Below, piece by piece: positions 1-64,000 of a stretch of DNA of 64,000 bases. The stretch spans positions 1,116,001 through 1,180,000 of the forward strand of contig OZ237744.1 in the NCBI GenBank assembly GCA_965178125.1. Direction: 5' to 3'. A program made the translations under genes and the position numbers. The first letter of the stretch is position 1, and every line of letters begins with the position of its first letter. The stretch is from Bilabrum cf. latius. Lineage: Eukaryota. The notes below the pieces were generated by a model, which saw nothing but the letters and a program-made list of their open reading frames with translations, was not told the origin of the DNA and ran no database searches.

Positions 1-3000
1 AAGAACGTGCTTCCACTTGAACCGAGGGACATGCAGCCCGCCACTCCGGCCGACCTGCGAGACCCCGCCCTCGTGCGGTGCCTGGCCCAGCAGGGGGTGC
101 GGGAGCTCAACCCGGTGCAGACCCAGGCCTTTCAGTCCCTCTTCCGCTCCGACGCAAACGCAGTGGTGGCCGCGCCCTGCGGAAGCGGCAAGACGCTGTG
201 CGCGGAGCTGGCCGTGATGCGGGCCTTCACTCAGGACGAGGACGCGACTGTCGTGTACGTGAGCCCCGTGCCCGAGCTGGCCGGGGTGGTCTTTGAGCAG
301 TGGAACCGAACGTTCGGCGAGGGGCTGGACAAGATCGTGGTGGAATTGACGGGCGAGGTGTCGGCCGACCTGAGGCTGCTGGCAGGGGCCCACGTGGTCA
401 TCGCGACCGCGCACCAGTGGGAGCAGGTGGCGCGGCGGTGGCAGGAGCGGAGGGCCGTGCGCGAGGTCGCCCTCTTCGTGTTCGACGACGTGCACATGAT
501 TGCCTCGGAGCAGGGGGGCGCGGAGCTGGAGGCGGCCATCTCCAGGACGAGGTTCCTGGCGAGCAGGGCAAGGAGCCAGCTGCAGTCCGCCCTGCGACAG
601 AGGGAGGCGGAGGGCAAGAGCGGCGCAGGGGGGGACGAGGACGAGGACGAGGACGAGGGGCTGCCGCCGCCTCCTCCCCGCATCGTGGCCCTCTCGGCGC
701 CGCTTGCCAACTGGAAGGACTTCGTGGAGTGGTTGGGTGCCCCCGAGAGCGCGCAGCTGTGCTTCGACGTGCACGCCAGGCCCCTCCCCCTTGACGTGCG
801 CCTGCAGGGATTCGACGTGCCCTCGCCCCCGGCCAGGATCGCAGCCATGTCAAGGCCGGTGTACCACCACCTGAACAGGAGGTGCGCCACACCGGAGGAG
901 TACGATCACCCCCTGGACGGCCCGGCTGCGGCTGCGAGCGGCGGTGCGGCCAGCATGACCGACGGGCAGGAGGAGGAAGGCTCGGCGGTTCCCGCTGTGG
1001 ATCGCCTGGGTCCCAGCTGGCGGTCGTCAATGGCCAAAGCCCGGAACGCGATCGTGTTTGTTCCCTCGGCCCGGCAGGCGCAGCTCAGCGCACTCTCTGT
1101 GCTTACTCTGGCGGCCGCGGACAACACCGGGGTGCGCGGTGCCGCTAGGTTCCGCAGAGGGGACCCCGAGGCGCTGGCCCGCGTGGCGCGGTCCGTGTCG
1201 GACGAGACGCTGACGTACTGCCTGAGCCTAGGGGTGGGCTTCCTGCACGACGGGCTGTCCCAGGAAGATCAGAACGCGGTCTTGGGCGCGTTCACGGACG
1301 GCAGGGCCGGCGTGATCGTTGCCGCGGCGGAGCGTGCGTGGGCGCTGGGCTCGATCAAGGCGCACACCGTAGTGATCGCCGACACGCAGAGGTACGACAG
1401 CTCCATCCGGGGGTGGGCCGATTACCCGCTGCCACTGATGCTGCACATGGTTGGGAGGGCCGGCAGGACCGGCATCGACGAGGACGGGGCCTGCGCCGTG
1501 CTGTGCGCCGCTTCCAGGCGGGACGGCCTGCGAAGCTTCTTGTTCGAGCCACTCCCCGTGGAGAGTCTCCTCGACCAGGAGCTGGAGGAGCACCTGAACG
1601 CTGCCGTGGCAGAGGACCGCGTGAGGTCGACGCACCTGGCCATGGAGTGGACCTCCTGGACGCTGCTCTCGAGGCGTCTCAGGAAGAACCCGAACTTCTA
1701 CAACCTGCAGGGGCGCTCCTCCAGGCACCTCTCCGACCACGTCAGCGAACTCATCGAAGGTTCGCTGAAGGAGCTCTCCGAGACGAGGTGCGTGGCACTT
1801 GCGGACGAGGCGGCCATCGCCCGGGGTTGGGTCGACGACGCTGGCAGGGTGTCCCTGCCGCCCGCAGCGGGGCTGGACCCCGAGGACGTGGAGGACCTGG
1901 TGGAGCCTCTGAACCTGGGTCTCGTGGCGGCGTACTACGGCATTCGCCACACCACGATGGAGGTGATGCACGTGGCCCTCTCTGCCCGCACCAAGCTCAA
2001 GGGGTTGCTGGAGGTGCTGTGCGCCTCTCACGAGTGCAAGCAGGCGTGCCCGCTGCGCAGGGGGGAGGAGGCCGGGCTGCGGCGAGCGGCGTCACACCTG
2101 CCCCTGTCCATGCCGAAGGAGGCAAGGTACGACGACCCCGCCACCAAGGCCAACATCTTGCTGCAGATGCACTTCAGCAGGTCGGCGGTGAGCCAGCAGC
2201 AGCAAAAGGACCTCCGGCGGCTGCTCCGTGCCGCCATCCCGGTGCTTCACGCGATGGTGGACGTGGTTGCATCGAGCGGCTGGGCCCGCCCCGCGATGTT
2301 GTGCATGGACCTGTGCCAGATGGTGGTGCAGGGGCTCTGGGTGCAGAAGGACTCCCCCCTGCTGCAGGTGCCTCATTTCGGGGCGGAGCACGTGGAGAGG
2401 GCCAGGGCCATCGGTGCCGGGGCGGGGGCGGAAGGAGAAGGGAAGGACGGGGAGGAGGAGGAGGAGGAAGAGGAGGCCGTGGAGACCGTGTATGACTTGC
2501 TGGAGATGGAGGACGGGCCCAGGATGAAGCTGCTGTCCATGACTCCGGCGCAGGTCGGCAGTGTGGCGGCCTTCTGCAACAGGTACCCCTCGCTGGAGGT
2601 GCAGTGGGGCGTGGTAGGGGCGGATGGGGTGCTGCGGAGGGGTGCCACGGAGGAGGACGAGGAGGAGGACGAGGATGAAGATGAAGAGGGGGAGAAGGAG
2701 CCGGCACACAAGGAGTTCAGCGTGACGGAGGGCCAGACGGCGCAGCTGGTGGTGCGCCTGGAGCGGGAGGGGGGCACGGAGGGGCTGGACGAGGGCGCCG
2801 GCATCGGGGCTGTTCTCTCGAGGACCTTCCCCGGGGCCAAGAGCGAGCACTGGTGGGTGGTTGTAACCGAGCCTTCGGCCAACCGGATCCTGGCCATCAA
2901 GCGGGTGACCATCGGCAAGCACGCCAAGGCCAGGCTCGAGGTAGAGGCACCCCCTGGCACTGGCAAGCACCAGTGCCAGCTCACGATCGTGTGCGATAGC

Positions 3001-3138
3001 TATGCGGGGTGCGACTCGCAGTACAGCTTCGAGCTGGACGTGGTGGAGGGCGAAGACGTCGATGAGGACGAAGACGAGGACGAGAACGAGGACGCTGGTA
3101 GCTCAGCCGCGACTGGCCAGGCACAGATGGAGACTTGA
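1..3138 (+). CDS. BRR2: U5 snRNP helicase Brr2/SNRNP200, C-terminal part (second helicase cassette + Sec63 domain); 5'-truncated by the window edge
   Basis: LNPVQTQ, APCGSGKT, DDVH, MVGRAGR, NPNFYNLQG..RHLSDHVSELIE, PLNLGLVAAYY and CDSYAGCD match the Brr2 C-terminal cassette. Ends TGA 3136-3138. No in-frame TAG. Confidence 0.95.
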   Translation, partial: KNVLPLEPRDMQPATPADLRDPALVRCLAQQGVRELNPVQTQAFQSLFRSDANAVVAAPCGSGKTLCAELAVMRAFTQDEDATVVYVSPVPELAGVVFEQWNRTFGEGLDKIVVELTGEVSADLRLLAGAHVVIATAHQWEQVARRWQERRAVREVALFVFDDVHMIASEQGGAELEAAISRTRFLASRARSQLQSALRQREAEGKSGAGGDEDEDEDEGLPPPPPRIVALSAPLANWKDFVEWLGAPESAQLCFDVHARPLPLDVRLQGFDVPSPPARIAAMSRPVYHHLNRRCATPEEYDHPLDGPAAAASGGAASMTDGQEEEGSAVPAVDRLGPSWRSSMAKARNAIVFVPSARQAQLSALSVLTLAAADNTGVRGAARFRRGDPEALARVARSVSDETLTYCLSLGVGFLHDGLSQEDQNAVLGAFTDGRAGVIVAAAERAWALGSIKAHTVVIADTQRYDSSIRGWADYPLPLMLHMVGRAGRTGIDEDGACAVLCAASRRDGLRSFLFEPLPVESLLDQELEEHLNAAVAEDRVRSTHLAMEWTSWTLLSRRLRKNPNFYNLQGRSSRHLSDHVSELIEGSLKELSETRCVALADEAAIARGWVDDAGRVSLPPAAGLDPEDVEDLVEPLNLGLVAAYYGIRHTTMEVMHVALSARTKLKGLLEVLCASHECKQACPLRRGEEAGLRRAASHLPLSMPKEARYDDPATKANILLQMHFSRSAVSQQQQKDLRRLLRAAIPVLHAMVDVVASSGWARPAMLCMDLCQMVVQGLWVQKDSPLLQVPHFGAEHVERARAIGAGAGAEGEGKDGEEEEEEEEAVETVYDLLEMEDGPRMKLLSMTPAQVGSVAAFCNRYPSLEVQWGVVGADGVLRRGATEEDEEEDEDEDEEGEKEPAHKEFSVTEGQTAQLVVRLEREGGTEGLDEGAGIGAVLSRTFPGAKSEHWWVVVTEPSANRILAIKRVTIGKHAKARLEVEAPPGTGKHQCQLTIVCDSYAGCDSQYSFELDVVEGEDVDEDEDEDENEDAGSSAATGQAQMET

Positions 3139-3214
3139 GTGCCAGATCCATATGAAGCAAACAAACCATTTGGTACAAAATCTATCAGACAATTCGATGA
3201 ACGCGCTGCAGAGT

Positions 3215-3529
3215 TTACGATCCACCACTGCCAGACGCGGCGCCTTTCTTTTCTTCTTGTCTGGCCTTCTCTCCTCTCTCCGCCAGCCTTCGCGGATTGT
3301 TCTGCAGCAAAAAATGGGCGAGAAAATCTACTGGGTCCGGCGGTCGCTCCTTGGCCAGTTGGGTTAGGCCATCCAGCAGCAAAGCGGAGACGGTGCTATC
3401 AAAGTATGCTCGTGCTGGCAGCGCGTCCAAACCGGCTTCGGGCACGTCCCCCTTCGCAGCTGCATCTAGAGCTGCTTTGGCCTCTTCCTTTGTTGTTGCT
3501 GCCGCTGCTGCCATTCTTTCAGCGCTCAT
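3215..3529 (-). CDS. DPY30: Dpy-30 motif protein
   Basis: [46 protein letters not shown] is a typical Dpy-30 dimerisation motif. Ends TAA. Start ATG at 3529 is inferred. Confidence 0.85.
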
Positions 3530-3724
3530 CGTCGATAATGCTCGAACGGAAGCTGTTGCGGAGCAGTGCAATGCACCCAATCTTGGTTGCCAGCAGTGCA
3601 TTGCACTGCTCTGCAACATTCGCGCACGTGGCTAATTCTGCTACTGCATCCAGCATTATTGGAGCGTGCGTGCCGATTATACTTGGTATCCAATATTGTA
3701 GCTTAAGTGCATCGAAGCGTAACG

Positions 3725-4573
3725 ATGGCATCGGTGTCTACGTCAACTGCTGCCGACCCAAGCTCAGGAGGCGACTCAAAGTACGGTGGCTACCTCCCAG
3801 AAGGTGATGAGAGCAGAGGCATTGTCGAAGACATGCTGAAAAAATGTAGAGAGGCGCTTCTTGCCAATGTGGGAGACAAGGACAAGAATTTGGATGGCTT
3901 TGAGTGGTCTGAGAGGCAGGCCGCCTCGACTGGAAAGGGCGTGGTAAAGAGCGCGTCCACAAAGGCTGGCGTGACTTCTTGGAAATGCGAAATAACTCTT
4001 CCGTATTCACCATCGGTGCTCAAAGAAGCAATCAGCCCCGTCAATCGTGTCAAATGGGACACGCAGGTGCGATCCATCGACGAGAAGGCCTTCATCCCCA
4101 CTGGGCGCTCCGGCGTGACCTGTGCCGTGACGATATACTCTGTCAATGGCGCACTCGTCATATCCGCCCGTGATTTCTGCGACTTGAGCTTCCACGAGAG
4201 CGAGGAGGACGGGTCCGTGCTCCTCTACGGCAGGTCGATTGAGACCGAGAAGTACCCCGAGCAGTCCGGCTTCGTCCGCGCCGAGAACTTGGCGGGTGGG
4301 GGATGGGTAATCCGACCCGTTGATGCGTCAGCTGGAAGTAGCAGCGACAGCGGCAGCGCTACGAAGAGCGAGGGGAGTCCCAGCGCAATCTCGATTCACT
4401 CCAGGTGCGCATATCTCATCATGTCCGATCTCAAGGGGTGGCTTCCCTCGTGGGCGGTCGACCAGGCCATCGTGGGTACCTACAACACGTTCTTTGCGGA
4501 CCTGACCAAGTTTCTGGAAGAGACTGACGACGGCAAGTTGATTTGTGCCAAGTTTGCGGCCTCCAAAGACTGA
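3725..4573 (+). CDS. START-domain lipid-transfer protein
   Basis: RVKWD, VISARDF, PEQSGFVRAEN and DLKGWLPSWAVDQ are START-domain hallmarks. Ends TGA. Confidence 0.88.
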   Translation: MASVSTSTAADPSSGGDSKYGGYLPEGDESRGIVEDMLKKCREALLANVGDKDKNLDGFEWSERQAASTGKGVVKSASTKAGVTSWKCEITLPYSPSVLKEAISPVNRVKWDTQVRSIDEKAFIPTGRSGVTCAVTIYSVNGALVISARDFCDLSFHESEEDGSVLLYGRSIETEKYPEQSGFVRAENLAGGGWVIRPVDASAGSSSDSGSATKSEGSPSAISIHSRCAYLIMSDLKGWLPSWAVDQAIVGTYNTFFADLTKFLEETDDGKLICAKFAASKD

Positions 4574-4872
4574 CTACATGCATTTGATAGATTTACCCAT
4601 CACGTCGCCTTCTATTTTAAACTTGTTGCATTCTCTTCGACATACACAAGGGACTCTGCTCGCTGTTTTAGGATGGCTTTCAAGTTATCGACAGCTCCGG
4701 CGTCGACCAGTATGTGCTCACTGTCAAGAACAGTGGCAAACTGCTCCCCAGCAGGGGTGTTTTCGTTCACAAATCGTATTAAAGCAATCGTAGCAGCATC
4801 ACTGCGACATGCCAGGGAAAGTGATACGCAAACAGTCGGCTCGCGTCCACAACAAAATCAGAGCTATGCAAC

Positions 4873-5652
4873 GTGCGAGAGGGCTCACCTGCTTATGAGC
4901 ACCCCTTTCTGCATCCGTGGCATATCGGCCTGTTGGAAAGCTTGACCCAAGCTGATGTCCTCGGTACGATTGTTACGCTCCTTGCGATCAAGCCGGCTGA
5001 AGTAGCCAGTTGCAACCGGCGGCGGGTGCCTCACCTGAAACCACATCCACGATTGAGAGCAGCCAGGATGGCTGGTGAACCAATGCAAGCATGCGATCAC
5101 TGCGTTCGGAATGGCTTGGCTGACGGCAGCTGCTGCCCAGCTCGAGCCGTGGAGGAGGCCGTTGGACGCGTGTGCAGAGCATGGCTAGCCGTATCCTATG
5201 AATTGAGCAAAGCTCCGCTTGCAGGGATACCTAGCGAGCCTGTGTCGCCCGAAAAATCCATAAGTGCAAGCCAACATGCTGTGTCGTGCAGTTCTCCGGC
5301 AGATGCGGACGTGGTCCCCACGACCGACGAGCGAGCACTTGCTCGCACTATCAAGGAGACTGCTTCCAGTGGCAGTGGCCCCGCAAGCCCGACCTCGGCA
5401 CGCCCGAGCTCTCTGTCTGATGTTCCTATGCAGAAAAAAATTCGTCCCAGGATTGCAGTGTGTAAACGCAAGTCCCGCCATGCAGCTGACGGGGAGGCCC
5501 GCGAGCAGCAGCTGCCCGTGCCCGAACGAGAGGGCAACCGTGGCTCTATGGCGGAGTCATGCGAGGCTGCGAGCTCACGAAAGATGCGACTCGCTGCTCG
5601 TCGAAAGAGACAAGGACAAACAGAAGATTGGGCCGGTTGGCATGATCGTTAA
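4873..5652 (+). CDS. Hypothetical protein; 5' structure uncertain, possibly spliced from about 4673
   Basis: 259-codon open frame ending TAA, filling the gap between neighbouring genes. No recognised domain. Confidence 0.4.
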   Translation: MREGSPAYEHPFLHPWHIGLLESLTQADVLGTIVTLLAIKPAEVASCNRRRVPHLKPHPRLRAARMAGEPMQACDHCVRNGLADGSCCPARAVEEAVGRVCRAWLAVSYELSKAPLAGIPSEPVSPEKSISASQHAVSCSSPADADVVPTTDERALARTIKETASSGSGPASPTSARPSSLSDVPMQKKIRPRIAVCKRKSRHAADGEAREQQLPVPEREGNRGSMAESCEAASSRKMRLAARRKRQGQTEDWAGWHDR

Positions 5653-5713
5653 GTGGCATGAAGCGTCGATGTCGCAGTCAATTTGTGTGCATTCGTTTCT
5701 ATTTCTCAATCAA

Positions 5714-8700
5714 TCAACAAGAACTGTCCCCAGCAACCGCCGGGGCCGAGCTAGTACGCAGGCCGCCACCACCCTGCCCCCCCCCTGCCTGTGCCGCTGC
5801 CGCTACCGCAGCCGCCTGGGCCTGGGCATGCTCGTCTGCCTCCTGCTGGGCCTAATGTGCCTCCAAGCGAGCCCGAGCCTCTGCCAGGGCATGCGCATGG
5901 GCGTGTGCCCTCGCAAACTCGTACCTCTGGTGCGCCAGCTGCTCGTACTCGCCCGCGTCTAAGTCATCATGATCCTCGGGGACGTACCGCAGGCCGTACG
6001 CCGCGGCAGCGTACTCATCCACGTCCTCAGGGTGCAACGCATGGTGGTGGTGCAACGGGTGGTGGCCCCCCGCCACGGAGGCTACCGCAGCCGCGTACTC
6101 CGGGGGGTACAGCCTATCAAAATCATCCTCCTCCTCGTCCTCCTCCTCGTCCTCTTCGTGCACCCCAGCGACACCTCCGTCCCACCCCGGCACAACGTTA
6201 CCTTCCCCTCCCGCCCCATCCATGTGCCGTCCCCTGCCCCCATCCCCCGCTCGCGCAATGGCAGCCACTTCCTGCTCCTCCCTGTATTTTCGGTAGGCCT
6301 GCCTCGACCCGCCCTCGCTACCGCCGCCCGCGCCCCCCCCCCTGCTGCCCTCATGCCGCATCGAAGAGGCGCCTTCCCTGCCGCGGCTGCCCTCTGCCAC
6401 AGCGCCGTGACCGCCTTCCTCCTCCTCCCCGTCCTCATCTCCAGCTTGCCCTCCATCCCCATCCGCATCCCCATGCTCAATCAGCCCGCGCTCCTTGAGC
6501 ACCATCAGAGCGTCCGCGTATGCCCTCCTCAGCTTGCCCAGCTTGGACCGAGCGGCATAGGCCACCGAAGACTGGTCCTCCGCTCGTCGACGCGCCTCGG
6601 CTGCCTGCCTCTCCAGAGCGCCCGCTCGCTCCCGCCATGCGCCGGCCTCCGCCTCGGCGGCCCCCAGGGCCCCCCGCAGCCGCAGGCAGGCACCCACGAG
6701 CGCCGGCCGCGACAGGTCCTTAGGACTCGCTGCGGGGCGCGCCCCCTCCCCCTCCATGCCGCCGAAGGAAGCATCCCCCGCGCTGTGCACCCCCATGGAG
6801 AGGGGCTGCAGCTGACCATCCACGCCTCCACCTCCTGGTGTCTTGCGCTCCTCCGACCCGAGCCCCCCCGCAGAGCCGGGGGGCGTGCTCGCCGCCGAGT
6901 CACCCCCCTTGCTCTCCACGAGGTGTGACGAGTGCAGCCTAGGGGCCTCCCCTAGCCGCCTGCTTCGGTCCCTATCCATGGCCGCGGCCTCCTCCTGCTG
7001 CGCCCGCCGAAGCAGGGCGGCTGCCACTGCGTCTGCGGCGGCGGTGGCGACGGTCCTGTCCGCCGGCTTGTTGCCCTTGCCTCCCTGTGGCCTGCCCGCG
7101 TGCATGCCCTGGGCCCGCAAGGAACCCGCCAGTGCGCCGGCCACCGAGGTCTTGCGAGCGAATGCAAGCGCTCGGTTGCCCGCCGGAGCACTTGCTCCGT
7201 GCTCGCTTTCCTCCTGCCGCATCCCCCGCTCCAGCGCCTGCAGCAGCAACCCGCCGCCCTCCCCACCCCTGCCAGCGTGTTCCCCAGCGCTCCCCTACTG
7301 AACCAGCTCCACCGCGGCTCTTGCCTCCTCCTCGCAGCCCCTGGCAGCCTTGAGGAGCAGGAACTCGAGCGGCCCGCAGAGCCCCGCCACCGCGCGCACC
7401 AGGTCCACGTGCGCGCCCAGTCGGCGGCCCGCTGCCTCCATCTGAAGGGAGGAGCGGCTCGGGAGCGGCGGGGACGACTCAACGACGCCTGTGCCTTGCG
7501 GAACCACTCCGCTGCGCGGTGCCGCGCTCTCCTTCCGGGTTTGCCTCGCCGCCGCGGCCCGCCTGGCCAGTGCGGCCTGGGATGCTTGGGCTGCCTTGGC
7601 TGCCCGCTCGAGCGCTGCCACCTCCAGGAGCGAGGCGGTCTCGCTGCGCCGAGCAGCTGCTTCCTCCAGTGACGTCAGTGCTCGCACGAGCTGAGCAGCT
7701 GCTCGAGATCCGGCCCCCCCGCCCGCTCCCGAGCTGCCCACCACCGACCCGCCCAGCATGCTGAACGTACTGCCCTTCCCACCGCCTGCACCCGCGGTTC
7801 CACGCAGCAGGGCAGCCCCAGGGGCTAGCATGCTGCCGGGCCCCCCACCCGACGTGTCCAGGGCCCCAGAGAGCGAGTCCAGAGCGCCTGCGGTGCCGGG
7901 CCCCGCGCTGCGCCCGCCCACGCCACCAAGCTTGGAGCGCCGGAGGGAGGGCGGTAAGGATAGAGCTCCCTTGGCTCCGCCCTTGCTGCCATGCTTGCTA
8001 CCACCCCCGCTACCACCCCCGCCGCCGCTGCCTGCGTGCTTATGCCGGCTCACGTGAGAGCTCGCGTGGCCCTGGCCATGCCCGTGACTGCTCGTCCCGC
8101 CAAACGTTGCGGGAGCCTCGGCGGTAGATGAAGTACCAGCGATTGTAAACACGCTATCTTCGTTTGCTCTGCCATGCGCACCTTTGCGTCTGCGCGTCGG
8201 CCCGGCGGCGTGGTGCTTGGCGGCACCCGCATCCGTCGTCGACGCGCTCGCTTGGTCAAGCCATGCGGATGGCGCACCCCCAAGCGAGGATGGCAAGTTT
8301 GAAAGTGCGCTTTGCTAGTCGAGTCCGCGCGAAGGAGTAGAGACTTCGCTGCTCGGTGTTTGCTCTTGCTATCCCTTCCTTCGCCCAGCGATTGGTGTCG
8401 TCATGATGGTGTCCTTGCCCTCCAGTAGCTTGCTAACCAAACTTCCGTTAGTGGACAGAAGCTACGACTCATCATTACTGTGCGGACTTTGAGATCTAGC
8501 TCTCAAGGAAACCGTGGAGTGCTGTGTGCTGGCAGTTCCCGAGTGCGCAACGGATTGCCGTCCAGCAGTTTCTCCTGTTGCGCCTGCGCCCCTTTCAGCA
8601 GCAGTCTCTCTTTTTCGGCTCATCAGTAAAGTTGCATCAAAACTTTCTGATATGGGCTCATTGAGCGACCTTCGCGCCCTCCTGCGTCGATCCGGCTGCC

Positions 8701-8836
8701 GAGACGCCCCATCGGGAAGTATCGGGGACTGCAGGATATCTGAGCCTATTGCAACGGTATGCAGGCCAGAAACTGGGCGACGGCCGCGCTGTACACGTCT
8801 GTACTATGTCAAAGCTTGTGATTGTGGCGTGTTCAT
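5714..8836 (-). CDS. Hypothetical low-complexity/coiled-coil protein (~1040 aa with TAG=Gln)
   Basis: ORFs 8804-9010, 7295-8296 and 5852-7249 share one frame, broken only by TAG at 8804, 8462, 8369, 8315, 7295 and 5852. Ends TGA 5714. Context LEAH*AQQEADEHAQAQ. Start may be 8836 or 9010. Confidence 0.7.
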
Positions 8837-9013
8837 ACCAAGTACTTCAATGCTGCGATCAATATCTGCAGTAAAGTATCGGATCACGTGTCCGTTCGCA
8901 CAATACCGGATTTGCCCGTGTTTCGCACGCAACCGCTCTTCGGCCTCACGAACCAGGTTACCAAAACGGGTCGCGCTGGCCGCTTTTCTGTGCAATAACA
9001 TAGCAACCATCTC

Positions 9014-10005
9014 TCACTGCCTCCCCCTTTCAGAATCCGCTGGCGCCCCATCGCTGCCTGTCCTGTCTCCTGCGTGAGCTTCACCCGAGTGCTCCTGCTG
9101 CTCCTGCTGCTGCTGCTGCCCGCCGTCGACACCGTGCGTCTCTCCAGCTCCTGCTGCAGTGGATCCGCTGCTAGCTTGGGTCTTCGTGATCCCAACTGCT
9201 GCTGCTAGAGTCCCCAGCTGATCCTAGGCATAACCCCACCAGCCCTGTGCGCCTGTCTGTGTCCGTGCGCTGCCGCTGGACCCTGCAGGGGCTGCGGAAC
9301 TTCTTGAGGCATCGGTGGTGCTGTTAGGGTGCATCGTCCCATGCTATGCGATCGTTTGCTACGCTGAGCTGGCTGCGTCGCGGGGGTGATCTGCCGGGGC
9401 CCACCAAGACTACTAGGGAGATGCAGCTTCCGTATCTCTGGAATCGATCGCCGTCGGTAGAACAGGCGGCAATCCCAGAGCCTTGTCTATGCGATCCAAC
9501 CTGGCTAAAATTAGCTCATTGCGCTCCTCAAGAGCTTCGAAGCGCAGATTTCGGACTTTCTCCTTGTACTTTCTTCTCGTTTCCTTTGCCTCCTTGGCAT
9601 TCGCTGAGGCGATCTGGCTCCTGGTGTATTCGAATGACATGACAGCGACAGCTACAGAGAAGATGAACATCTCTGATATAAGGTCTGCTCCTTGTTGAAC
9701 AGCCGCTGATTCGGACAGATTCTTAATGCTCCGTGGTTCATGCCCAAGAAGCCGTACTTCCATTGTGATCATGAGCCTGTTTGTGGCGTTTCCAAAGCCA
9801 ACGCACATTGCCTTAAATCTTTCATGTGCTGCAGTTGGGGCGAGGGCTGCATTGAATCCGGCAGTTCTTTGCCATCGCAAGCGAGCATTTACGTTCGACT
9901 TGCTCAGCACTCACATTTTGCGTAGTCCTTGATCTATTTTGCAATGGGTTTCGCCAGCGTGCGAACAAGCAACGAACCTAGCTTCAGTAGCGGTATTTGT
10001 GCCAT
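9014..10005 (-). CDS. OPA3: OPA3-like protein with a long low-complexity C-terminal extension
   Basis: MAQIPLLKLGSLLVRTLAKPIAK*IKDYAK and LSESAAVQQGADLISEMFIFSV match OPA3. Intron 9829-9914. TAG at 9934, 9413, 9410, 9359, 9344 and 9224; first non-TAG stop is TGA 9014. Confidence 0.88.
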
Positions 10006-10282
10006 GGCCTCGCCTGCATCTGTTTTTCTGAGAGCTTTGTTGCAGTGGGGCCGGGTCAAGGCAGACGGGTGACGAGTGATTGCCCACCACACCACAAACC
10101 TGCCAGCAGTGCCACTTTGGTTGCACACATGCTTGCTGCGAGTTGCGCTGTAGCTTCGGGTGGTAAGTGCAGTGCTCGTGTGCGACCTGTGAATAACATT
10201 CGTGCCATACAGTCAATGCAACACAAGCCTAGCCACTTGATGTGGCACCCACCATACCCAGGCGCTCTCCGCCCACTGGCAG

Positions 10283-13200
10283 TCAGCCCGTGCTCATGCT
10301 GCCAAGCACGCGCTGCACCTCGCGCCGATTCACTGGCTTGCACAGTACCTCGTTCGCCCCGCTTGCAATGAAAGCCTCCTGGTCCTCCGGCAGTGCATTC
10401 CCGGTCACTCCCACGATAGTGACTCGGTTGATCAGCGGACTGGGGTCATGCCGCACAGCAGAAGCCATATCGGGTCCGGACAGTCGGGGCATGGAAAAGT
10501 CCAGCAGCACCAGATCCACAGCCCGCCCTTGCGCTCGCCCTCTGCTTGCATTTTGGTGCTCCCCCAGTGCCCTTGCTTGTTCCCTGAGGATTCGAAGCCC
10601 CTCTAGTCCATCGGATGCAGCCAACACCACAGCGTTGCAGTCGATCGACCTGACCATGCGTGATAAAAACAGCCTGTTGGTGCGGCTGTCATCAACCACC
10701 AGCACGGTTGCTCCCTTGCTAAGGTTTTCGCAGGCTGCATTCAATGTTTCTGACTCCTGTGGCAGCCCATGGACTGGCGCGGCAACCCCATCCGAGATTC
10801 CCACGGTCTGCTGCGAGACAGACCCTGCACCTGATCCATTTACTTCCGTCACTAGCTCTTCTGATACTACTGCAGCGGTAGCAAGACTACCCACACGATC
10901 TGCCACCGCTTCAAAGCTGCCTTCCATGTTCAAGTTCCCGCTGGCGCTGGCGCTCCCCTCCCCCGTCCTGCTGCTGCCCTCGTCTTGTGCCTCGGAGATG
11001 GCATCCAGCCCTCCCCCGGGGCTATCCCAGGCTACCAATACGTTCTGGTGCGCGCGTCGCTTGGCTTCTATCCCATCTCCATGCTTCCATTGCCCCTGCT
11101 CAGGCATTGAGGAGTCTAGCGCAAGACCTGTGTGTGATGACTCAAGCCCAGCGCTGGAGGAGGCAGCCGAGGCGCTTCGTGAGCTCGCTTGAGCTGGCCT
11201 TCCAGCATGGCCGATCGTCGAGTCCATCTCAAACCAGACGAAGAAGACACTGCCCTCGCCAACACGAGACGAGAAGCCGGCACAGGCATCGTGCATCCGC
11301 ATCACAGCAGCCGTGATGGCAAGCCCCAGACCAGACCCCTAACCTTCAGCGGTGAGGATGCCCGAGTGCAGCGTCTCGAAGGGAGTGAAGACCTTGCTCC
11401 AGTCCTTGCGCTGGATGCCTGGTCCCTCGTCAAGCACCCACAGACACACACCTACTTTGCCAGAGGACTATGCACCTTGTGGAAATGACGCAGACCCGTG
11501 CACTAGCGATGGAGTTGCACCCTCGTGCGCGCCTCGATCTCCGTTCGCGGGTGCGTCAACTCCTCCCGCTTCCCTATTTGAACCCCTGTGCTATATGCCG
11601 CCAGACACCTCACTTTTCTTGTCGCTCCCCTTGAAGTCGCCCTGGAGTCGAAGCCACAGCTCGTCATACTGCGACACCGTGTCTGGGGCTATCTGCGCAA
11701 GGGTCGCACACTGCTGAATGTGGTGGCTGCCGCGAGTTGTCGAAGTGTCCTAGCTACCGGCTGCAGCCACGAGAGATGCTTTCGAGATTACCCCTTCCCC
11801 CTTGGAGCCGGTGGTATCTTCATTCGGCTGCGCGTGCATGGCGACAGCGCCACCGGTACCGAGCCAGGGCGCGGTCCCCCGTCTCAGAGCACCCTGTGCC
11901 AAGCTGGCTTCGAGCGCCGCGGGGTCATTGGCCGACTTGCTTGCGCCAATTGGACTCCTTGGAGCGCTATTGCTGCTTCCTGCACTAATTGCAAAGCTGT
12001 GTGTACTAGCCACGGACTGCAAGGATGAGGATGCTCGGCGAGGCCTGGAGCCTGCAGTCCTGACATCCGCAATTCCTTCCGGGGCGACTCTGGCCCGACT
12101 TGTTCGCTCGGTTGCACCCAAAGTGCTGCTACTACGGCTGTCGCTGTCTCTTTGCTAGTGAGAAGCAGCAGGATAAGCCTCCGACACGATGCGGTGCAGA
12201 AGTGCGGTGGTGACAGGGCCAAGGGAGCGAGCTGCGGCCTTCCAGTCGTCCCTAGTCCACAGGTGGGGCGGGTTTGTGCTGGCCCCGAGCACAACTACCG
12301 GGCCGCTCCGCCGCCCCTCATCTGAATGGATTTCCTGTTTGCGCGGTGCCCCCGCGTTCATGAGCCTTGTGACCAGCTTTTCGTCTGGTCGGGACCACTT
12401 GAGCGCATTCGAGGCAAAGTTGTTCAGCGCGCCACGAACCCTGGTGGGGTCGCAGGTGAGCGTCCAGTCCTGTCCGACGCAAGGATGCGTGCAACGGACA
12501 AGAAGACGAACGCCCATGCCTTCCGCCTGCGACGCGAACGTGCGCTGAGTATCGCCAAGCACAGTCGGCAGCAGCTGCACTGGCCTCCTGACTATCTTTA
12601 GTCTACCGGACTCGATGTGCTGTAGGTCGAGCACATCGTTGAGCGTGGTCTGCATGGCCTCTGTGGCTGCCTCGAGCGAGGGCAGCGTGTCGTCGAAGAG
12701 ACCCACAGCCTCCTGTAGCAAGGCCTCGGTCTGGTCGGGACCTTCCTCGCTGCCGTGCGGCCCGCCGCTCCTAACTTGGTCCCTCCCCCTCACTCTTCGA
12801 CGAGACGTGGTTCTTCGTAGTCTTGATGCTTGGTAGGCAGACAGGGCCTACCGAACTCCACTGGCACCCTCCTGGCAGAAATCTAGACCCAGCACTACCG
12901 AGTTGAGAGGCACCCTGCACTCGTGCGACAGGAACCGGACCCTCGACTGCAGCGCAGCTTTCTGCTTTTCGGACACGTCCACTGCCTGATCCAGCTCCTT
13001 GGACTGCTGCGCGTACAGGTACACGCAGGCAAGGAGCACGGCCCTGAGCGCCACGTGCGCAAGCCGCACCAAGAGGTCAGTGGACACGTTGCGACGCACA
13101 ACTTCGGTCGCGTCCGTTGATAGCAGAGCCCTCAATGGGCGACTACCCCATTCCGAGGGGCACCGGCCCCAGTGGTTGGGCAGCCCGGCGATGCGCACGT

Positions 13201-15343
13201 AGGCACAAGCGCATATTCTCGTCGCGTCAAAGAGCACGTCCTCCTAGAGCTGCTGCGGCACGAGCATCTCGAGAAACATGAGCACGGCGAGGACCTTGAG
13301 AGCAGCCCCCAGGCTGGCCGACCGATCCATGCCGGCCTGCACTAGCGGAGACACAACACGGTGCACTACTCTGGTGCCCCTGTGCTAGAAGGCCCGCATC
13401 TCCATAAAGTGCTGGGTCTCGGACACGCCGGTGCCCTGCCCTAAGCACGACAGCGCGCCCAAGCCGACGATGGCAACCTCGTGGACGCATGCGGTGCCTC
13501 GAATTGTATCCGAATCCATCACGACGCGAGGTGCGGTTGCGACACTATGATGCAGCCCTCGCAACCTGCGACGTTTGACTGGTATCGCGGGGGTCATGCA
13601 GCTGGGCACGGCACCGCAGCAACACGGCCGCACGCAGGCCGTCACGCACGCAAGCTCCGCGTCGAGTACACTGCATCTAGATTGTTCCCTCACACCCCTT
13701 TGCTTGGCTCTGACCCACGCTGTCGACTGATGGGCAGCATCCTAAGTTGTCTCGTCCATGCCCCTACTCGGAGTCATCGCAATGAGCAATAGGGAGAGCG
13801 CCATGCACGGCAGCCACACCAGCACTGACACGCTGAACAGCCCAAGGGCGCCAAGGCTGCCGGGGTCTGTCGGCAAGGAGAAAATGGGAGTCGATCTTCC
13901 TCCGAATCGATCGAGCTCGTTCAGTGTTGAATAAGTGGACGGCCAAGACAACGGGAAGGACCCGTTGGCTGGGATTCGCAAGGGGAGGACACCCGCCCTG
14001 CTGGCTGCAGGGATGGCCTCGAGCAGTTCCACGGCGTACATGGCCGCACTCACTTCTGCCTGCGTGGCATATGACATGCACCATGACAGTCGCGGGCTGC
14101 TGGAAATCCTGTTGTGCAACGCGGACAGGCTGCATGCTGGCTCCATCGCCCGCCCGGGCGAGCACGCCGAGCTGCTGTCTCGCGTGCCCACCTCCTGCAA
14201 CAACCGTGCTTCTGCCGCCCTCACGCGGTCTGCTCCAGCAAGCATGCGCTCTGGCACAGCCAACGTGCCCGCTTCCCCCACAGCAGTGGGAGGAGGAGCC
14301 ACAGCCTCAATCTGACCCAGGATGCTCGCCTGCTGCAGCAGAGACAGGAACAGCACCGGTTTGTCGTTGTATCCCCGCACATCTGTGAGGAGAGATACGG
14401 AGTCACCTACATCGCTCGCATTCCTCGCTTCCTCCAGCAGACCCCGCAGCCGTTCCACCTGCCCCAGCCCGTGCTCAGCAACGGCACCAGATGAAGCCAG
14501 GCGCGACACTCCCAGGGCGGAAGAGCCCACCGTGTACATCAATCCGCCGAGCCCAGCGAGGAGGAGCATCCAGAAGACCCTGACCCGCTTCAGACGGAAC
14601 TCAACCTCTGGCCGAGCGGCAGACGTCGCACCGATGATCAGCGACACGACGAGAGCGAGAGATGATGCGGCCGCGGTGATCCAGACGCGCGCCAGGGCGC
14701 CCAGCTGCGAATCGTCTCCACTAGCTACATCCCCAACTGTGACAGCCTCTCCTGATAGCATGGACGAGATCCCGTGGCCCATGACAACTAAGTTGCCTTG
14801 AATAGAGCTCTGGTACACAAGGAGCGGACCCTGGCCGAACAAGCCACCCTCTGTAGTTGACGGAACGTACCGCGAAAGGCTCTCGCAAAGGACCGCGATC
14901 GCCAGAAGCCACATGAGAATTGATACGAGGGCGTGCCTGCCCCATCGCTTGTACGAAAAGCAATTCATCGGGTAACCCGCGCCGCACCACTCCAGCAGCA
15001 ATACAGTGGAGCTGTACAGTGCGGCGAGAAGGCCGTGTAGTACAACTACGACTGATCCGACCCCTACTGCGGATTGACCAATCTTAACGGCTTCATCCAA
15101 GGGGTAGGTCGGGATGGTAGCATCTTCAGGCTGTTGCACTGGAACTGCGAATTCCGTTTCAAAGCCCAAGTTCCACCTCCAGACCGATGCAGACCCCAGC
15201 ATGAATGCTGCGATTTCCATCCCAACAGTAACCACAATAATAGGGCCTGCTGTCGCTATAAGCAACCAACCAGAATAAGAGCAAATAGCCTCGTACGCCA
15301 TCACAGTTTGGGCTGACGACCTCTGCACTGCAGGCGGGAGCAT
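10283..15343 (-). CDS. Membrane-bound hybrid histidine kinase (TM sensor region + HisKA + HATPase + receiver), ~1690 aa
   Basis: One frame with TAG at 13742, 13385, 13244, 12848, 12155, 11750, 11591, 11468 and 11339 and no TAA/TGA until 10283. Motifs: H-box FLSHECRVPLN, N-box LNNFASNALKWS, G1 DEGPGI, F-box VFTPF, G2 G*GSGLGLAI, REC VLVVDD..LLDFSMP..VTGN..KP. Several hydrophobic segments lie N-terminally. Confidence 0.9.
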
Positions 15344-15564
15344 GCTGACTCAAAGCTTGTTCCACCGGAGCGAGTTCACGAACACCATTTGAGCACCCTG
15401 CAGAGTACGTATCGTATGACGTGCAGCACTACGGTGACCTGCAGCGGGACGACAAGCTGCTTCTTGTCTTCATCATCTGAGTGGTCGCAAGCTCAGAGTC
15501 CGCATATTAACGCGGGCACGGTCGCAACTTTATCACATTTCGTGGCATGAACGATAGATTTCTG

Positions 15565-16737
15565 TCACATTCCAATCAGCTTCATGAGTGCAGCCTCAAG
15601 GTCCCTATCGCTTTCGATGTAAGCGGCCTCGCACTCCTCGGCCGGCTTGCCAGAAGGCCCAGACAACCGGAGGCCCATCTCTCGATCCAAGCTCACCGAC
15701 GGCAGTGCAATGCACGCATCAGCCATGGGTTCATCGCTGCTGCCAGTCGCAGCTGTTGCCCCACCGCTGGCCGCCTCTACGGGACCAGCACCAGCACCAG
15801 CACCAGCACCAGCACCAGTGCCAGTGCCAGTGCCAGCACCAGCACCAGCACCAGCACCAGTGCCAGTGCCAGTGCCTGTGCCAGTGCCAGTGCCAGTGCC
15901 AGTGCCAGTGCCAGCACCAGCACCAGCACCAGCACCAGCACCAGTGCAAGTGCTTGAACCAGAGGCAGAGGCAGAGGCAGAGGCAGAGGCAGAGGCAGAG
16001 GCGCGCGCGCGTGCGGCCGCGCCCCACCAGTCTTCATCTTCGACCGATGCTCGTCCGGGCTTCTTGCTGTCTCCTTTGGGCGCCGTCTGAAAGAGTGCGG
16101 CTTCTAGGTCCAGCAGTTCCCTGAGGAAGCCCCTGTTGGGCCCGACGGAAGGCCGCGAGGCCCGCAGCAGCAGCAGGCCCTCGGCAAGCGTGAGCCCGGG
16201 GCGAGCCATCAGCCAGGCGAGGATGATGCTGGCGCTGCGGCTCTGTCCAGCATTACAGTGAACGAGGACTGACCGTAATCGGATTGATTCGGCCCCTGAG
16301 TCTGGTGGCCCGGTGGCGGGAGTCGTCCCCTTCGCCGGCGCCGGCGGCAACCCCCCGCTGGTGGAGGAAGCGGCAGCTGCAACTGCGTCGTCGAGCAAAT
16401 GCTCGGCCCTCAGGAATGCATCAAGGGTGCGGGCTCCTGGCTCAAGCAAGTTAGTAATTGCGAACGATTCAGCGTCGATCATCCCGCATTCGCCGACAAG
16501 CCCGCTGCTGGCACACCTGCTATGCTCTGCAACATCGAAAACGGACTCGGCGCGCTCGGTCGACGGCGCCCGGCTCAGTGCTGCCAAAGCACCGTCTGGA
16601 ATGCTCGAACCTGGCTCCACACACCGTACGATCCTCGCAATTCCGCGGGCGATGATTTCGTCTGGTTCTTCGCCGACTGGGCGCGATCCAAGTATTAAGC
16701 CAGGAAGCACTTCATTTGCCGAGAAGCGCGCACTCAT
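15565..16737 (-). CDS. Dual-specificity protein phosphatase
   Basis: NEVLPGLILGS, VLVHCNAGQSRS (CX5R active site) and RPSVGPNRGFLRELLDLE. Ends TGA. Confidence 0.9.
   Translation of the reverse strand: MSARFSANEVLPGLILGSRPVGEEPDEIIARGIARIVRCVEPGSSIPDGALAALSRAPSTERAESVFDVAEHSRCASSGLVGECGMIDAESFAITNLLEPGARTLDAFLRAEHLLDDAVAAAASSTSGGLPPAPAKGTTPATGPPDSGAESIRLRSVLVHCNAGQSRSASIILAWLMARPGLTLAEGLLLLRASRPSVGPNRGFLRELLDLEAALFQTAPKGDSKKPGRASVEDEDWWGAAARARASASASASASASASGSSTCTGAGAGAGAGAGTGTGTGTGTGTGTGTGTGAGAGAGAGTGTGTGAGAGAGAGAGPVEAASGGATAATGSSDEPMADACIALPSVSLDREMGLRLSGPSGKPAEECEAAYIESDRDLEAALMKLIGM
15784..16002. repeat. Coding hexamer microsatellites (CCAGCA/CCAGTG)n and (AGAGGC)n
   Basis: Directly visible. 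They encode GA/GT and AS dipeptide runs in the phosphatase. Confidence 0.95.
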
Positions 16738-16979
16738 TTAAGGAGCTCACGCAATGTCAACGATTTATTGGGACTGACGTATGGGTCACTGCTGCGAGAT
16801 CCGCCCAGTTTTGCTCCACTGGATGACGACTTCGGAGACCGGAAGACACTGCCAGCAGCAGCTCGTGGGAACGACGCGCTTGGTTGCAATCCAGAACTGC
16901 AGGACCCAACACGCGATCCGGGGGACAGTGTACCCGACACCCTCTGCTCGAGGGAGGCGAGCATACTGGAAGCACCAGG

Positions 16980-19900
16980 TCAGGGCTACCCCCCATCCAC
17001 CCGCCCCTTGCCAGCCACCTCCACCACGAGCATCTCCCCCCTCTCCTGCGTGGTTGCTCGCAGCGGACGGTCAGGGAACAAGTCGCGCACGTCCCTGTTG
17101 CGCACCTGATCCGCGGCTCGCACCCCGGTCACTCGCTTGAGCCCCCCCGGGCTCGCCGCCCTCACCCACGCCCTCACCTTGTCGGGCGCGGCCCGCTCCA
17201 CCTCGAAGGCATCGGGCATGATCCGATCCTTCTGCTGGCCGTACCGCCGAGCGTTGTCCTCAACGTGTCGCCGAACCAGAGGGTGCCTGTTCCCCAGGAC
17301 GGGCGGCTCCGGGGAGTGCAGGTTGCGCCACGCAACTGCCTGGGCCTCGAGGGGCTCCACCGGTGCAGTCCTCGTCGGGACCTTGTTCCGGTCTTGGGTC
17401 CCGTCCCCCCGCACCCCGGCCTGCCCCGCCTTGGCCCGCATGGTCCTCTCCGCAGCGGCCGCCTCCTCCGGCAGGGGCAGCAGCCGCCCGCCCGGCCGCT
17501 TGCCCCCCACCGCAGTCCGGCGCGGCCTGCCCTGACTGCCCGCGCCGCTACTGCCCTGTTCCCTAGCCTGCTGTTCCGCAAGCCCGCCGTCCCCAGCCAG
17601 AGCGTAGTTGCGAGTGTAGGTCGTGTCCTCGATCTGCCCGCTGAGCCACATGTGCGGCGGGAGTGTCCAGCGGAACCCCCTCTCCTAGCCGGCGCCGCGC
17701 CTGGCGTCCACAGTGCCCGCAAGGTAACCGCCACCAGGGGCCTGCCCGAGCCCGCGGGCGCCCGTGTCCAGCCCGCGCCCGCCCCCTGCGCCCCCACCCA
17801 CGCGCGTGGCCAGGGCACCCCCAGTCATCAGCCCGGAACCGCCGGCACCGGAGCCCCAACGCCCCGCGGCACCGTGACCCGTCGCGCGGGCCGCCTGGTG
17901 ACCCGCCCCAGGGCCCCCGATGTGGTGCTTGACGCGCCCGTCGGGGCCCCCCGCCCGTGCGTGCTCCAGCACCGATCGAGGCGAGTACCCCACCCTTCGA
18001 GAGGCCTGCGACGTGTCCTGACTCGCCGCGTCGTCGATGGCCCCGCCCGCAGCCCTGCCGCCGCCGGGCGCTGACCCGAAGCGGTCCTGCTCCTTCCTGG
18101 GATCGTAGCCCCCGCTGCTGCCGCGCACCTGGTCCGCCGCCAGGGGCTTGAACGACGTCGAGAACTTGTCCCTGTGGCGAGTGCGCTGCTCCAGTCGAGA
18201 CATGCGCGTGGCTGCCTTGACCGTGAGTCCCTTTGGCCAGGGCTGTCCCGCCGCCAGACCGCAGCCCGGGAGCAGCACCGCTGTTCCAGCCCCAGCCCCA
18301 GCCCCAGCCCGCCCGTCCTCCCCGTCCCTACCACCTCCCTTGGACTCGGCCATGCCCGCCACTCCACCACGACCCCGAGTAGTCGTGCCCCGCATAGCAC
18401 CTGCCGCGGCGGTCTGCGCCCTCCCCCTCCCCACGATGGTGCTGGTATTGGCGGTGCGGCGGGTCATGCTCCCCGCGATCCCGCCAGTGTTCCCCAGCAT
18501 GGTGGAGGCCCCGTTGAGTGTGACACTCATCCCACCCGCTAGAGAATTGCTCGTCACACCCATGGTGCCACCCATCCCCTGCTCCTCATATGCCTGGTGC
18601 TCCATCGCCGACGACTCCCCCATCTTCTCCTTGAAGGCCCGCGCGAACGCAGCTGCGCTCTTGCCCGCGCTCACGAGCCTCTTCTCTCTCGCCGCCGCGG
18701 CGAAGACCCGCTTGGTCGGGTCCACGATGCGACCGCCCTTGCCCGTGCCGCGCACCATCACCGGGCCCTCCCTAAAGGCCCAGGGGTCGTACTCCGGACC
18801 GGCCTGGTCCAGCAGCACGGCCTGTCCCGCGGAGGTGGCACGGAGGTAGGCATCCATGGCCCGCTGCCTCTCCTTCTGGCCCTGCTTGCCCGGCCTGGAG
18901 TCGATCTTGCGGCGGATGGACCCTTGGATGGTCCCGTATACTTTGCGCTCCCACTCCCGGTGCATGGTGGCCGCGTCCCTCCTGCGCTTGTCTTCCACGG
19001 GTCGGATCTTGCGCGCGTGCACCTTGGCGTACATGCGGTCTCCGGCCTCGATCGTGGCCAGCCTGTCCTTGAGCTGCTTGTCGTCCATCTCCTGCTTGAG
19101 CTCAAGGGCTTTGGCCTGCCGCGCCTGCCTGGTCCTGTCTCTGTCCATCTCCGCAGCCTGCCTCTCCATGTGCCTCGCGATGACAACCGCCCGCTTCCTC
19201 CCCTCCTCCCTCGCCTTGGCAGCGCGACCCCGCCGCTCCTCTGCGAGCCGCACCGCGGTTGACTCGAACTCGTCGATCACCTGGGCTGCGGCATCGGCCC
19301 CAGCGCCCTCCCCCATTAGCCCAGCACGCTTGGCAATCTCTCCCGCGGTCGGTGGCCGGTTGCTACGTCTCGACCTGGAAGTGGACCCAGGCCCAAATGC
19401 GCCCCTGCTCAGCGCATCATGGGCGGCTTCAGCCGCGGCCTGCTGCACCAGCGCGGTTTTCTCCAACGCAGACATGCCGGTGGTATCCGGGCTCCGGTGG
19501 CGGCTCCGGCGGCTCCCGCCCCCGCGCGAAGCAGACAACGAGGCAGGGGTAGGTGGGAACACACCCGTCCCTGTGCCGCCAAAGCCACCGCTCGGCGTCA
19601 GAGCAGAAGCGGGTGATGCTGCGCCCAGAACCACGCTATCCGGGGCCCGAGGACTGTCCTCCCCCCAAGGACCACCGGGACTCGGGCTGGGGCTGCCCTT
19701 GCCGCTCGCGCCGCGCCCAGCGCCCGCGCCCCTGGTCGCAAACCTTGCCACAGGGGTGGGTACCGCCCCGCTTCTAACGCTTCCCCGCCCGCTGCCTGTC
19801 TCCCCCACGTCCTGCAGCCCCCTGCTCCGGCGAGCGGCAGACACGTCCCCCATGCCCCCCTATCGGGGACTCCGGGGGCTCCTCGGTCGGTCGCCCAGCA

Positions 19901-20870
19901 CGTCATCGTCGTCGCCGTCATCGAAGCTGTTCTGCATCCTCCCTGCCCCAGTGCGCAGGGCGGCGAGACCCCGCGTGCCAGGCCGCTGCACGCCCGCGAG
20001 GTTGTCGGGGAGCCGCAGGTGAACCGGCTGCTGGTCTTGCTGCTGGTCTTGGTGGTTGCGCATGCCCGGAGGGGACCCTGTGCTGCTGCCCACCGGCGAC
20101 CCATCGCTGCCATTCAGCGCGGCTTCATCGGCGAATGCCACGGAGCGAGATGGGCTTGGGCTGCGGGATGGGCGCTCCGGCACATGCACGTGCGCTGGTC
20201 TGCGCGGTGGCGGTGGCGGTGCGTTGCCGCTGCTGCCCCTTCGCCTGCCGTGAGCCTCTCGCAGAGCGGCGACCGGTGAGAACTGGTGCTGGTTCTGCTG
20301 CTGGCTGCGCCCCGCACTGTGCATGCGTGCTGCAGCAGGGGCCCGGGGCAGCACGCCGCTGGCAGGAGTCCCAGACTGCAGCCTGACCCGACCACCAGCC
20401 GCTGCCCCGACCCCCTGCCACGCCTGGCCGCTCCTAGCACCATTGAAAGCGCCACCATGAATATCAGAATGGGACATGGACGGCTTCATGGCCCTGCTGC
20501 CACTACCCGCCCCGCTGCCACCGCTACTGCTTCGCCTGCGAGACGAGTGCACGCTGCCGACTCCTCCTATCCCGTCGCTTCGTCCGGATGGAAGTGCTGT
20601 GGGTGGAGCAACACCTGGAGATCCTACGTGTGAGATGAATCCTCCCATTGCGGCTCCGTCGCCGTCCGGATCGATGGCCGGGCGTGCCGAGCCGGGCCGA
20701 CTTCTGGACGCCGCTGGTAATGCATCCCCGCGGGCCGATCGTTCGGCAGCTGGGCTGGATTCTGAAACTAGAGAACGCTATGAGTAGATGCTGCCACTAG
20801 CACCGATGGCAGTAGCGCCAGTGGTGCGCCCGCCTGCTCTTGCAGTCTGGTCGGACACAGCAGCTCGCAT
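16980..20870 (-). CDS. Large low-complexity protein with a FAM228-like segment
   Basis: ORFs 19860-20648, 17685-19853 and 16986-17651 share one frame, with TAG at 20778, 19860, 17685 and 16986. Ends TGA 16980. MHREWERKVYGTIQ..YLRATSAGQAVLLDQAGPEYDPW resembles FAM228 proteins from recall (unverified). Confidence 0.7.
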
Positions 20871-21270
20871 CAATGCTTCTTGTCCGACGACATCCCGAAT
20901 TCGATCCACGCGGGGTCCAGGCTGCGATATAAAGCAATTTATTTGTATTCGACGGGGGGCAACTCTTAATTGTTTCGTGCAGCAGCGAAAGAGCCATGGA
21001 TTTCAGGTCCGCTCACCTGTATCGCTCCGCCGTGGTCTGCTGACCGCCCTATTCTTGCTTTTGGTACCGGCGGTCGTCTAGATGCCATCGAGTGAGGACG
21101 TGCTGCGGATGGGCACCCTGCTGTTTGCTAGGCTATCGAACCAATGGTGGATCTAGTACTAAATTTGCAGTGGGCTCAACGGAACTGCTTCGCGGTCGCA
21201 ACATCTGCAGTAGGTCGCAGCTAGAGATCGCATTCAGATGCAGACAAACATGACAAAATTGTGAACCATG

Positions 21271-22280
21271 TCAACTTATCACACACGTTTTCGCGTCCGA
21301 CTTGCTGCCCCCCTCTGTTTCCATCCTCGCATAACCCCCCGACGCAGAGCCCCCTGACGCACCCCCACTGGAACCGCTGCCACCGCTGCCACCGTGCGCT
21401 AAGTGACCCACCGTAACGCTCCCCGCCTGCGGGCCCCCAGAGCCACCTGATGAAGTCTCTGCGGAGGGTGCAGAGCTGCCTCCCGATGCAGGCGCGGGGC
21501 TTGGTGCAGAGCTGCCGGCCCCTGCTGCCCCGGGGTATGCCCTGCCTGCAGCTGCCCGCTGCTTGGACTGCGACGTGGTTTCTAGCTCGTGCCTACACAC
21601 GGGACACGTGTTGTTGAGCCTCAGCCACTCGAGCACCTCATCGCTGAACATGTGCTGCGCGGTTGATAGGTGTGGAAGATGCAATCACAAGAAGGAAGAG
21701 CGGTGGGAGAGAGAGCCGCGGGAAAAGAGCGGCGGCATTGATGAGGCAGCCAGGCTATAGGCATGCAAGTATTGCATAGATCTTATCGCACGACGTATAC
21801 GGCTGCTCACGCCGCATGGAAGCTGCACAACTGTATCGCCCTGCTTGATCGCATCAGCGGTAATTGGACACGTTACCCCCTGCGAAACAAGACAGACTAC
21901 AAGGCAACGTTGGACAGCCTAATATCGTAAGCTAATGCGCCCAACACAGGGCGCTATACCGCGCATCTGTTGTACCGACGTACCTGTGCAGCAAACGCCT
22001 TGTCAGCCTGGAACGTGTGCAGTGAATCCAGTGCATCCTTGCTTGTCGTTGTGTCTTTCTTCGACCCTCTGCTCTATGCAGCATTGGATTGCATTTGCCG
22101 CAATCTTTCGATAAGAACTTGTGCTGGCGGCGGGATCGCTTGCATAGTTCGGCCGAGACGCAAGACCATGCCGCAGTGACCACATCTGACCACCGGTGAG
22201 CCCGCAGGAGCCGCCAGAAGCGCACGACAAGATCCACATATCAATGCCATTGATGGTACTCCACCGACATGCAGCGCCAT
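21271..22280 (-). CDS. LSD1-type zinc finger + degenerate RING protein (putative E3 ligase)
   Basis: CGSCRALLAAPAGSPVVRCGHC is LSD1-like. TAG at 22074. Introns 21880-21983 and 21655-21810 give CPIT..LPCGHMF..WLRLNNTCPVCRHEL. Ends TGA. Confidence 0.8.
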
Positions 22281-22410
22281 GACTCGTGGATGCTGGAAGA
22301 TAGCAGTTTCTTGCCATTTCTCGGACGTGTACGCGATCGGTTCGCTCGTGAGCAACGAACGTTCTGTTCGGTGATTCGAAACGACAGCTTCACAGGGCGA
22401 TTATCGTGCC

Positions 22411-25398
22411 ATGGTTGAAGCAGTGCCAGTAGCTGCATCTTTGTTTGATGCAGTATATACTTCGACGGTGGACGAGGAGCTTACGGCCGCGGCAAGCGCT
22501 TTTAGAGACCTGTATATGCCCGCATCGTTGCAATGGTAAGCAAACGGTCAAGGCTTGCAAGGGCAAGTCCGGGAGAGTGCACGTCGACATGAGAAACTCC
22601 ACTGTAATCATTTCAGTACCCTTGATCGCGCAGGGCAACTGAGCTTCTATTCGATGCCATCAAGCCGGCTGCCAAATCCTTGAAGCGACCAGCGCTGCCC
22701 CCTGAGGGATACCGCAAGCCCGACACTTCCAGAATTTCGTTATTCATTGGCTCTTTAGTAGGCTCAAAGCAATTTCTGAGGGCGGCGCATGCATTAGAGA
22801 GTCACTATGCGACACAGGAGACCGCCCAAAGCATCTCAACCCGCCTCGAGGGCTGGTCAGCGAGGCACGTGTTCTTGTACGCGTGGTCCAGGTACCATGC
22901 CGGCGAGAAGCACGTCATGGAAGCCACTGCCTCTCGCGGTGAGCCGATTGGCGCACCCACCAGCATCCCGAATCCGCACCTGGCCCCGCTCAGAGCCTGC
23001 CTCGCGCCCTTGCACGCTTCTGGCGGCCTGGACTGCATGGGGCTGTACGTGTACGGCCTCGTGCTGGACCGACTGGGGGAGAAGGAACCCGCGAGGAACG
23101 TTCTCTTGGAGTCTGTGCGGGCGTGGCCGCTTCTGTGGGCGGCGTGGTCGGAGCTGGCCCGCGGGTGCGACTCCCCGGCGGATGCGGACCGGCTGGCCTC
23201 CAGCGACCTCCCTGTGCACTGGTGCTCGCGGCTCTTCCTGGCCGAGTGCAGCCTGAGCATGCAGCAGGGGGAGGCTGCGCTGGAGGTGCTGCTGGAGGCG
23301 TCTGCGGGGGTGTTCGAGCACAGCCTTTGGGTGAGGGAGCGGCTCGGGAGGGCACTCTCAGCTAGCAGAGGTGAGAAGGAGAAGGAGAGGGTAGAGAGAA
23401 GAGAGAGCACCATGGTGGCGGTGGCAGCGGGGGTAGCCTGTCCCGGAGAGTTGCTGCTGCTGCTGCTGCTGCGACCGTCTGTCTGCGACCGTGCTGTCTG
23501 CCGTCACTCCTGCATCCTCGCCATGACCCTCTTGATGGCCCCGCCGCGCGCCTCTCCCCGTGTAGCCCCATTTGTTTGTTTGCCTCCCGCATATGCTCTT
23601 CACAATAAGTTCCCCAGTCTTTGCCCCGTTCGGCCGATCGCAGAGGTAGACAAGGCGAAGGAGGTCTTTGACGGTGTCCGTCGAGCAGACCCGTTCCGCT
23701 TGGACGGACTGGACGCTCTGAGCAATGTGCTGTTCGTGCAGGGAGACGAGGCAGAGCTAGCCCGGCTGGCCCAGCGCGCCGTCGAGGTGGATCGATACAG
23801 GCTGGAGACGTGCTGCATTGTGGGGAATCTCCACAGGTGAGCCATGTGGGGGGAAGGAATGCCGAGCAATTGGAATGCTCCTTTTCAATTCGTGTCAACT
23901 TCCTCCGTGCGCACCATCCGCTGCGACCGTCGGCTTGCGCTTCACTCACTTCCAACTGCACAACCACATAACACCCCACACTTTTTAGCACCGCCAATCA
24001 CCGCAGCCAGCAGGGGGAGAACGCCAAGGCGGTGGAGTGGTTCAAGCGAGCCCTGCGCATCGACAGGAAGTGTCTTGCGGCGTGGACGCTCATGGGGCAC
24101 GAGTTCCTCGAGATGAGGAATTGCGGTGAGGACGAGGACGAGGACGAGGACGAGGATGGCTCGCATTGCTTCGCATCGGATTGAACTGGACTGTCACCAG
24201 TCTCAAATCTACCCAGCCTTGCCCGCCCTCTCCCATCATCGCGATGAGGCCGGACTGCTCGGGGCGGCAGCTCCTCTCGTCTATTGCACAGGCTGCGCCT
24301 CTGGTTGACCACACCTCCACCTCCACCTCCTTATCAAGTTTCACCGTCACCATACCCTCGCAGCCGGCGCGATCGAGTGCTACCGGTGCGCCGTGTCCCA
24401 GTCCCCCTCGGACTTCAGGGCCTGGTACGGCCTGGGCCAGGTCCACGAGATCCTGCGCATGCACCACCTTGCGTGCGAGCACTATGCCAAGGCGGCGGCC
24501 CTCCGACCGACTGACGCCAGGATGTGGTGCGCGCTGGCGGGCCAGTATCGGGAGCTGGGGCGGGCGGACGAGGCCATGCGGGCGTACCGAAGGGCGTACG
24601 ACGCTGGTGACGCCGACGGAGAGGCTGCCTTCCACCTTGGCGAGCTTCTGAAAGAGGCGGGGCAGCAGGCAGAAGCAGCTGAGTGGTTCCGGGCGTTCGT
24701 CGGAGGGGTGAGGAAGGGAGCTGTCGCTGGCGCGGGCTAGGCTAGTGGAGGCGCGGGTACAGCCGAGAGCAAGTCAACGGAGGCTGGTGAAGGAGAGGCC
24801 CCTGCCGCGGCTGGCGGTGAGCGGGAAGATCAGGATGAAGATGAGGATGAAGCGGAAGGAATGGACGGGGACGCCGCCCCAGAGCTGATGGCAGCTGCCC
24901 TCGTCCACCTCTCAGAACACGCCATGGCACAGCAAAGGTACACGGCTGCGGCCGAGTACGCGCAGCGAGCGGTTGAAACCGGTGACGAGGTGAGATTGTC
25001 TTTGCCGCTGCCGCGTCCACAGGCCGCGTCTCGCATGCGCACCCTGTTGTCGCAGATTGCTGATACGACGTTTGCTTCCGTGCCACAGCTAATCCACCTG
25101 TCACTGTCCCCCAACCCCCTCCCTTCCCAATTTGCAGGTAGGCACTCGCCAGGGCGCGTCCCTCCTGACACAGGCGCGGGCGATGGGAGGCGCACCAGGG
25201 GCTGGGCTGGAGGACGAAGCAAGGGGGGAAGCTAGCTAGGGCCGTGGTGTGGCAGGGTGGCTTGACGATTTGCGGGGCCCGCAGGACAGCTGGGTGGGCG
25301 GTGGCAGCGGCGGAGGGGCTGGTGGAGGTGACGACATGGAGGTGGACAGCAGCGGGGGGATGGACCAGTCCTCTGCCATGGACACAAGCGACACGTGA
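22411..25398 (+). CDS. CDC23: Anaphase-promoting complex subunit 8 (CDC23)
   Basis: Spliced motifs SLQWATELL, DPFRLDGLDALSNVLFV, YRLETCCIVGN, AWTLMGHEFLEMRN and DFRAWYGLGQ. Introns about 22536-22633, 23371-23643, 23837-24006, 24126-24363 and 24990-25137. TAG at 24738 and 25237. Ends TGA. Confidence 0.93.
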
Positions 25399-25467
25399 TC
25401 AGAACACTGAGGGAATTACTTCTTCAAGCCAACAATCGGCAAGCACTTTGACTCCAAAAAGAACGAG

Positions 25468-28241
25468 TCACGCCGCTCTGGCCTGATGTCCGAAGGTGGT
25501 ACACACAACCACACATCCATCGTGCGTATCGGCGCCAAAATCCACTTGAATTATTACCTTCGGATACTAGCCTTCGTGGCTGTCCACTCCTCCATCTAGT
25601 CGTGGGGAACTTGCCAAAGGGTTGAACCCCTCCAGCGCTAGGGCGGCAGATTCCATCCTCACCACTCGCCCTCCTGGGTAGTGGAAGTCTACACTGCCGC
25701 TGGCGACATCTGCCCCTAGTGGCAGTGTCAAATGCAGCTGCACACTGGTGTTGGGCAGACCTCCGATCACTGGTGCGACCAGCCTGATCCGATCACCAGG
25801 GCCCCCGTCGTACAGGACCTGAAACACGTTGGCCTGGGCAGGGGTGGCAGCGCCTTCCAGTGTAGTCACTGAGGCAGCCTTCGGAGTCAGCAGCCATGCC
25901 CGGCCCTTGAGCAGCTGGAACAGAGGCAGGTACGCCAGGTAGTCCGGGGCCGTGGTTGCATTAGGCTGCACGCAGTGGTCGCACTACTGGAAGGGCACCG
26001 TGGGCAGCACGCCAGCGTGCAAGAGGCCCTGCAGGTACCGGCGGATGCCGGCGTGGTCCGTGGGGTTGTCCCGGTGTGGAGACGCCCCAAACCACGCGGA
26101 GAGAGGCTTGCCCCGGCCCCCAGGAACGAGGTCACCAAGCCGTACTACGGGTAGTCGCCGTTCTCGCTGTACATGCCGTCTGCCGTGCTGGTCAGGTCGG
26201 GCCGGTACACTTTCGGGCTCATCCAGACCTGATGCCCCGACTGGTCCAGCTGCTGCTGCAGCGCAGCAGTTGCGTCGTAGAAGCTGCGGAGGAGGAGTCT
26301 CGCGGGCTTGAGCAGCAGGTTGTTCCACGAGATGCCGTCGTCTGCCTTGGTATTCAGGAGGCCGGTCCAGTCCACGCGGTCGATGAGCACGCCTCCAACC
26401 GAGCTCGTGTTGGGGTGGGCCTGCTGGAACCGACGGGCTTGCTCGAGCTGGAACGTCGCCACGGCTCTATCCCCGGGGTCCAGCACGGTCGCGTCGAAGG
26501 CCGAGTGGTGGATGATCTCCACCCCATTGCCAGCACTCGCCACGTCCATGCCACCGCGCAATGAACTCGATGCAAGGCCGTCCTAGGACACGCCAGCATG
26601 CGGCGGTGGCGTTGGGCTGGGGCTATACGCCCCGCACGGCAGTAGGCCATACCCGAGCCCATCAAGCTGGCCTCTTCGGGAAGAGGACCAGTGCCCACGC
26701 TCGTACTCACAGGGAACAACCGCGTCCAGGAACGGCCCCGCCACCACCTTCGACCTTGCGCACGACTGGTTCCAAGTCCACAGCTGCGCTTCGCTGAGCG
26801 GTCCTGGAGGCAGGCCGGAGGGGTCGCACCACTTGGCGACTGGGGCCCCCGGAGAGTACACGTCCTATCCGTATTCAAAGCAGTTCCAATACGTCATCGT
26901 GCGCCACGTCGAGGTGCGGTTGGTTGCGTTCAGCTCGCTGGTGCGCCGCGCCAGAGCATCGTACCACCCCTGCACCTGCCTTAGAGTGAGGTTGGAGCAT
27001 GGCGGTGCCACCACGTCCGAGGAGTGGGGAGTACACGTCGTGAACACCGTGTCCAGGTCTGTCCCCGCCACGGGCATGGGCTCGCCGAGCACCTGCCAAG
27101 GAAAGCTCGCGTCCCAGTTGATGCCGCCACTCGTGGCTCCCAGCAGCTCCGCACTCAGGCCGCTCAGTGGCTCCCCGCGGTAGTCGGCGTAGGCCGACCC
27201 GCTCCCCGCCAGTTCGTGGGCTCGCACGCCCGCAGCTGTGCTCCGAGGGACGAGCACACCCGGCCCGTGGAGGTCCGAGAACCGCTGGACCGCGGGGCGC
27301 CAGGTGCCCGCTGGCAGCGGGGCGATGTGGGCCCGTAGCCTGATGGGGCGTTGGTGCTGCTGCTGCTGCTACTGGACCCCGCCGAGGCTCGATGGAGGGT
27401 CCAATCGCATGCTCAAGCGCGTGTACCGTATATATTCCGTGGTAGTGGACACGCCCCAGCGCGACTAGCTCCTATTTCCAGCGGCAGCAGCAGTGCCAAT
27501 CTCAATGTCCGCCAGGCCAGTGTCGTCAAAAGGGACCCCGGCAGAGCCGATGAGCGAAATTCCCTGGTCTCCTACCCACGGTGAGACAACAACCAGCGGT
27601 AGAGATGTCCCAAGGGGCCCAGATATCGAAGGGACCGGCCCAGACGCGTTGGAATTCGGGCCGCCATACCTGGCAACGAGGCTGGATCCGTGAGCAGGCC
27701 ACTCCCGGAACGCCAAGGGGTCATGAGACCGGCTGGCGTACGGCACATCGGAGAGTGCTGACCACACATTTGGTACGGTCTGAGATTGACTGGGCCAGCT
27801 GAGCTGCTGCATGACCTGAATAGGCAGAGGGTCAGCGTGAGCTTCAGATGAAACTTCAGAAAGCAGATCGAACCCGCCCCCAGCTTCAGAGCAGCGCCAG
27901 GTATCAGTTATCAGTACTATAGCAACATCTATGCTGTTGCATGTGCAATTCCATGCAGTCTTCACGGTGTGAGGAGTCTCGAGCGGTGACGCCAGTCTGA
28001 GCATCGCACTGTCTATTTGCACACATTCGCGGAATTTTCCTGGCAAGCCCTGTCCTGTGGTGCACAATGGCACAGAACCCGTTGTTGGATCCACTTTTCT
28101 GCCTAGGATGGACTGAACGGTGCCTCCTTGCTCCGAACTGAACTACATAGTGCTCCCGTTGCATTGCAGCTCTTGCTGAGCGCAGGCTGCTGACAGTTTG
28201 TACGCGCCAACAAAGAGGACAAAATTGATGATCGAGTGCAT
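25468..28241 (-). CDS. Secreted protein of unknown family, possibly a glycoside hydrolase; one frame discontinuity near 26110
   Basis: Signal-peptide-like MHSIINFVLFVGAYKLSAACA. TAG at 28143, 27465, 27369, 26865, 26583, 26145, 25984 and 25567. Motifs YWNCFEYG and GGVLIDRVDW. Ends TGA 25468. Confidence 0.7.
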
Positions 28242-28547
28242 CACGCTAATCTGGTAGCTGATTTTGGAGCAGACATGCGGTGTGGAGGATTCGGTGGATC
28301 CATCCGGAGTGGACTCGCCCAGTGCAGTGCGATCCCGGATCCTCGGGTGGACAGGGTCGCTGCGCGCTGCCAGTGGTAGTACAGCTGCATAGTATAGCTT
28401 GAAGCGTACTGAAAGCATCCTAAAATGGCCAACAATTGAAAAAGAATGAAAGCAGCAAGCGCGATCTCGGTCAAAATCCTTGGAGTCACCGGCCGGCAGG
28501 TGCCGGTGGAAGCGGGGGGTGCCAGTGGCACGGTGACCCTCTCTCTC

Positions 28548-29484
28548 TCAGTCGGTCTTGCGCGTGTAGTGGCGGACCCAGTCGATCACGTGTTCCTGGG
28601 GGAACACCGTGCTCTTGTCCGGATCCCCCGGCCAGCCCCCGCCCACCGCCAGATTGAGGATGTAATAGAAGGGCGAGGCCACGAAGGTCTCCTGGGGCCT
28701 CGGGAAGGTGAAGTAGCTCGTCTCGTTCCAATAGTAGACCATGGACTCCTGGTCCCACTCCACGCCGAACGTCGTGAAGGTCTCGTTGAACTTTGGCTGG
28801 CCGGGGAGGGTCTGGCTGGAGTTGCCCAGGGCCTTGTTGCCCTCGCCGCAGGGGCTCCAGTTGTCGTCCTCGCTGTAGTGAAGTGTGCCGTGCACCTCGT
28901 CGCCCGCGGGACTCACCGCCTCCATGATGTCGATCTCGCCGCCCATCGGCCAGCAGAATCCACGCAATGGCATCAACCTGCAGCGAAGTAGGAAGCGCGA
29001 AATGTAGCAGCATTTGCAGTGGAACCCTGCCGGAAAAACTCGCCAGGAACGGACCGTTTCACGGAATCATGTGCAAATACAGCCAGCGATGCCCTGCGCA
29101 TTCGGATGGGGATACTAACCAGATAGCTGGCCACATTCCTTTACTCCACGGCAGCTGGGAGGAGATCTCGAACCTGCCATACCGAAACGATGCGGAACCG
29201 TTCGGTGCAGTTGCACTATCCACCCAGCAAGACGTGTAGTTGTAGCCATAAGTTTCCTTAGCAATTGCTGTCTAAACCAATTTTCCGTCGCGGATAGAGC
29301 ACTGCTCTGGCGTATAGAACTCCTTTTCGTTGTCTCCGCTGTGCGTTGCATTGCGCAGTCTCCAGGTCGTTTTGTTCAAGATATCGAATTCATCCTCGAA
29401 ATCCAGTTCCCAGTCGTCTGGTGAATACGGTGGCCCAGTAGCAGCAAAAACAACCGATGCAAATAGAAAGGCTACGACCAGCAT
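28548..29484 (-). CDS. GH16 beta-1,3-glucanase (laminarinase-like), secreted
   Basis: WELDFEDEFD, FRYGRFEI, GMWPAIW, catalytic GEIDIME, PFYYILNLAVGGGWPG and IDWVRHY. Intron 28978-29119. TAG at 29272. Ends TGA. Confidence 0.93.
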
Positions 29485-29561
29485 GATGTGAAAGAGCCCG
29501 GCAAAGTGAGGTGACGCGTCGCGGTTGGAAAATGCACGTAACCGTACTACCGGTAGCGAGC

Positions 29562-31025
29562 TTATGCCCCCTCACCGGGCGGCGTCACCTCCACCCAGCT
29601 CACGTCATACAGGCACACAACCAGGAGCGCGTCTCTCTCTGGGTCTTCATCCGGCCCGGAGCCACTCTCCGCTTCACCGCTCGCCGGGCACTCGGACCCA
29701 GGCTCAAACCGCACGAAGCGCTGGATCGTCTCGAGCGCGTCCCCCGGGACCCCCCTCGCCACTGGCGCCGGCTCCGACCACGCGGGTGGCTTGCTCTCGG
29801 CCACCTCCCACTGGAGGCCCCTTGGGTCCCCCTGGCTCAGCACCAGGTGCGCGTTGCTGCGCGAGCCCCCGTGGGTGGAGGCGATCATGTGCAGCCGTCC
29901 GTCCGGCGCGGGGGCGCGGAAGATCTCCTGGTTCTCGAAGCCGCCGGGGAAATAGGGGCTCAAGGGGGGCACGATGGGGTTGGACACGTCCTGCGGGGGC
30001 GCAAAGGGAGCCGTGGCCCACGAGTGCCCCGCTGCCCCCGTGCCGTTGGCGGGGGACCACACATTGGGAAGGGCCGTGAAGTTGCTGGCGACCCCCTTGA
30101 AGAGCAGCTGCTTGCGGCCGGCAAACACCGTGGGTCGGGGGTTGTCAGCGCGGATCCAGTCCCACTGTTGGTTCTTCGGCAGAGTCGTACTCGTCACATA
30201 CGCGGACTCCAGCCCGGGGTGTCCGCCGGTCGGCTGGCCAGCGCCGTTCTTGAGCCAGCAGCACGGCTCGCCCTTGCCGCAGCCCGGAGCGCTGTTGTTC
30301 ATGGAATTGGTCCATGTGTACGCCTTACAGTTGCCGCCGCTCTGACAGCACCACTCTAGGCACTCTGATGAGCTGTTGGTTCGGAAAGAAGCGATGTCGT
30401 CGCCTGACAGGTTCGTGCCAGCGGGGAGCTGCTTGTACTGGCACTGGCCTACGCTCTGTTTGCGGTTCGAAGCAGGACCCAGATCGGCCAGAGTTGGAGG
30501 TCCACACCCACAGACGAACGGGTCGGGTCTCTTAGTGAAAGGACCGCTCGGGTGCGATGCTGTTGCAATGCCGAGGCATTCGCTGAAGTAGCTTTTGTGC
30601 TTGCTTTCGTAGTTTGCGCCCACACCGCCGTAGAAAACCACGTACTGCGCATTCCCTTCGTCGTAAATAAACCCTGGGGTGAAAACACCGTGCTGGTCCC
30701 ACGACCCCTCGGCCCCTCTAGGTACAGCAATCCCCTGGTAGTCGAATGGCTGCTTGGCTTGCATGGCCCCGTCTGACACGGTCCAGTGCCCGACCTCTCC
30801 CGGGTACCCAGACGGTCCCACCGATGAATTGATAACCGTGCAAAACATGTGCCATTTGTCGCTAAGCTTGTCGAGGTAGGGTGGCGTGCAATCCCGAATG
30901 TCCTAGCCTTGCAAGGCTGCCACTCTTGTGCCATTTGACAGTCTTGGGGAGAGTGTAGTGGCATTCGCCGCAACTGCTGCAATCCCGATCACACAAACTG
31001 CAAACTCAAATACATGCGCGCGCAT
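29562..31025 (-). CDS. Secreted five-bladed beta-propeller glycosidase-like protein (GH43/GH117-like) with an inserted PAN/apple module
   Basis: Signal-like N-terminus, TAG at 30903, G*DIRD, WDQHGVFTP, LGIATASHPSGPF, and Cys-rich ECLEWCCQ..CKAYTW..CCWLK. Ends TAA. Confidence 0.72.
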
Positions 31026-31802
31026 TTCGTTCGCACACTGTGTGGTATCCGAGCAGTATAACTGTACGGTGTGCCCGTGCGACGCTAATGCAGACGGATA
31101 CAGCCTAAATCACACTCAACAACTACCGCGCGACTCCAGACTCTGGAGCCAGTCTACGCACAGCGCACGGCCACCGGGGACTTGGTTCCAGCTGTCTTGC
31201 CCACAATCTACCTGTGTCCACGACTAGCCCCTCATCAACCCAAGCAGCATGATACCCTCAATGGAGTCGAGCTGCCAGGCCATGCCAGTCTTTTCCATGC
31301 GGTCACTATGATTGCATACCTAATTATCGATGGCTGCCAGCAGCCACGGGGGCACAAGTCAGCGATGGCCATCGAGCATCCCAGCCACTGCTAGCGACTC
31401 GACCGCAGGTCCCGCTGCCTGCATCGAGCCTGTATTCTGCGTCTCTGCAGCCATGCCTCGGACTGATCTGGCTCGATGCATGCCCGCAGGTTGGCGGCCG
31501 CGGGATTTTTGCTGACTCTGGGCGTTGGGCGCTCATCAAGTGCTCCTGCCACTGGACTGGCAGTTGCCGTATGGACTCCGGGTCCAAGCAGTGCCCGCCA
31601 ATGCAATGAAGTGCAGACACCCAGCACTCGGGGAGGATCAGGCTGCATGCACGGTAAGTGCTCTCTGTGTACCATACCCAGCTCGACCACGGTCCTGCCG
31701 GTGGGATCCCAGACCAGGTGCTGGCACTAGAGTCCAAACTGGATGCTTCCCCCCCCCCATCAGCTGCGCATGTGCATGCCCAGCTCTTCAGCCCCGCACG
31801 GG

Positions 31803-32696
31803 TCACTATCGACCGAATCCCTGCCCTTGCCCTTCCCCCTGCCCCTGCATGGGCCAGCTCCCCATGGACCCGCCCCCCGCCGCCCTCCCCAGCCTGCTCG
31901 GGTCCTCCCCCATGTCCTCCGCGAACCGGCGGATCATGTCGCGCCCGTCCACACCCCCGCCCCCGCCACTCGTCACAGCGTCATAGTCCTGCTTGGGCCC
32001 CTGTCCGTAGTGCCTCCGCATGTCCTGGGCATACCTCCTCGAGGCCTGCTCCCTGGCAGGGTCGTCCCGCGCCAGGGACGCGACGTCTCGGTCCAGCGCC
32101 AGCACGCCGTCAAGGTGGTCTAGCTCGTGCTGGAACACGACGCCGGGGAGGCCAAACATCTTCGCGCGCACCTAGTTCCCTTCCTCGTTCGTGTATTCGA
32201 CGTCCACCGTGGACGACCTGCGGACTAAAAAGGCCATGTCGGGCAGGCTGAGGCACGCCTCGGGGCCCAGCACCTTCTGCTCCGACGAGCGCCGAATCAC
32301 GGGGTTGATGGCCACCTCATAGTGCTTTTCAATCTGAGGGGCTCCAGAGGAACCCCGAGCTTGTCGGAGCCGCTTTGCCCGAAGGTACGCTCGCGATCGT
32401 GCCCTGCCGCGAGGTCGCGTGTACCTCGCACCGGACGCGTGGAGATCTCCGTTGCCATCCGGTAGCATCTCATCGAATGTGATTGGCTTCTAAAACACAA
32501 ACACACGTTGAAGAACTCCAAGCTGCGGTGCTGCAAGCCCCAGGCCGTCGCGAAATCGTACCGTGAGCAACAAGTCTTGAACAAGTTGCTGAATATCCTG
32601 AGAATTGATGGACTCGACGGGGCTAGCCTTCGTCCGCAGAATACTAGATGGGTATTTCACCACTGGAAGCGCTCTACCAACAATTCTGCTCGCCAT
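31803..32696 (-). CDS. def: Peptide deformylase (probably organelle-targeted)
   Basis: GLGLAAPQLG, EACLS and QHELDHLDG lie in three in-frame ORFs separated by TAG at 32490 and 32172. A terminal TAG at 31806 is followed by TGA 31803. Confidence 0.93.
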
Positions 32697-32854
32697 AGCA
32701 ATCAGGATAGCAGTGACTGTGCAACTGCAATTGCTTCTCTTTTCTACTCGTCACACCTAGGTGTTAAACAGTATTTGTAACGTTTCATTAGTTTTTCAAA
32801 CGGCCGGCAAGGGGCTCCATCGCCACATCCAGCACCGAGTAACTCAGAGACAAG

Positions 32855-34486
32855 ATGGCCGCCGCAAGCCCCGTCCGCGAGATTATGAGCACTGATGCTT
32901 CAACTCCCCCCAAGTCCGCTCCTGGGACGATTGTAAGCGATTACAAGGTGAGAATGGCTGTTGTTGCCTTTCGAGCTCCCGAGTGCCTGCACCTGGAACC
33001 AGTGTCATTTCGCCGCTTTCCGCCTCTATGGACGCGCAGAAGAAGGAGATCGCCGGCGATTACAAAGATGAGCCTCTTCTAAAAGAGAACCCTGGACGGT
33101 TCACTTTGTTTCCCATTGAGCACAGCGAGGTGAGGCGAGAAATGGAAGCGCGTACGTCATTCAAACACGTCGGTTGGGGCAGATGCTACAACTCGATTCC
33201 GGCCGATTTAGCATCACCCTCGTTGTGTGGCACTGGCACAGTATGGTGTAGATTACTCTTGGCTTTGTAATGTTGCCACGAAAGGCTGACTAGATATTTC
33301 TGCGACACCAGGAGGAGGCTCTGAACACTGGCCCTTTGAACTCGACGGCCCTCCGTCAACATCGAAGACAGCGCCTATCTGTGCTTGTATCTTGACCTCT
33401 ATCCGACAAAGCAGGTTTGGGAGATGTACAAGAAGGCACAGGCCTCGTTCTGGACCGCTGAGGAGATTGTGAGCGCCTGGGAGCACCCCTTCATTCGCGC
33501 ATCGAAGTCGAAACGTTCGAATCTGTGCGCATCAGGGAGCCCAATATACTCGCATCGATCGATAGGATGCTACCTTGCGTGTATTTGTGTCATGATTTCA
33601 CTTGTTCATGCCCTCTAGCTCTGTTTCGTTGCAGGACCTGGCGGCAGACCAGAAGGACTGGGAAAAGATGAGCGAGAACGAGCAGCACTTCGTCAAGCAC
33701 GTGTTGGCCTTCTTCGCTGCTTCCGACGGCATCGTGAACGAGAACCTTGCCATGAACTTTGCGAACGAGGTGCAGATCCCCGAGGCCCGCTGCTTCTACG
33801 GCTTTCAGATCGCGATCGAGAACATCCACTCTGAGGTGTATTCGCTGCTCATCGACACGTACGTGAAGGATCCCTCCGAGAAGAAGTACCTCTTCAACGC
33901 CATTGAGACGATCCCCTGCGTCAAGAAGAAGGCCGACTGGGCCCTGCGCTGGACCGAGTCCAAGTACGCCTCCTTCGCCGAGAGGGTGGTGGCCTTCGCG
34001 GCCGTGGAGGGCATCTTCTTCAGCGGGTCCTTCTGCGCCATCTTCTGGCTCAAGAAGCGGGGCCTCATGCCCGGGCTGTCCTTCAGCAACGAGCTCATCA
34101 GCAGGGACGAGGGCCTGCACTGCGATTTCGCGTGCCTGCTCTACAAGATGCTCGACCACAAGCTGGACGAGTCCCGCGTGCACGAGATCATCCGGGACGC
34201 CGTCGACAGCGAGAAGGAGTTCGTCGTGGACGCGCTCCCCGTGGAGCTCATCGGCATGAACTCCAAGACGATGACCCAGTACATCGAGTTCGTGGCCGAC
34301 CGCCTCCTCGGCGCGCTGGGCGTGTCCAAGATCTACGGGAGCAGCAACCCCTTCGAGTGGATGGACCTCATCTCGATGGAGGGCAAGACCAACTTCTTCG
34401 AGAAGCGGGTGGGCGAGTACTCCAAGGCAGGCGTGGGCACCGGGGAGGAGGGTGGCCTCGTGTTCTCTCTCGACGAGGAGTTTTGA
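32855..34486 (+). CDS. RNR2: Ribonucleoside-diphosphate reductase small subunit
   Basis: [69 protein letters not shown] and C-terminal FSLDEEF. Three 5' introns. Ends TGA. Confidence 0.97.
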
Positions 34487-35330
34487 GGCGGCATTGATGC
34501 TGCCGGCGGGAGGTGAGGATGGGGGGGAGGAGGCACGTGCAGCGAGGTAGCGGGTTGTTGAGATGGCAATGAGCAGGGAAGAGGGGGTAGGACGACTGAT
34601 GGCAGTTGGGGACAGGGTTTGGCCGCGAGGCGAAACGTCCCCACTTCAGCCCCTAGCCCGCCCATTCCGGACTCAATCCCCAGGTCCAGCCCCCCCATGC
34701 TCTACAGAGCGTGTGTGGCGGCACCTGGGGTCCCCGACCGGCTGTGCCGCAGAGGCTGTGGCCTTGCCGCCTACACCCCCGTCCCGTGGGCACGCTGGCA
34801 GGCGGCTGCTGCGGATACGCCAGCCACTCTCAGGTGTGCCAGGTCAAGGAAAGAAGCGTGCTGTGCATAGAAGGATACACCCTCAGCATCGGCGGCTGCG
34901 TGCAGACCCGCGGACATGAACAAGGCTCATCTGCCCCGGGGCTTGGCGCTCCAGGGACTGATGCTATGTCGTCGTGGTCCAGCGGCGGTTCACGCGCTGC
35001 CGGCTCCGCTCCTAGGGCGGAGGAAAGGAACAGGAGCTCACGTAAGCTCCAGCTGCGTGGCAGGTGATTGTCTCACCAACTACACCATGCAATCATACAA
35101 GGAAAGTCATCAAATCCCAACTCGTGTTTGCCAAATATGCTAAATCGAATCCTCTGGGGTCGCATCGCAACGTTTGTCCACCGGCCCGGCTGCGGCAACT
35201 CCGAGTCTGATGAGCTCCCCCGGCAGGTTGCTTTGCATTCGCAGGCTTTGCTCAATCTACTGGCAGCGCTGTGGAGGTCCTTTTTTTTAAACGCAGGTGT
35301 AAACATTTACATTGAGCCGGTGGCACGGAG

Positions 35331-35828
35331 ATGGGAATCTGCTTCAGTGGTGAAGAGGAGGGAGCAGCTGGTCCGGCGGAAACCACAAATCCCGATATGA
35401 AAAACACAGAGACAGATGGCATGCAAGTCTCAAAGAGAATCAAAGGTTCAATCAGGCAGGATGACGGCCGACGAGGCTACCAAGGTTAGCCAGCAGCATC
35501 GTAGCAAGGTGGGTTCTTCGGTTCGCTTGCTTCGAGTGTTCCAGAGGACCAGGCCATTAGAGACCCAGGCATTGATGACGATAAAGAAGATAGCGACTCT
35601 AGTCCCAGAATCACGGTGGTACAGGCACCCAAAGCTCTGAGGTAGCCCTCTTCGATGGATCCAGATCCCGGAGACGACCGGAGGGGCCACCGAAGCTCGG
35701 CCTTCGATTCTACGGAGTCCGGCGACTCGGCTTTTAGCGATGGTATACTGCAAATGGAGTTGGCGTAGGAAAGGGAAGCAGCCAGCCTGGCTGGTTTTCG
35801 GAGTTCAGGTAGAAACGTTGAGGTTTGA
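35331..35828 (+). CDS. Hypothetical 165-aa protein with N-terminal MGICFS acylation motif (absent from the ORF track)
   Basis: ATG 35331 to TGA 35826-35828, open except for TAG at 35487, 35502, 35643 and 35766. Confidence 0.65.
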
Positions 35829-35912
35829 TAGTGTCTAGACGCGGTTCTCAACTTTTCGCCGTGAAACCCCAAGCCGCACAACGCCGCCCCCACATCATCC
35901 AGTGTAAGTCGG

Positions 35913-38900
35913 TTACTTTCTCCGCTTGCCGCGCTTCTTCTTTCGCCTCTTCTGGCCCGCGCCACCGCCCGCCGTGGTGCTGCTCCCGTCCGCCGCCACG
36001 CCCTCCGACCCAGCGTTCGCCGGCGGGGCGCCCCTGCCCGTCCTCCTCGCCTCCGCGATGCGCCTGGCCCTACGCCTCAGGTAGTCCTCCTTCCACTGAG
36101 GCATGCTGCTGGGGCCCGTGCTCGAGCTGAGTCCGGGCCCGGGCCCCCCTCCGCCTCCCCGTGCCCTCGCCCCTCCACCGGCCACGCCCCCCACGACTTG
36201 ACCCGCGGGGGGCACCCGCACCGCCCCCCGCTCCACCCGCTGCTGCCACTGGCGCATCATCCCGCTCAGCACGGCCAGCACCAGCGTCTCCTCGTCGGCC
36301 CCGCCCGCCTCCAGGTCCGCCAGCGGCCCCTGCAGGCCCTTCGGCCGGGCCCTCAGACGAGCCAGGGCGCGGCGGGCGTCCTCCTCCGTCGGCACTGGCT
36401 GCTTGTACTCCGGGTCCGCGACAGGCCCCGAGCCAGCACGGTCGGGTCCCCCCGCCGCAGCCTTTGCCTTGGCCGCTGCTCGCTTGGCCCTCAGGGCTGC
36501 AGCCTCGCCCAGCCTGCGTGCCTGGGCCGCGAGTCGCCCCGCCGCGCCCCCCGCCGCTGCCTGCCCCGCCGCGGGTGCTCCACTCGTCCCTACGGCGCCT
36601 GCTTTCGCCCCGGCCCCTGCCCCTGCGAGCCGCCGCCCCCCGCCCCGCATCCCTTGTTCCTTGGCCCACGCCTCCGGCCCCCCTTCCTCCCCTTGTTCCC
36701 CGTACCCCTGCGCCGCGGCCAGGGCACCCTCCGCCTCATTGCCCGCCCGTTTCGCCCTGGCCCTGGCCCTTCTTCGGTCCCTCCTCTTCTGTCCCGCAGT
36801 GACGGGGTCCTGGATGATGGCCCGCTGCACGGCCGCGGCCGCCCTCGGGTCTGCCTTCTCCAGGTCGGCCTTGAGCCTCTTGGCCTCCCTCAGCCAGCGG
36901 GCCCGGTGGCCCATGGAGAATGCCCTGTCCTCCCCCAGCGCCCTCAGGGCCAGGATCCGGCCCTCCGGGTCCTCTGCGAAAGAGAGCAGCGAGTCGTAGG
37001 CCTCAGCGGGGGTCTCCGGGGTGTCATCTGCATCATCAGCATCGTCCTCCTTCCCGGCCTCATCCTCCTTGCGATCACTTGGGGGGGTGCCACCCCGTGC
37101 CTCAGTCTGAGTGGGTGTGGATCCAGACGATGTGCTGCCGTCGGCTGCTTTCCTCATGCCCATGGCCTCAGTAGCTGAGGGTGCTGCGCCATCAGCCGGG
37201 CTAGACTCTGGACTCAGTGCATCGGCACCGGGAATGCTTGCCAAGCTTGGCTGGTCTGCAGTTGTTTGCGCGGGTCTATGTTGGTGGGCAGGAGCACGAG
37301 CGGATGCCGCATGCCCGGCTGCATCGTGTCCAAGTCCACCAGGAGGGTCAGTGGCGGCACTGCCGTCACGTGATGGCGTGGTTGCTGCTACCCCTAAAGT
37401 TCCCGAATCACCCTTCTGACTCAAGTTTCTCGCCTTTACATGAGCAGCGGCAGCTCCACATGACTGGCTTGCTGCTGCCTCACCTTTGGATACCATGTCC
37501 GTAGGAGCCTCAGCGGCGACAGTGGTCCCTTCTTTTAGAGCAGCCGCAGGTGCAGCCGATTCGTCCTCTACGGCAGGAAGCATTGCACGCCCCCTCCCCT
37601 CTCCATCTCCATCCACCCCCGCATCGGCAGCAGAAGACACGCCCTCGCTTTCACCCAACGCTGCCCCACGCATGGCCAGGGCCCGCGTGCGTAGAAGCAC
37701 AGTACCGGGCAACATGCGCAGCTGACGGACCCCTTGCCTTGTTGCTGCTGCTGCTGCAGCCCGATGCCGGCCAGCCTTGCCCCTGCCCCTACCCCTACCC
37801 CTGCCTCCTCCCGACCCACTGCTGCCCAGCGCGCCCTCGCTCGCGTGGTCCACCTCGTCTCCCCTGGTGAACCGCTCGCACGCCTGGTGGATCAGACGCC
37901 TATCGGCACCCAGCACTTGCCGCTTGAACCAGACCACCGGCACCTCCTGCCAGCTCGTGCTGCTGCCCCCTGCGGCTGTTCCCTCCGACCCTCCGTGCGA
38001 GGCGACCTCCCTGGGCTCGAAACCCGCGCGCTGCAGTGCGATGACCCGCTGCCGGTCACCTGCGTCCACCAGCCCGCACCGCACCAGGGACGAGTCGAGC
38101 GCCGCGTCCACCAGCCGTTGCAAGTGGTCGCTGCCCATCGCGACGTCCTCGCCCTGCCCCTTTGCCCACCTCCTCAGCACCCCGAGCACCGCCCGCACGG
38201 CTGCATCACACACCCGCTGGCCCATCTGCACCACACCGTCGATGCCCACCACCAGGCGGTGTGCTTTGGCCCGGGCCAGCTCGGCTTTGCCTCCCGCTGT
38301 CGGTTCGCCTTCCTCCTTCCCAGCGCCATCCCGGCTGCCGTCTACCGGCTCTTCCGCAGTCGCGCCCTCGGTGCCACTGCCAGTGCCAGCGTGCTCGCCC
38401 GCCCCCTCACTCGCTGTGGCTGCGTCTGATGCATCCTTGAACCCCCCCTCCCCACTCGCACCCCGCCCCCCCTGCTCCCCAAGCCAGTCCTCGAACGGCG
38501 CCGCCGTGCCATCTGCCGTGAACTCTGCCGCGCTGCGCACCTGCCCCCTCGCCGCGATGTGCTCAAGCAGCCCCCGGATGAACCCGTGCTGGCTCACTGT
38601 CTCGCTGTCGCACAGCAGAGCCACGTGCCTCCTGGCCCTGGTCACCGCGACGTTGATCCTCCTGTCGTCCGACAGGAATCCCACATTGCCCTCCTCGTTG
38701 CTCCTCACCAGACTGAGCACCACGGCCTCCTTCTCCTGCCCCTGAAAGCCGTCCACGGACCGCACCTCGGTGCCCACTGTCTCGGGGTGTGCCGCCAGCA
38801 TGTCTCGGATCAGGGCGACCTGCGCGTTGTACGGCGATATCACCGCAATCTAACCCCCGCGCAGTCCCGCGCGAACCAGCACCCGCACGTACCCGGCTGC

Positions 38901-41408
38901 TAGCGCCGCCTCCTCCCGATTGCTCTTGGACTCGCCATCTCCACCCATGTCGCGCATGTCGCAACCAGCCGTGTCTATGGTCAGCATGGGGCACGAGCAG
39001 AACTCGCGGACCTGCTCCAATGGGTCGCTGCCCGCGGGCCATGCCATGGGCTGCTCTTGGGAGTGCCCCGCTGCAGCACCACTCCCGCCGGTGCCTCCAC
39101 CCTCTCCGCCCTGCCCATCGATATCCAGCCCCAGGGCAGCCTGCACGCCCTCCAGCCCCGTCAGGACGTGCGCCCTCACCGACGCGTGCGGCTGCAGGTG
39201 GCCGTGGTACATTGCCCTCGAGGACCAGTCGCTGATGTGCCTGTGCATGCGATACTACGTGTCCAGAAGGCACACAGCACCCTCGTGCCCCGCCCACCGC
39301 CGGTGGAACCGGTCCACCATGGTGATCCCCAGCCCCAGCTTCTCCGCCTCCTGGCTCGTGATGGTGGGCGGCAGCTGCTTGTGGTCCCCTGCGAGGATCC
39401 CCCTCCGGCCCAGCAGAAGGGGGATCCAGCACGCGACCTCGGTGGCCTGCGCTGCCTCGTCAAGCACCACCACGTCGAACAGCTCCGGCTCGGGGGTACC
39501 CTCCCCATCCCCCGCACCTCCACCCGCTGCCTCGGCCTCCGCTCTCTGCCGGGCCAGCCGACGCGCCCTCCTGGAGGCAGGGTGCCCGATGGCGTCCATG
39601 ACTGCCCCCTGCGAGGCGCCCGTCATGGTGCACAGCACCACGTCAGCGCCCAGGATGACCTCCCTCGCCGCCTCTTGCTCCTGTTCCCTCACCTCCCGCC
39701 TCAGCCGCCGCACCTCCTTCCAGGCCTCTTTCTTGCCGCCCCCCTTCTTCTGCCACTTCTTCGGCCAGTCACCTCCTCTTCCTGTCTCCTCGCCCTCCCC
39801 TTCGCTGGCCCCCGGCCTCTTTTTCTTTTTCTTCTTCTTGTCCAACCCCAGCGCCTCCCTGCGGGCCTCCCTCAGATCTCGCCGCGCGTCTCGGAGAACA
39901 ACCGCGCCGTCCTCTCTCTCCAACACGGCATCCAGAGTCAGCTCCCGGGCCGAGACTGACACCCTGGCGGGGTGGCCCACCCGGAGCAAACGAGGCTTCC
40001 GGGGTGCGCTGGGGCCGCCACTGCCTCCGGGAGCCTCGTTTGCTCCCGCCAACGGGCCTGCTGCAGGGGACGCGCCTGCCCCACCGTGTGCAGCACCACC
40101 CACCATAGTACTGCCACTGCCACTGCCACTGCCACCGCCACCGCCCTCATCCTCGTCCTCGCCCGCCTCACCGCTGCCGCTGCCTGGGAGCTAGGGTAGC
40201 ATCGGCAGGTCGGCCAGCCTCTCCGCGAGGTTGTCCACCGCCACGTTCGAGGGGGCGCACGCCAGCACCCTGTTCCCTCGTGCCACCAGCTGGGCGATAA
40301 GCTCCACCAGCGTGCTGGTCTTGCCGGTGCCCGGGGGCCCGTGGATCAGCACCAGGTCCTCCGAAGCGAGCCCGGCCTGGACGGCCCTGCGCTGGGACGG
40401 GTTCAGGGTCTCGCGCTGGGGAACAAACCGGCCCGCTTCTGCCATGGAAGCACTCGTCACACTTGGCACGGGCCTGTGCCAGGAAGAAGACGCCCCCGCA
40501 GTGCTAGCGGATCCCGCACCTGCGCTCGGCAGCGACGGGGGCGACGTGGGCGAGGCAGCGCGGGCTGGGATTGGAGGGCATCTGTCCCCTGCCCCTGCTG
40601 CTGCCCCTGACGTGTCACCCGTCGTAGCATGGGCCTGCCCCGTGCTGCCGAACATGAGGTCCACCACAGGCTCTGCCCCCAGCCAGTGCCTGTTCCCCAG
40701 GGCGGAGAGGGCCGCCTCGCACCGGCGGAGGGTGACGTCGTTGGAGAGGGTGTCCAGCCTGTACTTGGCCCCGAACTCGATCGAAGAGGACGAGGACATC
40801 CCCTGCCGCTTGCGGCCTCCCCTGGCGCTCTTCCGGGAGATTGTTTTGCCGCTCGCGCTGGGACCGGGGCCAGCCGCGGCGCCGCCCTCGTCACCATCGC
40901 CATCGTCGTCGAATGCAACGCTGATGCTCGTGTCGGTGCATCGCGAGACAAGGCCGGTCGCGACGACCTTGCCGGCGCCGGGACCATCAGATCCACGAGT
41001 GCCCCTACCTTGGCGCTTGCTGCCCGATTCGTCCCTGCTGCCGTCGGCAACACGCACAGAGACCAGGTCGCCGTCACGAAACTTGTTTGGCGGGAGCGGG
41101 AGCTCGGCGCCCGCTGCAACGCTAGTGTGCTTGAATTCGACGATCGTCCTGCCAAACAGGCCTATGGACGTGTCGCACGCTAGTACCTTTGGCAAGCACT
41201 TGCCGCTGGCGGTCAGCTCTTCTTCTGATTTGAGTTCTGCATATCGCCGGGAGGTCTCCAGCTCTTCCTCGTGCTCGCGGTGGATTAAATCGCGGTGCAA
41301 TTTGACCCACGCTCCCAGCGCGGCATCACGATCTTCTCCATCTGCCCACCTTATTCGCTCTAATTCGCGTTCTCCAATACTTTTCGTTGCAGCACTGGCG
41401 GTGCTCAT
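35913..41408 (-). CDS. IGHMBP2: IGHMBP2/SMUBP-2-like Upf1-family SF1 helicase
   Basis: [59 protein letters not shown] and [14 protein letters not shown] at 40191, 39255 and 38850. Ends TAA. Confidence 0.92.
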
Positions 41409-41892
41409 GTTGAGCTCTGGCAGGTCGCTGGAACAGTACCCAATTCGGAGCTAGGGTTAGAGGGGACTGTTGTTACAGCGAATTAGAGAAATAAGTATCA
41501 ACGAAGAAACCAGAGTGCACACCACGGATGGTGCTTGTTGCTTCCGATTTCAGAAGTGGACGAATGATGAGGAGAAACAATGCAACCCCCGGCAGCAACA
41601 CGAGCAGCTTCCAGAGAACTTAAATCAAGCTAAAATAAGTCTTAACTGGAGGAATAATTTGTGTCGAGGATTGACCAAGCATCACAACGAAGGGCTGCAT
41701 GGCAGGCCGCCCCGGGAGCAATCAAGCACACGGGGCATTTCGTGCCGGTAGAATGCGCAGCCACTTATCACGAAGATGGATCAGAGTGCTGCAGCAAGCT
41801 TTCCCTCTCCCGTCTTCCCAACCGCACTTCTCGCCCTGCTCTACCACCGCAAACGCAACCCCACATTTACAGGCCGCCTGCCTGCCCCGTGC

Positions 41893-43951
41893 TTACTTCG
41901 GAGGGGGCTTGAAGGTCGGCCTCGAAGGCACAGAGGGCATCGGGGGCATGGGAGGAGGCCCACCGGGGGCCACAGGGGGCGGGGGCATCCCACCACCCGC
42001 GGGTGCAGGGGGCGGCACCTGGGCCGGCGGGGCCGACTTCTTGCCCAGCCGCTTGCGGCCCCTGGGCGCGGGAGCACCGCCCGCAGAAGGGGGCGCGCCG
42101 GTGGCACCGGGGGCCGAGGGCGGGGGCGGCATGGACCCCCCCCCAGCCACAGGAGCTGCCGGTGGTGGCCCGCTGCCCACCGTCTGCTTGAGGCTCTTCA
42201 GGGACCCAAGGCCGCCCCGGCGCTTGCCCCCGGCAGGGGGGGGCATAGAGACACCACCCCCGGCTGGGGGCGGCGGCAGCTTGCTACCACCGGCCGCTGG
42301 GGGGGGAGGCAACGAACCACCCCCGGCTGGGGGCGGCGGCAGCTTGCTACCACCGGCCGCTGGGGGAGGAGGCAACGAACCACCCCCGGCTGGGGGCGGC
42401 GGCAGCCTGCTCCCACCTGCAGCAGGTGGGGGTGGCAGGGATGCACCCCCAGGTGCGGGGGGAGGTGGCAAGGAACTGCCCCCGCCCGCCCCACCTGCGG
42501 CAGCCCCGGCAGCCGGGGGCGGCCCCGCCCCCACCCCGAAGCGCGCCCTAAGCCGCTCCACCCTCTCGTCGATGCCCGAGCCCGTGAGTCGCTGCAGGTC
42601 AGAGACCCAGCTGTCTCGGGCGCCCTTCGCATCCGCGCACAGGCGGATGGAGTGCTCCCCGCTGCGGATCTTGAGCGCGTTCCGCACGAGGCCCTGGTTG
42701 CTGAGAGATTCCACTGCGGCGCCCTTGAGAGCCAGAGAGGCGTCGATGGCATACCTACCATCCTCCTCCTTCATGCCAACCAAGAGCATGTCGCTGAACA
42801 GCCATACGCGGCTCTTGCTTCGGGGGCGTGTCCTGCGAGAACGGTCGTGATTAATACAGGCAGAGGCGGCAACAGACGTGCTCTTGCGGAGCAGCAGATC
42901 GCGACAAGGGAACCGTGCGATGGCCGCAGCGCTCCCCGCGGCTTTCATTAAAAATAACTCACTCTGCATCCGTGAGACACACGCCGAGCGTTCCATCCCG
43001 GACCATCGATCGCAACGCATCCGTCAATACCACCCGCTCGCCCTCGGTGCCCGCCCAGTATGAGTTTTGCTCAATATCAAGCAACCTTTCCAGCTCATTA
43101 ACAGTCTCAGCAGCGTCCTCAACGCGTTCAAACAGGTCAGTGACAGCTGCTTCCTTTTCGGGTGCTTTCACAGATGTCCACGCGACGGCTTGCTCCATGA
43201 ACTCCTGGTACGGCTGCAGAGAAGACCCCGGCGAGATCAAGAACGTCTGCGCTTCCAAAAAGGACGTGTATTACTACTCAAAACTGATTTCAAGATTGGT
43301 GGCTCGGTCGCTCGGGCGGAGGAAAGAGAAGGGATCAGGGATCATGCCGCTTTGTGGGTGAGCTGTTGCTTTTTTTGCCAGTGGCTGGTAACCAGCGGTG
43401 CAGCACAAAACCCAGCTCGAATAGCAGCCTTGCATTGTCAGTCAAAAACTAAGCACTAGCAGAGGACAGCTGATGATTGCGGCGCGGGCAAACAGCAAAG
43501 CAGATGCCACGTAAAACATGTGCGCTGGCAGCTGAACGGCACCCAACATCATCGCATCTCTCACCTGGAAGTCATCAAAGCTGACTTTCATTGAATCAAG
43601 ATCAGCTTGAAAGTCGTCTTTTTCCTTAACCTTGTATGTCTGTTGCATGGCAGCACCCACAAGTCCGGCGAACTGCTCCACGGTCGAGAGCATTCGTGTG
43701 ATCTCTCCCATGAGCATATCCAATACCGATTCATCCACCGCATACTTGACCCATTCCATCGCGGTCTTCATGAACTTTTCTCGGGCTTGCAGTACCTGGT
43801 GGAAATTCATGAAGAAAGCAGGGTTTTCAGCACTAACAGCCATAAGTAGCCGCATCATCTCCTTCGACTGATCTACGAGTTTTGGCACAGTTTCAGACTC
43901 CCTGGCGGTGAGCCGGTCGAATGCTCCATCAACATCAATCTCCTCGGCCAT
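41893..43951 (-). CDS. DH(RhoGEF-like)-PH protein with a polyproline C-terminus
   Basis: Spliced DDFQ|TFLISPGSSLQPY..AETVNE resembles the DH C-terminus and RVWLFSDMLLVG..W resembles PH. Introns about 43250-43564 and 42833-42962. Ends TAA. Confidence 0.7.
42254..42410. repeat. 63-bp coding tandem repeat (~2.5 copies) encoding polyproline units
   Basis: The unit ccacccccggctgggggcggcggcagc... recurs at 42254, 42317 and 42380. Confidence 0.9.
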
Positions 43952-44140
43952 GCTGCCCACTCGCGGGCAGCTAGATGTTGCTTACAGGTGGGGATTCGCC
44001 GTTCGTCTCGCCCCCGTGTTCGCGCTATCAAAATGCACCTTACAAAAATATCAACGAACGCTGCGCGGGGGACAGAGATTAAACAACAGTCAGTGCTGTT
44101 CTCTAAAGCAGGGACGACACGCTTCACATTCAACAGATTT

Positions 44141-47100
44141 TTAATACTACAACGGGGCGTCTCCACCACTCGAATGGATGCCGCTCTCCGCCATCGCGGG
44201 CTTCACGTCGCCCGTCGCAACCGCAGGTGCGGGACTCGCCGGAGCGCCCTTGCGCGCCGCACGGGGGCCGGGATTGGCAGCCCCTATCGCTGCTATCCTC
44301 CTCCTCCGCTCCACCTCCCTGGTCTCCCACTGCCGCTGCAGCTGTGAGGCCAGAGGCAGGAGCGGGGTCTGCCTCCCAGGCCTCAGGTCGCCCCAGGGAA
44401 ACCCCTCGGGGTCCTCCGCCACCCGCCGCAGCATCGGGTCCGTGGGAGCCTGCGCACTCGTCACACATGATTGGCCTCCAGCAGGGAGTCCAGCACCGGG
44501 GGGGCTGATCTCCTGCACCCTGCCCCCGCTGTCCAGCAGGATCAGCCGCGGGAGCGTGGAGCCACCCTGCGGAACCTGCCCCGGCCCGGGCCCCGCGCGG
44601 CGCCGGGAGGCCCCCCTGAAAGCCTCCTGCATGTCGATCCCCAGGGCGGCGCACAGGTCCAGGGCCAGACGCGCGTCTGCGTACGGAACCATGGGCCACT
44701 CGGGGGGAACACCGTCCAGGAACTCCTCCGTGAGACGGCGCTCGGCGCTGACCCCGGCTGCGTGCACGTCCAGGGGCAGCACCAGCAGCCGGACTGTGGC
44801 GGGCGGCCGGGACAGTGGGGGCAACCTACTCCTGCGGCCCTTGTTCCCCGAGGCACCAGTTGCACTGCCTTGCGGTGCCCTCGTTGTCACCCTGGCGCCT
44901 CCAGACCCACCGAGCGCTCCCGTGGCTGCCCCTGCCCCCGCCCCCGCGTGCAGATGGGATGCCCCCACGATGGGGAGGGGCTCCAGGGGTCTCCTCGCGG
45001 GCCTCCGCTCTGTCCCCGCCCTGGGGACAGGCTCACCGTACTGCAGTAGTGCCTCCCTCCTCGCCCTCGCCTCCTCGTCCCAGTCCTTCTCCTCCTGCAC
45101 TCGCTTCGATGCCATGGTCAGACGAGAGTCCGCGTGCCGGAGGGAAGTGGCGCGGTCTGTCCCATGGGGGAGCGGCTGCCTACGGGTATCGAACCCGGGA
45201 CCGTGCGTGGAGATTCCTTGGACAAACGCCGCGCCCTCTGGGCTCCCCTTGGCGACAGCCTCCGCCTCCGCCTCGGCCTCGGGGCGTGAAACATCGGCCT
45301 CGAGTGGGGCGGCGCTGCTGCCGCTGCTGTGGCTCGCTGGGGACCGGTGTACCGCCCGTCTGGTGCTGGCGCCAACCGGATCGAAAGTACCGGCTGCTGC
45401 ATCGCCCGCATCGGGACCAGGGGGCCCGTCTCTACTGCGAGCGTACTGCGTTGCGCCGCCCGCTCTCGGGAAAGCGTCCAGGTCGTTGGGCATGGGAGCG
45501 GGGGGATCCACGGGAGGGCGGGTGAAGAATGCCCTAAGGAAGCGGGCTTGTTCCCTGGGGTCTCGCACCCGAGGGACTTCCTGTGCTTGTTCCCCAATGA
45601 CGTGGAGCAGCACCACTTCCTCGTCGTCCGCCTCTACTTCCTTGCCCCGCCCCTCCCCGGCATGCAGCCCGCCCGCACTCAGTCCAGCCTCCATGCCAAA
45701 CCCGCTCAGTCCCGCAGCGCGCACCCCATCAGCGCCTAGCCCCATCTGCAGCTGAGGCACGCTGAACTAAGGGGCCGCGTCGGTGAGCGGAGACAGCCTG
45801 CTGGCAGGGAAGCTGCTCCCCTGCTTCCAGCTGTCAGACCCAGGCCCCTACTTGCCGTGCACTGGATCGTCAGGCCCTTCATCCAAATCATCGCCTTTGC
45901 CATGGCCGTGCGGGCTAGTGGCGGTGCTGCCAGCCCCGTTGACCGGGCTACCATCCGTTGTCTGCAGCTCCCCAGTCCGGCCCATCCTCAGCTCTCCCGG
46001 AGAGCTGAGAGCCGCGCCCACACCACCCTTGCCAGCCGCCTAGCACCCTTTCTGCTCCGAGTCCCCGGGGCTCCTCGGCCTGTGCACCAGCGGCAAGCTC
46101 CCGTGCATGGCCTCCTCGCTCGGGTCGTCAAAGCCCTCCTCCCCGGCCGCCAGGATGGCCAGCTCGTAGGCGCGCCTGGACGGGAACTGCGGCCCGCCGT
46201 CCGAATCGAGCTCGGGCACGGCTGCCTGAAACGCCCTGCCCACCCTTGGCCTCTTGCGCGGGATCCTGTCCTCCGCCAGCGGCACCTCCGCCAGCAAGCC
46301 CTCCTCAAGCCGGCGCAGCTCGCCCCCGTGGATGGCAGCCGGCATGCGAGGCAAAGGGCCGCCCGCCACGCCCGTCACGCTCCCCGTGGCGGTGGAGGCC
46401 ACGCCGCGAGGCAGCCGGTGCAGCTGCAGCTGGGGCCCCGAGTGCGAGGCAGTGGGCCTGCCCTCCGCGAGAGACACGTCCAGGCGGTCATCCGCGGCAT
46501 AGCCCCGGCCGTCAAACCTGCCAGTGGCGGACAGCGACAGGGAGCCGATCTCCCGCCGCACCTCGCCAGGGGCCGACTCCTACGCGCGGCCTTCGAGGAG
46601 ACCCGAGAGACTCTTTGAGTCATCGGGACCGGCATCATCGGCAACCTATGCGCCCTCAGTGCCAGCAGCATGCCCCGCGGCTGCCTCCCGCACCGAATCG
46701 GTCGGTCCAGCAGGCTGCTCTGCTGCACTAGTGCCTCCATCCCCACCGCTGGCACTGGCCCTAGCCTGTTCTCCGCTCGGCAACACCCCCGTGTCGAACG
46801 CGGTGCCTGCCTTGCAGGGCACGCCATCGGTGGCTGCTGCCGCCGCCTGCAGCCGCCTTTGGTCGAGCCTTGCGCGGCTCTCGGCTGCCGCTCGCAGCGC
46901 CTCATCCGGCGTCCTCTCCGCCATCTGGGACCGCAGCTGCGCTGAGAACATCCGAAGCATCTCCCGCAGGTGCCTAGTTTCCTTGCCCCGTATGCGGAGG
47001 TCCCCATACATGGCTCTGTCCTCATCTGAGATCGGCACCAGGCCAGCAGACGGGGGGGCGTGCGCTCCACCGGCGGGGTCGGCGCTGGACCCGCTGCCCA

Positions 47101-49377
47101 ATCCCGGCCCATCCGAGCCCCAGCCACCCCCCGACTCGCTCCTCTGCTCACCAACCCACGACTGCTCTGCGTCGTACTCCCAACCCTGATCCGCTTCCCC
47201 GGCATCGGCCTCCAGCTTTCCCTCAGCCTGCCACGCGGGCACATCCTTGCCGCCCATCGCAGCAGCCCGCCCCACGGCCCCCGACGACATGAGCCCCCTC
47301 CGTCCCATCGAGCTGCCCAGCTTCCCGCGGATGCTCCCAGTCGCACCGTCGGACCCGGAATCAGAACCATCGGCACCCAGGAGCGCCGCGCGGGCCTCTG
47401 CAGCGTACACCAGCGAGGAGCGACGCTTCCGCCTCCTCCCCCTACCCATTCTGTGATTCCCTGACGCCGCTGAGCCCCCGTTGGCCCCGATAGTACCCCG
47501 GACCGAGCGCCCGTCAAGGGAAGTGACCCCACCATGGGGACCCCCCTCCTGGGTCTGACCCAGCGCCGAATGCGGTGGTGTCGGGGGCCTGTCCGCCACC
47601 CTCTCGCCCTCCAGGCTGTAGCCTTCCTGTCCATGGGGAACATCGGCAACTGCGTCGGACTCGGGGTGTTCCAAGCTCGACCCAGGGCTGTAGTGCGCGC
47701 GTGCATGGGCCTGGGATTGTTCCTAGAGGGCCCTTGCCTCTGCTGTCTCGAGGGGATCCACGGAGCCTGATCCCAGCGAGCCCAAGCTCCCGCGCTGCAT
47801 GCCAGTTGGCACCCTCGCGTGCCCATCGCCCCGTCCTTGACCAACCCACGGCCCACCAGCAGCAGCACCAGACGAAGCGCCCAGGTCGGTGTCCACTGAG
47901 GGCTCCAGGAGCGTGCTGCCGCCCAGCAGGAGAGCGCCATGGGCACTGGTGGCATGAAGCGGTTTTCCCGGAGCACCTGCTTGGGCTGAAATCGACCCCC
48001 CGGGGGACCGGGGAGGCTCTGGGTGCGCGAGGGGCAATCCCCCCCGAACCGTGTGATAGCTGTCCCATGCACCGGCCTCGGTGGATGGCTGCAGCGCAGC
48101 ACGAGCCGACGACGGCGGGATCAGCCGGCCCTACTGCTCCTCCTCAAGGTGATCTTCTTCGTCCTGCTCACGCTGCTTCTAGTCGACGTCCACGCGCAAC
48201 TCGATGCTGCCACCGGCACCCCGCGGGGTCAAGCTGTCCTGCCCGAGGTCCATGCTCCTGATAGACGCACCCCGCCCGTGACCAAGAGCAGCAGACTAGA
48301 TCTAGATCTAGCCGCCCGGCAGCGATCCCTCTCCCCCCGAAAAAACTCCTTCTCCCGAACCGCCTGTCCCCACTGTAGCCATCGAGGCCCCGCCCGCGGC
48401 AAGCAGCATCCCGAGGCTGCCCCCGCCCTCGCTGCCCAGCGGCAGCACCGCCTACCCGCCCGGCCCCACACCCATAGCGCCCGGCCCGCGGGCAAACGCC
48501 TCCCGCGCGGCTCGCCTGGACCTCCGGATCGCGGCCTTGGCATGGGCTGCGTTCCTCTCCGCGAGGATCCGGAGCCAGCGCTGCAGGTACCACCTCGAGT
48601 CTAGGCAGGCGGGCAGGCGGGCGGTGGCCGTCGTGGTGCAATAGATGGCGACGTACTGCGCGCCTCTGAAGAAGGCTCGCGGGTCGATGGGACCTCGCTT
48701 CGTGGAGAGATACTTCGGCCTCCACACTGCCAGGCGCACGGCATCCGTGAGCATGTATGGGAAGCGCAGGCCCTGCGGGTCCGAGGCGATCTCCTCGATC
48801 CCGCGGCGGCACACCACGGCGCCGTTTGGGGCCAGCACCACAGCCCCGTAATGAGGATTCACCTGCTCATGGAAATAAAAGGTACAGTGCGATGCTTTTG
48901 GCACTTGAAATTGAATAGCCGCGTCAAAGCGTGTTCCAGGATTCCTACGAGGCGACTCACACCAAACGTCTCGGCCAGCCGAGCCGGCACCGCAGAGCCC
49001 AGGGCCGTGCTCGGCCAGGACATCTTTCGCCTCCACTCGGCATACATGCCTGCCTCAGTCTTAGGATCGTTTGCCGACAGCCACACTACTTGCAACGCCA
49101 GCCGCCTCGCGTTCATTGCATGCCACTCGACCATGTGCTGGGTCATTTGCTGCTGCTCCCCAAGCCTACGCCGAGCATGATCGTTCCAGTACAACACTAC
49201 CCATCTACCGAGCAGCGCATCGCTGTCTGGGGAGCACAACGAACCGTCTGGCCACTCCAGGTTTTCCCGAAACAGATTGAACAGCTGCCGTCTTTGGTGC
49301 AGTTGCTGAGGTGTCATTTGGTGGCCATATCCGTGTTCTGCCGCCCCAACGGACCGATTGGTGTACTGTGATAACAT
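44141..49377 (-). CDS. Nucleoredoxin/thioredoxin-like protein without a recognisable CxxC, with a very large low-complexity insertion
   Basis: LLGRWVVLYW..QVVWLS..MSW..VVLAPNG..DPQGLRFPY and LPRLILLDSGG..EDPEGFPW resemble nucleoredoxin Trx domains. Intron 48863-48960. Twelve in-frame TAGs. Ends TAA 44141. Confidence 0.72.
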
Positions 49378-49612
49378 GTGGGGTCGTTAAACTAATGCTG
49401 ATGGCCAGCTGCAACAGCAGCGGCCGTCAATCTGTGCACGTCGAACGGATCCAGCCCTTGTGGGTGTGATGACTGCCCCGGGGCCCACCCAAGTGCGCAG
49501 TGCAGTGCGCGTGCGGGAACGCTGGCGGGAACGGTGCCTCGCTGGCCAGCGACGCCGATCACGCTCCCGCCCTCTGTACTGCTCCACCTTGCCATGTTCT
49601 GTTCTGCTCTGT

Positions 49613-51022
49613 TCATATTCGCTTGGTCCGCCCGGCCCCCTTCACTACACTGTCCCTGATGTCAGCGTCCCTCCTCTCCTTGAGGGTGGACCTCTCCGCC
49701 GCCTCCTCCTCGTCCTCCCTCCCCTGCTCATGCAGCTCTCGCTCAGACATGACCGCATCCGCCCCCGCGGCCGCCTCCCTCTGCCGGGCCTCCCTCTCCA
49801 TCGCCTCTGCCCTCTCCTTGTCACCCAGCTCGGCGAGGGTCATGGTGGGCAGCTGGTGGCTGTATCCAAACACGCCAGCCCGCACCTTCTGCTTGTCCAC
49901 CTCAAAACCAGGGCCCACACGCATCATCGCCACGCCCGGCCTGTCGGGACGCACCGAGGGGTCGTCGGGCGCCGGGCCCCGCCTTGCCCCGAACGGCGCG
50001 CCGGGCCCAGCCGCTCCCCTACCGCGCGCCCCATACCCCGCCCCTGCCCCCGCCCCCGCCCCCGCCGCGGGCCCGGGTGCACCCCTGGAGGCCATCATGC
50101 TGAGGAACAAGACCTGTTCCTGCAGGCTCACCAGGTCATCCACCGCCTGCCGACTGGCCACCTGCAGCATCAGCATCGCCCGCTCCCTTCTCTGCTCCTC
50201 GTCCACGGCCCCGAGCGCGCTCCCCACCCCGTCCGCGCCGCCCTCCCTGGCACCCGCTCGCCGGATGCGCTGCTCTTCCGCCGCCAGAGCACGCAAACGG
50301 GCTTTGTCGGCCGCGTCAGCCTTTACGCGCCGGATCTTTTCCTCTCGCTCCGAGCTGCCGTCCATGCCGCCGGACCTCCCGGCTGACAGCGCGGCGGGCA
50401 TCCGCGCTCGCTCGCGGCCCGCCGATTTCTCCCCTGCGGCGCTAGCGTCCGGGTCTGCACCCTCCGGTGAGGCCGTTGACCGCTTGGAGACAACAATGGC
50501 TTCGTATCGTCTCAAGTCAAAGGGTGACAACAAGCCTGCGGGCTTTGCAACTTCGTCCACGAAGGCCAAGAACGCCTCCGACGCCTGCTCCACACTCTTG
50601 GCCTGCTCCAGCATAGGCGAGCCTGTCCCCGTAACACGGCGTTTTTGCAACACCCTACCGACCCAGTATAGGCCCAGCAGAGATGCCAAGTCCCCTGTCG
50701 CGATGTCGTCCAGGGTTTCGTCCGATTTTCGAGACAGGAATCCAGCCTTTCTGGAAATCGATGCCAAGGCCTTCAATTTCGCTACACAGGCGTCGATTCG
50801 CGCATTCTGTTCGACAGGGTCTAGATTTTCGTACTTGTCATCGTCAATTAGCATCGCTTCGGTCACGGGGTCTGCGTCGGCATCCTGTGCAACTGCTTTG
50901 GCGCTGGGTGCGCCCGAAGACGCACGGGACCCGCTGGCACCACTGGCGCTCGAAGCCCCGGGCCGCCGCATCTGCACAGCAGCTGCCTCTGCAAGCAATT
51001 CTTCGTCCATGTCGGACGCCAT
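49613..51022 (-). CDS. TAP42: TAP42/alpha4 (IGBP1) PP2A regulatory protein
   Basis: ETLDDIATGDL, REEKIRR, VFGYSHQLPTMTLAE and DIRDSVVKGAGR. Ends TGA. Confidence 0.85.
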   Translation of the reverse strand: MASDMDEELLAEAAAVQMRRPGASSASGASGSRASSGAPSAKAVAQDADADPVTEAMLIDDDKYENLDPVEQNARIDACVAKLKALASISRKAGFLSRKSDETLDDIATGDLASLLGLYWVGRVLQKRRVTGTGSPMLEQAKSVEQASEAFLAFVDEVAKPAGLLSPFDLRRYEAIVVSKRSTASPEGADPDASAAGEKSAGRERARMPAALSAGRSGGMDGSSEREEKIRRVKADAADKARLRALAAEEQRIRRAGAREGGADGVGSALGAVDEEQRRERAMLMLQVASRQAVDDLVSLQEQVLFLSMMASRGAPGPAAGAGAGAGAGYGARGRGAAGPGAPFGARRGPAPDDPSVRPDRPGVAMMRVGPGFEVDKQKVRAGVFGYSHQLPTMTLAELGDKERAEAMEREARQREAAAGADAVMSERELHEQGREDEEEAAERSTLKERRDADIRDSVVKGAGRTKRI

Positions 51023-51152
51023 CAGGATCGAATGCCACAATCAGCGGCAACCAATTTTGCGCGGTGTGACGACCATTGATCCGGGACCGGCACAACGATC
51101 ACTATTGGTTGCAACGTTGCAGGGCGATCGTCAATTCAAAGATAAGATTATC

Positions 51153-52679
51153 ATGGAGCAGATCAAGGCGTCCATAGCAGCGCTGCAAGAGTCGGCGCGT
51201 ATTTTAGAGGCAATCGCCGGACACGACTTGATCACACTCGTTGAGCATACAGAGTTTGGCAGCGAAATGCTGAGTCAGTCCTAGGCAATCAAAGCGAAGA
51301 CTATAGAGTTTTAGGCTGTGGTAGAAGCATCTGCTGCCGCTAAATCGCTGGAATCCGCCGTCCCACCAGAGTTGCCATCAAAAGGAGCAGCAGCCGCCGC
51401 ACCAGCCCCGGAGCCGGCCGCTGCACCAGCACCGGAGTCGGCCGCTGCACCAGCACCGGAGCCGGCCGCTGCACCAGCACCGGAGCCGGCCGCTGCACCA
51501 GCCCCGGAGCCGGCCGCTGCACCAGCCCCGGAGCCCGCCGCTGCACCAGCACCGGAGCCGGCCGCTGCACCAGCCCCGGAGCCGGCCGCTGCACCAGCCC
51601 CGGAGCCGGCCGCTGCACCAGCCCCGGAGCCCGCCGCTGCACCAGCCCCGGAGCCCGCCGCTGCACCAGCACCAGAGCCGGCACCAGCAGCCGGCAAGAA
51701 GGCCGGACATGGCTGGGACGCCACATCCGATGAGGCGTACGACAGGCTTGGGTACGGCCAGTACCACGCGGGCAAGAAGAAGACCAAGCCAGGTGCGAGC
51801 AGCGAGCTGATAGGGGTGGCCATGCGCATCGCGCACAACGTGGAGGGGCTGGGCAGCGCGGGAGACAGGGACGTGGCGGCAAAGGGGGGCAGCGAGGGCC
51901 GGGGGGCGGGCGGCAACGGCGACGACTCGAGCGAGGGGGGCTGGGGGGAAGACTCGGACGATGAGGGGGCCGCGAGGGTGGGCGCGCGAGGGGCGGCCAT
52001 GCCTGCTTTCCAGAGGCGCCGGCCCAAGGCAGACACGGGTGGCGTGCCGGCAGAGGAGCATGTGCCCAAGTTCATCCGAGAGAAGAAGGAGAAAGAGGCG
52101 CAGGCGGGGGCGAGGGAGGGGGGCAAAGGAGGAGGGGATTCCACGGCTGCAGCGGCCCCTGCCCCCGCCCCTGCCCCCACCACGGGGGCATCCCCCGCCA
52201 GCAGCGGGGGCGGCCCCGCCGCCTCGGGCATCTCCCCTACGATCACTCTATCGTCCAAGGCCAGCGCGGCCTTTTAGTCGGTGCGTCAGAGGAAGCGGTC
52301 CTGGGCCCTGTTGAAGCCCGACTCCAAGTCCATGTCCGTCAAGCAGGGCAAGCTGGGCAAACTGACCGAGGACGCGACCCCCGAGCAGTTCCTCAAGCAG
52401 CTCCCCTTCATGCAGTGCAGGTACGCCGTCTACGACTGGAGGAGGACCATGCCGGACGGGCGGAGGAACGAGACCATGTACCTCATCGCCTGGGCGCCCC
52501 CCGCCGCCAATTCCGCGGACAAGACGTTCATGGCCTCGCAGACCACGGTGGTGGAGCGCATGTTCGAGGGGGTGGTGACAGTGCAGGCCAGCTCCGCGCT
52601 GGACGTGCGCAAGGCGCTCGGCATCGGGGCTGCACCCGCCGCGGCTGATTCCGACTCGGACAGCGACTTCAGCGACTGA
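51153..52679 (+). CDS. ADF/cofilin-domain protein with a long N-terminal PAAAPAPE repeat extension
   Basis: C-terminal QCRYAVYD..MYLIAWAP..ADKTFMAS..VQAS (ADF-H). TAG at 51282, 51312 and 52275 (AAF*SVRQRK). Ends TGA. Confidence 0.85.
51396..51686. repeat. 24-bp coding tandem repeat (~12 copies, PAAAPAPE)
   Basis: The gctgcaccagc(a/c)ccggagcc(g/c)gcc unit is directly visible. Confidence 0.95.
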
Positions 52680-52938
52680 GAGGAGGGGGATTCGGCAGCA
52701 GCCCCGGCAGGCGGTCGCACGTTGAGCCAGGGAATGGCACTGCGTCGCATCGCTGGCACGTGATGCCGCTGTAGTTGTCTAGCACTCGTCACACAGCCCT
52801 CTTCCACTGTGGTAGATCTAGGTGCCTGGCTGAGTGGATCTGTCGGGTCGCACGGATGCATGCATGTTTATTTTATTTATTTCCCATATATTTTCACAAT
52901 TCTCCGTTTTCGAAATGGTGCGCGGTCTAGCTGTCGCT

Positions 52939-55269
52939 TCACGCGCTCTTTGACCTCCACCGACTCGGCAGCATCGCGTCGACGACTGTCTTGGTGAGCC
53001 TTCCCACGGTGCCTGGGGCAGTCTCCCTGGCCCGAAGCAGCACTGCCAGCGACACCCCGAACACCGTCACCCACAGGCCCGGCATGCTGCGGGCAACTTT
53101 GTGATCGAACATGATGTCGCGCAGCACCTCGATGGCCCGGGGAACAGTGTACAGCAGCAGCTCGGCCCGCCGCTCCGCGCCCTCCATCCAGGTGGTCAAA
53201 CTGGCGAGCCCTCCCGCTACCCCGTACACCGCCTTGTGGTCCCAGGGAACAAGCCGCCGCTGCAGGTCGATGAGCGCCATGTAGGACGCCACGAACGTGG
53301 CGATGTACACGGTCGACTGCAGCGCCGCGCGGGCAGCCTTCCCGAGGCTGCCCCAGGGGTCTGCCAGCGCGCGGCGGAGGCGGAAGGCTAGCGGAACCAG
53401 GGACAGCGTGGCGTACACGGGCCCCGCCTGTCGGAACGCCTTGATCCAGGTGGCCACGGCCTGTGCCGTTGGGTCGGCCTCGTGGGGGTGGAGGACGCTG
53501 GCTGGGATGCGGCGAGGGCGGGTGGTGGCCATCGGGTACGGGCCACGAGGCCACTTCTGTTCTCCCAGCACCCCGCCCTGACCCCGGGCTCTGACAATGC
53601 CCCCGTCCCTGTCCCTGTCCCTGTCCCTGTTCTTGTTCCCTGCGGCCCTGGCCAGCCTCTCCCGGATGGCCCTGGCGATGTGGGCGTGCCCGCTCCTGGG
53701 AGGCCCGTCCCAGCGACACCCGTCCAGCACGGTGCCCCAGAGGTGCCTGGCCCACCGCACCCACGTCCAGTGGCGGGAGCCCGGGGGCCCCTCGCTCGTC
53801 CTGGTGACCCGCTGCGGCCCGCACTACACGTCAGGGAATCTCGGCTCCGCCTCCCTCACGTACTCGTTGAGGGCGTGAGGGTCGATGTCCAGGCCCCTCG
53901 TGTGCCGCGCGATGGCCTCCATGGGCGCCCTGTCAATGGGCTGCACCTGCATCATGAACCGGCGGAGACCGCCCTGCAGGGCGCCGGGCCGCAGCACGAA
54001 CGCGTGCATGATGAGGGACGTGGACGCAGCCAGCAGCAGCGTCTCACCGGTGGACTCGATCCAGTGAGGCGGGCGCGCCCCTCCCTTTCCCCGTCCTCCT
54101 CGCGCTGACACTGCGGCTGCCCTGCCTGTCCCCCCAGCACTGCCTGTTCCCCCAGCAATGCCTGTTCCCCCAGCAATGCCGCCTGCATCTGTGCTGCTCG
54201 TGCTGAGGCCACTCCCGCCATCATCCTTGCTTCTAGCCTCACCGCCCTATAGCATTTCTTTCCCGCCCTCAGCTCCACTATGCTCTGGTTTAACGCCAGT
54301 GCCCCCAGTGTTGCTGCCGGCAGCCACTTGGACCTCCCCCCCACAGCCCTCCAACGGCTTCACGCCGATGCCTCGCAGCCAACCGGCCTCCCTTGCCATG
54401 CGCCAGCCCGTCTGCGCCGCCCTGGCCCCCGCGTACAGAGCGAACGTTCGCCGAGTGTCCCTGTCCAGGACCAGGAGTGGCAGTGCAGAGAGGACAGCGG
54501 CAGCTGCATCTGCCGCGGCCAGGGCAGTAGCGGCGCCCACCTCACTGGCAGGCTCAGTCTCGTTGCTGATGCCAGTGAGGGTGCCTGGGGAAGTATGGGT
54601 AGGAAGAGGCACAGGGGTATCGACGCTCGGTGAGTGACGGTCTTCCTCGCCGCGAGGATGCGCCCCCGCGCCACCGGATGCAGGGGCCGTGCTGCTGCTG
54701 CGCCGGGCGGGCGAGGCCGGCCTCGGGGGCGTGATGATTCCCGACTGGCTGCCCGAGGACCTGGCGGGGAACGATGATTCTGGCAATACAACGGGCGACA
54801 TGGGGATGGCTGGTGCGACGGTCCCCTCCTCCAGCGGGAGGGACTCGGCAGTGGCCAGCGATCCGTCCGAGTCCACGTGCGTGCACCCGCGGGCCCCGAC
54901 GGGCATCTCCTCGGCTGCCTCGGTCTGCTGCGGAGGAGGAAGCGAGCTTGTTGCGTACAGGCGGTTCACTACGAACCTTAGAAATCCTCTTAAAAAGTCG
55001 TACAAGCCGGTACACCCGGCAACGAAAAGGGCGAGCTTGACCGCAGCTACTCTGTATGACAGCCCCTCCTTCTCGGACACAAGCGCCCTTAGCGATAGGA
55101 GTTTAGCAGGTCGTGATCGCAGCAGTCGAATTGCATGCAGCAACAGGCCGATGCCGGCCCGAACATTGAACACGAACAGGAATCTATCTGCGAAGGTCCT
55201 AGATCCTCGCACCAGCTCCCGCCAGAGGGCGACGTACACGTTTCGCCGCGAATGTCGCTAGTTGTTCAT
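52939..55269 (-). CDS. TMEM135-like membrane protein
   Basis: RRTFALY..ARA, IMHAFVLRPGAL, VYATLSLVP and E..RRAELLLYTVPRAIE. TAG at 55258, 54247 and 53824. Ends TGA. Start inferred. Confidence 0.8.
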
Positions 55270-55416
55270 GATTTTTGAATACCTTGGCAAGAAATTTTGG
55301 TCAGGATTGTCTGGGGCGCCCTGATCCGGTGCATTCGAAAAAATAGGTTACAACCGGTGGCGCCGAGCAGGATCGCGCCATGCAGGAACGCACTTTTTAT
55401 CCGTCGACGAGAGGAT

Positions 55417-58404
55417 ATGGCAGCAGTCGACCGATCAGCGATTATTGCTGGTGCATGTAGCGATCTGAGAAACGCGACGCAGGGCGATAAGGTGTACAAG
55501 AACGAGTGCGTGTACTCGTTTGCTACTCCAGCCACGCCGGGCGGAATATACGTGAATCTGCGCACGTTCGTGGCTGTTGGTCCAGAATACCTGCAGCTAG
55601 AGTTAAACAAGACCTCAGAAGAAGGCAAGCACAACGTCTACTGGAAGCAGGTGTGGACCCGAAGGCCGGCGCCGAAGGCCCGCGAGGAGGACGGGCAGCC
55701 GGCCAAGAAGCTTTCAAAGGTTGCGATCGGCGTGGAAGGCGGCGCACCGCTCGACGAAGAGCCAGAATACGACAAGCACGAATACCTGTCGCTGGTTAAG
55801 TCCGGCGAGCCGGAGATGTGCATCGCTTTGCCGTCCGATGACGTCCCGGCAGCTGTCACGGCGGTCATCGATTCCGTCAAGAACCACGACGACGTGGTCC
55901 GCGCCGCTCAGGTCAAGCAAGCTGCAGTCGCTTGGGTGAGAGAGAGAACCGGAGGGCAGAGACCCCGGTCGCCGCGCTCTGGAGCTGCGCGGTGCGCACG
56001 CAGTCGCTGTACCATGGCCGCACATGCCATACCTTGAGTGCAGAGCACCTCGTTTGAGCCCCTTTCAATCCAACTCCATCCTCTGCAGGAGTTTGTTCCC
56101 CAGGCATCTGCATTCGCCATGGACCTCCCCGTGGTGGAGCACCCTCCCAAGCTGAGCGCGGACCCTAGCACCTGGAAGTGCTTCGCCTGCGATCTCACCT
56201 CCAACCTGTGGCTCAACCTGTCCACGGGGGTCATGGCCTGCGGCAGGCAGCAGATGGGAGGGGCCAAGGGACACGGACATGCCCTCAGGCACTTCGAGGA
56301 GACGGGCAGCCGGTATCCCCTCTGCGTGAAGCTGGGCACTGTCACGGCGGACTCCGCCGACGTGTACTCGTACCACCCAGATGAGAACGACCTGGTGCTG
56401 AACTCCAAGCTCGACGAGCATCTTGCCCGCTTCGGGCTGGACCGCAGCTCGATGGTCAAGACGGACAAGTCGATGGACGAGCTGCAGCTGGACGCGCAGG
56501 AGAAGCTGGAGTCCAACCGCATCACCGAGGCGGGCAAGAAGCTCATGCCCGTCCCGGGGGCGGGGTTCGTGGGCCTCAAGAACATGGGGAACAGTTGCTA
56601 CATGGCCAGCGCGGTGCAGTGCCTCGCCGCCATGCCCGAGTTCGCCGAGCGTTACCTCGCCCCCCACGACGAGGTGCTCCGGGCCGTCCACCCGAGGGCC
56701 GTGGCGAGCGACCTGACCGCACAGACGTGCAAGCTGGCAAGGGCACTCATCACGGACAAGTACGTCCCCGAGGACAAGAGGGAGCTCCCGCCCGCGCCCA
56801 GCGGAGACGTCTCTGAAGAGGTCCTGGAGGCGTACGCGAAGGCGCTCGCGGAGAGGACAGAGGCGGTGTTTGTGGAGCCGCGCATGTTCCGGTTCGTGGC
56901 GGGGGCAGGGCACCCGGACTTTGGGGGCACGCAGCAGCAGGACGTGTCCATGTACATGACGCATCTGTTCGAGCAGTTCGCGCTCGCAGAGGCAAAGGGG
57001 CGCCCGGGGAAGGCGGTCGCGGACAGGTTCGGCGGGCACCTGGGCCGGCTGTTCGCGTTCGACACGCAGGACAAGATCAAGTGCCTTGAGAGCGGTACCT
57101 ACCGCCTGAAGGACGGCGAGGACACGATGTTCTCCCTTGGAATCCCCATGGACAAGGCCACCAACAGGGAGGAGTACGACGCCTACATGGCGAGGGAGGC
57201 CGCTAGGAAGGCGCAGAGGGAGGCAAGGAAGTAGGCCAAGGCAGAGGCGGAGGCAAAGGCAAGGGCGGGGGTGGCTGCTGCCATGGCCGGGAAAGGGGAC
57301 GGAGAGAAGGAGAAGGAGAAGGAAAAGGAGGGCGGGGGCAAGCAGGAGGAGGAGGCCGCTTCGGCTTCGAGCGGGGCTGGCGCGGGCGCTTCCACCACAG
57401 CCAGCTCGACTCCTGGTTCTACCTCGACCGCCGATGCTCCCCTCGATAAAGAGGAGGAGCAGGTGCTCGCTAAGGTGCCCTGGTCCGCTGTGATGGAGGC
57501 GTGGGCAGCTGGGTCCGTTGTACCCGACCTGCATTCCAACGCCACCGGCAAGAAGGGCCCCCACCTGAAGACACCCGCCCTCAAGACCATGCCGCCCTAC
57601 CTGCTGGTGCAGCTCCGCAGGTACAGCGTTGGCCCCGACTACCAGCCGATCAAGCTCGGCGTGTCCCTGGACGTGCCCCAGGAGCTGGACATGGAGAAGT
57701 ACAGGGCCAAGCCGCTTGGAGGGGACGAGCCAGCTATGCCTGAAGGTGACGGGGGCGGGGACGCGGCGGGAGGGGGTGCGGGGGAACAGGAGGTGTCCCC
57801 GGAGATCCTGGCCGCGGTGACGGGGATGGGCTTCACAGAGAACGCGGCCAAGCGGGCGGCCAAGGCGACGGGCAACGGCCCCGCGGATGCCGCGGTGAAC
57901 TGGCTCATGGAGCACATGGGAGACCCTGACATCAACGACCCCATGCCTGCCTCGGGTGCGGGTTCGGGTGCCGGTGCCGGTGCGGGAGGGGGGGATGGGG
58001 TGGACGAGAGCAAGGTGCAGATGCTTCAGGCCATGGGGTTCGATGCCGCGGTGTGCCGCAAGGCGCTGCACGAGAGCAAGGGGGACGCCGAGCGGGCGTC
58101 CATGTGGATCATGGAGCGGATGGAGGACATCGCGGCGGGTACGGTGGACCTGACGATCCCCAAGGCCGTGGAGGTGAGCAAGGACAAGAGCGACGGGCCG
58201 GGCAAGTACAGGCTGATGGCCTTCATCTCTCACATAGGGAGGAGCACAACCGCGGGGCACTACGTGTGCCACGTGAAGAAGGGGCCGGGGGGCGCGTGGG
58301 TGGTGTACAACGACAGGAAGGTCGCGCTCTCGGAGGAGCCTCCGTTCGGGGAGGGCTTCTTGTACTTCTACCAGAGGGTGGACCGGGCTGAGGGTGGCAA
58401 GTGA
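55417..58404 (+). CDS. USP5: Ubiquitin C-terminal hydrolase USP5/UBP14
   Basis: VYKNECVYSF, zf-UBP (NLWLNLSTG..HALRHF..VKLGT..DVYSY), GLKNMGNSCY, QQD, two UBA domains and GHYVCH. Intron 55936-56088. TAG at 57232. Ends TGA. Confidence 0.95.
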
Positions 58405-58529
58405 TCGCTGGAGTGTCACACGGTCCATCAGAGCGGACATGGATCTGCCCAGAGTTCGTAGCGAACCCCGATGAACGAACCTGCCTTTCTGGCCCAGCTT
58501 CTAGTAACATCAAGTGCTCCAGCATCGCG

Positions 58530-60948
58530 ATGGAGAGCAGCGTGATGGAGCGTATGCGGCGCTTACAGAACGAAGTTGATTAGCTTGAAATAATTCTGGA
58601 GAGCGCGTTGGAAGATGTGCCGGTATTTGTGAGAATCTACCCCGTATCCAGCTCGTCCTGTCTTATTGCGAGATTGATATGCACTCCTTTGGACGCACGC
58701 ACTACCTTTTTGCCTCAACCGCAGCCGAAAGGAAGAGTTGAGACTGAACACATGATCTGCAATGCCGTTGCTGCGGTGCAGAAGCGAAGTTAGCTGCTGC
58801 TCGCACTGGATGCAGATGCAGACAGGTGAGGTGCCTCGACAGTATCGACACAAGTTTACTTCGGCTTGCAAAGCGCTGATGCGCACCATGGCTGTAGTAG
58901 CAGTTCCGCTTGAAACCTTTCGCAGGCAAAAGCAGGCAGAAATTCAAGGGTGGCGGCCGCAGGCAGGCGATCCCGTGGATGTGCTGTTTGATAGGCTCGA
59001 TGAGCTGTTGGATGAGGGCGAGCAGGAAAGCAAGCAATCGTACGGCCTTCAAGATGCATCCACAGAGTCATAGAGTGCTTTGTTTGAGGAGATCAAGCCG
59101 AAGGTTTCGTTCTCCGACGAGGAGTGCTGGGGGCGCTTCGTCGACATGAACGAGCCCTTCGAGCTGTACCGCAACATCCCAGGCGCGCCTCAGACAGATT
59201 ACACGGAATTTCTTAAGCGCGGGCCGGTTGCACCGCCCGAAATGGTTGACGTGTCTGGCAGCGCGGATCCGCAGGAGAGCGGGACAGCCCACTCGGCGGC
59301 TCCCTCGTCCTCGTCCTCGTCCTCATCGTCCTCGGCCTCGTCCTCCAGCGCCGCGGCTGCATTTGCGAGCATGGCCAGTGGGAACAGCGGCAGGCGCATG
59401 CGGCCTCGAGAGCGGGAAGAATCCGAACGGCTCCGGGACGCGTCCTACCGGGCCTATCTCCGGTCGTGCACCGGGTACCTTGCTCGCTTCGCCCGCCGTG
59501 CTCGCCCGCTGGAGCCGCTCGAGCAGGTGCTTGAGCCAGCCTACAGGGACTTCTGTCGAGCCGCTGGCCTGTCCTCAGCTGGCCCTGGCACAGGATAGCA
59601 ACCGATGGAAGGCCCCGAGGGTGGCAGCGGGGAGGCGGCGCGAGCCCGGACCCAGGGCGGACCGGGAGCGGGAGGCGAGGAGGAGCATCGACAGCCGTCG
59701 TCTGGGATCGATCTAGGCAGTGTGACGAGTGCGGAGGAGCTGCTGGAGCGGCACGACGGAGAGGCTCTCCGCAACGAGCTGCTGCGGCTGGGGCTCAAGA
59801 CCGGGGGCAGGCCGCAGGACCGTGCCAAGCGGCTGTGGAAAACAAAGGGCAAGTCGCCCGAGGAATGGCCCAGGGGCCTGTGGGCCAAGGGGAGGGGGCC
59901 TAAGGACGGACAGGCGGGAAGTGGGGGGCACGGGGGGCCTGGGACAGCCGGCATGACCGATGTGGAGGCAGCAGCGGAAGCTGCACTTCGGACAGGCGGC
60001 AGGCGCCAGGCATTCGTAGGCGGAGCAACGGCTTCGTCCTCGTCCTCGTCCTCCGTATCGTAGGAGAAAGCGAGATCCCAGGGTGGAGCTTCTTTGACCA
60101 TCAGTAACGGCACTGGGAGCAGCGCAGCGGTGTCTGCCCTAGCACCAGCAGCATCAACAGCATCGACCGGCACTCTCCCATTCTCCGACCAGGTGCCCCG
60201 GGGGGGCGCCCTCGAGTCTCGCTGGCTAGAGCACGCCTTGAGGGCGCTCTGGGGAACACTGCAGCCGGTGATGGACGCCTCACGCACCCGGGCGGAGCGG
60301 CGGCAGACGCTGACGGAGGAGGAGCGGTAGAAGGAGATCGAGGAGGAGGCGGCGGCAGCGGTCGGGGAGGGGGAGGCTTACGGGATGGAGGGGGCCGCGG
60401 GCGGGGAGGGGGAGGACGGGGAGACGGACGCGGAGAGGAGGAAGAGGCTGGGGCGCAGGTACAAGAAGAACCTGGTGGTGGACGTGGACGGGAAGCCCAT
60501 CCCCTACTGGCTATACCGGCTGCACAACCTCAACATCCCGTTCAAGTGCGAGGTGTGCGGGGACGAGACGTACTGGGGCAGGTTCAGCTACGAGCGGCAT
60601 TTCTCATCCCCGAGGCACACTCAGATGCTGCAGCGGCTGGGCATCCCCAACACGAAGCACTTCTTTGGGATCAGCAAGATTGCAGATGCCATGCGGCTGT
60701 GGAAGCGGCTGCAGGCCCAGACCGGTGCGGGCGAGGGGACGGGGCCCGGGGCTGGGGTGGGCGGGTCTGCTTCTGGTTCTGGGCTCGGGGGTGTGGCGGC
60801 GGCAGTGGCTGCGTCGAGCGGCGGGCCGCAGGGCGCGCAGCATGCCGAGTTCGAGGACGCGGACGGGAACGTGATGAGCAGGGAGCTGTACGAGATGATG
60901 GCGAGGCAGGGGCTCCTAGGGCAGGGGGGCGGGCGCAACAGGAGATGA
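58530..60948 (+). CDS. SF3A3: Splicing factor 3A subunit 3 (Prp9)
   Basis: FSDEECWGRFVDM, LGLKTGG..RAKRLW, DGKPIPYWLYRLH, CEVCG..RHF..RH..LGIPNT, EFEDADGNV and RQGLL. Probably two 5' introns. TAG at 58581, 58791, 59071, 59596, 60061 and 60328. Ends TGA. Confidence 0.95.
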
Positions 60949-61060
60949 TGCGTGCAGATGATGCATCACTGGCATGACCTAACTAGTACTATAGCAACAT
61001 TCGAGTCAACAGCAGCTTCACACACTTTGGCACTTAGAGCGTGCTACCTGGCTTCGGCAG

Positions 61061-61624
61061 TCAGCGCGCTCCCGTCCTGGAGATTTCGCACATGGTGCCC
61101 TCCAGCACGTAGTATGATCCTGGATTGTATGGTGTTGTCACGATGCCCAAGCTGTACGTCATGGACACCAGGCACTGCGTCCTGCCGTTGCTCGTGATTA
61201 GCTGCCCTGCAGTCAACTCACCGTCCAGCGTTGCCGCGCAGATTCCGGTGTCAAACGTCGTCCCATTGGCCCATCGGATCGCGGATTTAGGAAATGGTTC
61301 GCTCGCTGATGACAGTTTCAGGACTGGGTCGTTCAGATACCGATACTCCAAAATTGAGAAGGCGCCCACAGCGGCGTACTACCCTGATCGATCAACTTGC
61401 GTTGCGTAGACACATAGCCACCCCTCAGTTGTATACACTAAATTGCCGGCTGCGCCTTGCACTCCGCAGTAGAACCTCTTCTGCGCGATCGAAGCGTTTA
61501 CCGGCAGCGGATCATCATATGGGTTCTTCGGAAACGCCGTGCTGGACGTCCGCAGCCATTCCCCGCAGCCGCGCCCAAGTCGAAGCAATGCTGCAATTGC
61601 AACTACAAAGCATGCAATCTTCAT
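61061..61624 (-). CDS. Small secreted hypothetical protein (187 aa)
   Basis: Signal-like MKIACFVVAIAALLRLG. ORFs 61379-61702 and 61061-61369 are joined in frame by TAG 61379. Ends TGA. Confidence 0.65.
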
Positions 61625-61720
61625 CGACCCCGCGTTAAAGTGGCGCTCGAGTCGCGGCGCGAATGTTTCGACAGTGCGGTGCACCCTCCGCAACAAAGCC
61701 ACAGCCGCGACCCCGGCCCC

Positions 61721-63106
61721 TCACTGGCCCCCGCTGCAGCAGTCCTCGCACGGGTAGTCCGCCCCCTGCAGCCACAGCCGCGACCCGGGCACGAGGCCCC
61801 CGCCCCCCGCAGGAGCACCTGCATCCAGCCACCGCCACCACCGATCCGCAGCCACCGCCCCCGTGGATCCCTCAATCGTCACATTGAAGTCGTCAAACTT
61901 GCCCCCAGGCCCCAGCACCTGCCCCTGCCCCCACTGCCCGCAATGCTCGTGGCACGCTGTGATGAACGCCACGTTGCGGCTGACGTCGTGACCCTGCCAC
62001 TCGCCCTCTCCGCCCCTCTTGCCCGCCCCTGCCCCCAGCACCCGCTCCCGCACGGACCCCAGGAGCATGGCGCCCACCTCCCGCACCGCCGTGTCGTTGC
62101 TACCCCCGATGCCCGCGCTGATGCTGTCCATCGCCGGGTCGAACCGGCTGTTCATCACGAACAGCGGAACATCCACGCGCGGCGCCGAGTCCTCGGGCAG
62201 GACGCACACCACGCTCGGGTCCTTGCCCCCCTGCAGCGCCTCTTCGACGCAGTTCTGGTTGAGCGCGGCCGTGTTGTTCATGGCCCGGCTGATCCACGTG
62301 AGGGCGGCGGGCCAGGCGGGCTTGAGAGGGGTGGAGAGGAAGTACCCAGAGTCGGGGGCGGCGCGGACCGTGGCCTGCGGGATGCGGGACTGCAGGTAGT
62401 CCGCGTGGTAGTACGTGGCCAGGCCGCCGGCCGAGGCGCCCCCCACGATGGCGTGTGAGGCTTCGCCTAGGTTGAAGCGGGCGTGCAGATCGTCCAGCAC
62501 CGACTGAAGGATGCGAAAGCCGCGGTAGTACATGGTCCTGGGCTTGCCGTCGTACACCACTTCCACAACCGTCTCGTTGTTACCGGAAAAAGACCCACCG
62601 TCGCAGTATTCCAAAAAAACCTTGTTCCAATCGTGCGTGAGAGGGTCAACACTCGGGTCGTTGTTCATGAGGCCCCCGCACCAGCGCGAGCCCAAGCAGG
62701 ACGGTATGTACTGGTAGTTCATCGTGGCATTGTAGGCCGACAGGTTACCCGGCATCATGTTTCCCGATTCGCGCAAGAAGCACGCCGGATCTGAACTTCC
62801 CAAATAGCACTTCTCGCTAAACGCTCGCTTGGCGCACGAGCTCTCCGATTCGCACCAACCACCACCCTCAAAATGAAACGACCACTTTGTGGCATTCTTC
62901 GAATGCGGCTCCGCCAGGTTGATCCAGTATCGCCCTGGCGTACCATCCAAGCAGCGAGCTCCATTGGATTCGACGTACTTCGAAAGCAACTGCGCATGGA
63001 ACAGGTTTGGCTCAGCAGCCGCATGCACAGCTGCTACGATAGGAAAGAGCAGTGCGCACGGAATGGTACTGACCATCATAGTCGTTAATGTTTCGATAGC
63101 TATCAT
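61721..63106 (-). CDS. Pectin acetylesterase/Notum-family secreted hydrolase
   Basis: ARCLDGTP, FEGGGWC, WNKVFLEYCDGGSFSG, nucleophile GASAGG, DSGYF and C..HC. Ends TGA. Confidence 0.92.
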   Translation of the reverse strand: MIAIETLTTMMVSTIPCALLFPIVAAVHAAAEPNLFHAQLLSKYVESNGARCLDGTPGRYWINLAEPHSKNATKWSFHFEGGGWCESESSCAKRAFSEKCYLGSSDPACFLRESGNMMPGNLSAYNATMNYQYIPSCLGSRWCGGLMNNDPSVDPLTHDWNKVFLEYCDGGSFSGNNETVVEVVYDGKPRTMYYRGFRILQSVLDDLHARFNLGEASHAIVGGASAGGLATYYHADYLQSRIPQATVRAAPDSGYFLSTPLKPAWPAALTWISRAMNNTAALNQNCVEEALQGGKDPSVVCVLPEDSAPRVDVPLFVMNSRFDPAMDSISAGIGGSNDTAVREVGAMLLGSVRERVLGAGAGKRGGEGEWQGHDVSRNVAFITACHEHCGQWGQGQVLGPGGKFDDFNVTIEGSTGAVAADRWWRWLDAGAPAGGGGLVPGSRLWLQGADYPCEDCCSGGQ

Positions 63107-63473
63107 GATGCTAATTCGTCAAGTTCGAAGGCAACACGGTGAGAAGATACTGTGCGGTGATGAAGCTGGTCGCCGATCATCATCGTCGCAACAAATTGGG
63201 TCCACCTCGCGGGGTCCTGCACAGAGTACCGGTGTCAATTTTTGAGTGTTTGATGACTTCGAGTAATACACATAGTGTAAATTATTATCACTACATGGTC
63301 AAATTTTGAAATAAATGCATAAGACGTGAAATATCCGGGCCCAAAGAGAACTGCTTTCGCCTCGACCAGCCTGCACCACCCCACGTAGCTCTATTGTCTG
63401 CTCTTTAGAAAAACCTACTAGCCTGCAACCGCCTGGGTATCTTTTTTGATACTACGGCCGTGACCCCGCCCCC

Positions 63474-64000
63474 TCACTGGCCCCCGCTGCAGCAGTCCTC
63501 GCACGGGTAGTCCGCCCCCTGCAGCCACAGCCGCGACCCGGGCACGAGGCCCCCGCCCCCCGCAGGCGCACCTGCATCCAGCCACCGCCACCACCGATCC
63601 GCAGCCACCGCCCCCGTGGATCCCTCAATCGTCACATTGAAGTCGTCAAACTTGCCCCCAGGCCCCAGCACCTGCCCCTGCCCCCACTGCCCGCAATGCT
63701 CGTGGCACGCTGTGATGAACGCCACGTTGCGGCTGACGTCGTGACCCTGCCACTCGCCCTCTCCGCCCCTCTTGCCCGCCCCTGCCCCCAGCACCCGCTC
63801 CCGCACGGACCCCAGGAGCATGGCGCCCACCTCCCGCACTGCCGTGTCGTTGCTACCCCCGATGCCCGCGCTGATGCTGTCCATCGCCGGGTCGAACCGG
63901 CTGTTCATCACGAACAGCGGAACATCCACGCGCGGTGCCGAGTCCTCGGGCAGGACGCACACCACGCTCGGGTCCTTGCCCCCCTGCAGCGCCTCTTCGA
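63474..64000 (-). CDS. Second pectin acetylesterase/Notum-family copy (3' part; truncated by the window edge)
   Basis: Near-identical to 61721-62247 (offset 1753), with an identical translation. Confidence 0.9.
   Translation of the reverse strand, partial: EEALQGGKDPSVVCVLPEDSAPRVDVPLFVMNSRFDPAMDSISAGIGGSNDTAVREVGAMLLGSVRERVLGAGAGKRGGEGEWQGHDVSRNVAFITACHEHCGQWGQGQVLGPGGKFDDFNVTIEGSTGAVAADRWWRWLDAGAPAGGGGLVPGSRLWLQGADYPCEDCCSGGQ

Follow-up and report, generated by a model that had tools for sequence, protein, structure and literature searches.

Evidence for UAG read as glutamine, with UAA and UGA kept as stops, in GC-rich nuclear DNA of a probable stramenopile

Can a GC-rich nuclear genome read UAG as an amino acid even as UAA and UGA continue to end its genes? 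The question is raised by a 64,000-nt stretch of nuclear DNA (the window; 64% GC, introns present), where reading through TAG opens stop-to-stop frames 730 to 1,847 codons long. Frames opened in this way coincide with real eukaryotic genes, with Pfam and PDB matches that include essential or conserved families. An earlier note on this DNA had proposed sense decoding of UAG, with UAA and UGA remaining stops. We consider it likely, with a probability of about 0.86, that the window is nuclear DNA, probably of a stramenopile, whose cytoplasmic ribosomes take UAG for glutamine and terminate at UAA and UGA alone. We take this code to be NCBI table 15, and the code in which UAR (UAA and UAG) is glutamine to be NCBI table 6.

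Genes and reading frames in the window

The window holds 67 in-frame TAGs, spread over 15 gene frames (Table 1). The earlier note had put the number at about 70 in about 18 genes, which is better taken as an upper bound; its counts for SF3A3 (6), the histidine kinase (9), the IGHMBP2-like helicase (3), peptide deformylase (3), USP5 (1) and CDC23 (2) were reproduced. Direct support is available for 29 of the 67, comprising 21 bracketed by homology and 8 more within RNA-derived contigs. A span was regarded as bracketed when homology (Pfam, PDB or an orthologue) flanked it at either end without a change of frame; 8 such spans, in 8 genes and with 5,513 codons in total, gave a test independent of how the open reading frames (ORFs) were defined.

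Table 1 Genes and frames of the window, with positions of in-frame TAGs
Gene or frame	Coordinates	Strand	In-frame TAGs	Structure, domains and end
Brr2/SNRNP200, C-terminal half	1..3138	+	none	Pfam Sec63, DEAD, wHTH; ends TGA
Low-complexity frame	5714..9013	-	8804, 8462, 8369, 8315, 7295, 5852	ORF only
OPA3-like gene (family name as labelled in the earlier note)	9014..10212	-	9934 in first exon; others in text	
Hybrid histidine kinase	10283..15349	-	13742, 13385, 13244, 12848, 12155, 11750, 11591, 11468, 11339 (9)	HisKA, HATPase_c and Response_reg in one frame (Pfam); ends TGA
ORF frame	16980..21002	-	20778, 19860, 17685, 16986	ends TGA
CDC23/APC8	22626..25398	+	24738 in low-complexity insert; one more in last exon	several exons, putative joins; Pfam ANAPC8, TPR
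ORF frame	25887..28547	-	28143, 27465, 27369, 26865, 26583, 26145	weak codon score
GH16 laminarinase-like glucanase	28548..29571	-	29272-29274 (one)	two exons; GEIDIME motif intact
Peptide deformylase	31803..32750	-	32490, 32172, 31806	81 PDB deformylases matched
Ribonucleotide reductase small subunit (RNR2) exon	33596..34486	+	none	Ribonuc_red_sm E 1.6e-100; ends TGA
IGHMBP2/SMUBP-2-like helicase	35913..41408	-	40191, 39255, 38850	Pfam AAA_11, AAA_12, SMUBP-2 1B; ends TAA 35913-35915
PH-like domain and proline-rich repeat gene	41893..43975	-	none in window	three exons; ends TAA 41893-41895
Low-complexity large gene	44141..49054	-	48452, 48308, 48302, 48296, 48179, 48131, 47723, 46646, 46580, 46040, 45848, 45767, 44147 (13)	continues upstream; terminus TAG-TAT-TAA
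Cofilin/ADF-domain protein	51190..52679	+	51282, 51312, 52275 (last inside Cofilin_ADF match)	Pfam Cofilin_ADF, residues 931-1046 of frame; ends TGA
Membrane-protein-like frame	52939..55347	-	55258, 54247, 53824	codon score coding-like at 53824 only
USP5-like deubiquitinase	55405..58404	+	57232-57234 (one)	intron ~55935-56087; Pfam zf-UBP, UCH, 2x UBA; ends TGA
SF3A3 (Prp9)	58500..60948	+	58581, 58791, 59071, 59596, 60061, 60328 (6 after splicing)	three exons, introns ~58629-58724 and ~58823-58922 (GT..AG joints in X5 and X7 contigs); Pfam SF3A3, SDE2_2C, SF3a60_Prp9_C; PDB 5z56, 5nrl; ends TGA

A local codon-usage score, obtained for 66 TAGs, rated 17 as clearly coding-like and 29 as weakly so, and placed 20 outside the best-scoring frame, among them those in the tail of the OPA3-like gene and in the 5′ portion of the frame at 5714-9013. 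The coding status of the sequence around some 20 in-frame TAGs is doubtful. The score was coding-like only at 7295 and 5852 in the 5714..9013 frame, and at 19860 and 17685 in the 16980..21002 frame; a Pfam search of these two frames and of those at 25887..28547 and 52939..55347 gave no match. Because long antisense ORFs arise in the GC-rich DNA of the window (for example 38854-42951 on the plus strand, opposite the helicase gene), ORF length alone is no proof of coding.

Within the recognised genes, five of the histidine kinase TAGs fall between HisKA and the receiver domain, and in PDB alignments the column of TAG 11339, ahead of the GxGLGL box, is variable. The deformylase TAGs 32490 and 32172 lie between catalytic motifs, within a bracketed span and in variable columns (V/A; G/Y/A/M). 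A further TAG at 41451 is upstream of the helicase start and hence outside the coding sequence. The cofilin-domain protein contains an Ala-Pro repeat, with a 24-nt tandem repeat at 51393-51682.

A metagenome contig, L001, is syntenic with the window at about 60% protein identity and has 22 in-frame TAGs of its own, at positions other than those in the window. Its segment 1-3264 aligned with the large low-complexity gene over 974 residues, and its orthologue of the PH/proline-rich gene has two TAGs where the window has Q. One public protein (P0004) ends exactly at an L001 TAG. TAG makes up ~10% of glutamine codons in the window and ~17% in L001. As the diverged L001 organism shares the trait, the code change predates the split of the two.

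Gene ends and the stops UAA and UGA

The bracketed spans contain 21 TAG, 0 TAA and 0 TGA in frame, in agreement with the earlier proposal, whereas the same stretches read in their five remaining frames contain 140, 35 and 300, respectively. From those frames, 7 TAA and about 60 TGA would be expected in the spans; without selection the expectation for TAA and TGA together is 67, and the probability of finding none is ~8e-30. TAG itself is nearly as frequent in frame (0.0038 per codon) as out of frame (0.0051). Most genes end in TGA, which terminates the RNR2, USP5, SF3A3 and Brr2 frames and in SF3A3 lies nine codons beyond the last human residue in the alignment, while TAA closes frames at 29562, 35913, 41893 and 44141, four of the six TAA ends that had been described before, those at 3215 and 5652 being putative. 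UAA and UGA still terminate.

The gene ends also bear on a possible double meaning of UAG, which, depending on context, could be glutamine inside genes and yet still terminate, wholly or in part, close to the 3′ end of the mRNA. In three frames a TAG lies within two codons of the final stop, compared with ~0.14 expected from TAG density: 31806 directly adjoins the TGA of the deformylase gene, 16986 is one codon before the TGA of its frame, and the L001 orthologue of the large low-complexity gene stops, with TGA, exactly at the place of 44147. In the OPA3-like gene, a TAG-TAG at 9410-9415 is followed by 130 open codons up to TGA 9014, a tail that holds three more TAGs (9359, 9344, 9224), has non-coding-like codon usage and lies in a frame not favoured by the score. 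Given the clustering of TAGs at ORF ends and this TAG-TAG, some UAG termination may persist. However, if TAG were terminating, the next in-frame stop should lie at a random distance, whereas each of these TAGs is followed by TAA or TGA, three of them immediately, and such tight back-up stops are a product to be expected of selection if TAG no longer terminates. The contigs cannot show mRNA ends. Internal TAGs are also frequent, up to 13 per gene, with one only 6 nt from a gene end at the point where the relative stops. We regard a dual role as unlikely. Ambiguous stop/sense codes with position-dependent gene ends are those of the Condylostoma, karyorelict and Blastocrithidia type. If UAG is instead glutamine throughout, as we prefer, then by analogy with other reassigned lineages eRF1, whose gene is not in the window, would mostly have lost its grip on UAG while keeping UAA and UGA, and genes that formerly ended in TAG would now extend to a nearby back-up stop.

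It is very improbable that UAA also encodes glutamine and that TAA is missing only through GC richness. A-ending codons are rare in the window, where CAA makes up 17% of CAA+CAG, and PMC5304391 presents UAR = Gln as much the more frequent variant among published codes. Against this, no in-frame TAA was found in the window, with 10.6 expected from the CAA:CAG ratio in a test that is partly circular, and none in L001, with 11.6 expected if TAA were also glutamine (P ~9e-6); the bracketed spans lack the 7 given above. Genome-wide in-frame TAA at a frequency similar to TAG had been named in the earlier note as evidence against its proposal; in the window and L001 there was none. Furthermore, the helicase gene and the PH/proline-rich gene each share with their L001 orthologues a TAA end at the same residue.

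The residue at UAG and the integrity of the TAGs

For the amino acid, which the earlier note had left open, codon-to-column statistics gave glutamine as the best match. In window-L001 alignments, TAG was paired with Gln in 13 of 29 columns overall, in 11 of 18 with at least 12/20 identical flanking residues and in 7 of 9 when the threshold was 15/20, equal to the conservation of Gln itself, which in these three context classes was 0.46, 0.62 and 0.71. Gln led by ~28 log-likelihood units, the runners-up being Ser, Lys, Glu and His. The partner codons were CAG (9), CAA (4) and 16 singletons, and across evolution TAG exchanges mostly with CAG and CAA. The L001 helicase has Q at the positions of TAGs 39255 and 38850, the first of which aligns with the Q of the QYRMH motif in human SMUBP-2 (PDB 4b3g), a column occupied by Q in 120 of 120 homologues. 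On these alignments, UAG is predicted to be read as glutamine. As in other reassigned lineages, a tRNA-Gln(CUA), one base from tRNA-Gln(CUG), would decode it, and new TAG codons would come from CAG by a C-to-T change. A search for tRNA genes in the window, L001 and L002 found none, with no Rfam match.

A different amino acid at UAG, for instance leucine (the case in the rhizarian exLh) or serine (reported for Scotinosphaera), would suit some columns. Seven of the 18 well-aligned columns have partners other than Gln (R, R, S, S, A, L, T), the comparison with L001 includes one TAG-Leu and four TAG-Ser pairs, and a conserved Ile stands opposite the GH16 TAG in 4 of the 4 laminarinase alignments shown (PDB), one column that is discordant with Gln and for which Leu would be a better fit. 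Given the lead of Gln over Ser, Lys, Glu and His, the invariant Q column in the helicase and a Leu partner in only 1 of 29 columns, such a reading seems highly implausible.

The TAGs were compared with contigs from two DNA sources in differently labelled studies (X1 and X8) and two sources with splice joints (X5 and X7). The window TAGs are unchanged in all four, with no letter differences, and the contig labels name four different organisms and studies for the same letters. X5 and X7 contain six canonical splice joints without counterpart in the X1 DNA, and because of these GT..AG joints we regard them as RNA-derived. Listed RNA-derived contigs cover 15 TAGs, of which 3 are in demonstrably spliced contigs, while X5 carries the label 'probably DNA' and its unspliced contigs may be DNA. 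The three are 57232, 59071 and 59596, retained in the spliced USP5 and SF3A3 contigs. The USP5 joint, from 55934 to 56088, is present in two studies (X7 record 17, X5 record 13), with 57232 read through and 0 other letters; the X5 contig piece 58923-59873 has 59071 and 59596 unchanged. Reverse-strand CT..AC joints connect 42831 to 42962 and 43246 to 43565 in the PH/proline-rich gene (spliced X5 and X7 contigs), and 48858 to 48957 across an intron at ~48859-48956 of the large low-complexity gene (X5 contig). Two colinear X5 contigs, 44115-47249 and 47294-48378, include 12 of the 13 TAGs of the latter gene, again with 0 other letters, and the X8 DNA contig 57515-61700 has 0 differences from the window. 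The window TAGs are neither errors, introns nor edited sites, and UAG stays unedited in RNA, a check that the earlier note had proposed. Roughly one in three of the 67 falls in sequence that is of low complexity or weakly coding-like, some perhaps UTR or intron. Even so, a purely artefactual or non-coding origin (sequencing or assembly error, pseudogene, retained in-frame intron or RNA editing) is extremely unlikely given the identical letters in DNA and RNA-derived contigs under four labels, the TAGs kept after splicing, the relative with its own TAGs in the same genes, and the full exclusion of TAA and TGA from the TAG-bearing frames of the bracketed spans.

Placement, known codes and implications

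Two genes bear on the placement of the organism. The best 120 matches to RNR2 include nine named eukaryotes, all stramenopiles, at 76-78% identity with tightly packed bit scores. In a tree of the Brr2 C-terminal half, with one named stramenopile sampled and long branches, the query and two unnamed sequences formed the sister group (SH-aLRT 98) of Cantina and a further unnamed sequence, outside both the alveolate clade and the fungal/opisthokont clade. RNR2 and Brr2 suggest that the organism is probably a stramenopile, and the genome is neither ciliate-like nor aphelid.

Ciliate genomes are generally AT-rich with tiny introns. The window differs in its GC richness, its introns of 96 to 318 nt and its position outside the alveolate clade, which bears out the earlier view that it does not resemble a typical AT-rich ciliate. 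Among the nuclear codes covered in PMC5304391 and PMC11687900, few split UAG from UAA: those of Iotanema, a rhizarian, Scotinosphaera, Protocruzia and some phyllopharyngean ciliates. The closest in codon table is Iotanema spirale (Metamonada, Fornicata), for which Panek et al. 2017 (PMC5304391) give UAG as Gln and UAA and UGA as stops, so that UAG is decoupled from UAA, as in the window. Iotanema is an anaerobic fornicate known from a transcriptome, whereas the window has 64% GC and introns, mitochondrion-type genes (peptide deformylase and, by the label it was first given, OPA3-like) and a Brr2 that groups with a stramenopile. McGowan et al. 2024 (PMC11687900) report UAG-only reassignment to Gln in Protocruzia tuzeti and two phyllopharyngean lineages, the same variant with UAA not reassigned, and of repeated independent origin among ciliates.

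Outside ciliates, the aphelid Amoeboaphelidium protococcarum resembles the window in having TAG as glutamine, but is cited as UAR = Gln, with both TAA and TAG reassigned (PMC5304391, PMC6299283, PMC11687900). Amoeboaphelidium genomes, with proteins annotated in NCBI, are given as ~40% GC (PMC10608142), compared with 64% for the window, whose Brr2 lies outside the fungal/opisthokont clade. In the rhizarian exLh UAG is Leu and in Scotinosphaera it is Ser, and UAA is kept as a stop in both according to PMC5304391 and PMC11687900. They share with the window a nuclear reassignment of UAG alone but not its amino acid, as our data favour Gln over Leu and Ser.

Literature searches found no report of UAG-only reassignment in stramenopiles, and a change of UAG alone to Gln seems unreported for this branch. 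The earlier suggestion of an undescribed independent origin is plausible but unproven, with a placement from two genes. Somewhat short of even odds, in our estimate, is the fuller proposal that we would be seeing the first reassignment of a nuclear stop codon among stramenopiles, an independent origin of UAG-only-to-Gln in a GC-rich lineage with introns and with at least two deeply diverged members (the organisms of the window and of L001), in which former TAG stops are still visible directly before back-up stops.

High GC content should make UAA, rather than UAG, the rare codon. A further origin in a GC-rich probable stramenopile would mean that the route from UAG to Gln is open well beyond AT-rich ciliates, and would be relevant to proposals that link the capture of stop codons with base composition. 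The aftermath of a code switch would then have been caught in a genome type opposite to that of AT-rich ciliates, the usual setting of such codes, and the second, diverged relative would allow the order of events to be dated: the arrival of the suppressor tRNA, the change in eRF1 and the loss of TAG stops to other stops. Standard-code gene callers cut these genes at every TAG, and anyone annotating this genome or its relatives has to read TAG as Gln.

In-frame TAGs and the depletion of TAA and TGA

Pfam and PDB matches identify the genes of the 64-kb window (64% G+C) as ordinary eukaryotic nuclear genes, with spliceosomal introns (96 to 318 nt, GT..AG ends), as shown by spliced contigs. Read with the standard code, most of them are broken into pieces; reading through TAG merges the pieces into frames of 730 to 1,847 codons each. 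The earlier note had put the number of in-frame TAGs at about 70 in about 18 genes; our recount of 67 TAGs across 15 gene frames nearly matches it, and the per-gene numbers agree (nine in the histidine kinase, six in SF3A3, three each in the IGHMBP2-like helicase and the deformylase, two in CDC23 and one in USP5).

The GC-rich codon bias leaves very long antisense open frames, and coding in this genome is overstated when judged by ORF length alone. One such frame, of 1,365 codons, lies opposite the helicase (38854-42951, plus strand), and others exist. Because long spurious frames occur in GC-rich DNA, we made a test that is independent of ORF definition, using only spans that have Pfam, PDB or orthologue homology on either side within a single frame. 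Such homology-bracketed spans comprise 5,513 codons and contain 21 TAG, no TAA and no TGA; in the remaining five frames of this DNA the counts are 140, 35 and 300, respectively. Without selection, 67 in-frame TAA and TGA codons would be expected in them (P of none ~8e-30), and TAG density is 0.0038 per codon in frame versus 0.0051 out of frame. Selection as a stop acts against TAA and TGA in these frames, but not against TAG.

The count of 67 TAGs is to be read as a maximum. With a local codon-usage score, for which conserved genes of high bias served as training set and which judges low-complexity genes poorly, 17 of 66 TAGs came out as clearly coding-like, 29 as weakly so and 20 as outside the best frame, including those in the OPA3-like tail and in the 5′ part of the 5714-9013 frame. 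Direct support extends to 29 TAGs: the 21 that are homology-bracketed and eight more in the listed RNA-derived contigs.

Features of the window: genes, TAGs near frame ends, and splice joints seen in contigs of runs X5 and X7
Feature	Position	Strand	Detail
C-terminal half of Brr2/SNRNP200	1-3138		Pfam
Hybrid histidine kinase			Pfam/PDB
CDC23			Pfam/PDB
Ribonucleotide reductase small subunit (RNR2)			Pfam/PDB
IGHMBP2/SMUBP-2-like helicase	35913-41408	minus	Pfam/PDB
Cofilin-domain protein			Pfam/PDB
USP5			Pfam/PDB
SF3A3			Pfam/PDB
Pectinacetylesterase			Pfam/PDB
Peptide deformylase			Pfam/PDB
GH16 glucanase			Pfam/PDB
PH/proline-rich gene	41893-43975	minus	
Low-complexity gene (44141 gene)	44141-49054	minus	
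TAG-TAG, OPA3-like gene	9410-9415		then 130 open codons of doubtful coding quality
Terminal TAG, 16980 frame	16986		one codon before TGA
Terminal TAG, deformylase gene	31806		directly before TGA
Terminal TAG, 44141 gene	44147	minus	one codon before TAA
Splice joint	42831 to 42962	minus	X5/X7
Splice joint	43246 to 43565	minus	X5/X7
Splice joint	48858 to 48957	minus	X5/X7
Splice joint	55934 to 56088	plus	X5/X7
Splice joint	58628 to 58725	plus	X5/X7
Splice joint	58822 to 58923	plus	X5/X7

Other features of the window were recorded alongside. The Brr2 C-terminal cassette, unusually diverged, has no TAG in 1,045 codons. The 3′ part of the pectinacetylesterase gene occurs twice, 1.75 kb apart and at 99% identity (61701-62000 and 63454-63753, the second copy running to the window end), and the translated C-termini of the copies (61721-63118 and 63477-63998, both minus strand) are identical; this is a tandem gene duplicate. 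In-frame tandem repeats are found in the cofilin-domain gene (51393-51682, a 24-nt unit x12, Ala-Pro-rich) and in the PH-domain gene (42253-42438, a 63-nt unit x2.9 encoding proline-rich repeats). A hexanucleotide-type microsatellite (15700-16050) separates the histidine kinase from its neighbouring gene; several frames of both strands read it as runs of His-Gln or of Leu-Ala/Leu-Val.

TAGs in RNA-derived contigs and in a related organism

Fourteen public runs from nine studies contain part of the stretch. Contigs of four runs, X1, X5, X7 and X8 (four organism labels, four studies), were aligned to positions 41800-61700, and no letter differed from the window there; X1 (DNA, share 1.00, and possibly the run from which the window comes) and X8 (contig 57515-61700) equal it at every base. 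X5 and X7 show six joints with canonical intron ends that are missing from X1, and we therefore infer from these spliced contigs that they derive from spliced RNA, X5 being labelled ‘probably DNA’ and none of the runs being listed as RNA. Spliced USP5 contigs of both X5 and X7 read through TAG 57232, a spliced SF3A3 contig of X5 carries TAGs 59071 and 59596, and of the 13 TAGs in the 44141 gene, 12 are covered by colinear X5 contigs. Since the letters are unchanged and TAGs are kept in spliced contigs, sequencing error, removal by splicing and RNA editing are ruled out for the covered TAGs; those of the cofilin gene lie outside the listed RNA pieces.

Identical DNA at 41800-61700 thus occurs under four different organism labels, each in a run of another study, and small shares of the stretch are also present in ‘protist’ and ‘algae’ metagenomes. 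The organism may be a travelling companion in other cultures.

The best database match of the helicase is a metagenome protein, P0004 (61% identity), which breaks off mid-domain. Its contig, L001 (12.5 kb, 1-12494, 59% G+C), is fully syntenic with window 35.9-49 kb on the minus strand, at ~53-81% protein identity. P0004 ends exactly at the first TAG of the L001 frame; with TAG read through, this frame spans 1,784 codons and contains 11 TAGs, and a further nine in the neighbouring gene and two in a third bring the total to 22 in frame. Not one of the 29 aligned TAG columns has TAG in both organisms, and TAG codons therefore turn over. The sense-UAG trait is common to two diverged organisms.

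The residue at UAG and the remaining stop codons

Helicase TAG 39255 aligns with the Q of the QYRMH motif in human SMUBP-2 (PDB alignment), a column that is Q in 120 of 120 homologues, mostly vertebrate. At TAG 38850 the column is D in 117 of 120 homologues, but Q in L001. Across the window-L001 alignments, TAG is paired with Q in 13 of 29 cases at any flank identity (Gln’s own conservation 0.46), and where at least 8, 12 or 15 of 20 flanking residues are identical, in 12 of 24 (0.57), 11 of 18 (0.62) and 7 of 9 (0.71), respectively. The codons opposite TAG are CAG (nine), CAA (four) and 16 singletons, and with substitution counts taken from these alignments Q leads the next candidates by 28 likelihood units. 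Against Gln stand the other partners in the set with at least 12 identical flanking residues (R, R, S, S, A, L and T) and the one TAG in the GH16 gene, which appears intact; this TAG aligns with Ile in all four alignments shown. TAGs of the deformylase, SF3A3 and the histidine kinase fall at variable columns in PDB alignments and are uninformative about the residue. On these alignments, the residue at UAG is glutamine.

If TAA were also Gln, and used like CAA relative to CAG, 10.6 would be expected in 13,680 window codons; none was seen, in a test that is partly circular as the frames were cut at TAA. L001 has frames that align with the window over their full length; in these, 11.6 TAA were expected and none was seen (P ~9e-6). 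The helicase and PH/proline-rich genes end in TAA at the same residue in window and L001, and TGA ends the RNR2, USP5, SF3A3 and Brr2 frames, in SF3A3 nine codons past the last human residue in the alignment. With TAG as Gln and genes ending in TAA and TGA, the code matches TAG = Gln with TAA/TGA stop, listed by NCBI as table 15.

TAG lies within two codons of the stop at three frame ends, versus ~0.14 expected, a TAG-TAG is present in the OPA3-like gene, and the L001 orthologue of the 44141 gene has a TGA stop exactly at the place of TAG 44147. This suggests that the end TAGs once served as stops and have since been backed up by a neighbouring one, an arrangement that selection should favour once TAG is read through. 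Alternatively, residual, position-dependent termination may occur at UAG.

The observation of in-frame TAGs holds, and the earlier note’s claims that UAG is a sense codon and that UAA and UGA remain stops are supported, the former by the bracketed counts and the TAGs in RNA-derived contigs, the latter by the zero in-frame TAA and TGA and the gene ends. UAG is translated as a sense codon evolving as Gln, and UAA and UGA terminate. If other lineages with reassigned codons are a guide, a tRNA-Gln(CUA) would decode UAG and eRF1 would be without UAG recognition. Neither tRNA genes nor Rfam families were detected in the window, L001 or L002.

Placement of the organism and known UAG codes

An Amoeboaphelidium origin was rejected on G+C content, ~40% versus 64% in the window, and on the Brr2 tree; Table 1 of PMC10608142 gives ~40% G+C for Amoeboaphelidium genomes, whose proteins are annotated in NCBI. 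In the top 120 RNR2 matches, the nine named eukaryotes are all stramenopiles (oomycetes, Triparma, Pinguiococcus and diatoms; 76-78% identity), with tightly packed bit scores and eukaryote-like Bacteroidota sequences interleaved; other RNR2 relatives reach 84-89% identity. For the Brr2 C-terminal half, a representative search gave at most 43% identity over long matches and 33-35% to the full-length named eukaryotes looked up; five of the ten top clusters looked up carried organism names, and the best named representative was the stramenopile Cantina (35%), in a near tie with a chytrid, a heterolobosean and a red alga. Matches in a further Brr2 homologue search mix plants, fungi and others, the IGHMBP2 search was dominated by vertebrates and of no use for taxonomy, and a pectinacetylesterase look-up in Atlas returned no useful taxa.

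In a quick maximum-likelihood Brr2 tree of 38 rows (the query and 37 of 270 homologues, named plus closest unnamed), the query groups with two unnamed sequences, and the sister of this group consists of Cantina and a further unnamed sequence (SH-aLRT 98), in a sampling with a single named stramenopile and long branches. The query group falls outside the well-recovered fungal, animal, plant/green-algal and alveolate clades. A stramenopile position is likely, at about two in three, judged from these sequence comparisons.

Panek et al. 2017 (PMC5304391) report a rhizarian (Leu) and Iotanema spirale (Gln) as the first cases of a UAG-only change; McGowan et al. 2024 (PMC11687900) give further cases in Scotinosphaera (Ser) and in Protocruzia and phyllopharyngean ciliates (Gln, Leu). 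Amoeboaphelidium is placed under UAR = Gln in PMC11687900 and PMC6299283. Full-text literature, with subscription journals mostly outside it, yielded no stramenopile or GC-rich nuclear case; more taxa with this code may be listed in the supplements to PMC5304391 and PMC11687900. The UAG = Gln code of this organism is of a known kind, in what appears to be a new lineage for it.
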